This document shows, piece by piece, positions 1-64,000 of a DNA stretch of 64,000 bases. Made by a program: the position numbers and the translations under genes. The stretch's first letter is position 1. Each line of letters begins with the position of its first letter. Source of the stretch: Rhynchopus sp. YZ270_cl-10 (Eukaryota); contig OZ037834.1 in NCBI GenBank assembly GCA_964035575.1, positions 2,108,001-2,172,000 on the forward strand. Reading direction: 5' to 3'. The notes below the pieces were generated by a model. The model did no database searches and was not told the origin of the DNA. It saw only the letters and a program-made list of their open reading frames with translations.

Positions 1-1
1 A

Positions 2-1144
2 TTGATAAGCAAGATGGAAGCTTTGGAAGAAGTTCCTGTAGACACCTTATGGTTGGAAGAGGAGCTGACCAGCGCATTAATTGCGAAGGAAAAGCTGCGG
101 CCAACGGATTACAACGCAACGTACGTTCTTCGCATGGCAGCGGCAGCGAAGGCACTCCACGTTGATTTGTCCGGAACGTTTCATAGTATGAGCATCAATG
201 AAAAATACCATGCAGGGGAACCAACAAGCAATGCTGCACTAAAGGAGAGGGTTGCGGTGTTGGAGGACCTCTTAGAAGCGACACAGAAGACTGTAAAGTA
301 CAATGAAGAGCGAATTTGCGCAGTAGAAGAAAGAGTGACGGCAACCGAAGTAGCGCAGGCAGTTTTTGAAGGAGAGCTGTTAGGGTTACGATGGACACAA
401 GACACGATGCAGCAGGCTGTCGAGGACGCAGAGCACACATTAACAGATTTGGTGTTACGTGACGCTCACCGTCTCGAAGCTGAAGAGACCCTCCGCAAAG
501 TAGAGGATTTCAATGCAAATGCGGATCTTCGGCATTTCTATGGTGCGGTCTCCTCCGAGCTTGCCGCAGCCTTTTCCGCTTCGGTCGCACTCCACAGTGG
601 AGAAATTAGCAAACGAGGCGACCGCTATGAGTCCATCTTCTTTTATGCCAGGCAGCTCACTTCGTTGGTTCCTTTAGTAGGGCAGCTGGTAGCGATTGTG
701 ATTACCCGAGGCGCGAAATTTATTAGAAACGTCGAAAATGGACGGCGTTTGCAAGAAGTGGAGCGGCTTCTGGACCTCAACCTTTCACCTCTGCAGCATA
801 GCAACATCAGTGTCAGGGTTGGGGTGCTGCTCACGGAACGTTACTATGATAAGATCGTTGCGCTGAAAGGGGAAAAGGTGCCAAATGGCTTATTCGACCG
901 TATCAAGGACGACGGCATGCTTGGTGCATTCATCAAGAAGAATGAAACCATCGCAAAGGTGCAAGGGCGCCTAGCGGCGCTGGAGATCATCAACAATCTG
1001 ATGGAGGAGGCCGTGGCAGAGAACCTCTGTGTGCAACGGTATCGGCAGTGCCCGGCGGATGTGGATAAATGGGTGGCGGAGCAGTTTGTGTTGTTCGAGG
1101 GGAAGGGGGAGGAGGAGGATGAAGAGGAGGAGGAGGAGGGTTAG
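2..1144 (+). CDS. 3' part of a hypothetical protein (coiled-coil region, acidic tail); 5' end lies outside the window
   Basis: Open from the window edge for 380 codons with coding-like composition, followed by T-rich 3' sequence; no family recognised. Confidence 0.7.
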   Translation: MISKMEALEEVPVDTLWLEEELTSALIAKEKLRPTDYNATYVLRMAAAAKALHVDLSGTFHSMSINEKYHAGEPTSNAALKERVAVLEDLLEATQKTVKYNEERICAVEERVTATEVAQAVFEGELLGLRWTQDTMQQAVEDAEHTLTDLVLRDAHRLEAEETLRKVEDFNANADLRHFYGAVSSELAAAFSASVALHSGEISKRGDRYESIFFYARQLTSLVPLVGQLVAIVITRGAKFIRNVENGRRLQEVERLLDLNLSPLQHSNISVRVGVLLTERYYDKIVALKGEKVPNGLFDRIKDDGMLGAFIKKNETIAKVQGRLAALEIINNLMEEAVAENLCVQRYRQCPADVDKWVAEQFVLFEGKGEEEDEEEEEEG

Positions 1145-1860
1145 GAGATTATCTCGTACATCCATGTATCGTTGTATAGATCTAGTTTATTGTTGGTGAG
1201 CAAATGATGGATTGGATAATTATTAGGCGTTTTTTTTTTGAGGCTAATGGGATTCAGATTTTGTTTGTTAGCGTATGAATTTTGCTTTTTTTTTTGATGT
1301 GTGTGTTGTGAGGAAATCAGGTATATTGGGTCCTTCCTGTGTGGAATGTGGCTTTTTTTTTTTCCCTTCCGTGCCTGCGTCCACAGAGGTGTTTGCACTT
1401 CAACTGCCATTAGTTTGGTGTTCCAAGCCATGCTCGTCTATTTTATCAATTCACCTTTTCTTAGGGTGTGCTGCCGCCACTGTTTTCATTAGAACTGTGA
1501 GGTGTTTCAACCACCGTGCGGGGAAGGCATTCATCTTCGAAGTGGTGACTCGGCTTAGGTTCATCTTGCAAACGTTTCCTTGAAGCTTTTTTCGTGTGTA
1601 TATGCTCAGGTCTTATAGTGCAACCAACGTACGAGAGAGGGGAGGAAAAGGTCCGCATAAAAAAAATCACCCTGTAACGACCTTCATTCCCTTTTCATTT
1701 GATGTATTTTATTTTTGTTTCAGGTTTGTTTCTGCTCCATTTTTATTTTATTGCCGAAAAAATGGCATCTTTTTCCACAAAAAAAATAAACGCGAATCAG
1801 AGATTTCTCACAGGATTTTTTTTTCATATTTTTGTATTTTAATTCGGTCCCCCTCTCAGG

Positions 1861-2624
1861 GTGCGTAATAAGGAAGGTGGCCTGGGGTCTGGGGTCTGGG
1901 CTTTTGGGTTTTGGGGGGTTTTTATGGTAATTTTTGTCATTTACCCTTGTATTGGGTTCATATTTTGTGAAAATTTTAGTCATTAAAATTTTGTCCATTT
2001 TTCTGTATATCCCCCACCACAGAACGGGCGGATTCCGGAAATGCAAATGCCGATGTTTTCGGGCATTTTCATGTTTTCAGCATCAGGGTGAGAAAATCTG
2101 GGTTGTGGTATTTACCTTGGCCCTCTTTACCCTACATGGATTTTGACCAAAATCAAAAACTTGTCCATTTCAGCAAATTGACCCCACCACAGAACGGACG
2201 GATTCCGAAAATACAAATGCCAGTGTTTTCGGGTACTTTCTGCGGGGCCGGGGCCGGGGCCGGGGCCGGGGCCGGGGCCGGGGCCGGGGCCGGGGCCGGG
2301 GCCGGGGCCGGGGCCGGGGCCGGGGCCGGGGCCGGGGCCGGGGCCGGGGCCGGGGCCGGGGCCGGGGCCGGGGCCGGGGCCGGGGCCGGGGCCAGGGCCA
2401 GGGCCAGGGCCGGGACTACTGAGTTATACCCCGTGTGACCCTTTTCGAGATGGGGCCCCGGAAAAGCACACAGTAAAACTGTACCCAAGGAAAGTCGTGA
2501 AAATTTAAACACCGAAAAACTTGTCCATTTTTTCAGAATGGCCCCACCACTTTCTGGGTGGACTCCGGAAACGCCGAAAAACGGGGTTTTGGGTGCAGTA
2601 CTACCTCATCCCCTTATTACGCAC
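1861..2624. mobile_element. Probable degenerate non-autonomous DNA transposon containing a (GGGGCC)n tract
   Basis: Inverted GTGCGTAATAAGG / CCTTATTACGCAC at the ends; internal repeats CCCCACCAC...GGA(T/C)TCCG at about 2011, 2182 and 2542; no convincing TSD. Confidence 0.4.
2244..2412 (+). repeat. (GGGGCC)n hexanucleotide tract, about 28 units
   Basis: Directly visible; the last units vary to AGGGCC. Confidence 0.98.
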
Positions 2625-2762
2625 TAGGTTGTGGCCGGGGGTCTGGGGTCTGGGCTTTTTGGGCCGAAAACCCCCCTTTTTTATTACTCAGGCTGCCCCC
2701 TCCCCTCTCCTCCCTTCCCTCCCCCTCTCTTACAAAAAACCCACAGCACAACACTAACAACA

Positions 2763-3668
2763 ATGCCTCTTATAGGCGCACTGCGGCGTAACGCGCCTCT
2801 TTGCTTCATCTCAGGGAACACCGTGCGGGCTGTACGCCGTGGTGTTGCTGCTGAGCGGGCTGCGTTTAGCAAAACGCCGTCGATGGTGTCCGAGGTGTAT
2901 GGGGCGTGGGATGCGGAGGCAGCTGCGGGGCGGGCCTACAAGGTGCACCGGGATGCTCTGGTCGACGTTGCGCAGGGGACTGACGCGCGCTTGCGGGGCC
3001 TCATGCTGCGTGCTGCAGCGGTCGTAGCGTTGAGCACTGGGCTCACTGCGCCTACCTACCTATACCTTCTATTTGCCCCCTGCTGGTCAGAACTCGTCAC
3101 CGGCGGTGTCGTCACCACAGCCGCGCTTGCCTCCACCATCCACCTCTCCAACCGTATCTCCCAAACCGCCATCTCAATGCGTATCGTCCCTTCCGTGACC
3201 GGCACCCCAATCGGCGCAAAAATTGAGATAATTACCCAACCCTACATCTTCTACACAACAAGGAGTACCAGGCTGTATGCGCTCGAAAACATTTCTCGTA
3301 TTGGAATATCAGATGACGGCTTGTGGCGTATACTAGAATTCACCTCGCCCGGGGGGAGGAAAGATATGTATCAGCTCAGACTGTGTAACAACGTATCGTC
3401 AGTAATGCCGTTTCTTGTGTCCATGAAAAGGCATCTCGAAGACATCCTTCTCGAAGAAGGCGAGCGCACCACGATCCTCAAAATGCAGGGAACAGAACGG
3501 ATGCTGTTTGACCTAGTGAAGTTAGCGCACGTCTTTGCACCAGCAAAGAGCTACACAGATGTTGGCCCTACTAATCCGTTTCCACGTAAGGTGGAGCTAA
3601 AGGGGGAAGGAGAAGGTGATAAAATAGAAGGGAAAGATGAAGCAGAAAAGATGGAGGAAAAAAAATAA
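2763..3668 (+). CDS. Hypothetical membrane protein (two hydrophobic segments, basic N-terminus, possibly mitochondrial)
   Basis: ORF 2631..3668, first ATG at 2763 after a pyrimidine tract; Arg/Ala-rich N-terminus and two TM-like stretches. Confidence 0.7.
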   Translation: MPLIGALRRNAPLCFISGNTVRAVRRGVAAERAAFSKTPSMVSEVYGAWDAEAAAGRAYKVHRDALVDVAQGTDARLRGLMLRAAAVVALSTGLTAPTYLYLLFAPCWSELVTGGVVTTAALASTIHLSNRISQTAISMRIVPSVTGTPIGAKIEIITQPYIFYTTRSTRLYALENISRIGISDDGLWRILEFTSPGGRKDMYQLRLCNNVSSVMPFLVSMKRHLEDILLEEGERTTILKMQGTERMLFDLVKLAHVFAPAKSYTDVGPTNPFPRKVELKGEGEGDKIEGKDEAEKMEEKK

Positions 3669-4022
3669 ATGAGGGTGCTAAAAATGCTTTCCTTTAGCTA
3701 GCCATGTAGGGGGAGTTTCATTGAGTCGATTTCGCGCAATTGTCGCTAAAACAAAAAGAAGCAAAAAAAAAAAAATTAAAAACGTAATAGTATCGTGTGG
3801 GAGCTCATCCTTGGGGAAAAAAACCTCAATGGGTTTTTTGATCGATGCTCAAACAAAACAAAAAAAAAATGAGAAGACCTGATGGTCATAACGACTACCT
3901 CTCCCCTATTTTCCTTCATCCCCCCTCCTTCTCCTCCTCCTCCTACCCCAAACTCTTTCTCTCCCACAGGGTGCGTCGTTTTTCTTTGACGCAGATCCAA
4001 AAATAAATTGTTGTAAAAAAAA

Positions 4023-7000
4023 ATGGTAGTCACCCCAGCTTCGACTGCGGAAGACCGAACTGCGTGGCATGAACTCCGGCAACAGTGGAGGGGCCAGGGG
4101 ACGGAACTGCCACGTGTCACTGCGGCTGCGAACACGGTGACCCCGGTTCTGGTCCGCGCGACACGGAATGAACGGTTGTCCTTGGATCCCCCGAGACAGG
4201 GCACTGCTTCTCCTTTGTATCAGACTCCAGCTCGGTTGTCGTGGACACCTGCTGAAGCAAAGGGCAGCACACCACAAGGGGGGCTTCTTTCATTGGAGGC
4301 TCAGAGGCGGAGGGAGCTTGCCCAGGTTTTTGTACAGTTTCTTACATCCCCGGACTTCAATCTTGCGCCTGCAGAGAGCTTCAAACACTGTGCGCCCATC
4401 GCATATACCCCAACCCCTTTAGAGCTTGCGGGAGGCAAGCTGATGTATCACCAACTCATTAATGGGTTGGCGTTTATGCGGTTTTTTGATGACCCGGTGG
4501 CGTTGTGTTCACAGGATGTCGATACTGCGCAGCGTATATGGAATGCGATGAGCACGTTGAAGGACGGGTACGTATACTGGGATTCATTCGTTGAGGTGTT
4601 GGTAGCGCTGTTCGAACCTCTGCCTGCAGTAGAAGCTGCTGCTGTGGGGTCGAAGAACGAAGGGGTTCGCATGAAGCTGGCACATTACCGTGCAGGATCA
4701 GGATCGGTTTCTTCGGTGTCAACCGTACCACGATTTCCCCCTCAGGCTCCGAGGAATGAAGTCTCCGTGTTCGATTCTCCAGCAGTTTCATCACCAACCA
4801 GCCATCTCGCACCACTCCATGTGAGAAGTCCATTTGATGCATATGCAACCTCATCAGTCTTCCGTGCAGAGGTGGGTATAGATAGCGGGCCAGAGAGTCT
4901 TACCATGCAGCATCGTTCCGTTTCGTACGCAGAGCAACGTAGTGTGTCTGCGGTCAGGCATCCTACACCGCCTCCGCCGCAGCGTCTCGGTGGTGGTGGT
5001 GGTGGGATTCCGGCACAACCCACCCCACAGACGTCCCCCAAACCCGAGGAAGCCTGGCTCCGTGAACGCAACCCACCAGGCAACGTAACGCCACCCCTAA
5101 AATCAGCAGAAAAACCCAAAGAAGAGCCGTGGTATCTCCAATCATGGCGGTCGCCTCAAAAGGGGGAGCAACCACCACCACCACCGCCCCGCTCTGCAAG
5201 CAAAGAAAAAGCGTTTTCACCTCCAATCCCATTTTCTCCAGAGCGATTTGAGCAGATTGGGCAGATTCATAGTCAGCTGAATAGCTTCAAAAAGGAGCTG
5301 CTTACCGACAAATGGACGGGGTCTGGGGTGGGGCAGAAGGAGAGCAGTTCTTCCCCTTCCAAACAACCGCTTCGGAGCAGCAGTCCGTACCGCAGAGACG
5401 TCAACATCGCGCCTCCTGCATTACCTTCCCCTGCATTGGCTTCTCCAAAGGGGAAGGTGGAAGCTGCGACATCACCTCTCCCTTTGTCTCCTCTTTCGCC
5501 GTCACGGTATCAACAAATGGTGCAGATGAAGGAGCAACTTGATATGATTCAGGAACAGATCGCGGCGAGGGATTCACGCCCTTCAGAACAACCAAACACC
5601 ACCACCACCTCCGAACACCCCGAGAAGAGAGAAGACACCTCCACCCCGCTCCTCCCCCGCCGCTCTGTCCTCAAAAGCGTTTCAATTGTAGAAGACCCCG
5701 AACGGCATGAAGGTAGAGGCAGCAACTCCTTCGAAGAAGGATATCAAGAATACTATGGAAATCACCGTCTCCCTTCGAGAGACCCACGCGATGCGGTGGA
5801 AGGGGAGAGCAGTGTCGGCAGCGCTGTCGCACCGCAAACAACAAAAGAAAGAAGGGCATCTTCAACGGTTTCACCTGCACGAAGCCAACACTATGATACA
5901 GAGTCTGGGTTTACTGCGTCGTCTTCGGGATTCTCTATGGCTCCTTCCGGTGTTGATCAACATAAATATCAGGGTCAATCTCATACCTATACTCCATCCC
6001 GGAGGGTCGCTACTTCATATGACAGTTCGGTACAGCAAACTGTGGCGACAGCGGAAGGGAGGGGAGGAGGGGGCAGCGAAGGAACGCCAGAACAGCGGAA
6101 GGAAAAGGAGAAGGAGTACAGAGAGGAGGAGGTGTTAACACCAAGGTCGATTTTGAGGTCGAGCAGCCGCAAGCAGAGTGCATTTGAGGAGGAAGGGAAT
6201 AAAAGCATTGCGATTGTAGGGAAAAACGGGATAGAGTATATCTCCCCAGCAAAGCGGGGGGCGGTTCGCGAGGACGCGGCGGAGGTACGGCTTCAGCTCG
6301 AAAAAGAAGCGTTTGAGAAAGAAAAGCGAGAGTGGGAGCAAACCAAGGCGCAGTGGGACGAACGGAGGTCTGTCGATCCACACTCTTCTTCTCACAAAAA
6401 ATCTGAGAGACACGAGGACAATTCAGGACCCCCTCCGAAACACCTTCAACCGCAACTACAACCTCTAAAAGAAAAGGAAAAAGAAAAGGAAAATAACGAC
6501 AAGAAGGCCATACAGACTCCTTCTGCTCCTAACAATGAATCCGAATGGAGACAACAATTCCCTCAAGACCAAGGTTGGATAGCGCATGATGGTGTTCCTC
6601 CTCCTCCACAAAGCCAACCAACACATCAACACTACGACCGCACCCCAGCTGATACACCGGCTTCCTCCGACCGCCACCACCACCACCACCACCGCAACCC
6701 CAGAAGGGAAAGCGGCCACAGCAGGCATCGGCGGAAACGCAGTCCTTCGCCCTCCTCCTTCTCCTCCCGGTCCTCCTCTGTTTCCTCCTCCCCGCGGCGG
6801 AGGCGGAGGGGGGGCAGGAAGGAGGCCCGGAGGAGCCACCACCACCACCACCGACGCTCCCCTTCTCGAAGCTCCTCCTCAGAGGGGCGGAAAACCCCGA
6901 AGAGGAATCAGAGAACGGAGGAACATCATAGTTCGCACCACAACCGCTCTGTGTCTGCCTCCGTGTCTGCGACAGCGCCAAGAGGAACCTACGACCCTAC

Positions 7001-8902
7001 TCCATTACCTGAGAGCAACAGTATGATGATAAACAGAACGTTTGGCACGCCATATCCGGGGAGCAGATCTGTACATGCTCCGGCAAGACGGATGAGTGGG
7101 GGAAGCAGCGCGCATCATGAGAGCAGGGTAGAAGGGAATGTTTTTGTGGGTGGACAGAGGAATGCACAGACTGGAGGAGCACCGCAGCATAGTGCATATG
7201 ACGGGGTAGGTGTGGAGGCGCAGGTGTTGGAAGACATGCCCATCAAAAGGGTGACCAGCATGAACTCCACCTCATATGACGCAAGCAGTGTGGATGTGGA
7301 GGGTGATGATGGTGGAAGGCATCGGCGTGCATCAGATAGAGAGGACACAGACAGCAGAGGACGGCAGGTTGGACCAGGAGGTCGGAGGGGTCACTCTGCA
7401 CCGGCACCGAGGCATCGGAGTAGGTCGGAGGTATGTTTTATTGTGAAAATTTCGGAAAAAAAAATTTAATGCAGACGAAGAAGAAGGACGGCTCTGGATG
7501 GCAGGTGCACGGCAAGCCTGACCCCCTTCCTGGTCCGTCTCAGAGGAATGCACACTATCCGCAAGAGGCGGCAGGGGCGTGGCAGCTGCGGTCCCAGGAG
7601 GCTAGTGTGGAGAGGGCGGGGAGCTACACAGCGACAACAGGCACCACCACGGCGCCGTACACCACGACAGCGTACACCTCCACCAGCGGCACGCCCACAC
7701 ACACCCCGGCGGTGCAAAGCGAGCGTCCACGACGACGCTCTCTCCCAGACGAGCCGCGTCGTGCACCAGGTGCAGCGGTGGAGGTGCGTGCAGGCCCCAG
7801 AGGTGGCGGTGGAGGAGGTGGTGGAGGTGGAGGTGACACAACATCCGCCTTCGATGCCTTAGCAGACCGCGACGGCTGGGTGGAGAAGGGATCCAACCCA
7901 AGCGCAGCGGATTTCTACGACTCAAAGCTTACCCTAGGCCCTGCGTATGCATTCCCCCTCTCTCTTTCTATTTGCGTCATTTTCAAAAAAAAAAATCCTT
8001 TTTTCTACAGCGTGAAGACCTCCTTCCCACCACCTACTCATCAACCCATCGGACACCCTTCAGTCAAATCCTCAAAAAGCCCAACCCAAAGCTACAAGGC
8101 ACCTCCGAAATCCCCTGGGATGCAGTATGTGAAGTCGCCCCCTTCTGGCGGGCTGTCGGTGGGGCCGCGGTCGTTGCCGTCACAGCCTTTGGAGTCTGGT
8201 GCGCAGACCTCCCAGCAGGGGCCCCCGCCGTCTGCGGCATCACAACGGGCGGAGGCCAGCAACCACCCCACTGTCGTCCCTCCGGGCAGCTTCGTGGGGG
8301 GAGGAGGAGGTGGAGACTCCAGCTCTATGGTTCCCCTGGCATCTCCGAAGATGCCGCCACCAGAAGGCTCACAACGTACCTCCCTTGCAGAACGTCGCAG
8401 CCAACGTCTCTCGACCAACGACAACAACAACGCAAACCCGGCGCTCAAACAAAAATGGGACGCCCTCCACAACAGTAGAGGGCATGCTGTTGACAACAAC
8501 AACAACAACAACAGCCCTGAACAAACCACCTCCGCATTTTCTGAGAAAGGGAAAAGACAGTCTGCGCACGATCTTCGCAGAGAGGTCTGGAAGGCAGAGA
8601 CAGAGAAGAAGCGTGCAGGTGGAGGTGGAAGTGGAGGAGGTGGGGGAGGCGGAGGAGGGGGAGGAGATGAAGCCGTGATAGTCTTGTCCACAGCAGGGGA
8701 ACGGCTGGGTATAACAGTGGAGCATGCGGTGCTGGCGACGGTGAAGGAAGGGTTTGCTGCAGACAGGGCAGGTCTCACGGAGTTCATTGGACGTAAGGTG
8801 ACTCATATCAATGGAACCAAGACAAATACTTTGAGAGAAATCCAGGCCGCGTGTGAAGACAAAACAACACTCTGTTTTAGATTCGCAAGCACCGAGAATT
8901 GA
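4023..8902 (+). CDS. Large low-complexity protein with a C-terminal PDZ-like domain; exons 4023-7430, 7475-7944, 8011-8902 (about 1589 aa)
   Basis: ORFs 4023..7469 and 7433..8902 join in frame through intron 7431-7474 (GTATGT...GCAG); in-frame intron 7945-8010 (GTATGC...ACAG); C-terminus 'GERLGITV...GFAADRAGL...GRKVTHING' is PDZ-like. Confidence 0.8.
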
Positions 8903-9178
8903 GTTAAAAAAAAATGGCGATTTTTAGGCATTTTTTGTTGTTGTAAGAAGTGTAGTTGGTATTGTTTTGTTTTCTTCTTCCACAGGAGGGTGTGCAAAGT
9001 TTTCACTTTTTTTGTTACTTTTTTTTTTTTTTGAAAAATCATGTGGATTTTGGTATTATGCTGGGTGAAATAAATCTGGCAATTTTACACAAAATACACC
9101 TTTGCACACCCTTTATAGATTTTCCTTTTTTATGAGGACATAAAAGAAATATAGATTGTTTGTTTTTTCATTTAGTAT

Positions 9179-10075
9179 GGGAAGCCTCTTTTTTACTTTC
9201 AACGGATGTCATCCGTCCGATTTTGAGAAACCCCCCCCCCTCCCCCCCCCGGAGAAGATTGTAAATTTGGCAACCTGAAGTTTTCGGCTTTTGGACAGAC
9301 GTAAAAAAATTCGAAAACCAGCGGAAGTGGATTTCCGAGCTCCCCGCTTTTCACCACAAAAAAAATCGACCACTTTAGTGGAGTGGAAGTTAATTTAAAG
9401 TGGCTCCAGTACACAGTACACAGTACACAGTACACAGTACACAGTACACAGTACACAGTACACAGTACACAGTACACAGTACACAGTACACAGTACACAG
9501 TACACAGTACACAGTACAGTGAAGTCAATTTAAAGGCTCCATGGGTCTTTATACAGTAACGTATAGGGATTTCAGTGCATAAAGGGGGGTCGGCTCCACC
9601 AAAAGTTGCGTACCGTGGAGTGTGTTCCTGAATAAAAAAAAATGGTCGGAATTGAAAGATTCGTAAAAAATAAATCCAAAGGAAAAAAATCGAAAACCTT
9701 CTTCAAAAGAAATCCAACTTAGAGACGCCACTGTGCTGCGACCCAAAGAGGAGGTTTTCTTAAGGAATTCCTTAAGAAACCTGCGTAGAAACGTTCCCAA
9801 AGGGGGTACCACAGCCAAAAATCACCTAACCATCCACACAGGCATAAAAAAAATCGTGCGACCCCGGAATTGAACGTTTTCGTAACCGATCTTTCCAAAT
9901 AAATAAAATTCGAATTTTTTTTTTTTTTTTGAAGAAAATTCATAAAATCCATGTGACCACGGTTTTGTACTAGACCCCCCCGTTGCCAAATTACCAAACT
10001 TTTCCGCTCACCCCCCCGGAGACCCCCCCCCCCCCCCCCGGATGACATCCGTTGAAAGTAAAAAAGAGGCTTCCC
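9179..10075. mobile_element. MITE with perfect 37-bp TIR and 3-bp TSD (TAT); PIF/Harbinger-like
   Basis: GGGAAGCCTCTTTTTTACTTTCAACGGATGTCATCCG at 9179-9215, exact reverse complement at 10039-10075; TAT at 9176-9178 and 10076-10078. Confidence 0.9.
9407..9520 (+). repeat. (CAGTACA)n microsatellite
   Basis: Directly visible, about 16 units. Confidence 0.97.
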
Positions 10076-11182
10076 TATCAAAAAAAGAAAAGGGGTGGGT
10101 GTCTTTTGTACTCTTTTAATAAAACCCCCTCTAGCCCCTTTCTCCCTTCCCGCCATCTAGATATGGGAGGGGGGGAGGGGGACCTTGTTGAGTGTGTAGT
10201 CTCGTTTTTTATCTTCACAAGAACAGTGTTGATTCGATTACCAATTTTTCAAAAAAAAAAAAAGAAATAACACAAAAATTAAGTAATTGCTATCGGGGAA
10301 AAGTTGGGGGTGTGCTGTCTATATAGGGGGACCTGCTCTCCTGGAACTCCACCCGCCCCTACATCGATTTCATATACCTTACCCCAACAAGGGTGTTGAA
10401 GGAAGGTTGTGGGGGGGGGGGGGAAAAACAAGATTATGGTCGCTATTGATTCGATTCCCTTGGAAACGATACCATATGTCGCTATTGACCACAACATAAA
10501 CCCCCCATGCGTCGTCAGATGAGGTATTCCTTTATTCGATTTATCTCGCTTTAAAATTCTGTCAGACCTCTCGGGGCAGAGGTGATTCCATTTTTTTTTT
10601 TTAATCACCCATTTTTTTTCAAACCTTTTGTGTGATTTTCCTTTTAGTAGAAAGTTTTTACATCTTCAAGTTCACTCTATATATCTCAAGTCTTCCACCC
10701 ACTCCCGCCGTTTTCATCCATTTTTTTTTATTCCCTTCTCATTTTCACTTTTCCCCCCTGCATCCCACCCTCAAATCCACACAGGCAATTCCAACCCTCT
10801 CTTCTTCCTCCCTCCCTGAGTCCCCTCATCCACATTTACACAGAAAATAAAAAATGAATTGCTCGTTAAATCCATTGCTTCTTGTAACGTAACTTCCCTC
10901 TTCTCTTCTATTTCGTTTTTTCGTTCCTTCTCTCTAAAGTTTGGGTACATTTAGTGCACCCTATTATACCTTCTATTCAGTAGAATAGTTAGTATATGAA
11001 AACAATTCTCTCTCTCTCTCTTTTTTAAAAATCCGATCACAATATTGGTGCTGTAGGGGTCGATATTGACAGGTCGCTGACAGGTCGCTGCCACAAGGAC
11101 TTTACACACACCCCCCCTGATATTCCGACAGGTCGTGGCACGTCGCTGACAGGTCGTTGACCGACTTCCGAAAGCACCAAAT

Positions 11183-12865
11183 ATGTCTCAACTTATTTAC
11201 CCCTCTGCTGGAGGCTCCGTCTGCAGTTTGGCAAGCCCTGTTGCTCCCAGCTCTGGAGACGAGGTAGGGGGGATGCCGTTTTCTGGCATCACCTTGGTTG
11301 CCGTGAAGGGGGGGTGGCGTGGGCAGCCTGGGGTCATGACTGCTGCTGTGTTATGCATTGCGAGCATCGCCGGGCAAGAAGAACGGTCTCGTCTCCTTCA
11401 AGAAGGGTTCTATGCTTGCCACTACCTCGAAACGGACAGATGGGCGGCATATCATATAAACACTTTAGATATGCCGCTGCAAGGCGCGTATTCCCGGCGT
11501 CCTTTAGTACCTGCTTTGACAACACGGCTTGCTTCGAAAAAACAAAAAATATATCAACCCTTGGTGGTAGGGGTCAGCCCGCCTCCTCCGGAATGCCACG
11601 GATGGGAGTCGGTTCAATGTCCACCCGCTCCGGTCAGAAGATTATCGAATATAATGTCGCTTTGGCTAGGCAAGGAAAAGAAGGAGGTGAAAGGGGAGGA
11701 GGAGGAAGAGGAGAAGAGCACTGTAAAAGAGAGTGATCAAAAGGAGGCAAAGCAAAGCAATGCGGAGACCTCTGTCGAAACCGAATCGGCGTCCTCTGCG
11801 GGGAAGGTTGCTGAGTCTGCGCCGGAGGACACATTAAAAAAACGGATGGGAGGGAATTTGAAGGAAAAATTCTTTCAAAACGAAGACACCCCTGATGCCG
11901 TATACTCCATAGAAAAGCTTGCATCAGATATGAGAGAACCTAGTACACCAGGGAATACTATGATGCGAAAACCGCGCTTTGGTGCCGCACACAATCCATT
12001 TCAACGACAACGCAATCCTGCCCTTGAAATCCACCGCCCCTCCTCCACAACCCCTCGAAGCACTCCAATCGAAGCAAGCACGCAAGACACAGAATCGCTC
12101 ATGATGCCCCACGAAAAAGCCGGCCGTGGCAGTTTCTACTCAGACACCGTCGCCTCCTTTTCCAAACGACAAGAAAAGGAGATCCAAAAGACAAAACCAC
12201 GAAACTGCCAGATCGGAGTAACACGAATGACCCCTTTCACTGATACAATCTCCCCTAAGGGAATGAGACCACAACCTCCACCGAAAAAGATGAATGAGAG
12301 ACTACGGTATCTTAATGCCCTCAAGGCAAGGAGAGGTGAGGCTGCTGTGTATCGACTGAATCAGAGACATCACAGGGAATGGTTCTTCAATGAGTCGGTA
12401 GGGGAGATGGAAGAGCGGTCTGCCCCCGCAGCGACCCATTCATCTCAAGGACGGAAAAAGCAGAGTGTCAGTGCGGCAGCGTTGGCGGCTGCAGCGGCGC
12501 CAAGGAGTTCGTTGACGCCGGCATCTCCAGTAGATCTGTCAGCAAAGGCAAAAGATGTGTTGGTGCCGGTAATAGAGCGGCTTATGGTAGAAGCAGATCA
12601 GACAAATCCATTGTATGCAGTGGAGCCCGCGACAGTAGCGCAAAATCTTGCCCAAGGAGTAGCGTTAAAGAAGACAGACGAAACACTGCAAGAGCGCATT
12701 ACCCGTCTCGCGCGGGTCGAGCGGTTAGACCAAGAGCGGGAGGAGGTGGTGTCCGACCCAGACGCGCACATCCCCTCGTCGCACCGGATTCGGCAACTCA
12801 TGGCGCAGCTGGTGTCAAGGCTTGAGGATGCAAAGGGGCATGTCACCCCTGGGTCGGTGGTGTAG
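11183..12865 (+). CDS. Hypothetical protein, 560 aa
   Basis: Long ATG-initiated ORF; its 3' end is duplicated at about 21350-21734. Confidence 0.75.
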   Translation: MSQLIYPSAGGSVCSLASPVAPSSGDEVGGMPFSGITLVAVKGGWRGQPGVMTAAVLCIASIAGQEERSRLLQEGFYACHYLETDRWAAYHINTLDMPLQGAYSRRPLVPALTTRLASKKQKIYQPLVVGVSPPPPECHGWESVQCPPAPVRRLSNIMSLWLGKEKKEVKGEEEEEEKSTVKESDQKEAKQSNAETSVETESASSAGKVAESAPEDTLKKRMGGNLKEKFFQNEDTPDAVYSIEKLASDMREPSTPGNTMMRKPRFGAAHNPFQRQRNPALEIHRPSSTTPRSTPIEASTQDTESLMMPHEKAGRGSFYSDTVASFSKRQEKEIQKTKPRNCQIGVTRMTPFTDTISPKGMRPQPPPKKMNERLRYLNALKARRGEAAVYRLNQRHHREWFFNESVGEMEERSAPAATHSSQGRKKQSVSAAALAAAAAPRSSLTPASPVDLSAKAKDVLVPVIERLMVEADQTNPLYAVEPATVAQNLAQGVALKKTDETLQERITRLARVERLDQEREEVVSDPDAHIPSSHRIRQLMAQLVSRLEDAKGHVTPGSVV

Positions 12866-14176
12866 GGAAGGAGGATTGTCCATTAATCTGGGGTGATTTG
12901 TTCAGGGAAATAGCTTGGGTACTTTTGCTGGTTTCAAAACCAGAACGAGCTGGTTTACTGGTTTGGGCCAGGGCCTTCAACCATCGACAAAGTCTGTCCA
13001 CAGTTTTGTCGAAGTAAAAAAAAAATTGGCCTCCCCGCCCGCGCGCGCTTCGCGCGCGCGGGTGCAGCATCACACAGGAGAGAAGCTCTCAGGGGTGTAT
13101 ACAGGTTTTGGTGTATTTCAATACAAGCATTGTAGCCACTGGTGACCCACAATCCGTAGTGGGTATCGCACCTGTCTTATCAGTAAGCTCAGTACATTTA
13201 CAACAACAAAGGTCCCTGGCGAAGCCACGGTACGCAACATTTCAAATATTGCGCATACCATGGCGCTTTATTTACAGCCAAACTATGTCAGGGGAAGGGT
13301 GGGATGCTGCGCAGGCGCACAGTACGCTACTTTTTCCTGGCTCGCTCCTCGTTGGGTTCTACGAGCTCTGTCCAAATGGTCACAGTGAATCACAGGAGAA
13401 TGTTAAAGTTAAAACCCTGACCCGAGTTTCTCCCGTGGACTACCCTGCAACTCGGTCAGACATAAAAGGATTTTGCCAAATCCCATTTTTTTTTTTAGGA
13501 TTTTCCATACACTTTTTAATCACGACAAGATGAAAACTGTCACGAAATTTGTGCACTTTTGCATATTTTACAAAAATGTCGCCAGGTGACATTAATTCTG
13601 GGACACACTGTGCATGGTAAACGAATGACTAGCATAGGGCGTTTTTTATAAGTAAGAGAAAACCGAACGGAGTGGGAACGTAGTGAGAGCGCAGCGGAAA
13701 CGATAGTGGGAACGCAACGAGCTTTTTTCATAATATTTTATTCTTCCCCACAAAATATCACGCGCAGAGAAAGACTCGTTTTTCACACAGCGCGTCCGGT
13801 TGTTTGTTTTTCTCAAACGACACCTTTTTTCAAATTTTTTCCCCCCCGGTATCACATATGATACTGTTTTCCATGGATACACATGAAAAGGAGTTCCGTG
13901 CTATTCACAGAACTCGATAGGCGATTGAGCTTATCTAACAACAACCAAAACAAAAGAAAGTACAAAAGAAGAGAATAAAAAATGCAGGAAAAATAGACAA
14001 AGAGAAAAACAAAGAGATTTTGACAAAGTGAACAATAAAAAAAAGTGAACAAATACGTGTTTGCCTCGGGCTTTTGCTACCCCCTAACCCCCTCCCCCCA
14101 TCTCTCCTCTCTCATCTCTATCACACACAGACTCAACCCTGCATTTATTTTGCCCACTCTCCCCCCCCCCCTAGGG

Positions 14177-16612
14177 CAGTGCTTTTAGGAAACGTGGGGA
14201 AACGCACGTTTCCCAAAAAACTGGGAAACGGAAACGTTGGGAAACGGGAAACGTTGGCGTTTCTTTGTTGGAAACGTTACGAAACGTGGTTTTGGGAAAC
14301 GTGAAGGGAAACGGGGAAAACAAAAAAAAACCCCCCGCGACGATGTCTTTATCACCACAGCGTCACAACAGGAACAACATCACAAAAAATTGTACATGAG
14401 TGGTGACAATACTCAGTTGGGACATCATAAAAGATGTCGGGATGGCTTCCAAACTGATCTGAGGACAGATACTGCACTCCGCCCAAGCTGAGATTGTTAC
14501 AACCCCACCCAAGAAAAAACAAGTCGCTGAGATTTTTTTTTGAGGTCAACCTACCTGGGGTTCTTTATTGGATACCAACAAAGACAAAAAAGTAGGTGTT
14601 GAAAATGCGCAGTTTCAACAGGAAAAAAACACAATGAAAACAAAGAACGTAAAAAAAAACAAAAAAAAACAAAAAAAAAATCATCCTTCGATTCCATCCA
14701 CACTGTCGTCTCCTAGCACCACCTCGTCAAGCTCCCAGTAACCGGCCACGACGTGGGTGGTGGACGTGTTCCTCTTGTTGTACAGAATGCGTGTAAGTTT
14801 GTCAGCCGTGCTGGCTGACAACCCATTGCGCTTCCTGGTTTTTACGTCGCCGTAGCAGCTCCAACCTCTCTCAGCCGCACCAACAGATGAAGTGAGCGGA
14901 ATGTTGGTGACAGTGCATGTGCCGCGTTGTGGATGGGGGCTGCAACGTATTTCCATCTGGTGTTCACCCTGTCTGCAATTTTTTGCTTACGTGCTGCCGT
15001 GAGGAATTGAGTTATGGGTAGCGCTTCGATGTTCTTCTTCAGCTCGGCGAAACCCTCCTTCACGTACTCCACGGAAGCGCTGTTCCCCGACGCGTCGTCG
15101 TTGTCGTAACGCTTCAACACGGTGAAGATCACATCTCCAATGTGCCACGCCCCCTCCAGCTTCTTCCAGAAGGCGTCCTGGAGCACAACCGACGCCCATT
15201 CGGTAGCTGTGGCCTTCGCATCCGCACTCCTTAGCTGAGCCTTCCACTCGCCAAAGCCTTCACCAGCAAACATCTCACGCAGCGGCCCTTTCAAGTCCAG
15301 CAACCGTTGCATCATGATAAAAAAGCTTCCAAAGCGAGTGTCCACAGGTAGCAGCAGCCTCTTGTCGGACCTCTCCTCAAGAAGTGTGACCAAGCGCTGG
15401 CGTGTCTTCACCCACTTCGCCAACGCCGTAGCTTTGTGCACGACTTCATTGAAGAATTTGAATTCTTCCTTTGTGCTCGCTTTGGAGGAGTCACCTAGAT
15501 CTTCTAAAAGAAGATCATAGGTGTGGAGAACACAAACAGACGTTAACACCTTCTCAACCCGGGCTCGAATTAAGGGGAGGGCCTCCTTGCATGCCCCATC
15601 AACACAAATGTGTATCAGCTTCGACCTTACCTCCTCGGGGATAAGCACAGGAAGGGAGCAGATATAGTCTGCGATCGCGGCCATAGTTTTTCTCTTGCTC
15701 GTCTTGTTATCTACATAGTACGTCGATGTGGACGTACTCACGATCCCGTTAAAGATGGACCTGTCGTTGCAATCAGTCCAGCCGTCCGACAATAACGACA
15801 GCCCGAACTTTGCTTCGGCAAGCATGCCCTTTTCGCAGAGTTTGTCCATCTCTGCGACGTACTCCTGCAGTAGTTCGCCTGCAAGGTCGTCGGGGGATGG
15901 CGGCTTGAACTCGGATGCCTCAGATTGAGACATCCGCGACAACATCATGACTAACGTCATGAATGAGCGGCTCTTTGCTTTCCGGAAGGGAATGCACTCT
16001 TCGTAGAAGAAGTCCCTAATACTCTGCATGGCTTCGATCTTGGTGGTTACGCGTGTGAGAAAGGGGTCTAGCGACGTTTGTTTGTTGTCCTTCTGCTGCG
16101 TTACCTTCGCCTCTGTGTTCTGCAACTTCGCTTTTGCTATTTCAAACTCATCCTTCTTGTCGTCTTTTGGGGAGCACGCAGTCACTGACGACCCCTTCCC
16201 AAGGAGGTGTTCTTTGATCCTCCCCGCAGACGACACTGAGAATTTCTTATCACAAAAGGTGCACTCCACCTTCCGGAGCTTTGTCCCTGCACCTTCCACA
16301 ACCTTCACGTAGTCCCACGCGTCATCCGCCTTCCTTTTGGGCATTATGCAAATCTACGGTATAAATGTGTTTGTCTGAAGTGCAGAAAGCGTCGGAGAAC
16401 GGGGGAGAAAAGAGAGAGGAGAAAACAAGCGGGGAGGGGATACACAGACGTGCGACTTTTCGCGAGGGTCTTGAGCGTTTTGTCAAATACTATGTGTTAA
16501 CTAAAGAAAACCCCTTGCAACGTTTCTTTAGCGTTTCCTCAACGTTTCCCAAGAATCTGGGAAACGTCAACGTTTCCTTTTGGGAAACGTTGACCGTTTC
16601 CTAGGCGCACTG
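14177..16612 (-). mobile_element. hAT transposon, 18-bp imperfect TIR, 8-bp TSD CCCTAGGG
   Basis: CAGTGCTTTTAGGAAACG (left) vs CAGTGCGCCTAGGAAACG (right, reverse complement); CCCTAGGG at 14169-14176 and 16613-16620; subterminal GGAAACG repeats. Confidence 0.93.
14681..16344 (-). pseudogene. hAT transposase (BED finger, DGW catalytic motif, C-terminal dimerisation region) with a probable internal deletion/frameshift near 14900
   Basis: W-x-Y...CTFC...HL BED finger, 'LLSDGWTD', 'CVLHTYDLLLED', 'DTRFGS', 'AHALSP'; the 'SSVGAAERGWS...RNGL' segment follows at once in another frame and the usual WW-containing linker is missing. Confidence 0.85.
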
Positions 16613-16615
16613 CCC

Positions 16616-17813
16616 TAGGGGAGGGTCACTGCACGTTAAATCTCTCGATAAATGCGATTTTTCCGATTTTGATCCTCAGAACCGCAGAAGTCCCCGAAAA
16701 CTATACCAAACCACCTAGGGGACCCAAAAAACGCACCAGCGCCCCAGTTTTGACACAGAAACACTCAGATGATGCCTGAAATGCAATTTTAAAAGAGTGC
16801 CTACAGAACTTGTACCTGCCCACCCCTGTAGATAGAGCAACTCACACATCCATCACGCCTCAGTGTGTGCCAGGGGCCAGAAAAGCCCCCAAAGCCACAT
16901 ATTTTCACCCCAGAACCTATCCCGAGGGGTACCCAGGCTGTTTCGGGGTGTTTAGAGGGACTTGGTGGAACTTAGAACCATGTTTCAAAAAGGGTACAAG
17001 TACTGTGCCAAGGGTTTGCCCTCTCAAGGGACCAAGTACTTGTACCCTTTTTGAAACATGGTTCTAAGTTCCACCAAGTCCCTCTAAACACCCCGAAACA
17101 GCCTGGGTACCCCTCGGGATAGGTTCTGGGGTGAAAATATGTGGCTTTGGGGGCTTTTCTGGCCCCTGGCTCACACTGAGGCGTGATGGATGTGTGAGTT
17201 GCTCTATCTACAGGGGGGGTGGGCAGGTACAAGTTGGTGGTCACTTTTAAAAAACGCAAAAAAGTCGCTCAGAAGTGGTCAAAAGTGCCCAAAACCGGGC
17301 GGAATTCGATTTTTGGGGTCCAAATGGGCCTATGGTGTGGTTTTTTTTGACCTCAGGGGGTATTTTTTGATTTATTGCCTACTTCACGCTTTTTGACGGC
17401 TTCAGATACCTTAGGGTGGGAAAACCCTTGGCACAGCACTTGTACCCTTTTTGAAACATGGTTCTAAGTTCCACCAAGTCCCTCTAAACACCCCGAAACA
17501 GCCTGGGTACCCCTCGGGATAGGTTCTGGGGTGAAAATATGTGGCTTTGGGGGCTTTTCTGGCCCCTGGCCCACACTGAGGCGTGATGAATGTGTGATTT
17601 GCTCTATCTACAGGGGTGGGCAGGTACAAGTTCTGTAGGCATTTTTTAAAAATTGCATTTCAGGCATCATCTGAGTGTTTCTGTGTCAAAACTGGGGCGC
17701 TGGTGCGTTTTTTGGGTCCCCTAGGTGGTTTGGTATAGTTTTCGGGGACTTCTGCGGTTCTGAGGATCAAAATCGGAAAAATCGCATTTATCGAGTACAG
17801 TGACCCTCCCCTA
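16616..17813. mobile_element. TAGG-type non-autonomous element E in a poly-C tract, with long internal inverted repeats
   Basis: 16-bp TIR TAGGGGAGGGTCACTG / CAGTGACCCTCCCCTA; arms about 16645-17015 and 17425-17795 are inverted copies; C-runs at 14161-14171 and 17814-17830. Confidence 0.88.
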
Positions 17814-17989
17814 CCCCCCCCCCCCCCCCCATCATCCCCTTTCTCCCCCTGAGTTATTTCCAACCAGGGGTTTTTTTCTCTCTCTTCCCCTCCCCTTTAG
17901 GCTGGTGGAGGGTATCTTTGTGGCCTTGCTTCTGGAAGGAGGGAAGGCGTGAGAGAAAGAGAGAAAGAGAGGGGAGGAGGAAGGGGGCA

Positions 17990-20756
17990 ATGCCGTCCGC
18001 TGAGGATACGCTGTGCCACGACTGCTTGTATGAGAAGGGGAGCAGCAAGTTCTGTGGTGCGACAGGCAAGCCACACAACCCGGTATGTACCTCCCACCAC
18101 CTCTGGGGGATATTCCCCGTCTTTTTTTTTAGTTGCTATGCGATAACGAATGTGATCAAGGTGACTAAGCACGAGAGAAACCAAAGAATAATCTAATCAG
18201 ACAAAACTGGCAAAACTGGCAAAACTGCGAATAGTACAATTTTTTTTCGCCTGCGGCGCCCACCACCCTCCCCTCTCCTTCCTGTGGACCACCTTGCCTT
18301 GCGTCTCTTCGCAAAAAAAGCAAGAATTGGGCTGTTTTGAGCATCACATATTTATTACCCGGTCATTTTCTGTACAAAAAAAAATCTACCTGTACATTCT
18401 GTGTATGGCCAGCGCCTTAGCAAAAATTCGAAAAATCTCAAAAAACGAAGATAACATTTTTTCGTGGAAATTTCGACCCCTGAGTTGGGTCTTTGGGAAC
18501 CAAAAAATGCAAAAAAAAAACGCAAAAATCAGGTATTTTGACCATCTGGGGCTTCGCCAAATACACTTCTGCAGCCGTCTGCCCTTTTTATGCTCTAAAT
18601 TGCCATGCCTCTGCACATCCATCCATTTTTTCCACTTCAACTTTATACCATGTTAAATAAAATATTGTATCAAATGAAAATCAGGCAGATTTTCACTTGT
18701 GGGTGACTTTTTCACTCGTTTCTATTACTTCACTCGCTTCGCTCGTGAAGTAAAATAACTCGTGAAAAAGTCACCCACGCGTGAAAATCAAGCGATCTGA
18801 TTTTCATTTAATAAATAGCTATAATTATTGGCGGGAGAGGTATTGTAGTTTTGGACATTCATTTTCCACAAACAGGAACTGAGTACGACGGAGATGCAAA
18901 CTGATCCGGACCTGACCAAGTGGGTGTGGAACGACAGACTCAATGAAAAAATTCTCGAGGAGTATACGTACATCGGAGCTGAGGTTGCCAAGACTGCGAC
19001 TCTTCAGTACCTTAAGGGGGTGCTGGGTGTTGGCAGTGAAGAGGACTGCATGTTCGCCACTACAGACCTTAAGGGCAGGGGCGGCATACGGTCAAAGATC
19101 TTCTGCCACAAGGGGCTGATGGGCATGGGGAAGACGCGTCTGCACAACGAACTGTGCTCAAGCGAATCAGAAGTCGGGAAGGGTGTCGTAGCTGCAATGG
19201 CGGAGGCAAAGAAGCCGGTGAAGTTCATCAGAATCACGTACAACGAGCAGTACTATGTCTCAGAAAAGCTGCGGGGATCATCAGAACCGGTGACTTTTAT
19301 GCAGCACCTGCTGAACTTCCATGCCCTCGATGATGCAGAGGCTGCGAAGGTACCCACTGCTGCTGCTGCCGTAGGTTACATCCGCACGAAGCTGGAGATG
19401 CAAGATGGCACCGCCCTCGTTGTGTGCGTCGACGAATTGGCGAGCATGAAATACACGCCCCGTGCAATATCTTACAGTGCGCACTTGGAAACGCTCGGGG
19501 GACTGATCCGGGATCTTCTAGCGATGCAAGACCATACTCGGAACTCTGAGCAACCTCTTGTTTTCCTATTTTCTTCCGTCACCGAATCAATGCTTACTGA
19601 GGCTGCGAAGGCATCGAGTCGCCGGCCAGTAGCAGCCACACTTCCCAATATTGGCAAGACTGAGTTACGACAGCTCTTGTTCGCTACACATCCTCATTTG
19701 AAACACTTCGAAGGATCGCCCGTATTTGAGTTGCTCTTCCAGCTCTGTGCACCCACACCTCGGCACGCACTGGAGGGTTTGCCAAAAGCGTTAAAAGACA
19801 AGAAATCACTGGGGGACGTCTCATCCGGTGAACTCTTAGTATTCGTGAAAGTTGTACTTGACTGCAGCTCTACCCAAGGATATAACGACGACCATCACAA
19901 GCTTGTCAACGGCACTGTCCTGAACATGTTACAGCGGGAATGCCTAACTGATGCACAAGAGACATCCCTCTCAGATATGGGATGGTTGTTAAGATGGGGG
20001 AGCAAATACGTTCTGCACCCGATGGTTATTAGGGCGTGGGCCGCAGGAACACAGGGGGACGACACCAAAGACATACGCGTCGTTCTCAGGAAGATGTTCT
20101 TTGCTGATGACGAATGTCAAGGAGGATTCGAAGTTGTCGCAGAGAAGGTATTCATCTACTTCGAGCAAGCAAGGCGGCTGAGCTTTCCATCTGGCCGCCA
20201 GACAACGCTTTCTGAGCACTACCCTGGAGGGACGTTCCATGAGTGTTTGGGGATAGAGACACGGCTGCTGGCATTACCGAGGGGCGAAATCAAATATATG
20301 GAGAGCTTCGACGATACGCAGAGTTGCAAAACTGCGCTCAACGACGGTTGTATTATAGTTTCTCGTAAGCGAAACGAAGCAGGGGTGGAGTGTATCTTTC
20401 CTTTTCGTGTGGATTCCGACACTGTGTGGTGTGCTGGGGTGCAGGTCAAGTTCACAGGGCAAGACGGAGTAGACGACAAGGTCGGAGTGAAAATATTTAA
20501 GAATCCTGCTATGCAGGAGCTGGAAAATAGCATAGGGTTCATGTGCTTTGGGATCCTGTTTTCGACACAACGAGACTCTGCAGCAGAGTTTAGGGGTGTT
20601 TGTTCGTTTAACCAGGAAGCTCTCACCGAGTTGATGGAACCCATGGTCGGACCGTTGCGTATGTTGCTTCAGAAGATGTCTCCATCGCGCCTGGAGAAAA
20701 TGGCAGGGTCAAAAAGAGGCTCCGGTGCACTGGATACGACACTACAGAGTCAATAA
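17990..20756 (+). CDS. Crinkler/RHS-like protein: Cys/His header, P-loop NTPase, PD-(D/E)xK-like C-terminal domain; exons 17990-18082 and 18876-20756 (about 657 aa)
   Basis: Walker A 'GLMGMGKT', Walker B 'VVCVDE', C-terminal 'NEAGVECIF...GVQVK'; phase-0 intron 18083-18875 (GTATGT...ACAG) joins exon 'MPSAEDTLCHDC...FCGATGKPHNP' in frame. Confidence 0.7.
18669..18822. mobile_element. Bulged hairpin of about 145 bp with CTCGCTTCGCTCG apex followed by ATAAATAGCTAT; Crypton-like non-autonomous end, intronic
   Basis: Arms such as GTGGGTGACTTTTTCAC / GTGAAAAAGTCACCCAC; same architecture as 31041-31214. Confidence 0.6.
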
Positions 20757-20773
20757 AGGCGAGAAGACTTTTC

Positions 20774-21734
20774 GAAGCTGCCGCTGTGGGGTCGAAGAAC
20801 GAAGGGGTTCGCATGAAGCTGGCACATTACCGTGCAGGATCCGGATCGGTTTCTTCGGTGTCAACCGTACCACGATTTCCGCCTCAGGCTCCGAGGAATG
20901 AAGTCTCCGTGTTCGATTCTCCAGCAGTTTCATCACCAACCAGCCATCTCGCACCACTCCATGTGAGAAGTCCATTCGATGCATATGCAACCTCATCAGT
21001 CTTCCGTGCAGAGGTGGGTATAGATAGCGGGCCAGAGAGTCTTACCATGCAGCATCGTTCCGTTTCGTACGCAGAGCAACGTAGTGTGTCTGCGGTCAGG
21101 CATCCTACACCGCCTCCGCCGCAGCGTCTCGGTGGTGGTGGTGGTGGGATTCCGGCACAACCCACCCCACAGACGTCCCCCAAACCCGAGGAAGCCTGGC
21201 TCCGTGAACGCAACCCACCAGGCAACGTAACGCCACCCCTAAAATCAGCAGAAAAACCCAAAGAAGAGCCGTGGTATCTCCAATCATGGCGGTCGCCTCA
21301 AAAAGGGGAGCAACCACCACCCCCACCACCACCGCCCCGCTCTGCAAGCACGCCGACACCTCCAGTAGATCTATCAGCAAAGGCAAAAGATGTGTTGGTG
21401 CCGGTAATAGAGCGGCTTATGGTAGAAGCAGATCAGACAAATCCATTGTATGCAGTGGAGCCCGCGACAGTAGCGCAAAATCTTGCCCAAGGAGTAGCGT
21501 TAAAGAAGACAGACGAAACACTGCAAGAGCGCATTACCCGTCTCGCGCGGGTCGAGCGGTTAGACCAAGAGCGGGAGGAGGTGGTGTCCGACCCAGACGC
21601 GCACATCCCCTCGTCGCACCGGATTCGGCAACTCATGGCACAGCTTGTGTCAAGGCTTGAGGATGCAAAGGGGCATGTCACCCCTGGGTCGGTGGTGTAG
21701 GGAAGGAGGGAGGGTTGTCCATTAATCTGGGGGT
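20774..21734 (+). other. Chimeric duplicate: copy of about 4632-5201 fused in frame to a copy of about 12516-12895 (ORF 20786..21700, first ATG 20813)
   Basis: Near-identical sequence and translation to both donors; junction at about 21349/21350. Confidence 0.9.
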
Positions 21735-21932
21735 GGTTTTTTTGAAAAGAGCAAAAAAAAAAAAGGCAGGATTTTTAAAAATTGAAGACATATTCCCTCA
21801 ATATCTCAACACAGCAAAAAGAAATTGGCAAAATAAAAAAAAAGGCCAGAACACAAAAAAGAAAAATGCTTTCGTAGGGTCATTCTGTTGGGATAAATAA
21901 AAGAGGTAGAGGGGGGAGAAGATACAAAAAAA

Positions 21933-23888
21933 ATGCCTCGCCCAACACCCGCCCTTGGGATGCTTGCTGTGCTCGGGGTGATTGGAGGTGCTCTGCTCAT
22001 TGGATTGCACCTGAGTGTACCAGATGGCTCCTCCACCACCACCACCACCCCACATACACCCCTCGCATTGGAAGCCACCACCCTTGATATTTCCTCCGCA
22101 TTTTCTATTGTTGAAGCGCGAATCTGGCGGTTTTTTGATACCAAATCACACATGGACACATGCAACGCTACCTGCAGTGACACACCCTATTGTCCTCTTA
22201 AGGTTTCCGTTACCAGCTGTCTCTGTGCATATGATGTTACCTTAGGAAGGGTCTGTCAAATGGTAGGGGAAAAGCCGTTAGGGGAAACTTCGATTGTGCA
22301 GGTAGGAGGGGGAGTGGGTGTGCTGGCGGTGGTGGGAAAGGGGGTGGTGTTTGGGCAGGTGAATCTGACGGCAGTGGCAGAGCGGTTGAGGGAACGTTGC
22401 GGTGCGTTGCTGCGGTGCGTTCTTCTCGCAGATGGGACTGTCGTGGGGAATTCTTCTGATGTGCACAGTACGAACAAAACACTCCCTATTTTCGAAGAAC
22501 GCATCCACATGGAACACAATACCACATTCCGTTTAATATCCTACCTCAACCCCGTCAAATCTAATGACAAAGATGAAGATGAAGATGACACCCTTCTCTT
22601 CACCTCCATCCTCTGCTTAACTGCGGTATTTCTTCTTCTTCTCCTTTCCATTATCACAGCAATTCTCTTTTCAATACAATCTCATGTTCTCCGTGTCCAC
22701 GAGGTCCTCCAAATAGAAGGGATCGATGTGGATAATAGATGCAATCCTGTAGAAATGCTTCAATCTATGCATGTGGCATTATATAATAGGCTGTTACAGT
22801 ATAAAGGGTGTGTGCCTTATACGTCTTTGGTGGAAAGTGAGGGAGAGGAGGATGATGAGGAGGAGGTGGTGCACGGAGGGGGTACGACTTTGAGTGTCCC
22901 GGAGGCTCCTCCACCGCATCGGCAGGGAAGTGGGAGAGGCGGGTTTTTGAGGGAAAGGAGCAGAGAGCATTTGAAGCCGTCTCTTTCCTCTGCGAAGCTG
23001 TCGGCCTGTTCACTGTCTTCGGGAAGTCTTACATCGCACATCGCAGCTCCCTGGAAGACGAAGACGGTGACGACGATATGGTTCAACGTATGCTCTTCTC
23101 ACAAACGCCATGCCGCTGCTCCAACCGAATTTCAAGCAGAGCTTCTCGATATAATGTCTACCCTCGCCATGGCAACGACATCTTGTGGTGGGCTATTTGA
23201 CCTTCTTGCCGGGGATCATATGCTAAGTGTTTACAACGCATTTGTTTCTTGTACACAACACCGCCTCGCCGCGTTCACCAGTGTAACCAGAGCGAAAAAG
23301 GACCTTCCCTGTGAGGTCTCCTTTTCGGTCTGCTCTGGACCAGCCTCTGTTGGGAGGATGGGGTGTTCCACGTTGCGGCAGAATGGGGTGTTTGCGACTG
23401 CCATCGCGTTTGGCGCTGCGTTAGAGCGGCTGAACTGCACCGAACGCTGGGGAGGAGTGGTGGACCAATTCGCGCTGGAAGGCGGGCTTGATATGCGACA
23501 GCGCTACGTGGCGGCAGTGTATTCGGCAAAGCGGCACCACAAGGCGGTGCTGGTCTCCATCTTCACAGAGTGTCTCGACGCACCCAAGGATGAGGAGTGG
23601 ATGTACCAGGTCCAGCACCTTGAAGACAACGATGTGGCGCACAACGTTAACAGTATATGGGCTGCCGTCATGCGATGTGAGTGGCGTGCTGCGCATGAGC
23701 GTCTGTGCACAGAAGACGCAACGGAAGGTCGCGGCCGCAGCCTCGTGTCTAAAGCGCTGCGTACCATGGTCGTGAACCGGCAACGGTGTATCTACCTCCT
23801 AGACTCAACCTCGTTGGAGACAGAGCTCAGCAGTGGTGATCTGGCACGTCTCTCCACATCAGGCTCTTCGGAGGAACGTTGTTGGTGA
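21933..23888 (+). CDS. Membrane protein with a degenerate class III adenylate/guanylate cyclase-like domain
   Basis: Two TM segments, then 'TVTTIWFNV', 'LAGDHMLSVYNA', 'GPASVGRMG' and 'EEWMYQ'; the first metal-binding Asp appears replaced by Asn. Confidence 0.65.
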   Translation: MPRPTPALGMLAVLGVIGGALLIGLHLSVPDGSSTTTTTPHTPLALEATTLDISSAFSIVEARIWRFFDTKSHMDTCNATCSDTPYCPLKVSVTSCLCAYDVTLGRVCQMVGEKPLGETSIVQVGGGVGVLAVVGKGVVFGQVNLTAVAERLRERCGALLRCVLLADGTVVGNSSDVHSTNKTLPIFEERIHMEHNTTFRLISYLNPVKSNDKDEDEDDTLLFTSILCLTAVFLLLLLSIITAILFSIQSHVLRVHEVLQIEGIDVDNRCNPVEMLQSMHVALYNRLLQYKGCVPYTSLVESEGEEDDEEEVVHGGGTTLSVPEAPPPHRQGSGRGGFLRERSREHLKPSLSSAKLSACSLSSGSLTSHIAAPWKTKTVTTIWFNVCSSHKRHAAAPTEFQAELLDIMSTLAMATTSCGGLFDLLAGDHMLSVYNAFVSCTQHRLAAFTSVTRAKKDLPCEVSFSVCSGPASVGRMGCSTLRQNGVFATAIAFGAALERLNCTERWGGVVDQFALEGGLDMRQRYVAAVYSAKRHHKAVLVSIFTECLDAPKDEEWMYQVQHLEDNDVAHNVNSIWAAVMRCEWRAAHERLCTEDATEGRGRSLVSKALRTMVVNRQRCIYLLDSTSLETELSSGDLARLSTSGSSEERCW

Positions 23889-24394
23889 GGATGGGGAGGG
23901 GGGTGATGAATGAATCCTTCTCTGCCTCCCCCCCTTCTGTTCCTAAACGCATACAGCGACTGAAACATTGATGCCCAACTACTATATTTTCTCTGTAGAT
24001 ATTCTTTTTGTTTCAGTGCGTCCGATGAGGGGTGAGGCATTTTGCACATTTCAACTTCTCTTTAGAAATGACATGAAAACGAAAATCCTTTTTACATTTT
24101 TTGTGGTATTTTCTTTGGCCCCACGCCAAAATAAAAAAGAAATTGTGAGCAACCATTTTTTCCACTTCTTCTTTTTGCTGTATTAATTCGCTCCCCTTTT
24201 CTTCCCTCCCCTCCCCTCCCTTTCATGCTCTCTAAATCTAAACACAAAACAAAGCCTGAAAGAAGCAGATGTGCCACAATGAGTTGTTGTGGCGAGGCGT
24301 TACCTGCTGTGGTCATGTAGACAGCGCCCCTGCCGCGGGCAGCAGGCAGAAGGCACCACAGCCCCCATTTCCCCCCCCCCCCCCCCCCCTTAGG

Positions 24395-27300
24395 CATACC
24401 TAGAAAGCGAATATGATATTCGGCCTATATTCGGATCCAAAATTCTTGGGCCATATTCGGCCTATATTCGGATCCGAATATCGTATTCGGATCCGAATAT
24501 AGGCCGAATATGCATATTCGGCCTATATTCGGATCCGAATATAGGCCGAATATCATATTCGCCCTATATTCGGATCCGAATACACAGAATCTAGACTGCA
24601 GAAAGGGTGTGAGTGAGTTTGGATGGGGGTGGGTGGGGACATGAGGTAGCGAAACGCGTGTATTGGGGGGTGGGTGTGGGGGTCTTTTGATGATCGGTGT
24701 CTTTGCAAAAACAAGAGAAGTTGAAAGCACAAAAAGCACTGTTGATGGAAAAGAGGCAATACAGAAAGTATCAAGGCTGTCCTTACAGACGCATGCCAAA
24801 GCGTCCGCCACGTGGGTGTGGACTTAAGATTGAAGTAGTAGTAGGAGTAGTGCAAACAAAGAGGGGTTTTTTTTTGTTTTTTTTTTTTGTTTGCTCATGA
24901 AAAAGCAGCTCGAGATGATACCAGCATTTAGAACACTGGTATCATCTCGAGCTCCTCGGCGAGAGGCTCACAGTCGGAATCTGACGATTCCGACTGCTCC
25001 ACCGCCTCGCCGAGGAGCCCCTTCTTGTCCTGAAGCAATCCAAGGAGCTTGCCGTTCTTCCGCAGCATCAGCTTCTCAATAAACTTTTCCTTAGATAAAT
25101 TCGAGGAGCGTTTATTTTTCATTGCACTTAAGGAAGAAAATAATCCATCAACTGAGGTTACGCTGATCGGGGTTGAAAGCCATCCATGGACGTGTGGCGC
25201 TAAATTCGGGAAGCGTAACCCTCCACTGCCTCTTGGACTCCAGAACTCGAACAGGTCAGTAACATCCTGAAACAAAAGGGCTTCGGCGTTGAGGTACAGG
25301 ATGAATTCGTTCCACACGGTCGGTTCGCGCAAAGCATAGAAAATAGCACCCCATTTCTGCATCTCTGCGTCCTGACACTGTGGCTCCCCTGTCGGCAGGT
25401 CATCATCATCATAGTCCCCGGAGAGGATGACATTGCAGTCAAAGAATATTAACTTCTCAAACCGGTCTCTCGACTTGTACTCGGCCCATGCTGCTGATAA
25501 ACACTCGCGCATATTCGCAGAGTAGTCGCTGTTGGTGAGTACCCTCTGAATCTCTGGAAACCACCAGCTCGCTGCAATTTTGGTGCCGGGATTTTGCACC
25601 TTTCTGAGGAATGGAAGAAGAGGTTCGATATCGTTTGCAAATGCCGACACTTCGCGTACATGATCCTGCCACCTGTCCGTTTTGACAAGTTCAACGAGGG
25701 AGAGGAGAGACTGGTTCTTTTTCTTTCTCCCCATTTCACTATCGAGGAAAGATACCAGGGGTTGATGTCTGTCTCTAATGTGTATAGCAAGGTCGGCCAT
25801 GGCTAACCACCGGGTGTCGCTGGTGAGTGATGGTGTCTTCGGCGATGCCGTATCAACATTCTCAACGTCAACATCGATCGTTTCGCTCAACACCTCCTTT
25901 GCTTTGGCCAGAAGCTCTTCAATATCATCTATTTTCGGCCCCGGAAGCAAACGTTGCATGCCCCTGACACTTTTTTTCTCCACAGCGACTTTCAAACGAA
26001 TCCTGGTGTCTTGTGTGTCCGCCGCCGACTCACGCGCGTTGCTGACAGAAGATTCCTGGAAATTGAGCCAGCGCACTCGTCGGCTTTTACAAGAGAAAAG
26101 CTGACTAAACGCTGTACAAAAAACATATGACAGCTGGTAGTTAATTTTTACGTGTGCTTTCAGTGCCGAATTTGTCACGTGGCCAAAACACCAACTGGCT
26201 TCCTCGTCAGACAACCCTACCACATTTATCGATCCATAATCAGCAACCACGGGAGAATGCGCGATATTAAATTTTTTTCGAGCTGTGTTGATAGCATCCT
26301 TCACATCTCGACCACAGTGGACTTCTCCAGTATCTTTTACGTCCATATGAATGAGGAGGGCTTGGCCTGCAACGAACGCTACAATGCACAATGTCGAAAA
26401 ACCCAGGTGTCTCTGTCCTGCAATAAAAATTTTGGGATAGTGGTCATTTGTTTATTAGCATACCCGATCCATCTATCCCGAGAGGGATTGGTTTCCCTTC
26501 AACCAACTTCAGTAGCACACCCTCGATCTCCTTCACGAACTTCGTGGAGCGGCCCAGGACCGTTTTCCCGGTTGGGAAGTCCTCTCCGAAGAGGGGACGC
26601 ACTGGCAGCGACATAATGTCGGCTTGGCGTTCTGTGAGTCCGCAGACCAGCACAGCCAATGCCCATGTTGTGACAAACGCCGCCAACCCCATCACCGGCG
26701 TCAACACCTGCTGCCGCTTCTCCTTCGTGTCACCAACTGGAGCTGCAGCCTTCTTCTTCTTCTTCTTCTCCCTACGCTCATTATTTTTGTGGCGGTCGCT
26801 TTGGACGTGTACCTTGGCGGTACTACTTTCACCGTGTTGCACCACTCCACGGCAATGTACACAAAAAAGAACTGTGTCGTCTCCCTTTCGCCCTGTTTTC
26901 TTCGCTGCTGCCTTTTCCTCGAAGGGGAGCTCATCAACCTCCATTACCTGAGATTTTTTTGTTATTTGTTACATTTTTTTTATTTTTTATTACTTTGTAT
27001 TCACCCTAGTCACTTTAGCGCCGCCGTAGCAGTGTGGCCCCTCATTTTGTTCTATACTGACCGGTTTTTTAATACATTTTTAGCGATACATACTTCATAA
27101 CACTCTGCAATTGATCGGTCGTACTTCTCCAGCGCGGTTAAACGACCCTGCGCGGTTACCGACGATCCCGCCTTCGCCTCCGCCGACACCTCCTTCAGCT
27201 TCTTCCGAGACTCTATGGTCTCTTTGCGCTTCTCCGCCGGGGTCTTCTCTATCGCGCCGCCTTTCTTGGCTGGTGGCTTGCTTGCAGTCTTTGTAGAAGG

Positions 27301-27852
27301 CTTATTCGTTGCCTTCTTCGCTGATTTTTTCACTCTTTTCTTTGTTTGTGCCCTGGTGGAAGAGGAATCGCTCGCGTCCGTGTTGCTCGAGACAATGGTC
27401 GTCTCGTCGACCTTCCTCTTTCTGCTTTTTGGGCCCATTGATGATATTTTTTTTAGCGTTTAAACTGATAAATTCCTGTTGATAGTGTAGGGGTGCACCG
27501 AAAAGAATTCACCGAAGCACGTCATATATTGTGCAAACCTAAACGCGATAATTTTCGGTGAAAATTCATGGAAAGCCCGCGGGGCTTCGAAATACAAAAG
27601 TGACTTTCTTTCTTCTTTTTTTTTGGACTTTTTTTTCTCTTTTTTTCCCCTTCCCCCCCATTTTTGGATTTTCCGAGCCAATTGCGGAACGTGGTGGGGT
27701 CTATTTCAAAAATATGATACATTCCTGTTGGTGATACGTGTATTCGGGTCATATTCGGCCTATATTCGCCTATATTCGGATCCGAATATAGGGCGAATAC
27801 GCATATTCGGATCCGAATATAGGCCGAATATCATATTCGCTTTCTAGGTATG
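24395..27852 (-). mobile_element. Putatively autonomous hAT-like transposon with CATA...TATG termini and 6-bp TSD CTTAGG
   Basis: TIR CATACCTAGAAAGCGAATATGATATTCGGCCTATATTCGGATCC at both ends; CTTAGG at 24389-24394 and 27853-27858; palindromic subterminal TATTCGGATCCGAATA repeats. Confidence 0.92.
24928..27438 (-). CDS. hAT-like transposase, three exons (27438-27094, 26947-26464, 26417-24928), about 772 aa
   Basis: Introns 26948-27093 and 26418-26463 (GTATG...CAG on the minus strand) join three ORFs in frame; zinc finger 'LFCVHC...HVQSDRHK', 'GIDGS', 'VADYG', 'WCFGH', 'DTRW', 'FW...FPNLA...LSTPISVTSVDGLFS'. Confidence 0.85.
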
Positions 27853-27854
27853 CT

Positions 27855-29047
27855 TAGGGGATACGACTCCAGCCATTTTGGCTTGGACCAAACGCACGGA
27901 AAATTCATTTGGCATTATCTGGCCATCTCCAAGGCAACTGCGGGTGAAAAACACCCTCAGAGTGGGTCACAGGGGGCCTGTGGGTCGAAAAACGACCCAG
28001 AAGCCACCCCAGAATACAAAAAAATGGAAAAAAATAGTGAAAAAACGGCTTTTTTCACGTTTTGGCCACTTTGGGCAAAATAGCGATTTTTCGAGAAAAA
28101 AATCAAAAACCGGGATATTTTTTGACATCACAAAGCCTCCTTTGGCACAAATATACCCCAAAAGTGGCCTGTGAGTCCATTCCAACCTGTTTTGGACATA
28201 TTTGACACTTTTGGAAGTGTTTTTTTGGTGTTTTTAGGTCAAAAAAATGCCCAAGACGTCCCCAAGACATCCCCAAGACACTTTGCACACCCCCTGTTAC
28301 GGTCATATTTTTTTCGTTTTTTTGCCTGAAACCCCCAAAATACCCCTCCCGGACCCCACATAGTCCCGAATATCCATCACACACCCACTCAGAGTGAGTA
28401 GAAGCACCCCAAAAAAAATATTTTTTAAAGCCCTTCAACTTCAACATGGATGCTGCCGAAACTGAAGCACAATTTTAGGGCTTTAAAAAATATTTTTTTT
28501 GGGGTGCTTCTACTCACTCTGAGTGGGTGTGTGATGGATATTCGGGACTATGTGGGGTCCGGGAGGGGTATTTTGGGGGTTTCAGGCAAAAAAAACGAAA
28601 AAAATATGACCGTAACAGGGGGTGTGCAAAGTGTCTTGGGGATGTCTTGGGGACGTCTTGGGCATTTTTTTGACCTAAAAACACCAAAAAAACACTTCCA
28701 AAAGTGTCAAATATGTCCAAAACAGGTTGGAATGGACTCACAGGCCACTTTTGGGGTATATTTGTGCCAAAGGAGGCTTTGTGATGTCAAAAAATATCCC
28801 GGTTTTTGATTTTTTTCTCGAAAAATCGCTATTTTGCCCAAAGTGGCCAAAACGTGAAAAAAGCCGTTTTTTCACTATTTTTTTCCATTTTTTTGTATTC
28901 TGGGGTGGCTTCTGGGTCGTTTTTCGACCCACAGGCCCCCTGTGACCCACTCTGAGGGTGTTTTTCACCCGCAGTTGCCTTGGAGATGACCAGATAATGC
29001 CAAATGAATTTTCCGTGCGCAAAAAATGGCTGGAGTCGTACCCCCTA
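27855..29047. mobile_element. TAGG-type element A, a near-perfect fold-back palindrome of about 1.2 kb
   Basis: TIR TAGGGG(A/G)TACGACTCCAGCCATTTT; arms are mirror copies around a centre at about 28430-28480 (identical ORFs called on both strands). Confidence 0.92.
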
Positions 29048-29654
29048 CCCCCCCCCCCCCCCCCTTAGGGGGTATCTTACACGACGCGGTCCAGAGGCAC
29101 CTGACAAGTGAAATGACATGTCATAAAAGTGACAAGTGAAATGACATGTAAATCACTTGTCATGACAAGTGAACCACTTGTCATGACAAGTGAATCCTTA
29201 GGGTCCCTGTTAACCCTGGATTCTTTTTATTGTTATTTTTTGATTAGGGAGTGGGTTGCGCAAGCAAAGTAAGGCAATGGGGTGGGGAGTGGGGGAAAAA
29301 AAGGAAAAGAAAAGAAAAAAAAAAAAAAGAAAAGTATTGTTTAAAGTGACGTAAGGACACGACTATGCGGTTCACTAACCCTGTTAATACCCCCTACCCA
29401 TATTACCAGGGTTATAACCATCCCGTTTGAGGCATCAAACGATTTTTTTTTTTTGATTATGATAGCATTGCTCTCATTCAATTGTCACAGCGTCGTCGCC
29501 TTCGTCGTCTTCGTCGTCATCCTCTTCTTCCGAGGCGTCGTTCTGCCTCGCGTCTTCGGGTGCGACCAACTTGATTTCCTTTTCATTGAATATGAAACTA
29601 TACCCTGTGCACCACCTATCCACCGACAGATTTTTTGATTTTTTGATTTTATTC

Positions 29655-31214
29655 CACAGTTAAATAAAGTATACGAAGGATTTGGCACTTTTAGCGTGAT
29701 TCTTTTTAATGATAATTTCACGCCGTGTTTTTTTCACAAATAAAAACCACGCTAATTGAACTTTATTTCACGCGTTTTCACTTTTTTTCACTGCAATTCC
29801 TTAGGAGCGTGATTTTATTTTTGTTTTTTTCACGCCAAAACAGGGGTTTTTTTTGGCGATAACTTCACGCTAAATTTTGGTATATCCTGCACCACCACCC
29901 GCCTAAAAATTGAAAATTTCGAATTTTTTTTGCACTTTTCCCATTTTTTTTTGACACACGCAACATGCCGAAGGATCTAAGACGCAAACGGTCCTCCGAC
30001 AAGAGATGGACGAGCGCTACAGTGGTTTTGCTGAAGGACTGGCATCGTCGACACCGTACATCCGTGAATGGGACCGCTTTTTAAGGAATTCATTGGCAAG
30101 CCCAACGGTAAGCCCACGGAAGCCGACTTTGTTTTGTGCATAGTGCATCTCCGTGACGATCTCACGTACAAATCGTCGTCGTAATGGACAGCGTTCAGTA
30201 AGCTGAGCAGCATATTGGCGAGGAAGTATGGGGTGCAACTGCAAGACCAGTTTGCGCAGGCTCGTGTGTCTCTTGAAACAAAACCAGACCGGCTACCGAC
30301 ACGACAGTCCAAGGCACTCCGCACTTACGAAACAAGAAATCGACTCCTTCATTACCTATGAAGGCGGAGGACACACCACCCCCTTACTTCATTGTGAGGA
30401 AGGCGGTGGCTGGCATGATATTCTGTGATGGGCGGGGATCTTCTGAATGTCTCGCTCTTGCACGATAGCCATTTCCCGACCTCCGCTAGCACCCGAGGGG
30501 ACCCTGAGGGTGGGGAGACGTCGGGATGTAGCTTTGTGTACCTTTGAGGCAGCTTTCAGAACCCGACCACACGCTACACGCTATGCGTGGGCTAAATAGG
30601 CTACACGCTGTATGCGCTACACGCAAAATGCTGTTGTGTATCAAAACGTGGGTTGCGTGTACTGCATGGGGTCACCTGTGCACCACCCTGTGTGGCTCAC
30701 ACATGGTTATGACACCCCGAAAACGTGTATCCCACCCCACATATAAGGGTAGGCCCAGTTTATCGGGTTTTTGCAGGTTTCCCCGCAGGAGGGTAACAGG
30801 TCTGGAGGGACCCTTCAGCCTTTTTTAGCCTCCCTCCAGCCCCCTCAGGTTTGCCAGCCCCCCCAGCGGGAGTCCCGCTATCCTAGCTAGGGGTCCGTGG
30901 GATTCCCGGTAGCGCTGGCGGGAGGGTAAGGAAAGCTACCTGGAGGGACACATACTCGTTAGTTATTGCACAATAAATGAGTCACGCTAAAAGTGCCAAA
31001 TCCTTTCGTATACTTTATTTAACGTGAAATAAAATTACGTATTCAACGCCTTTTAGCGAATTTTTTTGCGATACTTCACTTATTTTTTTCCCAGGCTCGT
31101 GGATTCAATTTGCCTCGCTTCGCTCGGCAAATTAACTACCACTCGCCTGGGAAAAAAATGCGTGAAGTTATCGCAAAAAAAAACCACGCTAAAAGGCGTT
31201 GAATAAATAGTTAT
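29655..31214 (+). mobile_element. Crypton-like element: inverted subterminal repeats and a terminal bulged hairpin
   Basis: About 29659-29699 is the reverse complement of about 30983-31023; hairpin 31041-31204 has a CCTCGCTTCGCTCGG apex and is followed by AAATAGTTAT. Confidence 0.55.
29965..30470 (+). pseudogene. Decayed Crypton-like tyrosine recombinase, N-terminal part
   Basis: Stitched frames give 'YIREWDRF', 'YKSSS*WTAFSKLSSIL', 'KQNQTGY...SALTKQEIDSFI', 'YFIVRKAVAGMIFCDGRGSSE', which from memory resemble eukaryotic Crypton recombinases up to the first catalytic Arg; stops and frameshifts are present. Confidence 0.55.
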
Positions 31215-33015
31215 TTTTGCTTTTAAAAATGAACAAGATAAAACAAAAAGCTTGCGTTTCTTTTATCGAACAGGTTTTATTCTCCGCCCCGTACCCAAAA
31301 CATAAACACCACTGTGAATCAGAAAAAATATTTTCCCTTTTCTTTTTTCTTCCACACACGCTTGTTTTTGTGCTTCGTTCATTTTTTATTAAAAAAGCTT
31401 TGTTTCGAGTGCGAAACGTTTCTCCATGTATTGCACGGGAAACAACATGACAAACAGGTGCAGGGTGGTTCCGTGCTTACCATAGAACCTGGCACCTTGT
31501 GTGTCTCCCAAAAACCAAAAAAGCGTTGTGTGTGAAGTTTTGAAGGAAGGAAAAATAAAACATCACCTTTTGTTGTCTTTTACATTTCAAATTTTTTTAA
31601 AAAATGAAGCGTCAGTCCGTGAGTGAGAGCCCTTCGCAAAAGTCCTTACGTCACTTTAACCATACTTTTCTTTACCGTTCCCCAGTCCCCACCCCATTTC
31701 CTTACGTTGCCTGCACAACCCACTCCCTAATCAATAAAAGAAAACCATCAGATAGCCGCCACTACCCACATCAGGCTAAAAAAGAAAGAGATAAAAAGTA
31801 CATCATTTTACATTTTTTTACTTCATTTCATGTAGGAATAAATGAAATCATGAGCTCACAGGCATTCCTCAGGTAAATCACTTGTCATGACAAGTGATTC
31901 ACTTGTCATGACAAGTGGTTCACTTGTCATGACAAGTGAGTCACTTGTCATGACAAGTGACCACTTGTCATACATTTCACTTGTCATTTCACTTGTCACC
32001 ATGACAAGTGAAATTGGTCCTGGACCGCGTCGTGTAAGGGGGTGAAATGGCCAAAAAATCGAACTTTTTCGCCTGGGTGCCAAAAAAGGCACCAAACCAG
32101 AAAATATGTCCCTTGAGACCCCAAAAATCGAATTCCGCCCGGTTTTGAGCACTTTTGACCACTTCTGACCGACTTTTTTGCATTTTTTAAAAAGTGACCA
32201 CCAACTTGTACCTGCCCACCCCCCCGTAGGTAGAGCAACTCACATATCCATCAGCCTCAGTGTTAGCCAGGGGCCAGAAAAGCCCCCAAAGCCACATATT
32301 TCCACCCCAGAACCTATCCCGAGGGGTACCCAGGTGGTTTCGGGGTGTTTAGGGGACTTCGTGGAACTTAGAACCATGTTTCAAAAAGGGTACAAGGACG
32401 TGGTCCCTTGGGAGGGCAAGCCCTTGGTACGAGTTGCTGGACACTTTTTGAAACATGGTTCTAAGTTCCACGAAGTCCCCTAAACACCCCGAAACCACCT
32501 GGGTACCCCTCGGGATAGGTTCTGGGGTGGAAATATGTGGCTTTGGGGGCTTTTCTGGCCCCTGGCTCACACTGAGGCGTGATGGATATGTGAGTTGCTC
32601 AACCTACGGGGGGTGGGCAGGTACAAGTACTGTAGGCGCTTTTTTAAAATTGCATTTCAGGCATCATATGAGTGTTTCTGTGTCAAAACTGGGGCGCTGG
32701 TGCGTTTTTTGGGTCCCCTAGGTGGTTTGGTATGGTTTTCGGGGACTTCTGAGGTTCTGATGATCAAAATCGGAAAAATTGCATATCGAGTACAGTGACC
32801 GGGGGGTGGGCAGGTACAAGTTGGTGGTCACTTTTTAAAAAATGCAAAAAAGTCGCTCAGAAGTGGTCAAAAGTGCTCAAAACCGGGCGGAATTCGATTT
32901 TTGGGGTCCAAATGGGCCTATGGTGTGGTTTTTTTGACCTCAGGGGGAGTTTCCCAATTTATTGCCTACTTCACGTTTTTTGACAGCTTAAGATACCCCC
33001 TACCCCCCCCCTAGG

Positions 33016-33887
33016 CATAGGTGCCCGCCGAGTCGTTTTTGGGCGAGTTGTCGGAACTTTACGATTTCACCTAACAACTCGCCCAAAAACTCGGACAACT
33101 CGGCCACAACTCGCCCTATACTCGGCACAACTCGCCCTATACTCGGCACAACTCGGCCACAACTCGGCCACAACTCGCCCATTTTTACAGGCAAAAACAT
33201 ACAGGGATGGGAGGTGACGTTGTAAGGTTACACACATGTAACGTTGGTACAACACATAATCTCAAGAAAAACAACCAGGGCTAAGGCCAAACGCCACTCA
33301 TTACATGCACCTTGTCATATGACTAGTCATAGGTGGTAACTAGGTCGTGGTGGTCCATGGGCCACCGTGCACACTCACGGTTTTTGGTAATTGCTGGGGG
33401 GAATGGGATATACTCCGTACATGGATACCCACACAGAACACACGGTTCCCCAGACATCTGTCAGGCAATCACTGATTCACTTCACACAGGTCGGGCAGGC
33501 GCTGCCTGCCCATCCTCTTTTCCTGTCTGCTATCGATTCCAGGTTCATAATGTTCACACGTTTAGTCAAAATGCTTTGGGCGACGACTTCCTTTGGGATA
33601 CACAAAACCACACAAAGCGCACATTCACAGACCAGCTGTGAAGCGTGGGATGCACAAGATAAAACGTGATGTGGTGTACCTGTGTACCTGTGTACCTGTG
33701 TACCTGTGTACCTGTGTACCTGTGTACCTGTGTACCTGTGTACCTGTGTACCTGTGTACCTGTGTACCTGTGTTTTTGTAGCCATAAAAAATCCCAAAAA
33801 AAAAACAACTCGCCCAAAAAAAATGGGCGAGTTGTTGGCCGAATTTGGGCGAGTTGCCGAGTTGTTTTAACTCGCCGGGCACCTATG
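33016..33887. mobile_element. Non-autonomous CATA...TATG element, 6-bp TSD CCTAGG
   Basis: TIR CATAGGTGCCCG(C/G)CGAGT; CCTAGG at 33010-33015 and 33888-33893; ACAACTCG subterminal repeats. Confidence 0.9.
33675..33772 (+). repeat. (TGTACCTG)n microsatellite
   Basis: Directly visible, about 12 units. Confidence 0.97.
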
Positions 33888-33889
33888 CC

Positions 33890-35528
33890 TAGGGGGGTCC
33901 GTCCGGCCGTTTTTGCTGTCCCAAACCACTTTTTTTTGTAAAAACCCGCGAAAAACCCGAAAAAACACCCCAAAAGACCCCCAAACCCCCAAAAAATCAC
34001 CCAAAACCACGAAAAACACACTTTTGAGCACTATTTCGTACTTTTTTCTGATTTTTTGGTGTTTTTTTCCGCTTTTTCCGCCTTTTTCCATGTAATTATA
34101 CCCCCTAATATGCCTATAGAATCCCTGTACTGCTCACTGAGACAGCATAGCGACCAGAGGCTCCTTATTCATCGTACCGGTGTCTTCATCGTCAAGGGGT
34201 GCACAATCTGCCGCAAATTCCCGCAACTCTGTCTTTGTGAAAAGATGAAGCAATTTAGTGTTGTACTTTTCAAGTTGCTACTTCTGGGTACTTTGCATGG
34301 ACCTGCCTTTGTGGTGCGCTTGGTGTATCCTGCGGCAAGTTCTTCCCTTGAGAAAGACGGAACCCAACCTAGACTGTAGAGGATGTCTAGGTTCCAGCGA
34401 CAGTGAGTCGGTGTTGTCGGGGTGCTGGCTCCTTCCGTGGTGGCTTGCAACTTGGTCAAGGACACCGACAACGGATTCGCAAGAATCATTGGTCATAGGA
34501 GGAGGCAAGGAAGGCTTTACTGCACTTAGGCACAGGGTACGTTGTCATTTTCAGGGACCAAAAAGCCCTGGCAAGTGTTGCAAGTACGATTTTCCACAGC
34601 TCGGGAGGTCTGTCAGGCAATTCAGAGGGATTTAGACACTTCTGCGACTGCCTGAACACGCCTTTTAGGGTTTTTATTTTGGGTGCGAAATACGTCAAAA
34701 GGATGGGGGGAAATACCGTTATTTTAAGCGTTGCAGACACAAAAACACCCTCAAAAACCCCCTAGGGACCCCAAAAAGCTGCAAAATCCACACATTTCCA
34801 CCTCGGGACCTCATTGGAGGTGGGCCGAGGTGGTTTTTTGGTGTTTTGAATGAATTGGTATTATTTTTTTTTGGTAAATAAATGGTCTTCTGCTAGGCGT
34901 TGCATAGCCGTTGCTTAAGTGTTGCATAAGTGTTGCATGGCCTATAAAACCCTCCCAAGTGCCCAAAATGCTATTTTTCACCCTACATGGGGTCTGGGGG
35001 ACATTTTCCTGGGTGTTTGGAAACCATTCCGACTACCTTGGCACTTTTTTGGGGGTTTTCAGGTACAAAAAAAGTCAAAAAAGTGACTATAAAAAGGGTA
35101 CTTTTAAGCGTTTGGGGCACACACACCCACTGCAAAATGCATCTGGTACTCACACAGGACCCCTAAAAGCTGTAAAAACTATATATTTCCACCCTGGGAC
35201 CCCACCGGATGTGGACTGGGGTGTTTTTCGGGTGTTTAGAAGGATTTTTGTCTGATTGGAGAATTTTTTTGGTAAGTGTTGCATTTTGGCCCATGTTGAT
35301 GACGATTTGATGACGCTATTTTTGGAGATTTTTCACAAAAAACCGATTTTTTTTAATCAGGAAAGTCTCTGTAGAGGTTGTCAGGTGGTTTAATGGGATA
35401 TTTTCGTGATCCCCAGGGCGATTTGCGGCCAGGTACGACCTTTTTAGTGGGTTTCTTCACCTAAATTTCAAAAAAATGGGTTTGGGACAGCAAATCCTTA
35501 AGGAATTCCTTCTACGTGGACCCCCCTA
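33890..35528. mobile_element. TAGG-type element C
   Basis: 11-bp TIR TAGGGGGGTCC / GGACCCCCCTA, bounded by C-runs. Confidence 0.7.
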
Positions 35529-35738
35529 TACCCCCCCCCCCCTAGGCATACTTGTCCCCCCAATATGGGGAGGCCCTATTCCCCCATATTTTGGTACCCT
35601 ACACTTTTGTGGCAAATATGGGGGAAATATGGGGGGAATACAGCAGGAATACTGCACAAATATGGGGGAATATGGGGGATTATGGGGGAATATGGGGGAA
35701 TATGGGGGAAATATGGGGGTGTTTTCCTATTGTTTTCC

Positions 35739-36017
35739 TAGTGTACTATAGTGTACTGGTGTACTAGTGTACTAGTGGTACTAGTGTACTAGTGTACTAG
35801 TGTACTAGTGTACTAGTGTACTAGTGTACTAGTGTACTAGTGTACTAGTGTACTAGTGTACTAGTGTACTAGTGTACTAGTGTACTAGTGTACTAGTGTA
35901 CTAGTGTACTAGTGTACTAGTGTACTAGTGTACTAGTGTACTAGTGTACTAGTGTACTAGTGTACTAGTGTACTAGTGTACTAGTGTACTAGTGTACTAG
36001 TGTACTAGTGTGCTAGT
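35739..36017 (+). repeat. (TAGTGTAC)n microsatellite
   Basis: Directly visible. Confidence 0.97.
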
Positions 36018-36332
36018 AAGTGGGCTATAGGTCAAACGCAGGGGCAATGCTAACCCGTCTGTGTCGAGGGCCTTATCGATGGCACCGGAAGGCTCGATGT
36101 CGTGAAGCTTTGTGTTGAAACCATCTGGGCGGTTAGGCCTGTTGATGCCTGACACCGGTGGCAAAACAGGGGAGTCTGACAGGAACTCATAATGTTACCC
36201 TTCTTTCTGCCCATACCAAAACGTCAGCAGGTTTGCCCTTCTTATAGGGACTTACAACCATGTAATCCTCATGCGTCAGATAAACGTCGAAAATTGTGTT
36301 GGAGGGGTGGGTAGGTAAGTAACGTACAGAAG

Positions 36333-36430
36333 CAGTACACCAGTACACCAGTACACCACCAGTACACCAGTACACCAGTACACCAGTACACCAGTACACC
36401 AGTACACCAGTACACCAGTACACCAGTACA
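36333..36430 (+). repeat. (CAGTACAC)n microsatellite
   Basis: Directly visible. Confidence 0.96.
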
Positions 36431-38979
36431 TCTATTCCCCCATTAAAAATATGGGGGAAATATGGGGAAAATATGGGGGAATATGGGGGGGAAAATCCCC
36501 CATATTTCCCCCATATTTTCCCCATATTTTACCCCTCCCCATAATGGGGGGACAAGTATGCCTAGGGGGGGTCACATCCCATGTAAAAAGTGAGAACAGT
36601 GACCAAAAAAATTTTTTTTTGAGAAAAAAATGGACATCACCCTGAAAAACCAGAAAATATGGTCCCCAGGTGACCTACAATTCAATTCCGCCTGGTTTTG
36701 GACACTTCTGAGCACTTGTGGGGGTCTAATTCGAATTTTTCAAAATAAAAAAAACGGCCTGGGACAGGGTTTGTACTTTGGCACCTTGCAAATCGGGGTG
36801 CAATCAAAACCCATTAAAAACACCGCTGGGACGCATTGAGAGGGCGGGAAAAGTGTCGGGGACACTGTATAGGCGGTTCTGCGCCAAGTCCGCTCTAAAA
36901 TCCTTGTGTAGGCGCAGTGGAATGGCAGTAAAGGCAAAGCGCCGTATCCACTGTGGAATGGGCCTGCTGAAGGTGTCCTCAGAGGCGATTCTGCAAGGCC
37001 TGGGGAGATTGGGTTTAGGAAAACACGCGAAAAGGGTCGGGAAATGACGTGTGTGGTGTATTGAGCCTCCCACACGTACTCCTCTCTGCCGGTCATTGCG
37101 TACGGCTTGTCGTCAAGCAGTATTGTCATTGGAGCAGTGTGCGTAAGTTCCCAATACGGCGTTCCTTGCCCTTGTGAGCTTTGTGGACACCCCGTTCTTG
37201 CTGCTGTATTTCGTGGCGTGCCTGTCCGTCTTCACAAGGGATGTCTCATTCCTCCCACAGTAATCTGAGCGTGGGGTCTGAAGAAGATAAAGAAGATAAG
37301 GCAGATGCGGGGCGGTGCTTTAGTCGAGTCTGCGACTGGACATCCATCTACGTGCCTAGTACAGGGCAATTGCAGACTGAACTGCAAAACCAAGGGGGGG
37401 AATTGGTCATTGCAATATCTGGAAAGTCATACGAGGTGTTTCTTTTAAAAGGGAAGATACCCTGAGGGACCGGGTGAGGCAGTGACGGCAGATCTGCTCT
37501 ATAATTTACACCTGACTAATTTTCCTCCCTAAATTAATCACTCCCTGGCCTATTAATGGTGTGGGTACCTAAGCACGTGTATGCATTGGTCACTACGACC
37601 CACAAAATACAGATGCCAGGTGACCGTCTTGTCTTGTTTTGGCTGTATTCAAACGCAATAAGATGATATTAGTCGAGATGTGTCATTTACTTCCTAAAAT
37701 ATGAGTCATGGGCTGTTGCCATGGCCATATCTCGTTTATGTGCTAAAAATAGGAATAGGCAAGGTACAAACCCTGTCCCACGACCCCTTTTTTTTTCGGA
37801 ATTTTCATTTTCTGGTCACTTCTGGTCACTATTTTTGGTATTTTCGGGCCTCCAGGACGTTTTCCGGGGGGTCTTGGGTAGTGACTTGTGGGGTCGGACA
37901 CTGCTCTGCGCGTAGAATTAAAAAACCCTGAAAAAGTGCACTGTTCTCCCCTTGCACGGCGGGGTCCGCACACCCCGAGGGTCCGTAAAACGGCATGTTA
38001 GGAGGGTCCCTCTTTACGGAGTGTCATTACGTACCCTAGGGTACGTAATTACGGACCCTAGGGTCCGTAATTACGGAGCCTCCCAGGGAAAGGGACTCTC
38101 GAAAAATTTTTTTTGCCCCCGTTTAGGGCTAATTTCGACGATTTGAGGCCATTAAAAGCAAAATTTGGCACTTTTGAGCATCTGTGGGGGTCTAAAACGC
38201 AGTTTAGAGTACCACAATTTTTAGTGGGTTTTACCGAAAACAAGTCAATTTTTGGTCCGAAAAAAAATTTTTTTTGACATCACAAAATTGCCCTTGGTGG
38301 GACTATGTGTCCTCAATGCTGGGCGAAAAATGCAAATATAGCTATTTTTAACTTTCACACACAATTTTAACGGGTTTTACCTGTGTACCTGTGTACAGCT
38401 TATTTGTTGTGAAAGACATCTTCCACCATGCATTGAGGAGGGTAAGACAGTGGTCGCAGTTTGTACTTGATAGCATTACAACATTTAACTTCTCCACGGG
38501 GGTCTTGGGCCGTTCACTCGGTTATACCTTGACCAGCGGAAGAGGCCTTTTTGGTCTCTAGAATATCCGGTATTCCCGAACGGAGGCGCACTTTGTGTGT
38601 TACTACGACCTGGCAATTTCCAGCAGTAGGTTAAGTAATCTTTCTTGTAAATTGTTGGATCATTATCTCCTCAGTGCATGAATGCCCCACGTGACTGGAC
38701 ACTTTTGTGTTTGTCATGTGGAGCTGTGGTTGCTTTTTCACGACTTTTTTCCTTGTACACCAGTGTATCGTGTACCGGGGTACTGGGCCGAAAATACACC
38801 AGTACCCAGGTGCCTGGGTGCCCAGACACACCACTGTACCCAGAATCCAGTCTCCCACCCAGAAAACCTACTCATACACCAGAAAAGTGAAAATAGCTAC
38901 TCGACCAGAAAAGTAGCTGGGAAAAGTTCAGAAAAAGCCAGAAAATTTCAACAAAATGCATTTTTAGGTTCTCGAAGAC

Positions 38980-39265
38980 ACTGGGTACTGGGTACTGGGT
39001 ACTGGGTACTGGGTACTGGGTACTGGGTACTGGGTACTGGGTACTGGGTACTGGGTACTGGGTACTGGGTACTGGGTACTGGGTACTGGGTACTGGGTAC
39101 TGGGTACTGGGTACTGGGTACTGGGTACTGGGTACTGGGTACTGGGTACTGGGTACTGGGTACTGGGTACTGGGTACTGGGTACTGGGTACTGGGTACTG
39201 GGTACTGGGTACTGGGTACTGGGTACTGGGTACTGGGTACTGGGTACTGGGTACTGGGTACTGGG
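38980..39265 (+). repeat. (GGTACTG)n microsatellite
   Basis: Directly visible, about 40 units. Confidence 0.97.
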
Positions 39266-40754
39266 CACCCAGAGAAAGCACCTTAAAAGCAGCGAAGGCG
39301 CAGGTTACGGGGAAGACAAGGTATGTAATTATGTTTAACTTTCAGTTACTAGTGAAGATTGAACAAAAAAATGCCGCATATTTCAACTTGTTCGTGTTTT
39401 CAACTCGAAATAAACGCGTAATGTTCACACTATTAAATAGCTATTTTTTTACGCACCAATCATTTTGTGTCACCTCATGACATGAAGGAGGAAATAGAAA
39501 CAAAGCATTTTGAACACACTTGCGGTTCTGGGGACGAACCGCGCTGCAGAGCCACTCCTCAGGTCGAGGTGTGTGCGTTTCACCACAACCTCTCCCATGG
39601 GTTTTATCGTGTGATGAGTGTTACGTTTCTATTTGGTTCCACAGGCGCTCGTTACCTGCTTCACATAATTCACCTCGCTTCACTCGAACCATTTGTGCAG
39701 CAGGTCACTCTCTCGAACTGGAAAAAATCTATCTTATTTCACGGCAATAAATAGCCTTTTTTATTAACCTCACCTTTCCCGACTACTACGTTTGTATACC
39801 ATAACTTAATCACACCCCACATTTACACTTATCACAGGATCGTGAAGTCTGAACTGCACCCGCGATTGCGATGAGAAGCTTCACCGCGGTCCGACATTCA
39901 ACAACTCAAAATCTACCCGCATCAATCTATTCTGAGTTTGCGGACGAAGATCTGGGTGGAGGGGGGTGGGTACACTTAGTCAGTCACTGCTATAGCCATT
40001 AACCAAGGGAGCATAGCTAGTGCAAGAAATTCGACTTTGGAAACCTTCCGGAAAGTCTGTCCTCTGCTTGCGGAGGACTAGACACAAGAAAATATTGCGT
40101 TCCCCCAGAAAACCAGTGCACAATTTACACTCCTTGTGGGTGGTCTTGTTGCCTTTTTGGTCAACAGTAATTTTGGCCCAGGCATGCTCTTGAAGCATGA
40201 CAATTTAGTGTGTATGGGGCAGGGTGTTGTTTTGTTCTGAATTCTCTTTGTTATAACATCTAAGTCAATCGCGGGTGGTGGTTTGTGTAGCGTGAGGCAC
40301 TCTTTTTAGCAAACTTCCTGCGGCTGCTAAAGTGTTATTTCTTCGGATTTAACAACGTACAGCGTAACATAGTGGATTAGCCTGGTCGACACAACCTTTG
40401 ATAGCTATGGGATAACCAACCCCCTTCGACCCCTTGTGGGTTCACTGAACAAGCCCTAGTGGTAGTTAAACGCGATTGACATTTACATTCCTAAAGATGA
40501 AAGAACAAGACAACACTTCTGTACCCGCGCATCAAAATTGTGGAAAACTTTGCACCCCAAACACCCTCAACAACGCCCGCCAAAAGGCGCCCCTTGTTGC
40601 TGGGACTTGGTTCTCATTGATACACTGCACAGCAGGCATTCCTCTGAGTCCAACGCAGTTTGGCCTGTCTGCAGCGTTGCACCGAAGGTGCACGAAGACA
40701 GGGTCTGGTGGTAAATTTTGCGTCTCGCATTCCCTCAGGGAAGTTTAAAAACTC

Positions 40755-41085
40755 TTGAGCTCGGTTTGTTGTCAAAGACATATTCCACCATGTATTGAGG
40801 AGGGTAAGACAGTGTTCGCAGTTTGTACTTGATAGCATTACAACATTTAACTTCTCCACGGGGGTCTTGGGCCGTTCACTCGGTTATACCTTGACTACCG
40901 GAAGATATTCTTGAGGCCTTTTTGGTCTCTAGAATATCCGGTCTTCCCGAACGGAGGCACACTTTGTGTGTTACTACGACCTGGCAACTCCAGCAGTAGG
41001 TTAAGTAATCTTTCTTGTAAATTGTTGGATCATTATCTCCTCAGTGCATGGTGGAAGACGTCTTTGACAACTAACCGAGCTCACG
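40755..41085. mobile_element. Small MITE of about 330 bp, with a second truncated copy at about 38400-38680
   Basis: Inverted ends GAGCTCGGTT(T/A)GTTGTCAAAGAC...TTCCACCATG; the interior is duplicated upstream. Confidence 0.65.
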
Positions 41086-41368
41086 ACTTTTTTCGGTATG
41101 TAACTTGGGATAGGCCCACATGATCATGGTCTATCATGTGGTACCTGTGTACCACTCGGTTTGCTCCCAGGGCTTTTCGACCAGCAGTCACACATCCAAA
41201 CAGTGATTTCCCACCTTAGACCACGTAATTACGTACCCTAGGGTCCGTAATTACGGACCCTAGGGTACGTAATTACGGACCCGGGTCCGCACTTGAGGGT
41301 CCGTAATGAGGGTCCGTAAAATTTACGGACCCTCGGGTGTGTGGACCCCGCCGTGTGTGACCCCCCCT

Positions 41369-41406
<38 letters not shown>

Positions 41407-42000
41407 TTGCTCATCCTGCATTCACGACAGTGAAGTAAATGGTGAACACCACAAAGTCAAGTCATTTACTTCACCGTCGTGTTCCTCTTCCTCTGACTCC
41501 CTTCAAAGTTGACTCTACAAGGTGTTAACACATCCCCCCTTTGTGGTTTTTTTGTTTAGGAACCCAACAATACAGGGTCAAAAAAACGTCGGATTTATGG
41601 ATTTTGCTCTTTTCTTTTGCCCCGCTTTTTAAGGTAATGTCCAGAACCGAAAGAGGCCCCCCTGTGTTTGGGTTTCGATACTTACGCTACTCTACATAAT
41701 GATTCCGTCTTCAGATAGCAGCACCCCTTTGTAGGATGTAATACACGGCTCGGCTAAGCTCTGCCGTTGGGAGATCTTCTTACACGAAAGGGGGGTGTGG
41801 CCCTTCCGATGCGGTGTCGGTATTTTGTTTTAGCCTTCTGACTATCAACTTCACTTATGTTGTGATTATTCTTTGATTGTAAAGTGTATGGAACTCATTG
41901 TATTGCACTTCCAACGTCCCTCTCTTTTCTTCTTTGCGAACGCAGTTGTGAACGGTGTGCATATTTTGTGAACCAAATAAACAAACAGAGCCGCCCTTGC

Positions 42001-42559
42001 CAGGGGACATTAGTATGCCGGTGTGCCGGTGTGGCCACACCGGCTAAGCCGGTGTGGGATTTTGAGGAAAAAAAAAAAAAAAAGAAAAAAGCGGATTTTT
42101 GAATTTTTTTCTGAATTTTATCTCCTCATACAAGGCTACAACCACATCTGTAGCGGTTTCTTATGTGCATGTGACCCCACCATAAAGACCAATCGGTCCG
42201 TTCAATCAAAAGAAATAGATGTTCGCAACTCTCATAAAAAAGTAGCGTACCGTGCGCCTGCGGCGCAGCTAAAAATGACGAGCGGTAGCCCACAGCTCTA
42301 CCCTATGCCATAGTCACAGCTACCTTTACCATAGTTTGGCTATAAAAGCGTGCGATTTTATGTCACAATTTTTGAAATGTTGCGTACCGTGGCTTCGCCA
42401 GAAAAGTTTTGATGTTATATGGTTAGACAAGGGCGCGGAGGGGAAAGAGTTGTGGAGGTCTCTGCCAAAAATGCGTGGGGAAAAAAAAATTGCCTCACAC
42501 CGGCTTTTTTGGCTCACACCGGCTTTTTTTTCAAAATCTCAAACTACCAATGTCCCCTG
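42001..42559. mobile_element. hAT-type MITE with 8-bp TSD (GCCCTTGC / GCCCTTGG)
   Basis: TIR CAGGGGACATT(A/G)GTA; CACACCGG subterminal repeats; TSD matches at 7 of 8 positions. Confidence 0.8.
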
Positions 42560-42874
42560 GCCCTTGGTAATAGAAAAAAAAAAGTGGAGTTCATCCTCGG
42601 GTGTCTACACTAATACAACCAAGTTTTCAAAAAAGAAAAAGGAAAAAAGAAACCATACTGCGCTACGCACTGCCGCGGTCGCTAGACCCGCCCCTCGCTT
42701 AACCCCTTTCTGTATGTTCTTTCTGCATTTTTTTTCTTCTTTCAGTTCTGTATCGTCTCCACCCACTATGGGGCGGTTTTTAAAATATTGTCCCGTATGT
42801 ATTTTTTTTTGCGATGATGCCTGCGTTCGCGGATTCCTGGAGGCGTTTTGCACTTTCGACTTTTTTCCCCCAAC

Positions 42875-43075
42875 CGGACCCTACATCACACAGGCCTAAT
42901 TACCCTGTGTCTGCAATGATCCGTACGGGAAAGCGGGAGTAGAGCATATCAGATGTAAACCTCGAAATGGAGTGTAGGACTGCATGGTTGGGGGTCCACC
43001 TCCGGTACAGCCGGCGATTGTACCGAGAAGGTACATGGTTCATGAGAGGGCTGTTGTATATCACGTCAACTTTTA
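42875..43075 (+). repeat. Dispersed intergenic repeat; other copies at about 50450-50660, 56933-57031 and 62370-62473, fragments at about 51333 and 53830
   Basis: Shared blocks 'CAGAT...CGAAAT...TGTAGGACTG...AAGGTACA...GAGAGGGCT...TTTCAAGTCAA'. Confidence 0.75.
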
Positions 43076-43770
43076 TTCTTTTTTCATGTTGCCGTCTTGC
43101 AATGTTAGGGAGTACTTCGTGCACCCTTTTATGCGTGTCGGCTCTTTGTTGGCTGTAGGGTACTTTTGCTTTCATCCGGGGCTGGCAGCGTACAGTGGGT
43201 CAGTCGGAGGTGCGTGCCTGCATCGCCTACCCTTTTATGCTTACTGTACCCCCCTTCCCGCGCCCCCCAAGTTTTATCGAACGAAACGATGCCAACAGAA
43301 ACCCGGCTTCTGAATGAGGAAAATGAATTTAGTTTTCCTCCTCCCCCCCCCCGTGTCCCCTACCACCTATGCCATTCGCATCCCCAGCAGCTGTCGATGC
43401 CTTTACAGATCAACGGCTTGTGGGGGAGGGAGGGGAAAAAGGGTGGACTGAAGCCCGGGTGGAGCAAAGCCGTTTTTTTGTTTTTGTTTTCTGTAAATCT
43501 CAACAAAAAAACCAATACTCTCGAAGGGAGAAAACGCACCGATTAGGTTACATTCTTTGAAAAAAACACACGAGCGTTACGGGTATCTTCTTAGGAAATT
43601 TACACTAGGCTGCACACCCCTCGGGAACAAAACAGCTACGTCTCAACAACAGTCTCAACAATAATCAATGTCAATTCTCCCTCTCTCTCTCCCTCTCTTT
43701 TAGCTTATTTACCCTCTCTTCTGTCCCCGCGAATACTTCCCACAAATGACAGAATATTTCAAAAAAGACT

Positions 43771-45429
43771 ATGATAGAGCCAACCTACCCAACCGACGCA
43801 CACGACAAACTCAAGGAAGAAATCGACCTTGCCGTCCTACAGCTCTCAAGGGTAGGAGCAGCACACAGATGCACAGTGCACACCGCGCTTTCGACTACAC
43901 CCCCGCTCTTCGACGCGGTGAGTGGAACAGAGGGCAGTTGTTTGTCACGTTCTCCGTCGACTGCGGTCACTCTGGATGGGTCATCCCAGCGCTCTGCTGA
44001 TACACGGAGCTCTACCTCGCATCGTTCTGCACGAAGTGGTAGTACGTCCTCCACAGTATCGGTACAGTCCCTGCGGGGAAGGAAGCTGGCGCAGCTTGCG
44101 CGTTTGCAGACACAGATTGCGGGGCTCGCGGAGAGAAATGCGGGTCATCTCCGTGACGGAAAATACACAAACACACAGAAGAAGCCCTCACGCAAACCAG
44201 CTCCAGAACGTCACTCCCAGCCTGCACAGTCGCCGACACATCAAAATGGTTTGCAAAATCCACACAAAGATGATCCCACCCAAGAACACCGCACATCCCA
44301 TACACCAGAACCTTCAAAAAGCGTATACACAACCCCCTACAGCAGAGTGCAACCACCAAGAGAGGGGAAGGAGATTAATCAACGTTGTGTGTCTTCAATG
44401 TCGCATTCAGAAGGTAGAAGGTTTGGCAGGGTGGGTGAAATTGTGTCGAACACCGAGGTGGAAGGGGTGCAATCGAAGGAGAGCTGCCACCAGACACGCT
44501 GTGTGTCCACGACGTCGTGCAACTCCGCGGAGGGCAGGAGAATTGCGAGCCGGGTTGCTGTGTCTGCAGACCGTTTGCACCGTGGTGTCTCTACCCAACC
44601 TAACACGATGCGTGCACAACCCCATACCACTCATACCCAGGCCTCGCTCTGGGCAGAAGTCCTTTGTACCGCCCTCTCTGTCTCTCTATTCGGCAAGGCT
44701 GTAGACACAATCCTGCAACGACAGTACCAACCTAACGCCTCTGCAGGTGTACACAGCTTCCTTTCACACCCAACCCCGCTTTCGGTTGCGAAGCACAGTG
44801 TTAACGTCGTCAGGACGCAACACATCGGGGTGATCGCAGGGTTTTTGCAAGCAGTTCAGAAGAACACTGCGTTTGGTGTGAAAAATGCGTTGAGACGGCA
44901 TCTAATGTTGTGTGCAAGGGTGAGAAACACTGTAAGACGGTTTTTGAATGTCAGACAGGCCCGAAAGAAGTTGTGGACGCTACAGATCCGGAGGGCGGCG
45001 AAACACTATGTTATTCCCCAGGAAGCCCAGAACGAGACGCAGTTTGCAGAATATCGGTCGGTTGTCCGCGCCTCGCAACGCACCGATAAACGAGCGCTCG
45101 CACACAACACGCTACTCCTGCAAAAGGTCGTTTCCGTGCCGACGCTGAGTGATGCGCAGGTAGACAACATTGTGGAGGGAGCGTACCTGAGACACAAAAG
45201 GATGTATCTGGCACAGCTTGCTCTGCATGAGGTGCAGCAGACTCAAGGGGATGTGGCGGTGGGTCGGAAGGCACCACAGTTCCCTGTGCTGTTGGCGCCT
45301 GAGGTAGTGGCGAGGTTGGTGTCGACAGCGCTCGAAGGTGAGCAAGGCAGGTTTGAGGCACGTATCCAAGCCTCGCTGCTAGAGGGTGCTGTGGCAGAGG
45401 CAGTGCGTGTAGAGAGGCGGATGAGGTGA
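43771..45429 (+). CDS. Hypothetical protein, 552 aa
   Basis: Long ATG-initiated ORF after a pyrimidine tract. Confidence 0.7.
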   Translation: MIEPTYPTDAHDKLKEEIDLAVLQLSRVGAAHRCTVHTALSTTPPLFDAVSGTEGSCLSRSPSTAVTLDGSSQRSADTRSSTSHRSARSGSTSSTVSVQSLRGRKLAQLARLQTQIAGLAERNAGHLRDGKYTNTQKKPSRKPAPERHSQPAQSPTHQNGLQNPHKDDPTQEHRTSHTPEPSKSVYTTPYSRVQPPREGKEINQRCVSSMSHSEGRRFGRVGEIVSNTEVEGVQSKESCHQTRCVSTTSCNSAEGRRIASRVAVSADRLHRGVSTQPNTMRAQPHTTHTQASLWAEVLCTALSVSLFGKAVDTILQRQYQPNASAGVHSFLSHPTPLSVAKHSVNVVRTQHIGVIAGFLQAVQKNTAFGVKNALRRHLMLCARVRNTVRRFLNVRQARKKLWTLQIRRAAKHYVIPQEAQNETQFAEYRSVVRASQRTDKRALAHNTLLLQKVVSVPTLSDAQVDNIVEGAYLRHKRMYLAQLALHEVQQTQGDVAVGRKAPQFPVLLAPEVVARLVSTALEGEQGRFEARIQASLLEGAVAEAVRVERRMR

Positions 45430-46332
45430 AAGAGACAGTCTGGTGTTCTATTTCATTTCTTAAGAGGAGACAGAAAGGCTGTTTTGTTGGAATAGTGTAG
45501 TTGGCACCTGACCATGTGTGCAAGCTACTGTCTTTTTTTTTTATCAATTCTGTTAAGATATGGATGTGCCATGTGCCGCGAGGCATGTGGTTTTGTTTAG
45601 TGCTTTGTATGCTTATGATATTGCTCTGTCAGGTAAAAAAAAAACATTGCCACAAAAAGCAGGACTCACATACCCTTAAAATATGTGTAGCCTGAGGTGT
45701 AGCCATTTTTCAAGTTTTCTTTCAAGCCGTTTTTTTTTCCTTCTTTCTTTCACTTACACAGTGGGCGGGGTTCTTGTTTCTGCAGCATTGCGGAGTTTGC
45801 GTTGTTGTCTTTTAACCGTTTTTCTTCTTATTTGGCGAGCTTCTTAGGTAGGCAAACCCTATCGAGAGACTTCATGCCATCCTTATACCAACCTTTTCTG
45901 CCTTATCTCCGTCTGTTCCCTGCCGGAAAAGGACAAATATCCCCTCAGCTTTTATTTTGCCAGGCTTTCTTCACATCTCTTTCACCCCTACAATAAAAAT
46001 AGCACCCCCCAAAAAAGCTCCTTTTTCGTTTGAAATGGTGTGGTCACATAGTACTTTGCATAGACTTAAAAAACGCCGGGTTTTATTATTTTTGTCAAAT
46101 TTACCTTAGAAATTGGAGCCTAGTGTATTTTTTGACCGATTTTTTTCACTTTGTTGGTTGAGACGATTGCTACGCACACCAATCCCATCTTTGCTCACCT
46201 CTTTAGCACCATGACAACAAACCCCCTCCTCTCTCCTCTCTCCTCTCCTCTCTCCCATATCCCCATTATCCCCCATATCCCCATCTCTCCAATAGGTTTG
46301 CCACAACACAACAAAACAAAACCTACTACAAA

Positions 46333-47142
46333 ATGGTTCGTGGACCTAAGAAGCACATGAAGCGCCTTGCTGCGCCCAAGCACTGGATGGTTGACAAGCT
46401 CAGCGGAGTCTACGCGCCGAAGTCGCGCCCGGGAGCACACAAGGGAAGCGACTCCCTGCCCCTGATCCTCATCATTAGAAACCGTTTGAGGTACGCCCTG
46501 ACCCGCGGTGAGGCAATGATGATCACCAAGCAGCGTCTTGTCAAGGTCGATGGCCGTGTCCGTTGCGACCCCAAGACCCCCATCGGGTTCATGGACATCC
46601 TGACCATGGAGAAGACTGGCGACAAGTTCCGCATCATGTACGACGTGAAGGGACGTTTCGTCACCCAGAAGATCACCGACGCCTCGAAGAAGCTTCTGAA
46701 GGTGAAGAAGGTGTACACCGCCGTCAACGGCGTGCCGGTGCTGTCGACCCACGACGGACGCACCCTGCGTTACCCCGACCCGCTCATCTCGTCGGGAGAC
46801 ACTGTTGTGTTTGACCTTGAGAAGAACACCATCGTGGACTTCGTGAAGTTCAAGCCGGGCTCCCTCGTGATGGTGACCGGAGGAGCAAACACCGGCCGTG
46901 TCGGTACCGTTGAGGACGTGGAGCGCCACCCGGGCTCCTTCAACATTGTGCACGTTAAGGACGCGAACAACAACACCTTCGCCACCCGCCAGCACAACCT
47001 CTTCATTGTGGGCCGCCGTGCCGCCGACACCCTTGTCGACCTCCCCAAGGCCAAGGGTATCCGTGTCCCCCTCATCCAGGAGCGTGAGCAGCGCATTGCC
47101 GCCGTCGCCAAGAACAGGCAGTCCCGCCGCAGCAGGAACTGA
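46333..47142 (+). CDS. RPS4: 40S ribosomal protein S4 (eS4)
   Basis: 'MVRGPKKHMKRLAAPKHWM', 'THDGRTLRYPDP', 'TGGANTGRVG', 'ERHPGSF'; strong codon bias. Confidence 0.99.
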   Translation: MVRGPKKHMKRLAAPKHWMVDKLSGVYAPKSRPGAHKGSDSLPLILIIRNRLRYALTRGEAMMITKQRLVKVDGRVRCDPKTPIGFMDILTMEKTGDKFRIMYDVKGRFVTQKITDASKKLLKVKKVYTAVNGVPVLSTHDGRTLRYPDPLISSGDTVVFDLEKNTIVDFVKFKPGSLVMVTGGANTGRVGTVEDVERHPGSFNIVHVKDANNNTFATRQHNLFIVGRRAADTLVDLPKAKGIRVPLIQEREQRIAAVAKNRQSRRSRN

Positions 47143-47704
47143 ATGTAAAAAAAATAAAACCAAAAAAAAAAAAAGATAAAACAAAATGATGGAGAACTTC
47201 AAAAAAAAAAAAGAAAATAAAAGTCAGGGAGGGAAATGATTGAGGGTTGGGGGGAAAAGAAAAATGTCAAAGGAATGCCTCAAAAAAAAGATCCTCAAAA
47301 ATGGACCTCCATTTTTTTTTTTTTTCCTCGCTCGAAAAAATGGGGTGGGGGGGAAAAAAAAAGGCTTGGGGAGATCACGTCGGTGAATGAAAAAAAAGGT
47401 ATATTTTCCCCCTCTCCCACATTGCGTCCCAAGAATTCATCGGAGAAAGTCTCTCCTTCGTGTCTGGCTTCAGGTTGGCATTCACCCCAGCCGCCCAGCC
47501 GCCGCCCCTTCACGGACCTTCTTCTCTGTACTTCTGCAGCCGTATTCCCTTTTTTTGGCCCGCTGCTTGCGGTCCCGGAGAGACTGTGCGGGCCAGCTGC
47601 AGCAGGCCCTGTCTGTCTCTCCCCCCTTGTCCCCTCCCTCTGCCAACACCATCTTCACCATTTCCACCATCACCAGCACCTCCATCACCTCCCCCCTCCC
47701 CCTT

Positions 47705-50221
47705 ATGTGTGACACAGAGCATTCCGGCCGCTACCATCTCCGCAACGACGTTATTCTATGGAACGCCCAACTCCCCCCCGACGCGCACAGTGCAATCAAC
47801 GAGCTGCAACAGCTGCAACAGGAGCTTGAGGCTTTACAACGCGAGAAGGCGTCTCTGAGCGAAGGCATCGAAGCGGCACGTGGTGACGACGGACAACACG
47901 TGGTCAGCTCTACCGAATACGCTGCGGCGGCTGCAGCGCTTTCACTGCAAGGCTCTGCGTTGCACCGTGCCTACTCTCCACGAGACTTTACGGACGACAC
48001 TCCGTTTATCTTTGCACCACAAATCTTTCTTCTCCCCCATTATGGACAACCCAAAGCACGTTGGGTCTGTCAATTTGATGTCGACGGCGAAGATGCAAGC
48101 TCAAACCTCTCCACACAGCTCTTCCCTCAGGCAGAGAACAGCACATCTGTTGTGTCCGACCGTGTCAAGGCAACGTGGGCGCATTTACAAAAGGGGCTGC
48201 GTGGTACTGCGGTACGTCGTGCGCAAGGTGAGGCGTTGGAAAAGGCGCTTGCTTTGTGCGAGGCGCAGCCTATTTACCCTAATTTGCTTGATTTTGAAAC
48301 GTTTGAAAGCCGTTCCGCAGATGATCTCAACGAAGGCTTGATCCCCCCTGCAGAGCGTGTTGCGTATGAACTCTGGCGCTTTGAATTTCAAGATATGATA
48401 GCAAGAACCGACGCCATCGATCTGAGCAGCGCCAACCCCAAGAAGGTTGTCAAAGCATTCGCCAACGCAAGCCCTGAGGCAGTCCGCTCCTGCCTCGCTT
48501 CAGCAATCGCACGGCTCCCCCCAAAGGCGCAAAATGCAGTGAAAAACGCGCTCCTCCATGACACAGGAAGAATCAGGGATTTATTTGGATCCATCGCATT
48601 GGTTCCTCGCATGGCACGGTTGTTTCATCTTCATGCAAATGATGGTGTTTTTCTTGAAATCCAGACAGAAGGTTCTATTGCCCGGCAGGCCCAATGGAGT
48701 CAACGAAAACAATCCAAAAAGCTTCCAGGAAAGCGCGCCCGATCGGATGAATCCGACTCTGAGTCCGAAGAATCCTCACAACAGCCGCCAGAAAATACAA
48801 CAGCAGATCAGACCACAGCCACCACCACCTCGACCCCACCTCCAACCAAGAAGGCGCGCCACTCCTTCACAACCCTCAGCAACACCCTTGCCTCTGTGAA
48901 GGCCACCCTCCAGAATGACAGAGCAGGGTCCAATATGGCGCCGCGGTTTGAGACAGCGTCCTTCTTTGCTGCGGCAGAGGCGGAAGTGGCACTTTCTACA
49001 ACGAAGGAAGCGTTGACATCTGGACCTTGCTTGGTTGACCCTGAATTGGATACTCAATACAAAGAAATGTGCCGACGTTCCGCAGAGTTGACGGAAGGAA
49101 GCGATGAAACACTACGCAAACAACTCTTCCTTGCAGACTATGAAAAAAATCTGTTGCAGCTGGCAACAGAACCTGCCGCGTTAGTCGAGAGATATGCTGT
49201 AGAAAGGGCGGTTCTGCGGGTTAAATCGGAGCTTTGTAGATGTTCACCTAATGCACCAAATTACTTTGCGTCTGTCGGAGCGATTTGTCTCTTAATGTGC
49301 CGTCTCAAGGATTATGCTATGTGCGAAGCATTTCTGCTCAGCATTTTGCAGCGCATGGATGAGAGAGGGTCTGCCGTGGTCTCCAACCTCAATCTCTTTT
49401 CGTTGTATTTGTCTATGCTGGAAGGAAGGTTTCCACGTTGTGCTGCGGAGCTTCCAAATGGTGAGAGACTCTATCTTTGCCACATCCAAAAAAGCTGTGC
49501 TGATGCCCAAAAAGTATCGACCGTTTTGCAGATGGTTGCGAAGTACATTTCATCTGTCAAATCATTGAAAGGGGAAGAGGGAGAATGCTTGCCCAGAGAC
49601 GTTGCCCTGCAGGTCTATGTACAGTATTTAATTAAAGTGCACCCCACCGCAGTCTCCACCCTCAAAGGGGGTGCCGCAGGGTTGATGCTCTCTGCCCAAT
49701 CAGGTGAGTCTGAGGTCTTTACAGAGGGCCAGCGTGTCGCGGGGTTGCTGAGTGAGGTGAGGTCTGGGGTGTTGCAGAAGACAGATGTCGACCCGATGTG
49801 GTGGAGGCTGTGGAAGGCGTTGAAAACAGCGAAGGAGGCGGAGGAGGTGTTGTTGAGGCTAGAGGGAGGGGAGGGGACGGCATTGGGGAATGTGTTAGGA
49901 CCGATGGCGATTGGGTTGCGTTTGAACGCAAAGTTTGCGCCGTTTGTACGTTCATACCTACACCAGAAGAGCCTGCAGCAGACAGAAGACCCTTGGGTAG
50001 TCTCAAGCGCCACCCGTACACTCTGTAAATGTCTGATCCAGCACCCCAGTCTCCTCACTACAGTGTCGGACCTTCTCGTCGCTGCCCCCGCAGATGTGCG
50101 TCATCTGCTAGCGACGCGTTGTGTGCTTGGAAGAAACTTCGACCAAGGGCATGCAGTGAAGTTCGCGCTGTTCGGTGCCGTGCATTGCGACCCCAGAAGA
50201 GGGTCGGTTTTTGCGCACTGA
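47705..50221 (+). CDS. Hypothetical alpha-helical protein, about 838 aa
   Basis: ORF 47387..50221; probable start ATG 47705 after a pyrimidine tract. Confidence 0.75.
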   Translation: MCDTEHSGRYHLRNDVILWNAQLPPDAHSAINELQQLQQELEALQREKASLSEGIEAARGDDGQHVVSSTEYAAAAAALSLQGSALHRAYSPRDFTDDTPFIFAPQIFLLPHYGQPKARWVCQFDVDGEDASSNLSTQLFPQAENSTSVVSDRVKATWAHLQKGLRGTAVRRAQGEALEKALALCEAQPIYPNLLDFETFESRSADDLNEGLIPPAERVAYELWRFEFQDMIARTDAIDLSSANPKKVVKAFANASPEAVRSCLASAIARLPPKAQNAVKNALLHDTGRIRDLFGSIALVPRMARLFHLHANDGVFLEIQTEGSIARQAQWSQRKQSKKLPGKRARSDESDSESEESSQQPPENTTADQTTATTTSTPPPTKKARHSFTTLSNTLASVKATLQNDRAGSNMAPRFETASFFAAAEAEVALSTTKEALTSGPCLVDPELDTQYKEMCRRSAELTEGSDETLRKQLFLADYEKNLLQLATEPAALVERYAVERAVLRVKSELCRCSPNAPNYFASVGAICLLMCRLKDYAMCEAFLLSILQRMDERGSAVVSNLNLFSLYLSMLEGRFPRCAAELPNGERLYLCHIQKSCADAQKVSTVLQMVAKYISSVKSLKGEEGECLPRDVALQVYVQYLIKVHPTAVSTLKGGAAGLMLSAQSGESEVFTEGQRVAGLLSEVRSGVLQKTDVDPMWWRLWKALKTAKEAEEVLLRLEGGEGTALGNVLGPMAIGLRLNAKFAPFVRSYLHQKSLQQTEDPWVVSSATRTLCKCLIQHPSLLTTVSDLLVAAPADVRHLLATRCVLGRNFDQGHAVKFALFGAVHCDPRRGSVFAH

Positions 50222-50736
50222 ATTGTTATCAAAAAGAAAAGAAAATGGGAAAAAAGGTTGAGGGGGGAGAGAGAGAGCATATGGGTTTGGTTGGGGAGTA
50301 AAAAACGATTCGTGGTAAATTCTGCCAAGTTTATTTTTTTTTTTTTGAAAACAAAGCCAATTCCCCTCACTTTTTCACTGTATTGTTGGTTGGAATCGAG
50401 ATCCACCCCACCATCGCACTCCTGAAGCTTTCTCCCACAGAAGATCAGAGGACCCTACATTCACAGGATTCATGTCCCTGTGGTCGCAATGATCCCCCTT
50501 CATCTGGCTGATGAGTGGAAGCGGGAGTAGCGAACATATCAGATATAAACCACGAAATGTATTGTAGGGCTGCCTGATTGGGGTCCACCCCCGGTACACC
50601 CGCCGGTCATTGTACCAAGGTACACCTCGTTGTGAGAGGGCTTTTGTATTTCAGGTCAACGTATTTTTTTCGCAATATTTCACACTTCTCAACAAAACTA
50701 CAGATTTCTACAAAAATTGCCCCCAAACTCTTTACG

Positions 50737-51204
50737 ATGGTTGCAGGGGTGATCGAGTCTGCGGCAACTACTGCGTACACCTCTGCTCTCAAGACGTTCC
50801 CACGGAAGTTTGTCTATGGTTGCATTGCAGGGGTGGGCCTGCTTGGGGTGGCGGCGACGATCCAGACGCAAGGCATTCACGACATCCACCCGGCGCTTGA
50901 CTGCGAGCCACCATTGTGCAAGAAGGTGCATTGCTTTACCCGTATGCCTAACGGCGCGACATTCCACAAAAGGATAAATGGAATGGCGTCACTCAGACAG
51001 ACCACTAAAATACTCATTGAGGAAGCGCAAAAGGGCGACAGCAAGCAGGTGAAGGGTTCCCTCCGCCTGCAAGAGGAGAAGGGGTACGTGCTGGACCCGC
51101 AGGCCCCCCTGCATTCCTTCTGCAAGCCGGTGGACTCGAGGAGCGACAGCATCCCTTGCAGGGTGCACCTCGACCTGATGTTTGAAACAGTGAAGAGCGC
51201 ATAA
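50737..51204 (+). CDS. Small hypothetical protein with one hydrophobic segment
   Basis: ORF 50578..51204, ATG at 50737, GC3-rich codons. Confidence 0.65.
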   Translation: MVAGVIESAATTAYTSALKTFPRKFVYGCIAGVGLLGVAATIQTQGIHDIHPALDCEPPLCKKVHCFTRMPNGATFHKRINGMASLRQTTKILIEEAQKGDSKQVKGSLRLQEEKGYVLDPQAPLHSFCKPVDSRSDSIPCRVHLDLMFETVKSA

Positions 51205-51969
51205 ATGAAGCTATTTTTCTTCTTTTCTACGTTTTGAAAAAAGCATACACCATAAAAAAGAAAGATGAGAACATTTTTGTTGATCCCTCACCATATATCG
51301 ATTTATTGATTGCATATGATGAAAATATTCTTTCAGATCCACAAATTGGATGTAGGATTGCATTGTGCGTAATGCAGATTTTTTTTTTTTTGTCTTTTTT
51401 GTTTAAGAATGTGATAAAGGTGGCTAAGTACGGTTCAGGGTCATCTTGATAAGCTTTCTTTTGTTTTTCAATGTCTAGCAATGCTTTCTGTTGTGGTTTG
51501 AAGTGTGTGTGGGGGTGGAAAAAAAAAAATAGTGCACCCTGTTGCTGATGTAACTATAAAAAAGGGGTGTGTGGTGTGATGAGGTTGTTTTTAATGCTTT
51601 CATCCGGATGGCTGGCTTTTGTACGGTGAATCAGTAGGGTGCCTGCATCAATTCCGTATTCATTTTTTGTCTGTCTGAACAGTTTCCTTTTTAGTTTCAG
51701 CTCCATGTGTTAGTCCGGTTATGTTCATCTGACAAACGTCTCTTTTTATTCTCTCCTTCGCAGGTCTCCTGGCAGTTAGCCATGGATGGCCTCTCTTTTG
51801 AGTCTCTTAGTAAATCTATCCTACCAAAAGACGCGCACCTTTTATGATTTTGTGACGGCGAATTTTTAGAAGCCTCTTGTCGGGTCCACTCCCAGGCAAG
51901 TTGGGCTTTTAAAAAAAATGAATGAAAAACGTTACAGCAAAAAATAACGATTTTTTTTTCTCCAACCCA

Positions 51970-52501
51970 ACCCCCCACTTCTGCCCCAGCCCGTCGTCGA
52001 CGTATCGGTCTAGACGACCGTTCTGAAGCATTTCGGATGCACAGGGAGTGAGAACCATGTGTTAGTTGACAGCGCCGCGTTTGGCGGCCTCGTGGATCTG
52101 CACGTGCAGCTCGTCAGGAGTATCTACCGTAGACGTCCACGTCCTCTCTCCACGTGAGATCTGTCGTGCCCAGGTGCTCATGCAGGCCAGAACCGTAGGG
52201 AAGTAGCACAGCGTCTTTGCCATCATGCGTCACACGAAAAAAATATACCAAGCACCTGCCACACGTCAAGGACGGAGTGGGTCCTGCCTGCGTGGAAGAC
52301 GCGCCTCAGTTTCCCCCTGCGCTGCTCCTCAGGGAATCTGAAGGTGTTGTCGATCAGACACCACTGAACACCGATGTACGTCACATACTGTTGTGGTGTC
52401 AGTGTGGACTTCTCGACGTTGATCTCCGCGTTGGCGAACTCCGTCCTCCCCTGGAGTAGCGCCAGAACTCCTCCCACATTATAGCCATTTTTTTGTACCA
52501 A
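51970..52501 (-). pseudogene. DIRS/Ngaro-like retrotransposon relic (RT C-terminus to start of RNase H)
   Basis: 'INVEKSTLTPQQYVTYIG' resembles the DIRS RT 'IN.EKS.L.P.Q...YLG' motif; downstream 'VV*TDTSTT' followed by a shifted GWG resembles RNase H 'TDAS..GWG'. Confidence 0.65.
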
Positions 52502-52632
52502 CCGCTTTAGTACCTACCTACCCACGAAAAAACTTCGTAAAACTCACAAAAATCACCCCACAGTACCCACAACACAACAAAGGGGCCAATCCTTAACACC
52601 ATGAACGAATAGGAAGCAACACCATTGATATC

Positions 52633-53811
52633 ATGCCTTCTGTCGTGCGCATTGCTGCTACCATCCGCGCTTTGGTTGTTCTCGCGACAGTTCTCTTTGA
52701 TGTTATTGTGGATGATTACGACGAGAGTGACGCCGCATCGCCATGTATGCTTCAACACCTGGCGCATTGGGATGGCGTCTATTTCCGTGAAGTGGCTGTA
52801 GAGGGCGGGTATAGGTATCTGCACTTCAATGCCTTTCAGCCGATGGCAGCGGTTTTATTTAGAGTGGCCGGGATGGTGTACCGAGCTGCGCTGAATGTTG
52901 TGTTTGGTACTGTGACAGAGGTTGGTAAGTGTGACGTCGTGACGGCAGGAGTGGTTGTGAACAACGTGCTGTGTGTTCTGTCTGCAGTGCTGCTTGAGAG
53001 GATTGCGGTTCAGCTGGGAGCGAAATCGCGTGCTGTTGGGGTTGCCTTTGCGTTGTCCCCTGTAGGGGTGTTCCTGAGCGCGTTGTACTCAGAACCGTTG
53101 TTCTGTTTTCTCAGCTTTGCATTTATTCTTTGTGTAATGCAAGAAAATGGGGGCCTACGTGGTGTAGTGTATATGTCACTGATAGGATCGTTGTTAACAA
53201 TGACCCGGGCGAATGGAATTCTTGCAGGCGGGTATTGCGTGTGGCTGGCACTGCGGAAGAGGGATGTCGCGCATCTGATACCGTTGCTGTGCATGGTGGG
53301 GGTTTTCTGGAGCTGGCAGAACGCTGTTTGGGGGAGGTTTTGCGGAGAAGATGTGAGTCTTTGTGGTGGTGTTGGTGCGCTTGGGTTGTATTCGCATATT
53401 CAGGAGGAGTATTGGGGGGTAGGGCTGTTGCGGTATTTCACCTTGAAGCAGGCACCGAATTTTGGGTTGGCGATGCCGATGGTGTGGGTGGCGTTTCGCG
53501 CATTGCATAGTAGTCTTGGAAATGGGCGTTGGCGTGCGTTGGGCAGCCTGTGTACGCAAGGTGCCTTTGTGGAAGACCTGCAGGTGGTGATGGCAGTGCA
53601 CCTTGCCGTGCTCCTCGCAGTGGGTGTCCTGGTGTCGCATGTGCAGATCCTGCCGCGTCTTCTCGCAGCTTCACCACTAATCTACACAGAGCTTGGGAGC
53701 ATGCTCCATCAAAAGCAGTCTCGTGGACTGCGGGTCAACACCGCAACCTATCTGGTTGCGTGGCAGCTGGTCGGTGCAGTGTTGTTTTCAAATTTCTATC
53801 CATGGACCTGA
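52633..53811 (+). CDS. PIGV: GPI mannosyltransferase 2 (PIG-V/GPI18)
   Basis: 'WDGVYF', 'YSEPLF', 'RANG', 'IQEEYWGVGLLRYFTLKQAPNF', C-terminal 'FYPWT'; multiple TM segments. Confidence 0.93.
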   Translation: MPSVVRIAATIRALVVLATVLFDVIVDDYDESDAASPCMLQHLAHWDGVYFREVAVEGGYRYLHFNAFQPMAAVLFRVAGMVYRAALNVVFGTVTEVGKCDVVTAGVVVNNVLCVLSAVLLERIAVQLGAKSRAVGVAFALSPVGVFLSALYSEPLFCFLSFAFILCVMQENGGLRGVVYMSLIGSLLTMTRANGILAGGYCVWLALRKRDVAHLIPLLCMVGVFWSWQNAVWGRFCGEDVSLCGGVGALGLYSHIQEEYWGVGLLRYFTLKQAPNFGLAMPMVWVAFRALHSSLGNGRWRALGSLCTQGAFVEDLQVVMAVHLAVLLAVGVLVSHVQILPRLLAASPLIYTELGSMLHQKQSRGLRVNTATYLVAWQLVGAVLFSNFYPWT

Positions 53812-53965
53812 AAAGAAAAATCTTAGAACACCACGGTCAAGGTACACTACCCCAACATGATCTGTATTTTAAGTCAACTCTCAAATTTTCCCAAAAAAAA
53901 AAAAAAATGCAACACTTCACAGAGGTGGGTAGAGGGGGGATTCTGGGGTGGGGGAGTATAAAAAA

Positions 53966-54853
53966 ATGACGATGACTAGTGAGATTGTGGGCTTTGTGTC
54001 GCACTACACGAAGCTGTACTATTTGCTGCATTATGCGGCCTTTGCGTTCTTTTTGTATGCACGCACGGAGATCCGCGACCGTCCGATGCGCTCCCTTGAG
54101 GAGCAGAAGTGGTACAACGAGCTTGTCGGGAACGACCTCACGGGGATTCCCCGTGAGCTCCAAATCTGGGGCTGTCTTGGGATGATCTGTCTCTCCCGCA
54201 CCTTCCGCGCCAAATCGCTCCACGAAGTCATCGGAACTGCCCTTGGGTTCTCCAAGGCCTGCATCTGCGTTACCCTTTTCATCGCCGACTGGACCTGGCC
54301 GTTCTACTTCTTGGCAATCTGGATTGTACTCTTTTTTATTGTATGTTGACCTCCCTCCCAAAAATCCAAAAAAAATAATATACAGACATCCGAGCCCAGC
54401 CTGGAGACTCCGCACCGTAAATTCGTTAAGATGGACAAAAAGAAGATGTTCGACATTGTGTTCACCAGCGTCGATCCAAGCAAGGAGCAGGCGGATGTGT
54501 ATTGGTTTATCAATGTGTGGGCGAGCTGGCAGAAGAGCGGGGCGAGCAAGCACTTCAACCCGGTGTTCGCAGAGTTCAGTGCGAAGTACACAAATGAGTT
54601 CTGCAAGTTTACGAAGATCGACGCAGGGCGTGCCTTCGCCCAGCCCGTCATCCAGAAGCTCCAAATTGACGATTCTGCACTGTCAAAACACATGCCCTCC
54701 ATGATCCTTTTCAAAAACGGCAAAGAGGTCAAACGCCTTCCCGAGAAAGGGAAAACCGAGGTGTCCTACCTTCACGAGTACACCCCGGCGCAGATTGCGC
54801 GCTATTTCGATATGGATAAGATCTACGAAGGTATGTTTTTTGGGATAAATTAG
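53966..54853 (+). CDS. TMX2: Thioredoxin-related transmembrane protein, TMX2-like; exons 53966-54340 and 54386-54853 (about 280 aa)
   Basis: Phase-0 intron 54341-54385 joins the TM ORF to a thioredoxin-fold ORF ('FNPVFAEFSAKY...KFTKIDAGR...MPSMILFKNGKEVKRLP'); no CxxC. Confidence 0.8.
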
Positions 54854-54933
54854 AAATGAAGTGTTTTCAAATGAATTCTTGAAGGCGAGAGAGAGAAGGG
54901 TTTTGTCAAAAGAAAAGAAAATAATAGAAATAG

Positions 54934-55016
54934 TCACCTCTTCATCGCTCTGCCCCTGTGCGACCGACCATTCGCTTCTTATTACGGGAAGGTAGTTGAA
55001 CTGTTGAGGGAGAGAC
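54934..55016 (+). ncRNA. Single-hairpin H/ACA-like (AGA-box) guide RNA candidate, copy 1
   Basis: 80-nt sequence identical in three copies; lower stem CCTC/GAGG, pocket, upper stem CTGCC-CCTGT/ACGGG-GGTAG; AGA box 15 nt below the upper stem. Confidence 0.7.
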
Positions 55017-55277
55017 GTACACTGTTCTTTTGACAAAAAAGGTGGCCCTCAGGTTCGTCTTGCCTTAAGTTTCTCCTTTTTCAAACGAAACAAAACAAAA
55101 GCAAAATGCACTCTGCCTATTTCATATCAAGTCTTCTTCTTGTGTCTTAGTGCTAGGTGCGTGTGTTGTGCGCAAACGTACAAAAATATTGCTCGCAATG
55201 TTGCTCAAAAAAAAAAAAATGGGTAGTGAAAGCTCATAGTTAGCTTAGATTATCAAAAATTCTCCGAGAATGTATCA

Positions 55278-55360
55278 TCACCTCTTCATCGCTCTGCCCC
55301 TGTGCGACCGACCATTCGCTTCTTATTACGGGAAGGTAGTTGAACTGTTGAGGGAGAGGA
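55278..55360 (+). ncRNA. AGA-box guide RNA candidate, copy 2
   Basis: Identical to copy 1, with unrelated flanks. Confidence 0.7.
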
Positions 55361-55668
55361 GAGATATCACAAAAAAATATCAGTGAAAAACTCTGGCAAA
55401 AAAAACACTGGAACCAAAAATAATGTTCCAAGTTCCCAAATTGCGTAATTGTGAAATGACACCTGCACAAAAAGAGTGGTGACTACACCCTGTGGAGAGA
55501 TACTCTCACCTTGCGTCATGTTCACGTTTTCTTTTGTCCATATTTTTTGAATGTGACTAAGCACGAGAGGCTTAGGTTCATCTTATAAACTTTTCTTTAT
55601 TTTTGTTGTTGATCTACTATTTGTGCCGTGCAAGGCACAAAAACTGGTATTGCCTGCAATTTTTTTTA

Positions 55669-55751
55669 TCACCTCTTCATCGCTCTGCCCCTGTGCGACC
55701 GACCATTCGCTTCTTATTACGGGAAGGTAGTTGAACTGTTGAGGGAGAAGA
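55669..55751 (+). ncRNA. AGA-box guide RNA candidate, copy 3
   Basis: Identical to copy 1, with unrelated flanks. Confidence 0.7.
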
Positions 55752-57550
55752 CACACTTTGCGTCTATTAATGAATAAACGACGTATTGAGAACTACAGTA
55801 CGTAGCAAAAAGTCACGCACATCAAAAATTACCCGCTTCAGAAAAGTCCCACCCTAACAAAAAAGAACTGCCATCGACTTTGCGATCCCCCTTTTTGCTA
55901 GGGACAGGGACTTTTGCTATTTTACTGTATTCATTCACTGAGGAAAAATTGATATTCACCGATAACACACAACACAAAGGGCCATATTCTGTGCAAGAAT
56001 TACCCTCGCTAGGCATCCACACCCACACAACATACAACATACATCAGGTACAAAGAAGAAGAGCGACGCAAAGAAGACCTTGCGTCTCAAGCAAGCGGCC
56101 GAGAGCAAAAAGACGAAATAGACTGGGCAAAAGGAAAAAAAAGAAAAGAAAAAAGGAAACGGGAGATGGGGGGGTATGGCTTTATATTGTTTTCCTATTT
56201 TTTTTTTTGGAGTGGTTTTATTTATTCTCAAAAGTGTTGCAAAAAATATGCAGTTGGTTGTCTTTCTGGTCAAATGAAGTCCCTAAATCAGATGGCAAGA
56301 GTGAATGTAGACAAGGCCCCCTTTTTTTATCAGCAGCCGTCACAAAAAACAAAATGAAACCTAGAGAATCCCCCGTTTGAATTGGGCCCACGCTCATACA
56401 GAAAACGTTTTTTGAGCAAAAAACACAAAAAATCAAAACGTTTTTCGCTCTCTGTAGAACACTAGGTTGCAGTATTTTAGTCTCGAGTGAATGAAGTGAA
56501 TCAGAGAGGGCTTTTATAACACATTTAGGTGCCTCAATGGGGGAGCTTAGGTTTCTTGCCAAAAAACTTTTCTGGTTTTATTTTTTTTGTTTATTTTTTT
56601 GCAGAATATATTTTTTTCTCTCATTATTTTGCCCCCCGTTTCAAGATGCTGTGCAAAAGTAGGTTTTTGAGCCTCAGCCGCTCACCCAAGATTTTTTTTT
56701 GTGTTGTTTTCTGAAAATTTGCCGACAATAGAAAAGATGAGTGTCACCACCTCCGTCTGGGTAATTCTTGCGCAGAATAATGGCCCATCTCGTGTGTGTG
56801 TGCACTCTTTCGCTTTTTAAGATGTGTATGTGTACGGAAGGCACTAAGGTGGGTACTGCTGTCTTTAGGGATTCATCTGACCATTTTTTTTTTGATCAGC
56901 GATCAGCGTGTTTTTGATCTGACTTTTTTTCTCAGATCGTCCACGAAATGGATGTAGGACTGAATGGTTAACGCACACCAGTCATGTACCAAAGGTACAC
57001 TGTCGCGAGAGGGCTGCATTTCAAGTCAAACTTTTTTTTTTCCAGTGCCAGCGTCTGCCCGGTGTTCCTGGGTAGAAACATAAAGACACCACGTAAAGTT
57101 AACACACCAAAACTACCACCACCAACGTGCTTCCCTGCGGACATCTGTGCAGCCGATAGGTGGAACAAACAAGGGCAAGACTGTACTCTACACAGGATCT
57201 GTTTTTGAGTGCATTCGTGTCGAAGGTTGTTCTTCGGCGCGGAGTTTTTTTTTGCACTTTTTTCAAGCGTCTCTTTTGGCCTCAAAGAGGTTTCCTCTTT
57301 TTGTGTTGCCGACGTGTCTGGTGGTCAAAAAAGCTAAAGCTGAACCGGCGCTGTTCTGTGCACGTCCTGACCCCCTGTCTTCAGTAGCATCTGAGTACAT
57401 ACCGTCCCCGTGGCGGACGAGCTTGTCGATAAACAATAAAGGTGATTTGGACGAAATGAGGAGATGAAAGAAAAATATGGGGCTGCCCTCGGTGGGGCAT
57501 GCAGATTTGGCCCTCTTTTATTAGATTTACAAAAAAAGGAAAAACCACTG

Positions 57551-58314
57551 CAGGGTTTTATCCAGGGGGGGTATAGGGGGTACATTGTACCCCCTGAGGA
57601 TTTTTCCAGATTTTTTTTTGAAAAATGTACCCCCTGTCAGGGGGTACATTTTGTCTTTTGGGAGTACATAGGAGGGACGGTCCTATATCACATGTGACCC
57701 CACCGTGGAGAGCAATTGGCTCGCTCGGTCAAAAGAAGCCAAAAAAAAAAAAAAAAAAAAGTTGGGGTTAAAAAAAAAAAAAGACAGTGTCCCCATGCTA
57801 CCCCTCCACGACAACAAATATGACGTCTAGTTACTCAAAGTTTTTTGCGACTGGTACTCTAAGCAGACAATTGGTGTAACAGGTTTACCCGACAAAGTTA
57901 CACCAAGGCTGTGGTCAGACGGTCTAAGAACAAAGTGAACGTGCAGATACCTCAGCTCTTGTCTCTTATCAGCCAGGACTGCGAAAACAGCGATAACAAG
58001 TTACAGCGATAATGATTTCTCTTCCGTACTGAAGTTTGCGTGTGAGAAACACTCCCGTACGTAGCCGTGGCAGTTGAAGTTATGCCAATAGTAGGATCGA
58101 TAGGTTCATGAGACGGGCAAATCGGAGAACCAACTTCGGGACGGCTCATACGAAGCCGTGCGAGAACAATTTGAGAAGATCAGCGTAGTTTTTTCCCCGC
58201 AGGGGAAAAAAAATTTCTTCATTACATCAAGCACTAGTAAAAATTTCATTTTTTTTTTTTGGGGGAAATGTACCCCCTGAGGCCCAAAAACCCAGAATCC
58301 TGGATAAAACCCTG
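57551..58314. mobile_element. hAT-type MITE
   Basis: 16-bp TIR CAGGGTTTTATCCAGG / CCTGGATAAAACCCTG; TGTACCCCCTG subterminal repeats; TSD decayed (ACCACTG / ACCACCC). Confidence 0.7.
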
Positions 58315-58703
58315 ACCACCCAACAAAAAAAACCCAAAAAACAAAAAATATAAGTTTTAAAAAGTAACCCCAAGAGCAAAAAAACAAAAAAAAAGTACAA
58401 ATAACCAAAACTCATCTGCTTTCCAATAGCAAACCCTTCCCCCTTTTCACCCTTCCCTCCACAAAAAGCACATCTCACCGCAGAGAGGGATAGCACCAAA
58501 ACCCTCCATCTCGTCCCTCATCTTACCACTACGTCCGACAGAGTAGAGTCAGGCGTTGTTTTTTGTAGTTTTTCTCTATCTTTTTTTTCTCTCTTTTCTT
58601 TTTTTCTTTTTTCTTTTCTTTCTTCCCCCACGAAGCTGGTGGATAAAACTCCATCTTTCGATTGAAAATTATATCGTAATCTTTCTTCCCCCAAAAGAAC
58701 AGC

Positions 58704-61700
58704 ATGGACCTCTCCCGAGAGTCGTCGCAACGTCACGCACAGTTTGCACAACCTGAACGCAATGAGGCACCAACCCAACAGTCCTCACCACGCAAATCCT
58801 CATTGAAGCATAAGACCCCCTCCCAACCTGAGCACATCCCTTCAGGCGACGTCGTGACCGTCACACTACACGCCGACAAGCTGCACCAAGAGATCCATTC
58901 CATCGGCAGCAACGACTCCTTCGGTACCGAAGTCTTGGGACGCTGGGGCGGGAGCATACGAGACCGCATCACACAGCTTCTATTTGACGGCGATTTGGAT
59001 GATGTCGGGCAGCCTAGGGGGATCGGACTGTCGGGGTGGAGGTTCCGCTTCGGCGCAGGGTCTGTACACACCGGAGAATGCGACCCACACCACCGCTACG
59101 AAACATTTCTCAATGAAGATTGGGCCTCCTCTGGGGTTGCCGATGAGCGCTCCTACGATTTCACAGCGTCTCCGGGACGACGATACTTTCTTGACGCGGC
59201 GAAGCGGTATGGTGTTGCAATGTTCACCGCAACGGTCTCCGCACCTCCGTACACGCTAACCGGGGCTGCAACCAACCCAGAACGCTGTTCCCTCTGGCTT
59301 CCAGATAATTCAGCGATGCGGCTGCATGAATATGCATCCTATCTTGCCCGCTGCCTCAAGCACTTTAAAACGCAAGGTGTGCTCTTCACCTCACTCTCTC
59401 CGGTGCACACAACACACTCCGGTGGTGGTGTGGTAGAAGGATGTATGTACTCTAACGAAGAGCTTGTCAGTACATTGCATATCATCAGTGCAGAGTTTGA
59501 GAGGTTAGGGTTGCATGTAAGGCTGGTAGGTCCTGATTCAGCTTCGATAGACTTTTTGAGCAGTAAGTTGCCGGGGCACGAACGGTGTTCGGAGTTTTTG
59601 AAGTTCTACCGCGCGCAGGAGACGGGAGACCATGTGGACACCTTTCGCTTTCCGGAGTCGTTTTGTGTTGTGAGCGGGGCGTCTACACTTTCTTGTTGGG
59701 CGGAGGAAGGGAGGTTGGCGCTTTGCAGAGAGCAGTTCCGCAATGCGATGCAAAAGTATGCGCAGGGCACGAATATTGCAGAATACTGGGTGTCAGAGTA
59801 CATCGTGAACGTCCCACAACGTGACCACCGTGTGCCAGACCGGGCTGCGAAGCGAATCAACAAACTCCAAGCTGACAGTGCCGCAGGGGACACCCACGCA
59901 GACCTGGACCTCGCATTGCATACCGCAAGGGTTATCCTAGCAGACCTCGTCCTTTGCAATGCCGCCTCGTGGAATTGGGGGCACGCAGTAGGCACAGAGG
60001 TGACAGGGGGAGGTCTCGTTTCAATTGACACCAGAACGCCAAAACACTCCGTTCGCGTCTCAAAAACATTATGGGCGCTGGGTCACTTCTCGTTTTTCAT
60101 CAAACCAGGGTTTCGGAGGATGGAGACTACTCGAGGGGATTTGGCGCATTTTAGAGACAATATCTATTCGGTGCTTGATGCAGCTTTTCTTGATGAGGAT
60201 TCTTTGGCGTTTGTTGTGATCATCCTTAATATGGGAACTTCCGATCGGAATGTTGAAATCAATGTCCGCGGGAGGTCCAGGATTATTCCTGAAATGTGTT
60301 GTTTTAATAGTTATATTACCACTTCAAGCGCTTCTTTGACACGGTATCGTTCAGGGAATATTGCAGGGCCAATTGAATCTCCAGCTATGAGTATTATGAC
60401 TTTGAGGGGAGATTTGATTGAAGAAGGGACGCCTTATGTGATTCGGGCTTTTGGAAGCAGGAAGATTCCTTTGGTGTTGCAGGCGTCTGCGAAGCAGGAT
60501 GGATTGGTCAACGTAGCACCAGAGCTGCGAAGAGACGAAGACGAGTCAACAGCAAACCCATGGGACACCAAATCCACCCGCGCCATGAGGGAAAGACAGC
60601 TCTGGAAGATCTTCCCGCACCCTTCCGGAGAAGGTGTCATGATCCAGAGCAGCTCCCTGAGCATTGTGCTGACGGTGCGGGATGATGCAGAGGAGTATGA
60701 CAATGGGATTCTCCCGGTCCATTTTGGACTTCCAACTTCGACGCAGCCAGCACGGTACCAATGGAGGGCCAGGAAAGGGTGTAATGGGCATTTTGTGTTT
60801 GTCAATTTCTTTTCTGGGTTGGCGTTGGAGGCGTATGGGGAAGTGACGCGGTTGGCACCTCCATCGGGGAAGAGGGACCAGCATTGGGTGGTGTATCCTG
60901 CAGAGCCATTGACCCCAGAGCCTTTGTCGCATCATCATACAGTGGAGGAGAGGAAGGCGAGGGCGTTGAAGCGGGGGATAAAGACGCCGTTGCTTTTTAG
61001 TAAGCAGGGGGATGACGGAGGTGGGAAGGTGTTGTTAAAAAACGTCGGGCCCAGACAGAACCAATTTTCTCACAAAGATTTTTTTAAGTCGCAGATGGGG
61101 AATCGAATCGCAGAGGACATCCCAGTAGCAACAGGGGTGCATACCTATAAGAACCCACGCTATGCGGTGCCGCACAGCGCAGAGCATGTTCCCAATGTGG
61201 CACATCGATCTGGGGAGACACTTCCGGTACCTATGGTGTCGATCTCGCAGCCTCCGCAAGATGGTATACCTGATGTGCTTCAGCCGCATTCGGTGTTGGG
61301 GACACCAAGGCGGAAGGCACAGCACAATGGGGAGGTGGTAAACCCGCAGCACAACCTTCCAGAGACAGGGCATAAGACGATACCGCATCCAGCTGCGGAG
61401 GCGCATAGCTTGGGGTATAGTCCGGGCCAGCAGACACCGTATCGGCAGAATATGGAGAGTCTGCGTCCAGAGGGCGGTCTGCAGAGTGGTCGGCATAGTT
61501 CCCAGCATGAGAGTGTGGCCTATCCGCAGCGTAGCTCGAATGTCCCTCAGACGCAGAGTTCTGAGAGTACGGTGCCGCATCAGGGATACGCAAGTGTGGG
61601 GGAGGGTCAGGGTGCTCCAGCAACGTCGTTGTTGATAGATCCGAGTGAGATGGAGAGGAGGCGGGCGGTGAACCAAGAGTACAGAAGACAGCGTGCAGAG

Positions 61701-62298
61701 GAGATGGAGGCGGCAAGGCAGCAAGAGCGGGAGCAGGCGAACCTCGAGCATGAGACCCGGCTTGCGCGGGAGGATGTGTTGCGGAGAGAGGCGGAGGAGG
61801 CAAGGCGTGCAGAACGGCACGGTACATCTCACCTTGTGTTTAACCTTGAGATGCGTGAGTCCGCGTTTGACAGTGCATTCAAAAAATCCTTTATTGCTAG
61901 CATCGCAAAGCAGCTGCAAATTTCGGTATGAAAAATTTGAAGAAAAACAAAAAAAAAAAAAAAAACAAAAAATATCAGGAAAAATCGATCAAAGTCACAA
62001 AGATAAGCTCCACTGAAACGCACGTTAAGGTTGAGATCCGTCTGATTGAAGGTTCAGAAGCGAACAGTGGGTATGTCTCTCCCTCTCCTCTTCCATCCTC
62101 CCGCTCGCCCCACACATTTTTTTTTTTTTCCATTTTTCCATTTTCCCACACAGCGATCTGTTGGACAAACTATTCGAAATCGTGTCTGTCACAAAGCAAG
62201 ACCTTGAAGCAGATGACCAAGTATCCAGTGGTGACGACCGCCCTGTCGAGAAGAAGCCAAAACGCTCCAAAAAAAGGGACAAATCTGGAACTCATTAG
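58704..62298 (+). CDS. GH30-family glycoside-hydrolase-like domain, ricin-B-like lectin and low-complexity tail; exons 58704-61925, 61979-62070, 62154-62298
   Basis: 'GIGLSGWRFRFGAGS', 'YWVSEY', 'SKTLWALGHFSFFIKPG'; QxW repeats (QLW, YQW, QHW); two GTATG...CAG introns keep the frame to the stop at 62296-62298. Confidence 0.82.
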
Positions 62299-63110
62299 AG
62301 ACACAAATGATGCAGCGAAGTGTAAATCTCTCCTTTAAAAAAAAAACCCCAACAAGACGAAGAATGGTTTCTCGAAATAGATGTACGACTGACTGGTTGG
62401 GGTACACCATGGCGCGGTCACGTTTGAAGGTGAGGTAACACTGTTCCGAGACTACTTTGTATTTCAAGTCAAATATTTTGCGGCACCCTTTAGGGGGTGA
62501 TTGCCCAGGTTTTATATGGTGGCCTGCTATGCGTTGCTGCGGTGTCTAATCTTAAGGTTAAGGTGACGAAGTAGAGAGAGACTTCGGGTCATCGGAGAAC
62601 CTTATCTTCGAGTTATCTTTCATGATTTTCAGAATTTGCATCCGTTCAGAGGTTCTGAGACAGTTTGCATTTTTTTAAAAAGTTTTTTTTTCCCCTTTCA
62701 TTTCCACAAAAAAAATAACCAAGACGTGGACCCTCTTCATACCTTTCGGTGTGGTTTTTCCGTGAGTTATCACATTTTTTTTTGGTGACTAAGCACGAGA
62801 GGCTTAGGTTCATTTCATGAACTTTTCCTTTTTTTTTTCCCCCCCCTTCTTTTTCATCCCCCTCCCCCGTGCACCAAGGTCACACAATAGAATCCCAGCA
62901 GGGAAGGCGTATTAGATTGCCCAAAAACGGGTGGAAAAAAAAAACATAACAAAACACCCTCCTTTTTTACACATATTTTCTTGACATTTATCTTAAACAT
63001 CCTACCCCTGCATTCCCCTCTTCTATGCACTCTTGGTCATTGCACTCACGGGGTTTTTTTTTTTGTATTTTCACACCAACTTTTTTCAGAGATACACAAA
63101 ACACATTACA

Positions 63111-64000
63111 ATGGAACGGCGGGATGCGTTCTCCGAGCTTATGGTGGGGGCACGGTTCCAACGGAAACGCTTCAGCGCAGACATTGCGAAGTTCACCCCT
63201 CAGGCGAAGAGCCCCACCATCCACGCTGCAACGGCACCGCTACGGGGGCATAAGGGGGTAGACTTTTTGGAGACAGCGTCGAACAACGCACCCAGCGTCG
63301 CATCGACAGACATGGACAGCGAGGCAGGGGACGATGGTGCTCCTACAGCAAAGCCCTCCCCAGCGACACCCCTCCCAAAGCCAGGCAAACAGAAGTCCCT
63401 CGACCTCCGCAAGGAAAACCACATCAAAGCATCCGGAGCGGACCTGCCACCACCGTGCGCGAACTTCCAACAGGCCATTTCTTGGTACAACATCCACGAC
63501 CAGCTTTCCCGCAACCTTCTCTCCCGTGGGTTTGTCACCCCAACCCCGATTCAAATGCAGGGTCTGCCGTCTTTGTTGGAAAAGCGGGATTTTATTGGGG
63601 TTGCGCCTACTGGAAGCGGAAAGACACTGACCTTTTTGCTTCCTATGTTGGCAAGGCTTGCGAGCCCGAAGACGACCGGGTTGAGAGCGTTGGTTCTGTC
63701 CCATTCAAAGGAGCTGGCTGCACAAAGTGAACGCGAACTGCGGTATCTCTGCAAAGGGCGCAACTGGGGGGTGCAAACCATGACCTCAAGCAAGACGGGA
63801 GTAAACAAGAGAGACATTCTGTGTACCACCCCAGGGCGTCTGGAGTCCTTCATCAAGGAGCAGGCTCTGTCTCTGGCCGCAGTGGAGTACATCGTCTTTG
63901 ACGAGGCGGATCAACTGTTCGACATTTCGCACGACAGCTTCTTCAACGTCATGAAATCGGTTCTCGACCGCTGCACCCTCCCCACCAAACAGATTGCTGT
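63111..64000 (+). CDS. DDX52: DEAD-box RNA helicase DDX52/ROK1-like, runs off the window end
   Basis: N-terminus 'GARFQRKRFSADIAKF'; Q motif 'GFVTPTPIQ', 'APTGSGKT', 'KELAAQ', 'TPGRL', 'VFDEAD'. Confidence 0.85.
   Translation, partial: MERRDAFSELMVGARFQRKRFSADIAKFTPQAKSPTIHAATAPLRGHKGVDFLETASNNAPSVASTDMDSEAGDDGAPTAKPSPATPLPKPGKQKSLDLRKENHIKASGADLPPPCANFQQAISWYNIHDQLSRNLLSRGFVTPTPIQMQGLPSLLEKRDFIGVAPTGSGKTLTFLLPMLARLASPKTTGLRALVLSHSKELAAQSERELRYLCKGRNWGVQTMTSSKTGVNKRDILCTTPGRLESFIKEQALSLAAVEYIVFDEADQLFDISHDSFFNVMKSVLDRCTLPTKQIA

Follow-up and report, generated by a model that had tools for sequence, protein, structure and literature searches.

Second-tier transposons at the C-run/TAGG junctions of a nested transposon array in Rhynchopus

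Two runs of C within a 64-kb stretch of the Rhynchopus sp. YZ270_cl-10 genome (the window, throughout) hold five non-coding elements with TAGGGG..CCCCTA termini, and four of the five C-run|TAGG junctions carry a second element flanked by a perfect 6- or 8-bp duplication. The reading preferred here, with a probability of roughly 0.55, is that the four second-tier elements sit on the junction owing to a preference of their transposases for a long C-run/TA/G-run target, built by the first tier when it enters a C run. All nine elements of a preliminary description of this DNA were recovered at the same coordinates and with the same termini. The stack is also deeper than that description stated, with a third group of elements at base 14 of first-tier ends.

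The first tier, in which at least four distinct families are represented among the five elements, is divided between two stacks separated by 6.5 kb, both located between genes in a gene-dense region. The lengths of the C runs (9 to 37) are unreliable, the region of the C19 run differing by two letters between two short-read contigs. The runs and first-tier elements are as follows.

14161..14171, plus strand: C11, the run targeted by first-tier element A
16616..17813: first-tier element A, non-coding, with arms of 406 bp that are 95% alike; C17 follows
24371..24390, plus strand: C19 followed by T, at the left edge of the second stack
27855..29047: first-tier element B, a 1.2-kb fold-back, 96% self-complementary
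29066..33002: first-tier element C, related to A, with an exact 10-bp flanking repeat, C9T
33890..35528: first-tier element D, with an exact 11-bp flanking repeat, TA+C9
36563..41369: first-tier element E
41370..41406, plus strand: C37 followed by TTG, at the right edge of the second stack

Exact flanking repeats measure 18 bp in B, which has a C run plus T on both sides, 10 bp in C and 11 bp in D; those of A and E are unreadable. Judged from these flanks, the duplication made by the first tier appears to be about 10-11 bp. A single empty site, ATTT C(n) TTG, together with long duplications yields every non-C letter of the second stack. A model in which TA itself is duplicated and the termini are GGGG..CCCC, as for Tc1/mariner or PHISTA, was also considered, and TA does border all five elements on both sides when they are read in this way; the model was judged less parsimonious for the first tier, since a single C run would have to supply four TA steps and the extra T and TA are left unexplained.

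Several known groups can be compared with these elements. Long TIRs of the MULE/Fold-back kind are present in A (its 406-bp arms) and in B (a fold-back over its whole length); the TIRs of D and E are short. A TSD of 9-11 bp would be expected of that group, to be set beside the exact repeats of 10, 11 and 18 bp around C, D and B. Academ elements have TAG termini, and the TSD of AcademH is given as 9-10 bp. No coding copy of any first-tier element lies within the window, and none of 73 ORFs of at least 65 aa from the non-coding elements matched a transposase family, one of them giving a sub-threshold, irrelevant Pfam match. MuTAnT, a microsatellite-targeting element with a 9-bp TSD, and its counterparts Micron and TAFT resemble the first tier in their simple-repeat target, a duplication that is hard to read, a repeat that is longer at filled sites and G-rich ends; their target is (TA)n, whereas here it is a C homopolymer (PMC4486113).

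Four junctions are occupied by the second tier, two of whose elements encode hAT-type transposases, the other two being non-coding.

14177..16612, minus strand: hAT with an 8-bp TSD, termini CAGTG..CACTG, TSD CCCTAGGG at 14169-14176 and 16613-16620
24395..27852: CATA..TATG element with a 44-bp perfect TIR, TSD CTTAGG
24928..27438, minus strand: intact gene for a 772-aa hAT-like transposase within the preceding element, exons 27438-27094, 26947-26464 and 26417-24928, two GT..AG introns
33016..33887: non-coding CATA..TATG element, TSD CCTAGG
35547..36560: non-coding CATA..TATG element, TSD CCTAGG

These duplications, one of 8 bp and three of 6 bp, are exact, in agreement with the preliminary description. 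The left junction of C is the only one of the five without a second-tier element, and right junctions are never used (0/5), again as first described. At each occupied site the right copy of the duplication rebuilds the TAGG terminus of the host element, and the left copy begins with 4-5 bases of that terminus. Four second-tier families adjoin four different hosts; because families and hosts all differ, four separate insertion events are indicated. The evidence supports the first tier having come first and the second tier after it. The reverse order, with the first tier inserted into a hAT duplication, was rejected, since the first tier is bordered on its right by a run of C instead of GGG.

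The 8-bp element is an ordinary hAT, internally deleted. It has the 8-bp TSD, short TIR and hAT-type transposase of the superfamily; the transposase (16344-14842) matches PF04937 above cut-off (E 8.6e-14) and has suffered an internal deletion before its C-terminal AAERGWS motif, which lies in another frame. The affinities of the 6-bp lineage are more complex. Its 772-aa transposase has a predicted acidic triad of D274, D337 and D700, a CxxH motif (CFGH) at 353, corresponding to the C/DxxH that follows the second D, and a C..C/H..H arrangement at 143-168 of the kind expected of an N-terminal zinc finger, though Pfam zf-BED reached just E 0.078, in one homolog. Two of 11 homologs exceeded the PF05699 cut-off, and a profile match to Hermes gave E 1.2e-4. 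When a model of homolog P0006 (pLDDT 69.5) was searched with Foldseek, the top 11 matches listed were all Hermes (best E 1.8e-8), and the model has the features of a Hermes-type RNase H fold with a helical insertion and a C-terminal dimerisation region. The lineage thus resembles Hermes in predicted fold, CxxH and short TIRs; it differs in the third residue of the triad, a D aligned with the Hermes E and found in all 18 proteins with the motif (35 examined), so that it lacks the D-D-E of the superfamily. Its TSD is 6 bp rather than 8 bp. Groups of hATs with 5-, 6- and 7-bp TSDs have been described, and Repbase hAT6 shares the 6-bp TSD, by its description (PMC12730594); that clade lies in the Blackjack-containing lineage. 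The element is filed as a hAT-like variant with a D-D-D triad; the D-D-D family is also present in D. papillatum.

Occupancy was counted after the second tier had been removed from the window sequence. Four of five left junctions are occupied, against none of the 25 other CCTAGG/CTTAGG/CCTAAG sites in the window, which bears out the earlier report of an association (Fisher p = 1.8e-4; p = 6.7e-4 with each second-tier family restricted to its own target word; p = 1.6e-3 against only the 13 CYTAGG sites inside first-tier DNA, 0/13 occupied); these values are post hoc, with n=4 in one window chosen because the pattern was visible. The longer motif C4+(T)TAG4+ occurs five times in the emptied window, always at a junction, with 0.11 expected. 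Five bare CCCTAGGG sites, where the runs are shorter, carry no element, and the 8-mer is therefore insufficient as a target. Of the two ends, the one following the C strand gives C(n)(T)TAG(n) and the other CCTACC, and this difference in sequence explains the left-only use of junctions. Since C4+(T)TAG4+ is found only at junctions, a sequence preference and recognition of the host element fit equally well. Not all hATs here use the junction: a CAGGGG..CCCCTG hAT-like element at 42001-42559 lies in ordinary DNA.

Beyond the window, other copies of the 6-bp and 8-bp elements were found in 17 and 35 contig records, respectively. Read contigs over 24000-35700 show high copy number; among the loose ends listed for them, flanks at element tips were not resolved. 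When metagenome contigs were scanned for the junction motif, 53 of 64 parts gave 119 loci, judged to be chance matches: apart from two 29-base low-complexity matches they show no relatedness to the window, they encode no relatives of the transposases, and the one TIR-like partner (1 of 120 motif matches) is a short hairpin repeat. The viral_contigs set yielded no relative.

A third tier is made up of two non-coding CACG..CGTG inserts of 3 kb each, one in C and one in E, each after base 14 of one host end.

29080..32034: third-tier element CACGACGCGGTCC.., 2-bp TSD TA, after base 14 of the left end of C
29345-31655 and 29664-31018: TTAA-flanked elements within the CACGACGCGGTCC.. element
37955..41355: third-tier element CACGGCGGGGTCC.., 2-bp TSD TG/CA, after base 14 from the right end of E

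Both inserts stand before AGGGG, in two different hosts, and the other 18 YAAGGGG words of the window have no CACG insert. Their CA..TG termini and 2-bp TSD fall within the definition of CMCT, as given, of CA..TG termini with a 2-5-bp TSD. A broken tyrosine recombinase suspected by eye at 29960-30480 received no support from Pfam or Atlas. The third tier qualifies the claim that the host TIR stays intact: the tip is indeed rebuilt by the second-tier duplication, but two of the five first-tier TIRs are interrupted by these inserts.

The preferred reading can be set out as a series of steps. TAGGGG..CCCCTA elements lie in C runs, as seen locally; they would cut each run at its 3' edge and duplicate some 10-11 bp, such that later copies queue head to tail. 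The motif C(n)(T)TAG(n) appears only at the end following the C strand. There the 8-bp hAT and the three CATA..TATG elements, as observed in this window, are centred on the junction TA, and the host tip is rebuilt. Their transposases may choose the site by DNA sequence or shape, and that choice may have been retained because such sites are nearly always junk; in this sense a 'safe harbour' adaptation, as originally proposed, may be involved. Palindromic target preferences are described for hATs, that of Hermes being nTnnnnAn (PMC10368747). The CACG..CGTG group, seen twice at base 14 with its 2-bp duplication, may likewise be targeted.

Of the two-tier targeting first proposed, the order, the junction as target, the rebuilt terminus and an excess well beyond that of the six-base word within the window all stand, but motif and host end coincide completely here. 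First-tier ends might instead attract the other transposases beyond the motif itself, through a TIR-bound protein or a hairpin or G-run structure, with the nearest fitting word then used. Three kinds of element, with 8-, 6- and 2-bp duplications, are indeed found no more than 14 bp from a first-tier terminus, the base-14 position recurs exactly in two hosts while 18 other YAAGGGG words stand empty, and IS5075 offers a precedent in its fixed position in the Tn21 repeat. Yet the same protein would be expected on both host ends and right junctions are unused, the window has no first-tier protein among the 73 short ORFs, and the third tier amounts to n=2; attraction to ends is unlikely, if a serious contender. 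A preference for nothing longer than CYTAGG or CCCTAGGG, combined with survival in a local junk pile and a chance excess in a selected window, seems distinctly improbable. Selection of the window was post hoc, and insertions into the genes around these intergenic stacks would be purged; against this, 13 equally dispensable hexamer sites in first-tier DNA are all empty, and the same rule appears in two separate stacks.

The pairing might also have spread by hitch-hiking, with TAGG, passenger and host moved as a unit by the first-tier transposase. TAGG(G) does precede the second-tier element, but these are 4-5 bases only of an 11-16-bp perfect TIR, and four different pairings, none repeated, would still require four targeted founding events, making this very unlikely. 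That the array is an artefact of assembly at homopolymers and repeats is scarcely credible. Long C runs and tandem arrays are present and the stack is not bridged by any one short-read contig, but the eleven elements all differ, each second- and third-tier one is bounded by matching TIRs and by an exact duplication of its own, and 24000-35700 is covered in all 30 bins and 4/4 runs. Two contigs that start in unique flank cross the C run and enter the CATA element, reaching 16 and 24 bases into it, a hint only, as this falls below the 31-base rule.

That transposons target transposons is already known, and the preliminary statement that no case with this logic had been described was too strong: Tx1L, Tourist, IS5075 and MuTAnT cover parts of it. 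IS5075 and IS4321 are bacterial elements with IS110-type chemistry. They enter the 38-bp TIR of Tn21, a fixed position at the end of another transposon and the nearest parallel to the third tier, and interrupt that repeat, whereas the second tier here keeps the host tip whole (PMC6052338). Insertion of Tx1L into Tx1D and of Tourist into Tourist shows eukaryotic elements preferring other elements as targets, but there a retrotransposon enters a host body or a family enters itself (PMC6719617, PMC1635306). In the present array the junction used by the DNA transposons consists half of host and half of host target. Dada is likewise a sequence-specific DNA transposon, with a 6-7-bp TSD and tandem insertions at one target, but it targets small RNA genes and has another transposase family (PMC3706591). 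The literature search found no target made of a host end plus the host's own target and common to two hAT lineages.

A wider scheme is conceivable but doubtful: a genome-wide, three-storey chain in diplonemids in which poly-C specialists create a junction, two hAT lineages (one D-D-D) have converged on it, and a CACG family occupies base 14, each family making the niche of the next. The target preferences of hAT transposases are short and loose. If two hAT lineages do select a C-run/TA/G-run site of at least 10 bases, hAT integration that is close to site-specific would have been found in nature. The 772-aa enzyme, intact and recently multiplied, makes such selection testable in vitro, along with the unusual D-D-D site. 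Diplonemid DNA transposons are barely catalogued; the available account gives TATE, MULE and Helitron ORFs, and in the portion consulted the word hAT is absent (PMC10161547). If true, the preferred reading would also explain the growth of repeat blocks between diplonemid gene clusters.

The stack of nine elements is real and richer than first described. Each element listed in the preliminary description was recovered: five first-tier TAGGGG..CCCCTA elements (A, 16616-17813; B, 27855-29047; C, 29066-33002; D, 33890-35528; E, 36563-41369) and, as a second tier, a CAGTG..CACTG element (14177-16612) and three CATA..TATG elements (24395-27852, 33016-33887 and 35547-36560), whose duplications are exact, 8 bp for the former and 6 bp for each of the latter. 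C and E additionally carry one 3-kb CACG(A/G)CG(C/G)GGTCC-ended element each (29080-32034 and 37955-41355), with a 2-bp duplication, which that description lacked.

The same description placed second-tier insertions at left junctions, the C-run|TAGG edges of first-tier elements, and the counts bear this out. With the four second-tier elements and one duplication copy each removed, the emptied window holds 30 CCTAGG, CTTAGG or CCTAAG sites; 4 of the 5 left junctions are filled, against 0 of the 25 other sites in the window (p = 1.8e-4, like the following values post hoc and from a single window). When every family is allowed its own word alone, p is 6.7e-4. First-tier DNA itself, no less dispensable than the junctions, contains 13 of these 25 sites; all 13 are empty (p = 1.6e-3), and some are TIR copies of a single site. 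Because A to E represent at least four families, with long shared sequence only between A and C, and the second-tier elements share no more than microsatellite, four separate insertion events are indicated.

We favor, at a probability of about 0.55, a sequence read-out of the C-run/TA/G-run motif. In the emptied window C4+(T)TAG4+ occurs five times, against 0.11 expected, always at a left junction, and none of the five CCCTAGGG sites whose runs are shorter is occupied. Second-tier transposases would read the long C-run/TA/G-run without recognising the host element; since the motif is confined to left junctions, such an enzyme would hit almost only first-tier junctions, and on one side only. 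Palindromic target preferences of hATs, though short, are described for Hermes (PMC10368747). The rule is family-specific at best, because the first of these elements lies in ordinary DNA:

42001-42559: CAGGGG..CCCCTG hAT-like miniature element, duplication 7 of 8, in ordinary DNA
57551-58314: CAGGG..CCCTG hAT-like miniature element, in ordinary DNA, no duplication found

The junction motif also occurs inside a hairpin repeat with many copies in one metagenome, unrelated to the window (loci L004, L020, L031, L038, L052, L054, L068, L077, L078 and L100).

Recruitment of the second tier to first-tier ends is a less likely account. It gains strength from the CACG..CGTG third tier, both inserts of which follow the 14th base of a first-tier end and precede AGGGG, interrupting the host TIRs of C and E; by itself, however, recruitment leaves the empty right ends unexplained. 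None of the 18 other YAAGGGG words in the window carries a CACG insert, and the window has no third copy of the element. Preferential survival of insertions in junk DNA is improbable, weakened as it is by the 13 empty sites internal to first-tier DNA, and hitch-hiking, with little support, is very unlikely. Misassembly is scarcely credible: four read runs cover every bin of 24000-35700, and two contigs pass from unique DNA into the CATA element, by fewer bases than the bridging rule requires.

Nested in C's third-tier insert are two TTAA-flanked TIR elements, presumably Kolobok-like by duplication:

29345-31655: TIR element
29664-31018: TIR element

Broken reading frames at 29960-30480 resemble by eye a tyrosine recombinase N-terminus, a reading that neither Pfam nor Atlas supported. 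By its termini and duplication the third tier agrees with the definition that PMC12730594 gives of the CMCT group.

The first tier, A to E, has no recognisable coding content; A has arms of 406 bp and B is a fold-back of 1.2 kb. Stripped of later inserts, the second stack has the order ATTT C19 T [B] C17 T [C] C9 [D] TA C12 [E] C37 TTG. B, C and D have exact flanking repeats of 18, 10 and 11 bp, and that of D takes in the terminal TA of C. We infer a history from a single empty site, ATTT C(n) TTG, which would have been cut repeatedly at the run's 3' edge, each insertion duplicating about 10-11 bp; the scheme would yield every non-C letter of the second stack. The C runs of 17 and 37 exceed that duplication, and run lengths drift; two short-read contigs cross the C19 region with two gaps. 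A TA-duplication model is less parsimonious, as it requires four TA steps pre-existing within the C run. Like the first tier, MuTAnT is described as targeting simple repeats, which are longer at filled sites (PMC4486113), and AcademH duplications are given as 9-10 bp (PMC10045372); MULE and AcademH are candidates for the first tier. First-tier families are clearly abundant, the summed read depth of B in short-read run X1 being more than a thousand times that of single-copy flank, a figure that is no copy number. A and the segment 32094-33002 of C are mosaics of common modules. A site internal to A corresponds to C's right end, and this internal A-like form is seen in other copies (read contigs with loose ends at 32997).

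The 14177-16612 element is a hAT by its PF04937 match. Ten protein sequences make up its family; the 35 contig records that carry them are probably from the window's own assembly. The copy here is deleted, because most members extend beyond the point where it jumps to the C-terminal motif. The longest CATA element, of 3.5 kb, carries an intact open gene:

24928-27438: hAT-like transposase gene, 772 aa, three exons, two GT..AG introns

The other two CATA elements, both short, are linked to it solely by terminus and duplication length. The 772-aa family has six sequences on 17 contig records; that full-length members differ by 1-2 residues, and that a 1173-base contig maps to the element with zero differences at about 19 times single-copy depth, points to recent spread. 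A search among 1.84 billion representatives returned 17 relatives, the named ones all Diplonema papillatum proteins. Their profile matches Hermes (E 1.2e-4), Hermes structures rank first for the predicted structure of the homolog P0006, and the family's Atlas neighbours are hAT clusters. D replaces the catalytic E of Hermes in all 18 proteins with the motif found, among 35 examined. The predicted transposase works like a hAT and is a variant by its conserved D-D-D triad and 6-bp duplication. hAT groups making 6-bp duplications are named hAT6 in PMC12730594, from whose description that length is the likeness.

The window is eukaryotic in type, with many genes and few introns; its eS4 protein scores highest against PDB 6zj3, the Euglena ribosome. 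Together with the D. papillatum proteins as sole named relatives of the transposase, this makes a diplonemid the most likely source. Other features include:

1861-2624: element with inverted ends GTGCGTAATAAGG, no exact duplication found at its ends; internal (CGGGGC)n array, and GGGGTCTGGGGTCTGGG repeated close to both ends
9179-10075: GGG..CCC element, 37-bp perfect TIR, 3-bp duplication TAT; internal C runs (C10, C17) without first-tier insertion
18849-21742 region: 635-aa ORF with P-loop-like motif and no Pfam match
9407-9518, 33674-33773, 35738-36017, 36333-36430 and 38980-39265: GTAC-based arrays

The arrays, perfect 7- or 8-base repeats built on GTAC, are central and common to many non-coding elements from different families. 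Following the 635-aa ORF is a chimera of two nearby genes (4632-5202 and 12515-12902, 97-98% identical), a recent local capture or duplication.

The preliminary description knew of no comparable case. Targeting of one element by another is itself known: Tx1L is reported to insert into Tx1D and Tourist into Tourist (PMC6719617, PMC1635306), and IS5075 into the Tn21 repeat (PMC6052338); Dada is described as a DNA transposon with sequence-specific targeting (PMC3706591). A target made of the host's end and the host's own target was not found, nor were DNA-transposon target data for diplonemids, in literature whose coverage left out most subscription papers and Repbase Reports. Targeting of left junctions by the second tier is strong locally, that is, in this window, and the stack may be adaptive, a 'safe harbour' for the elements inserted there.
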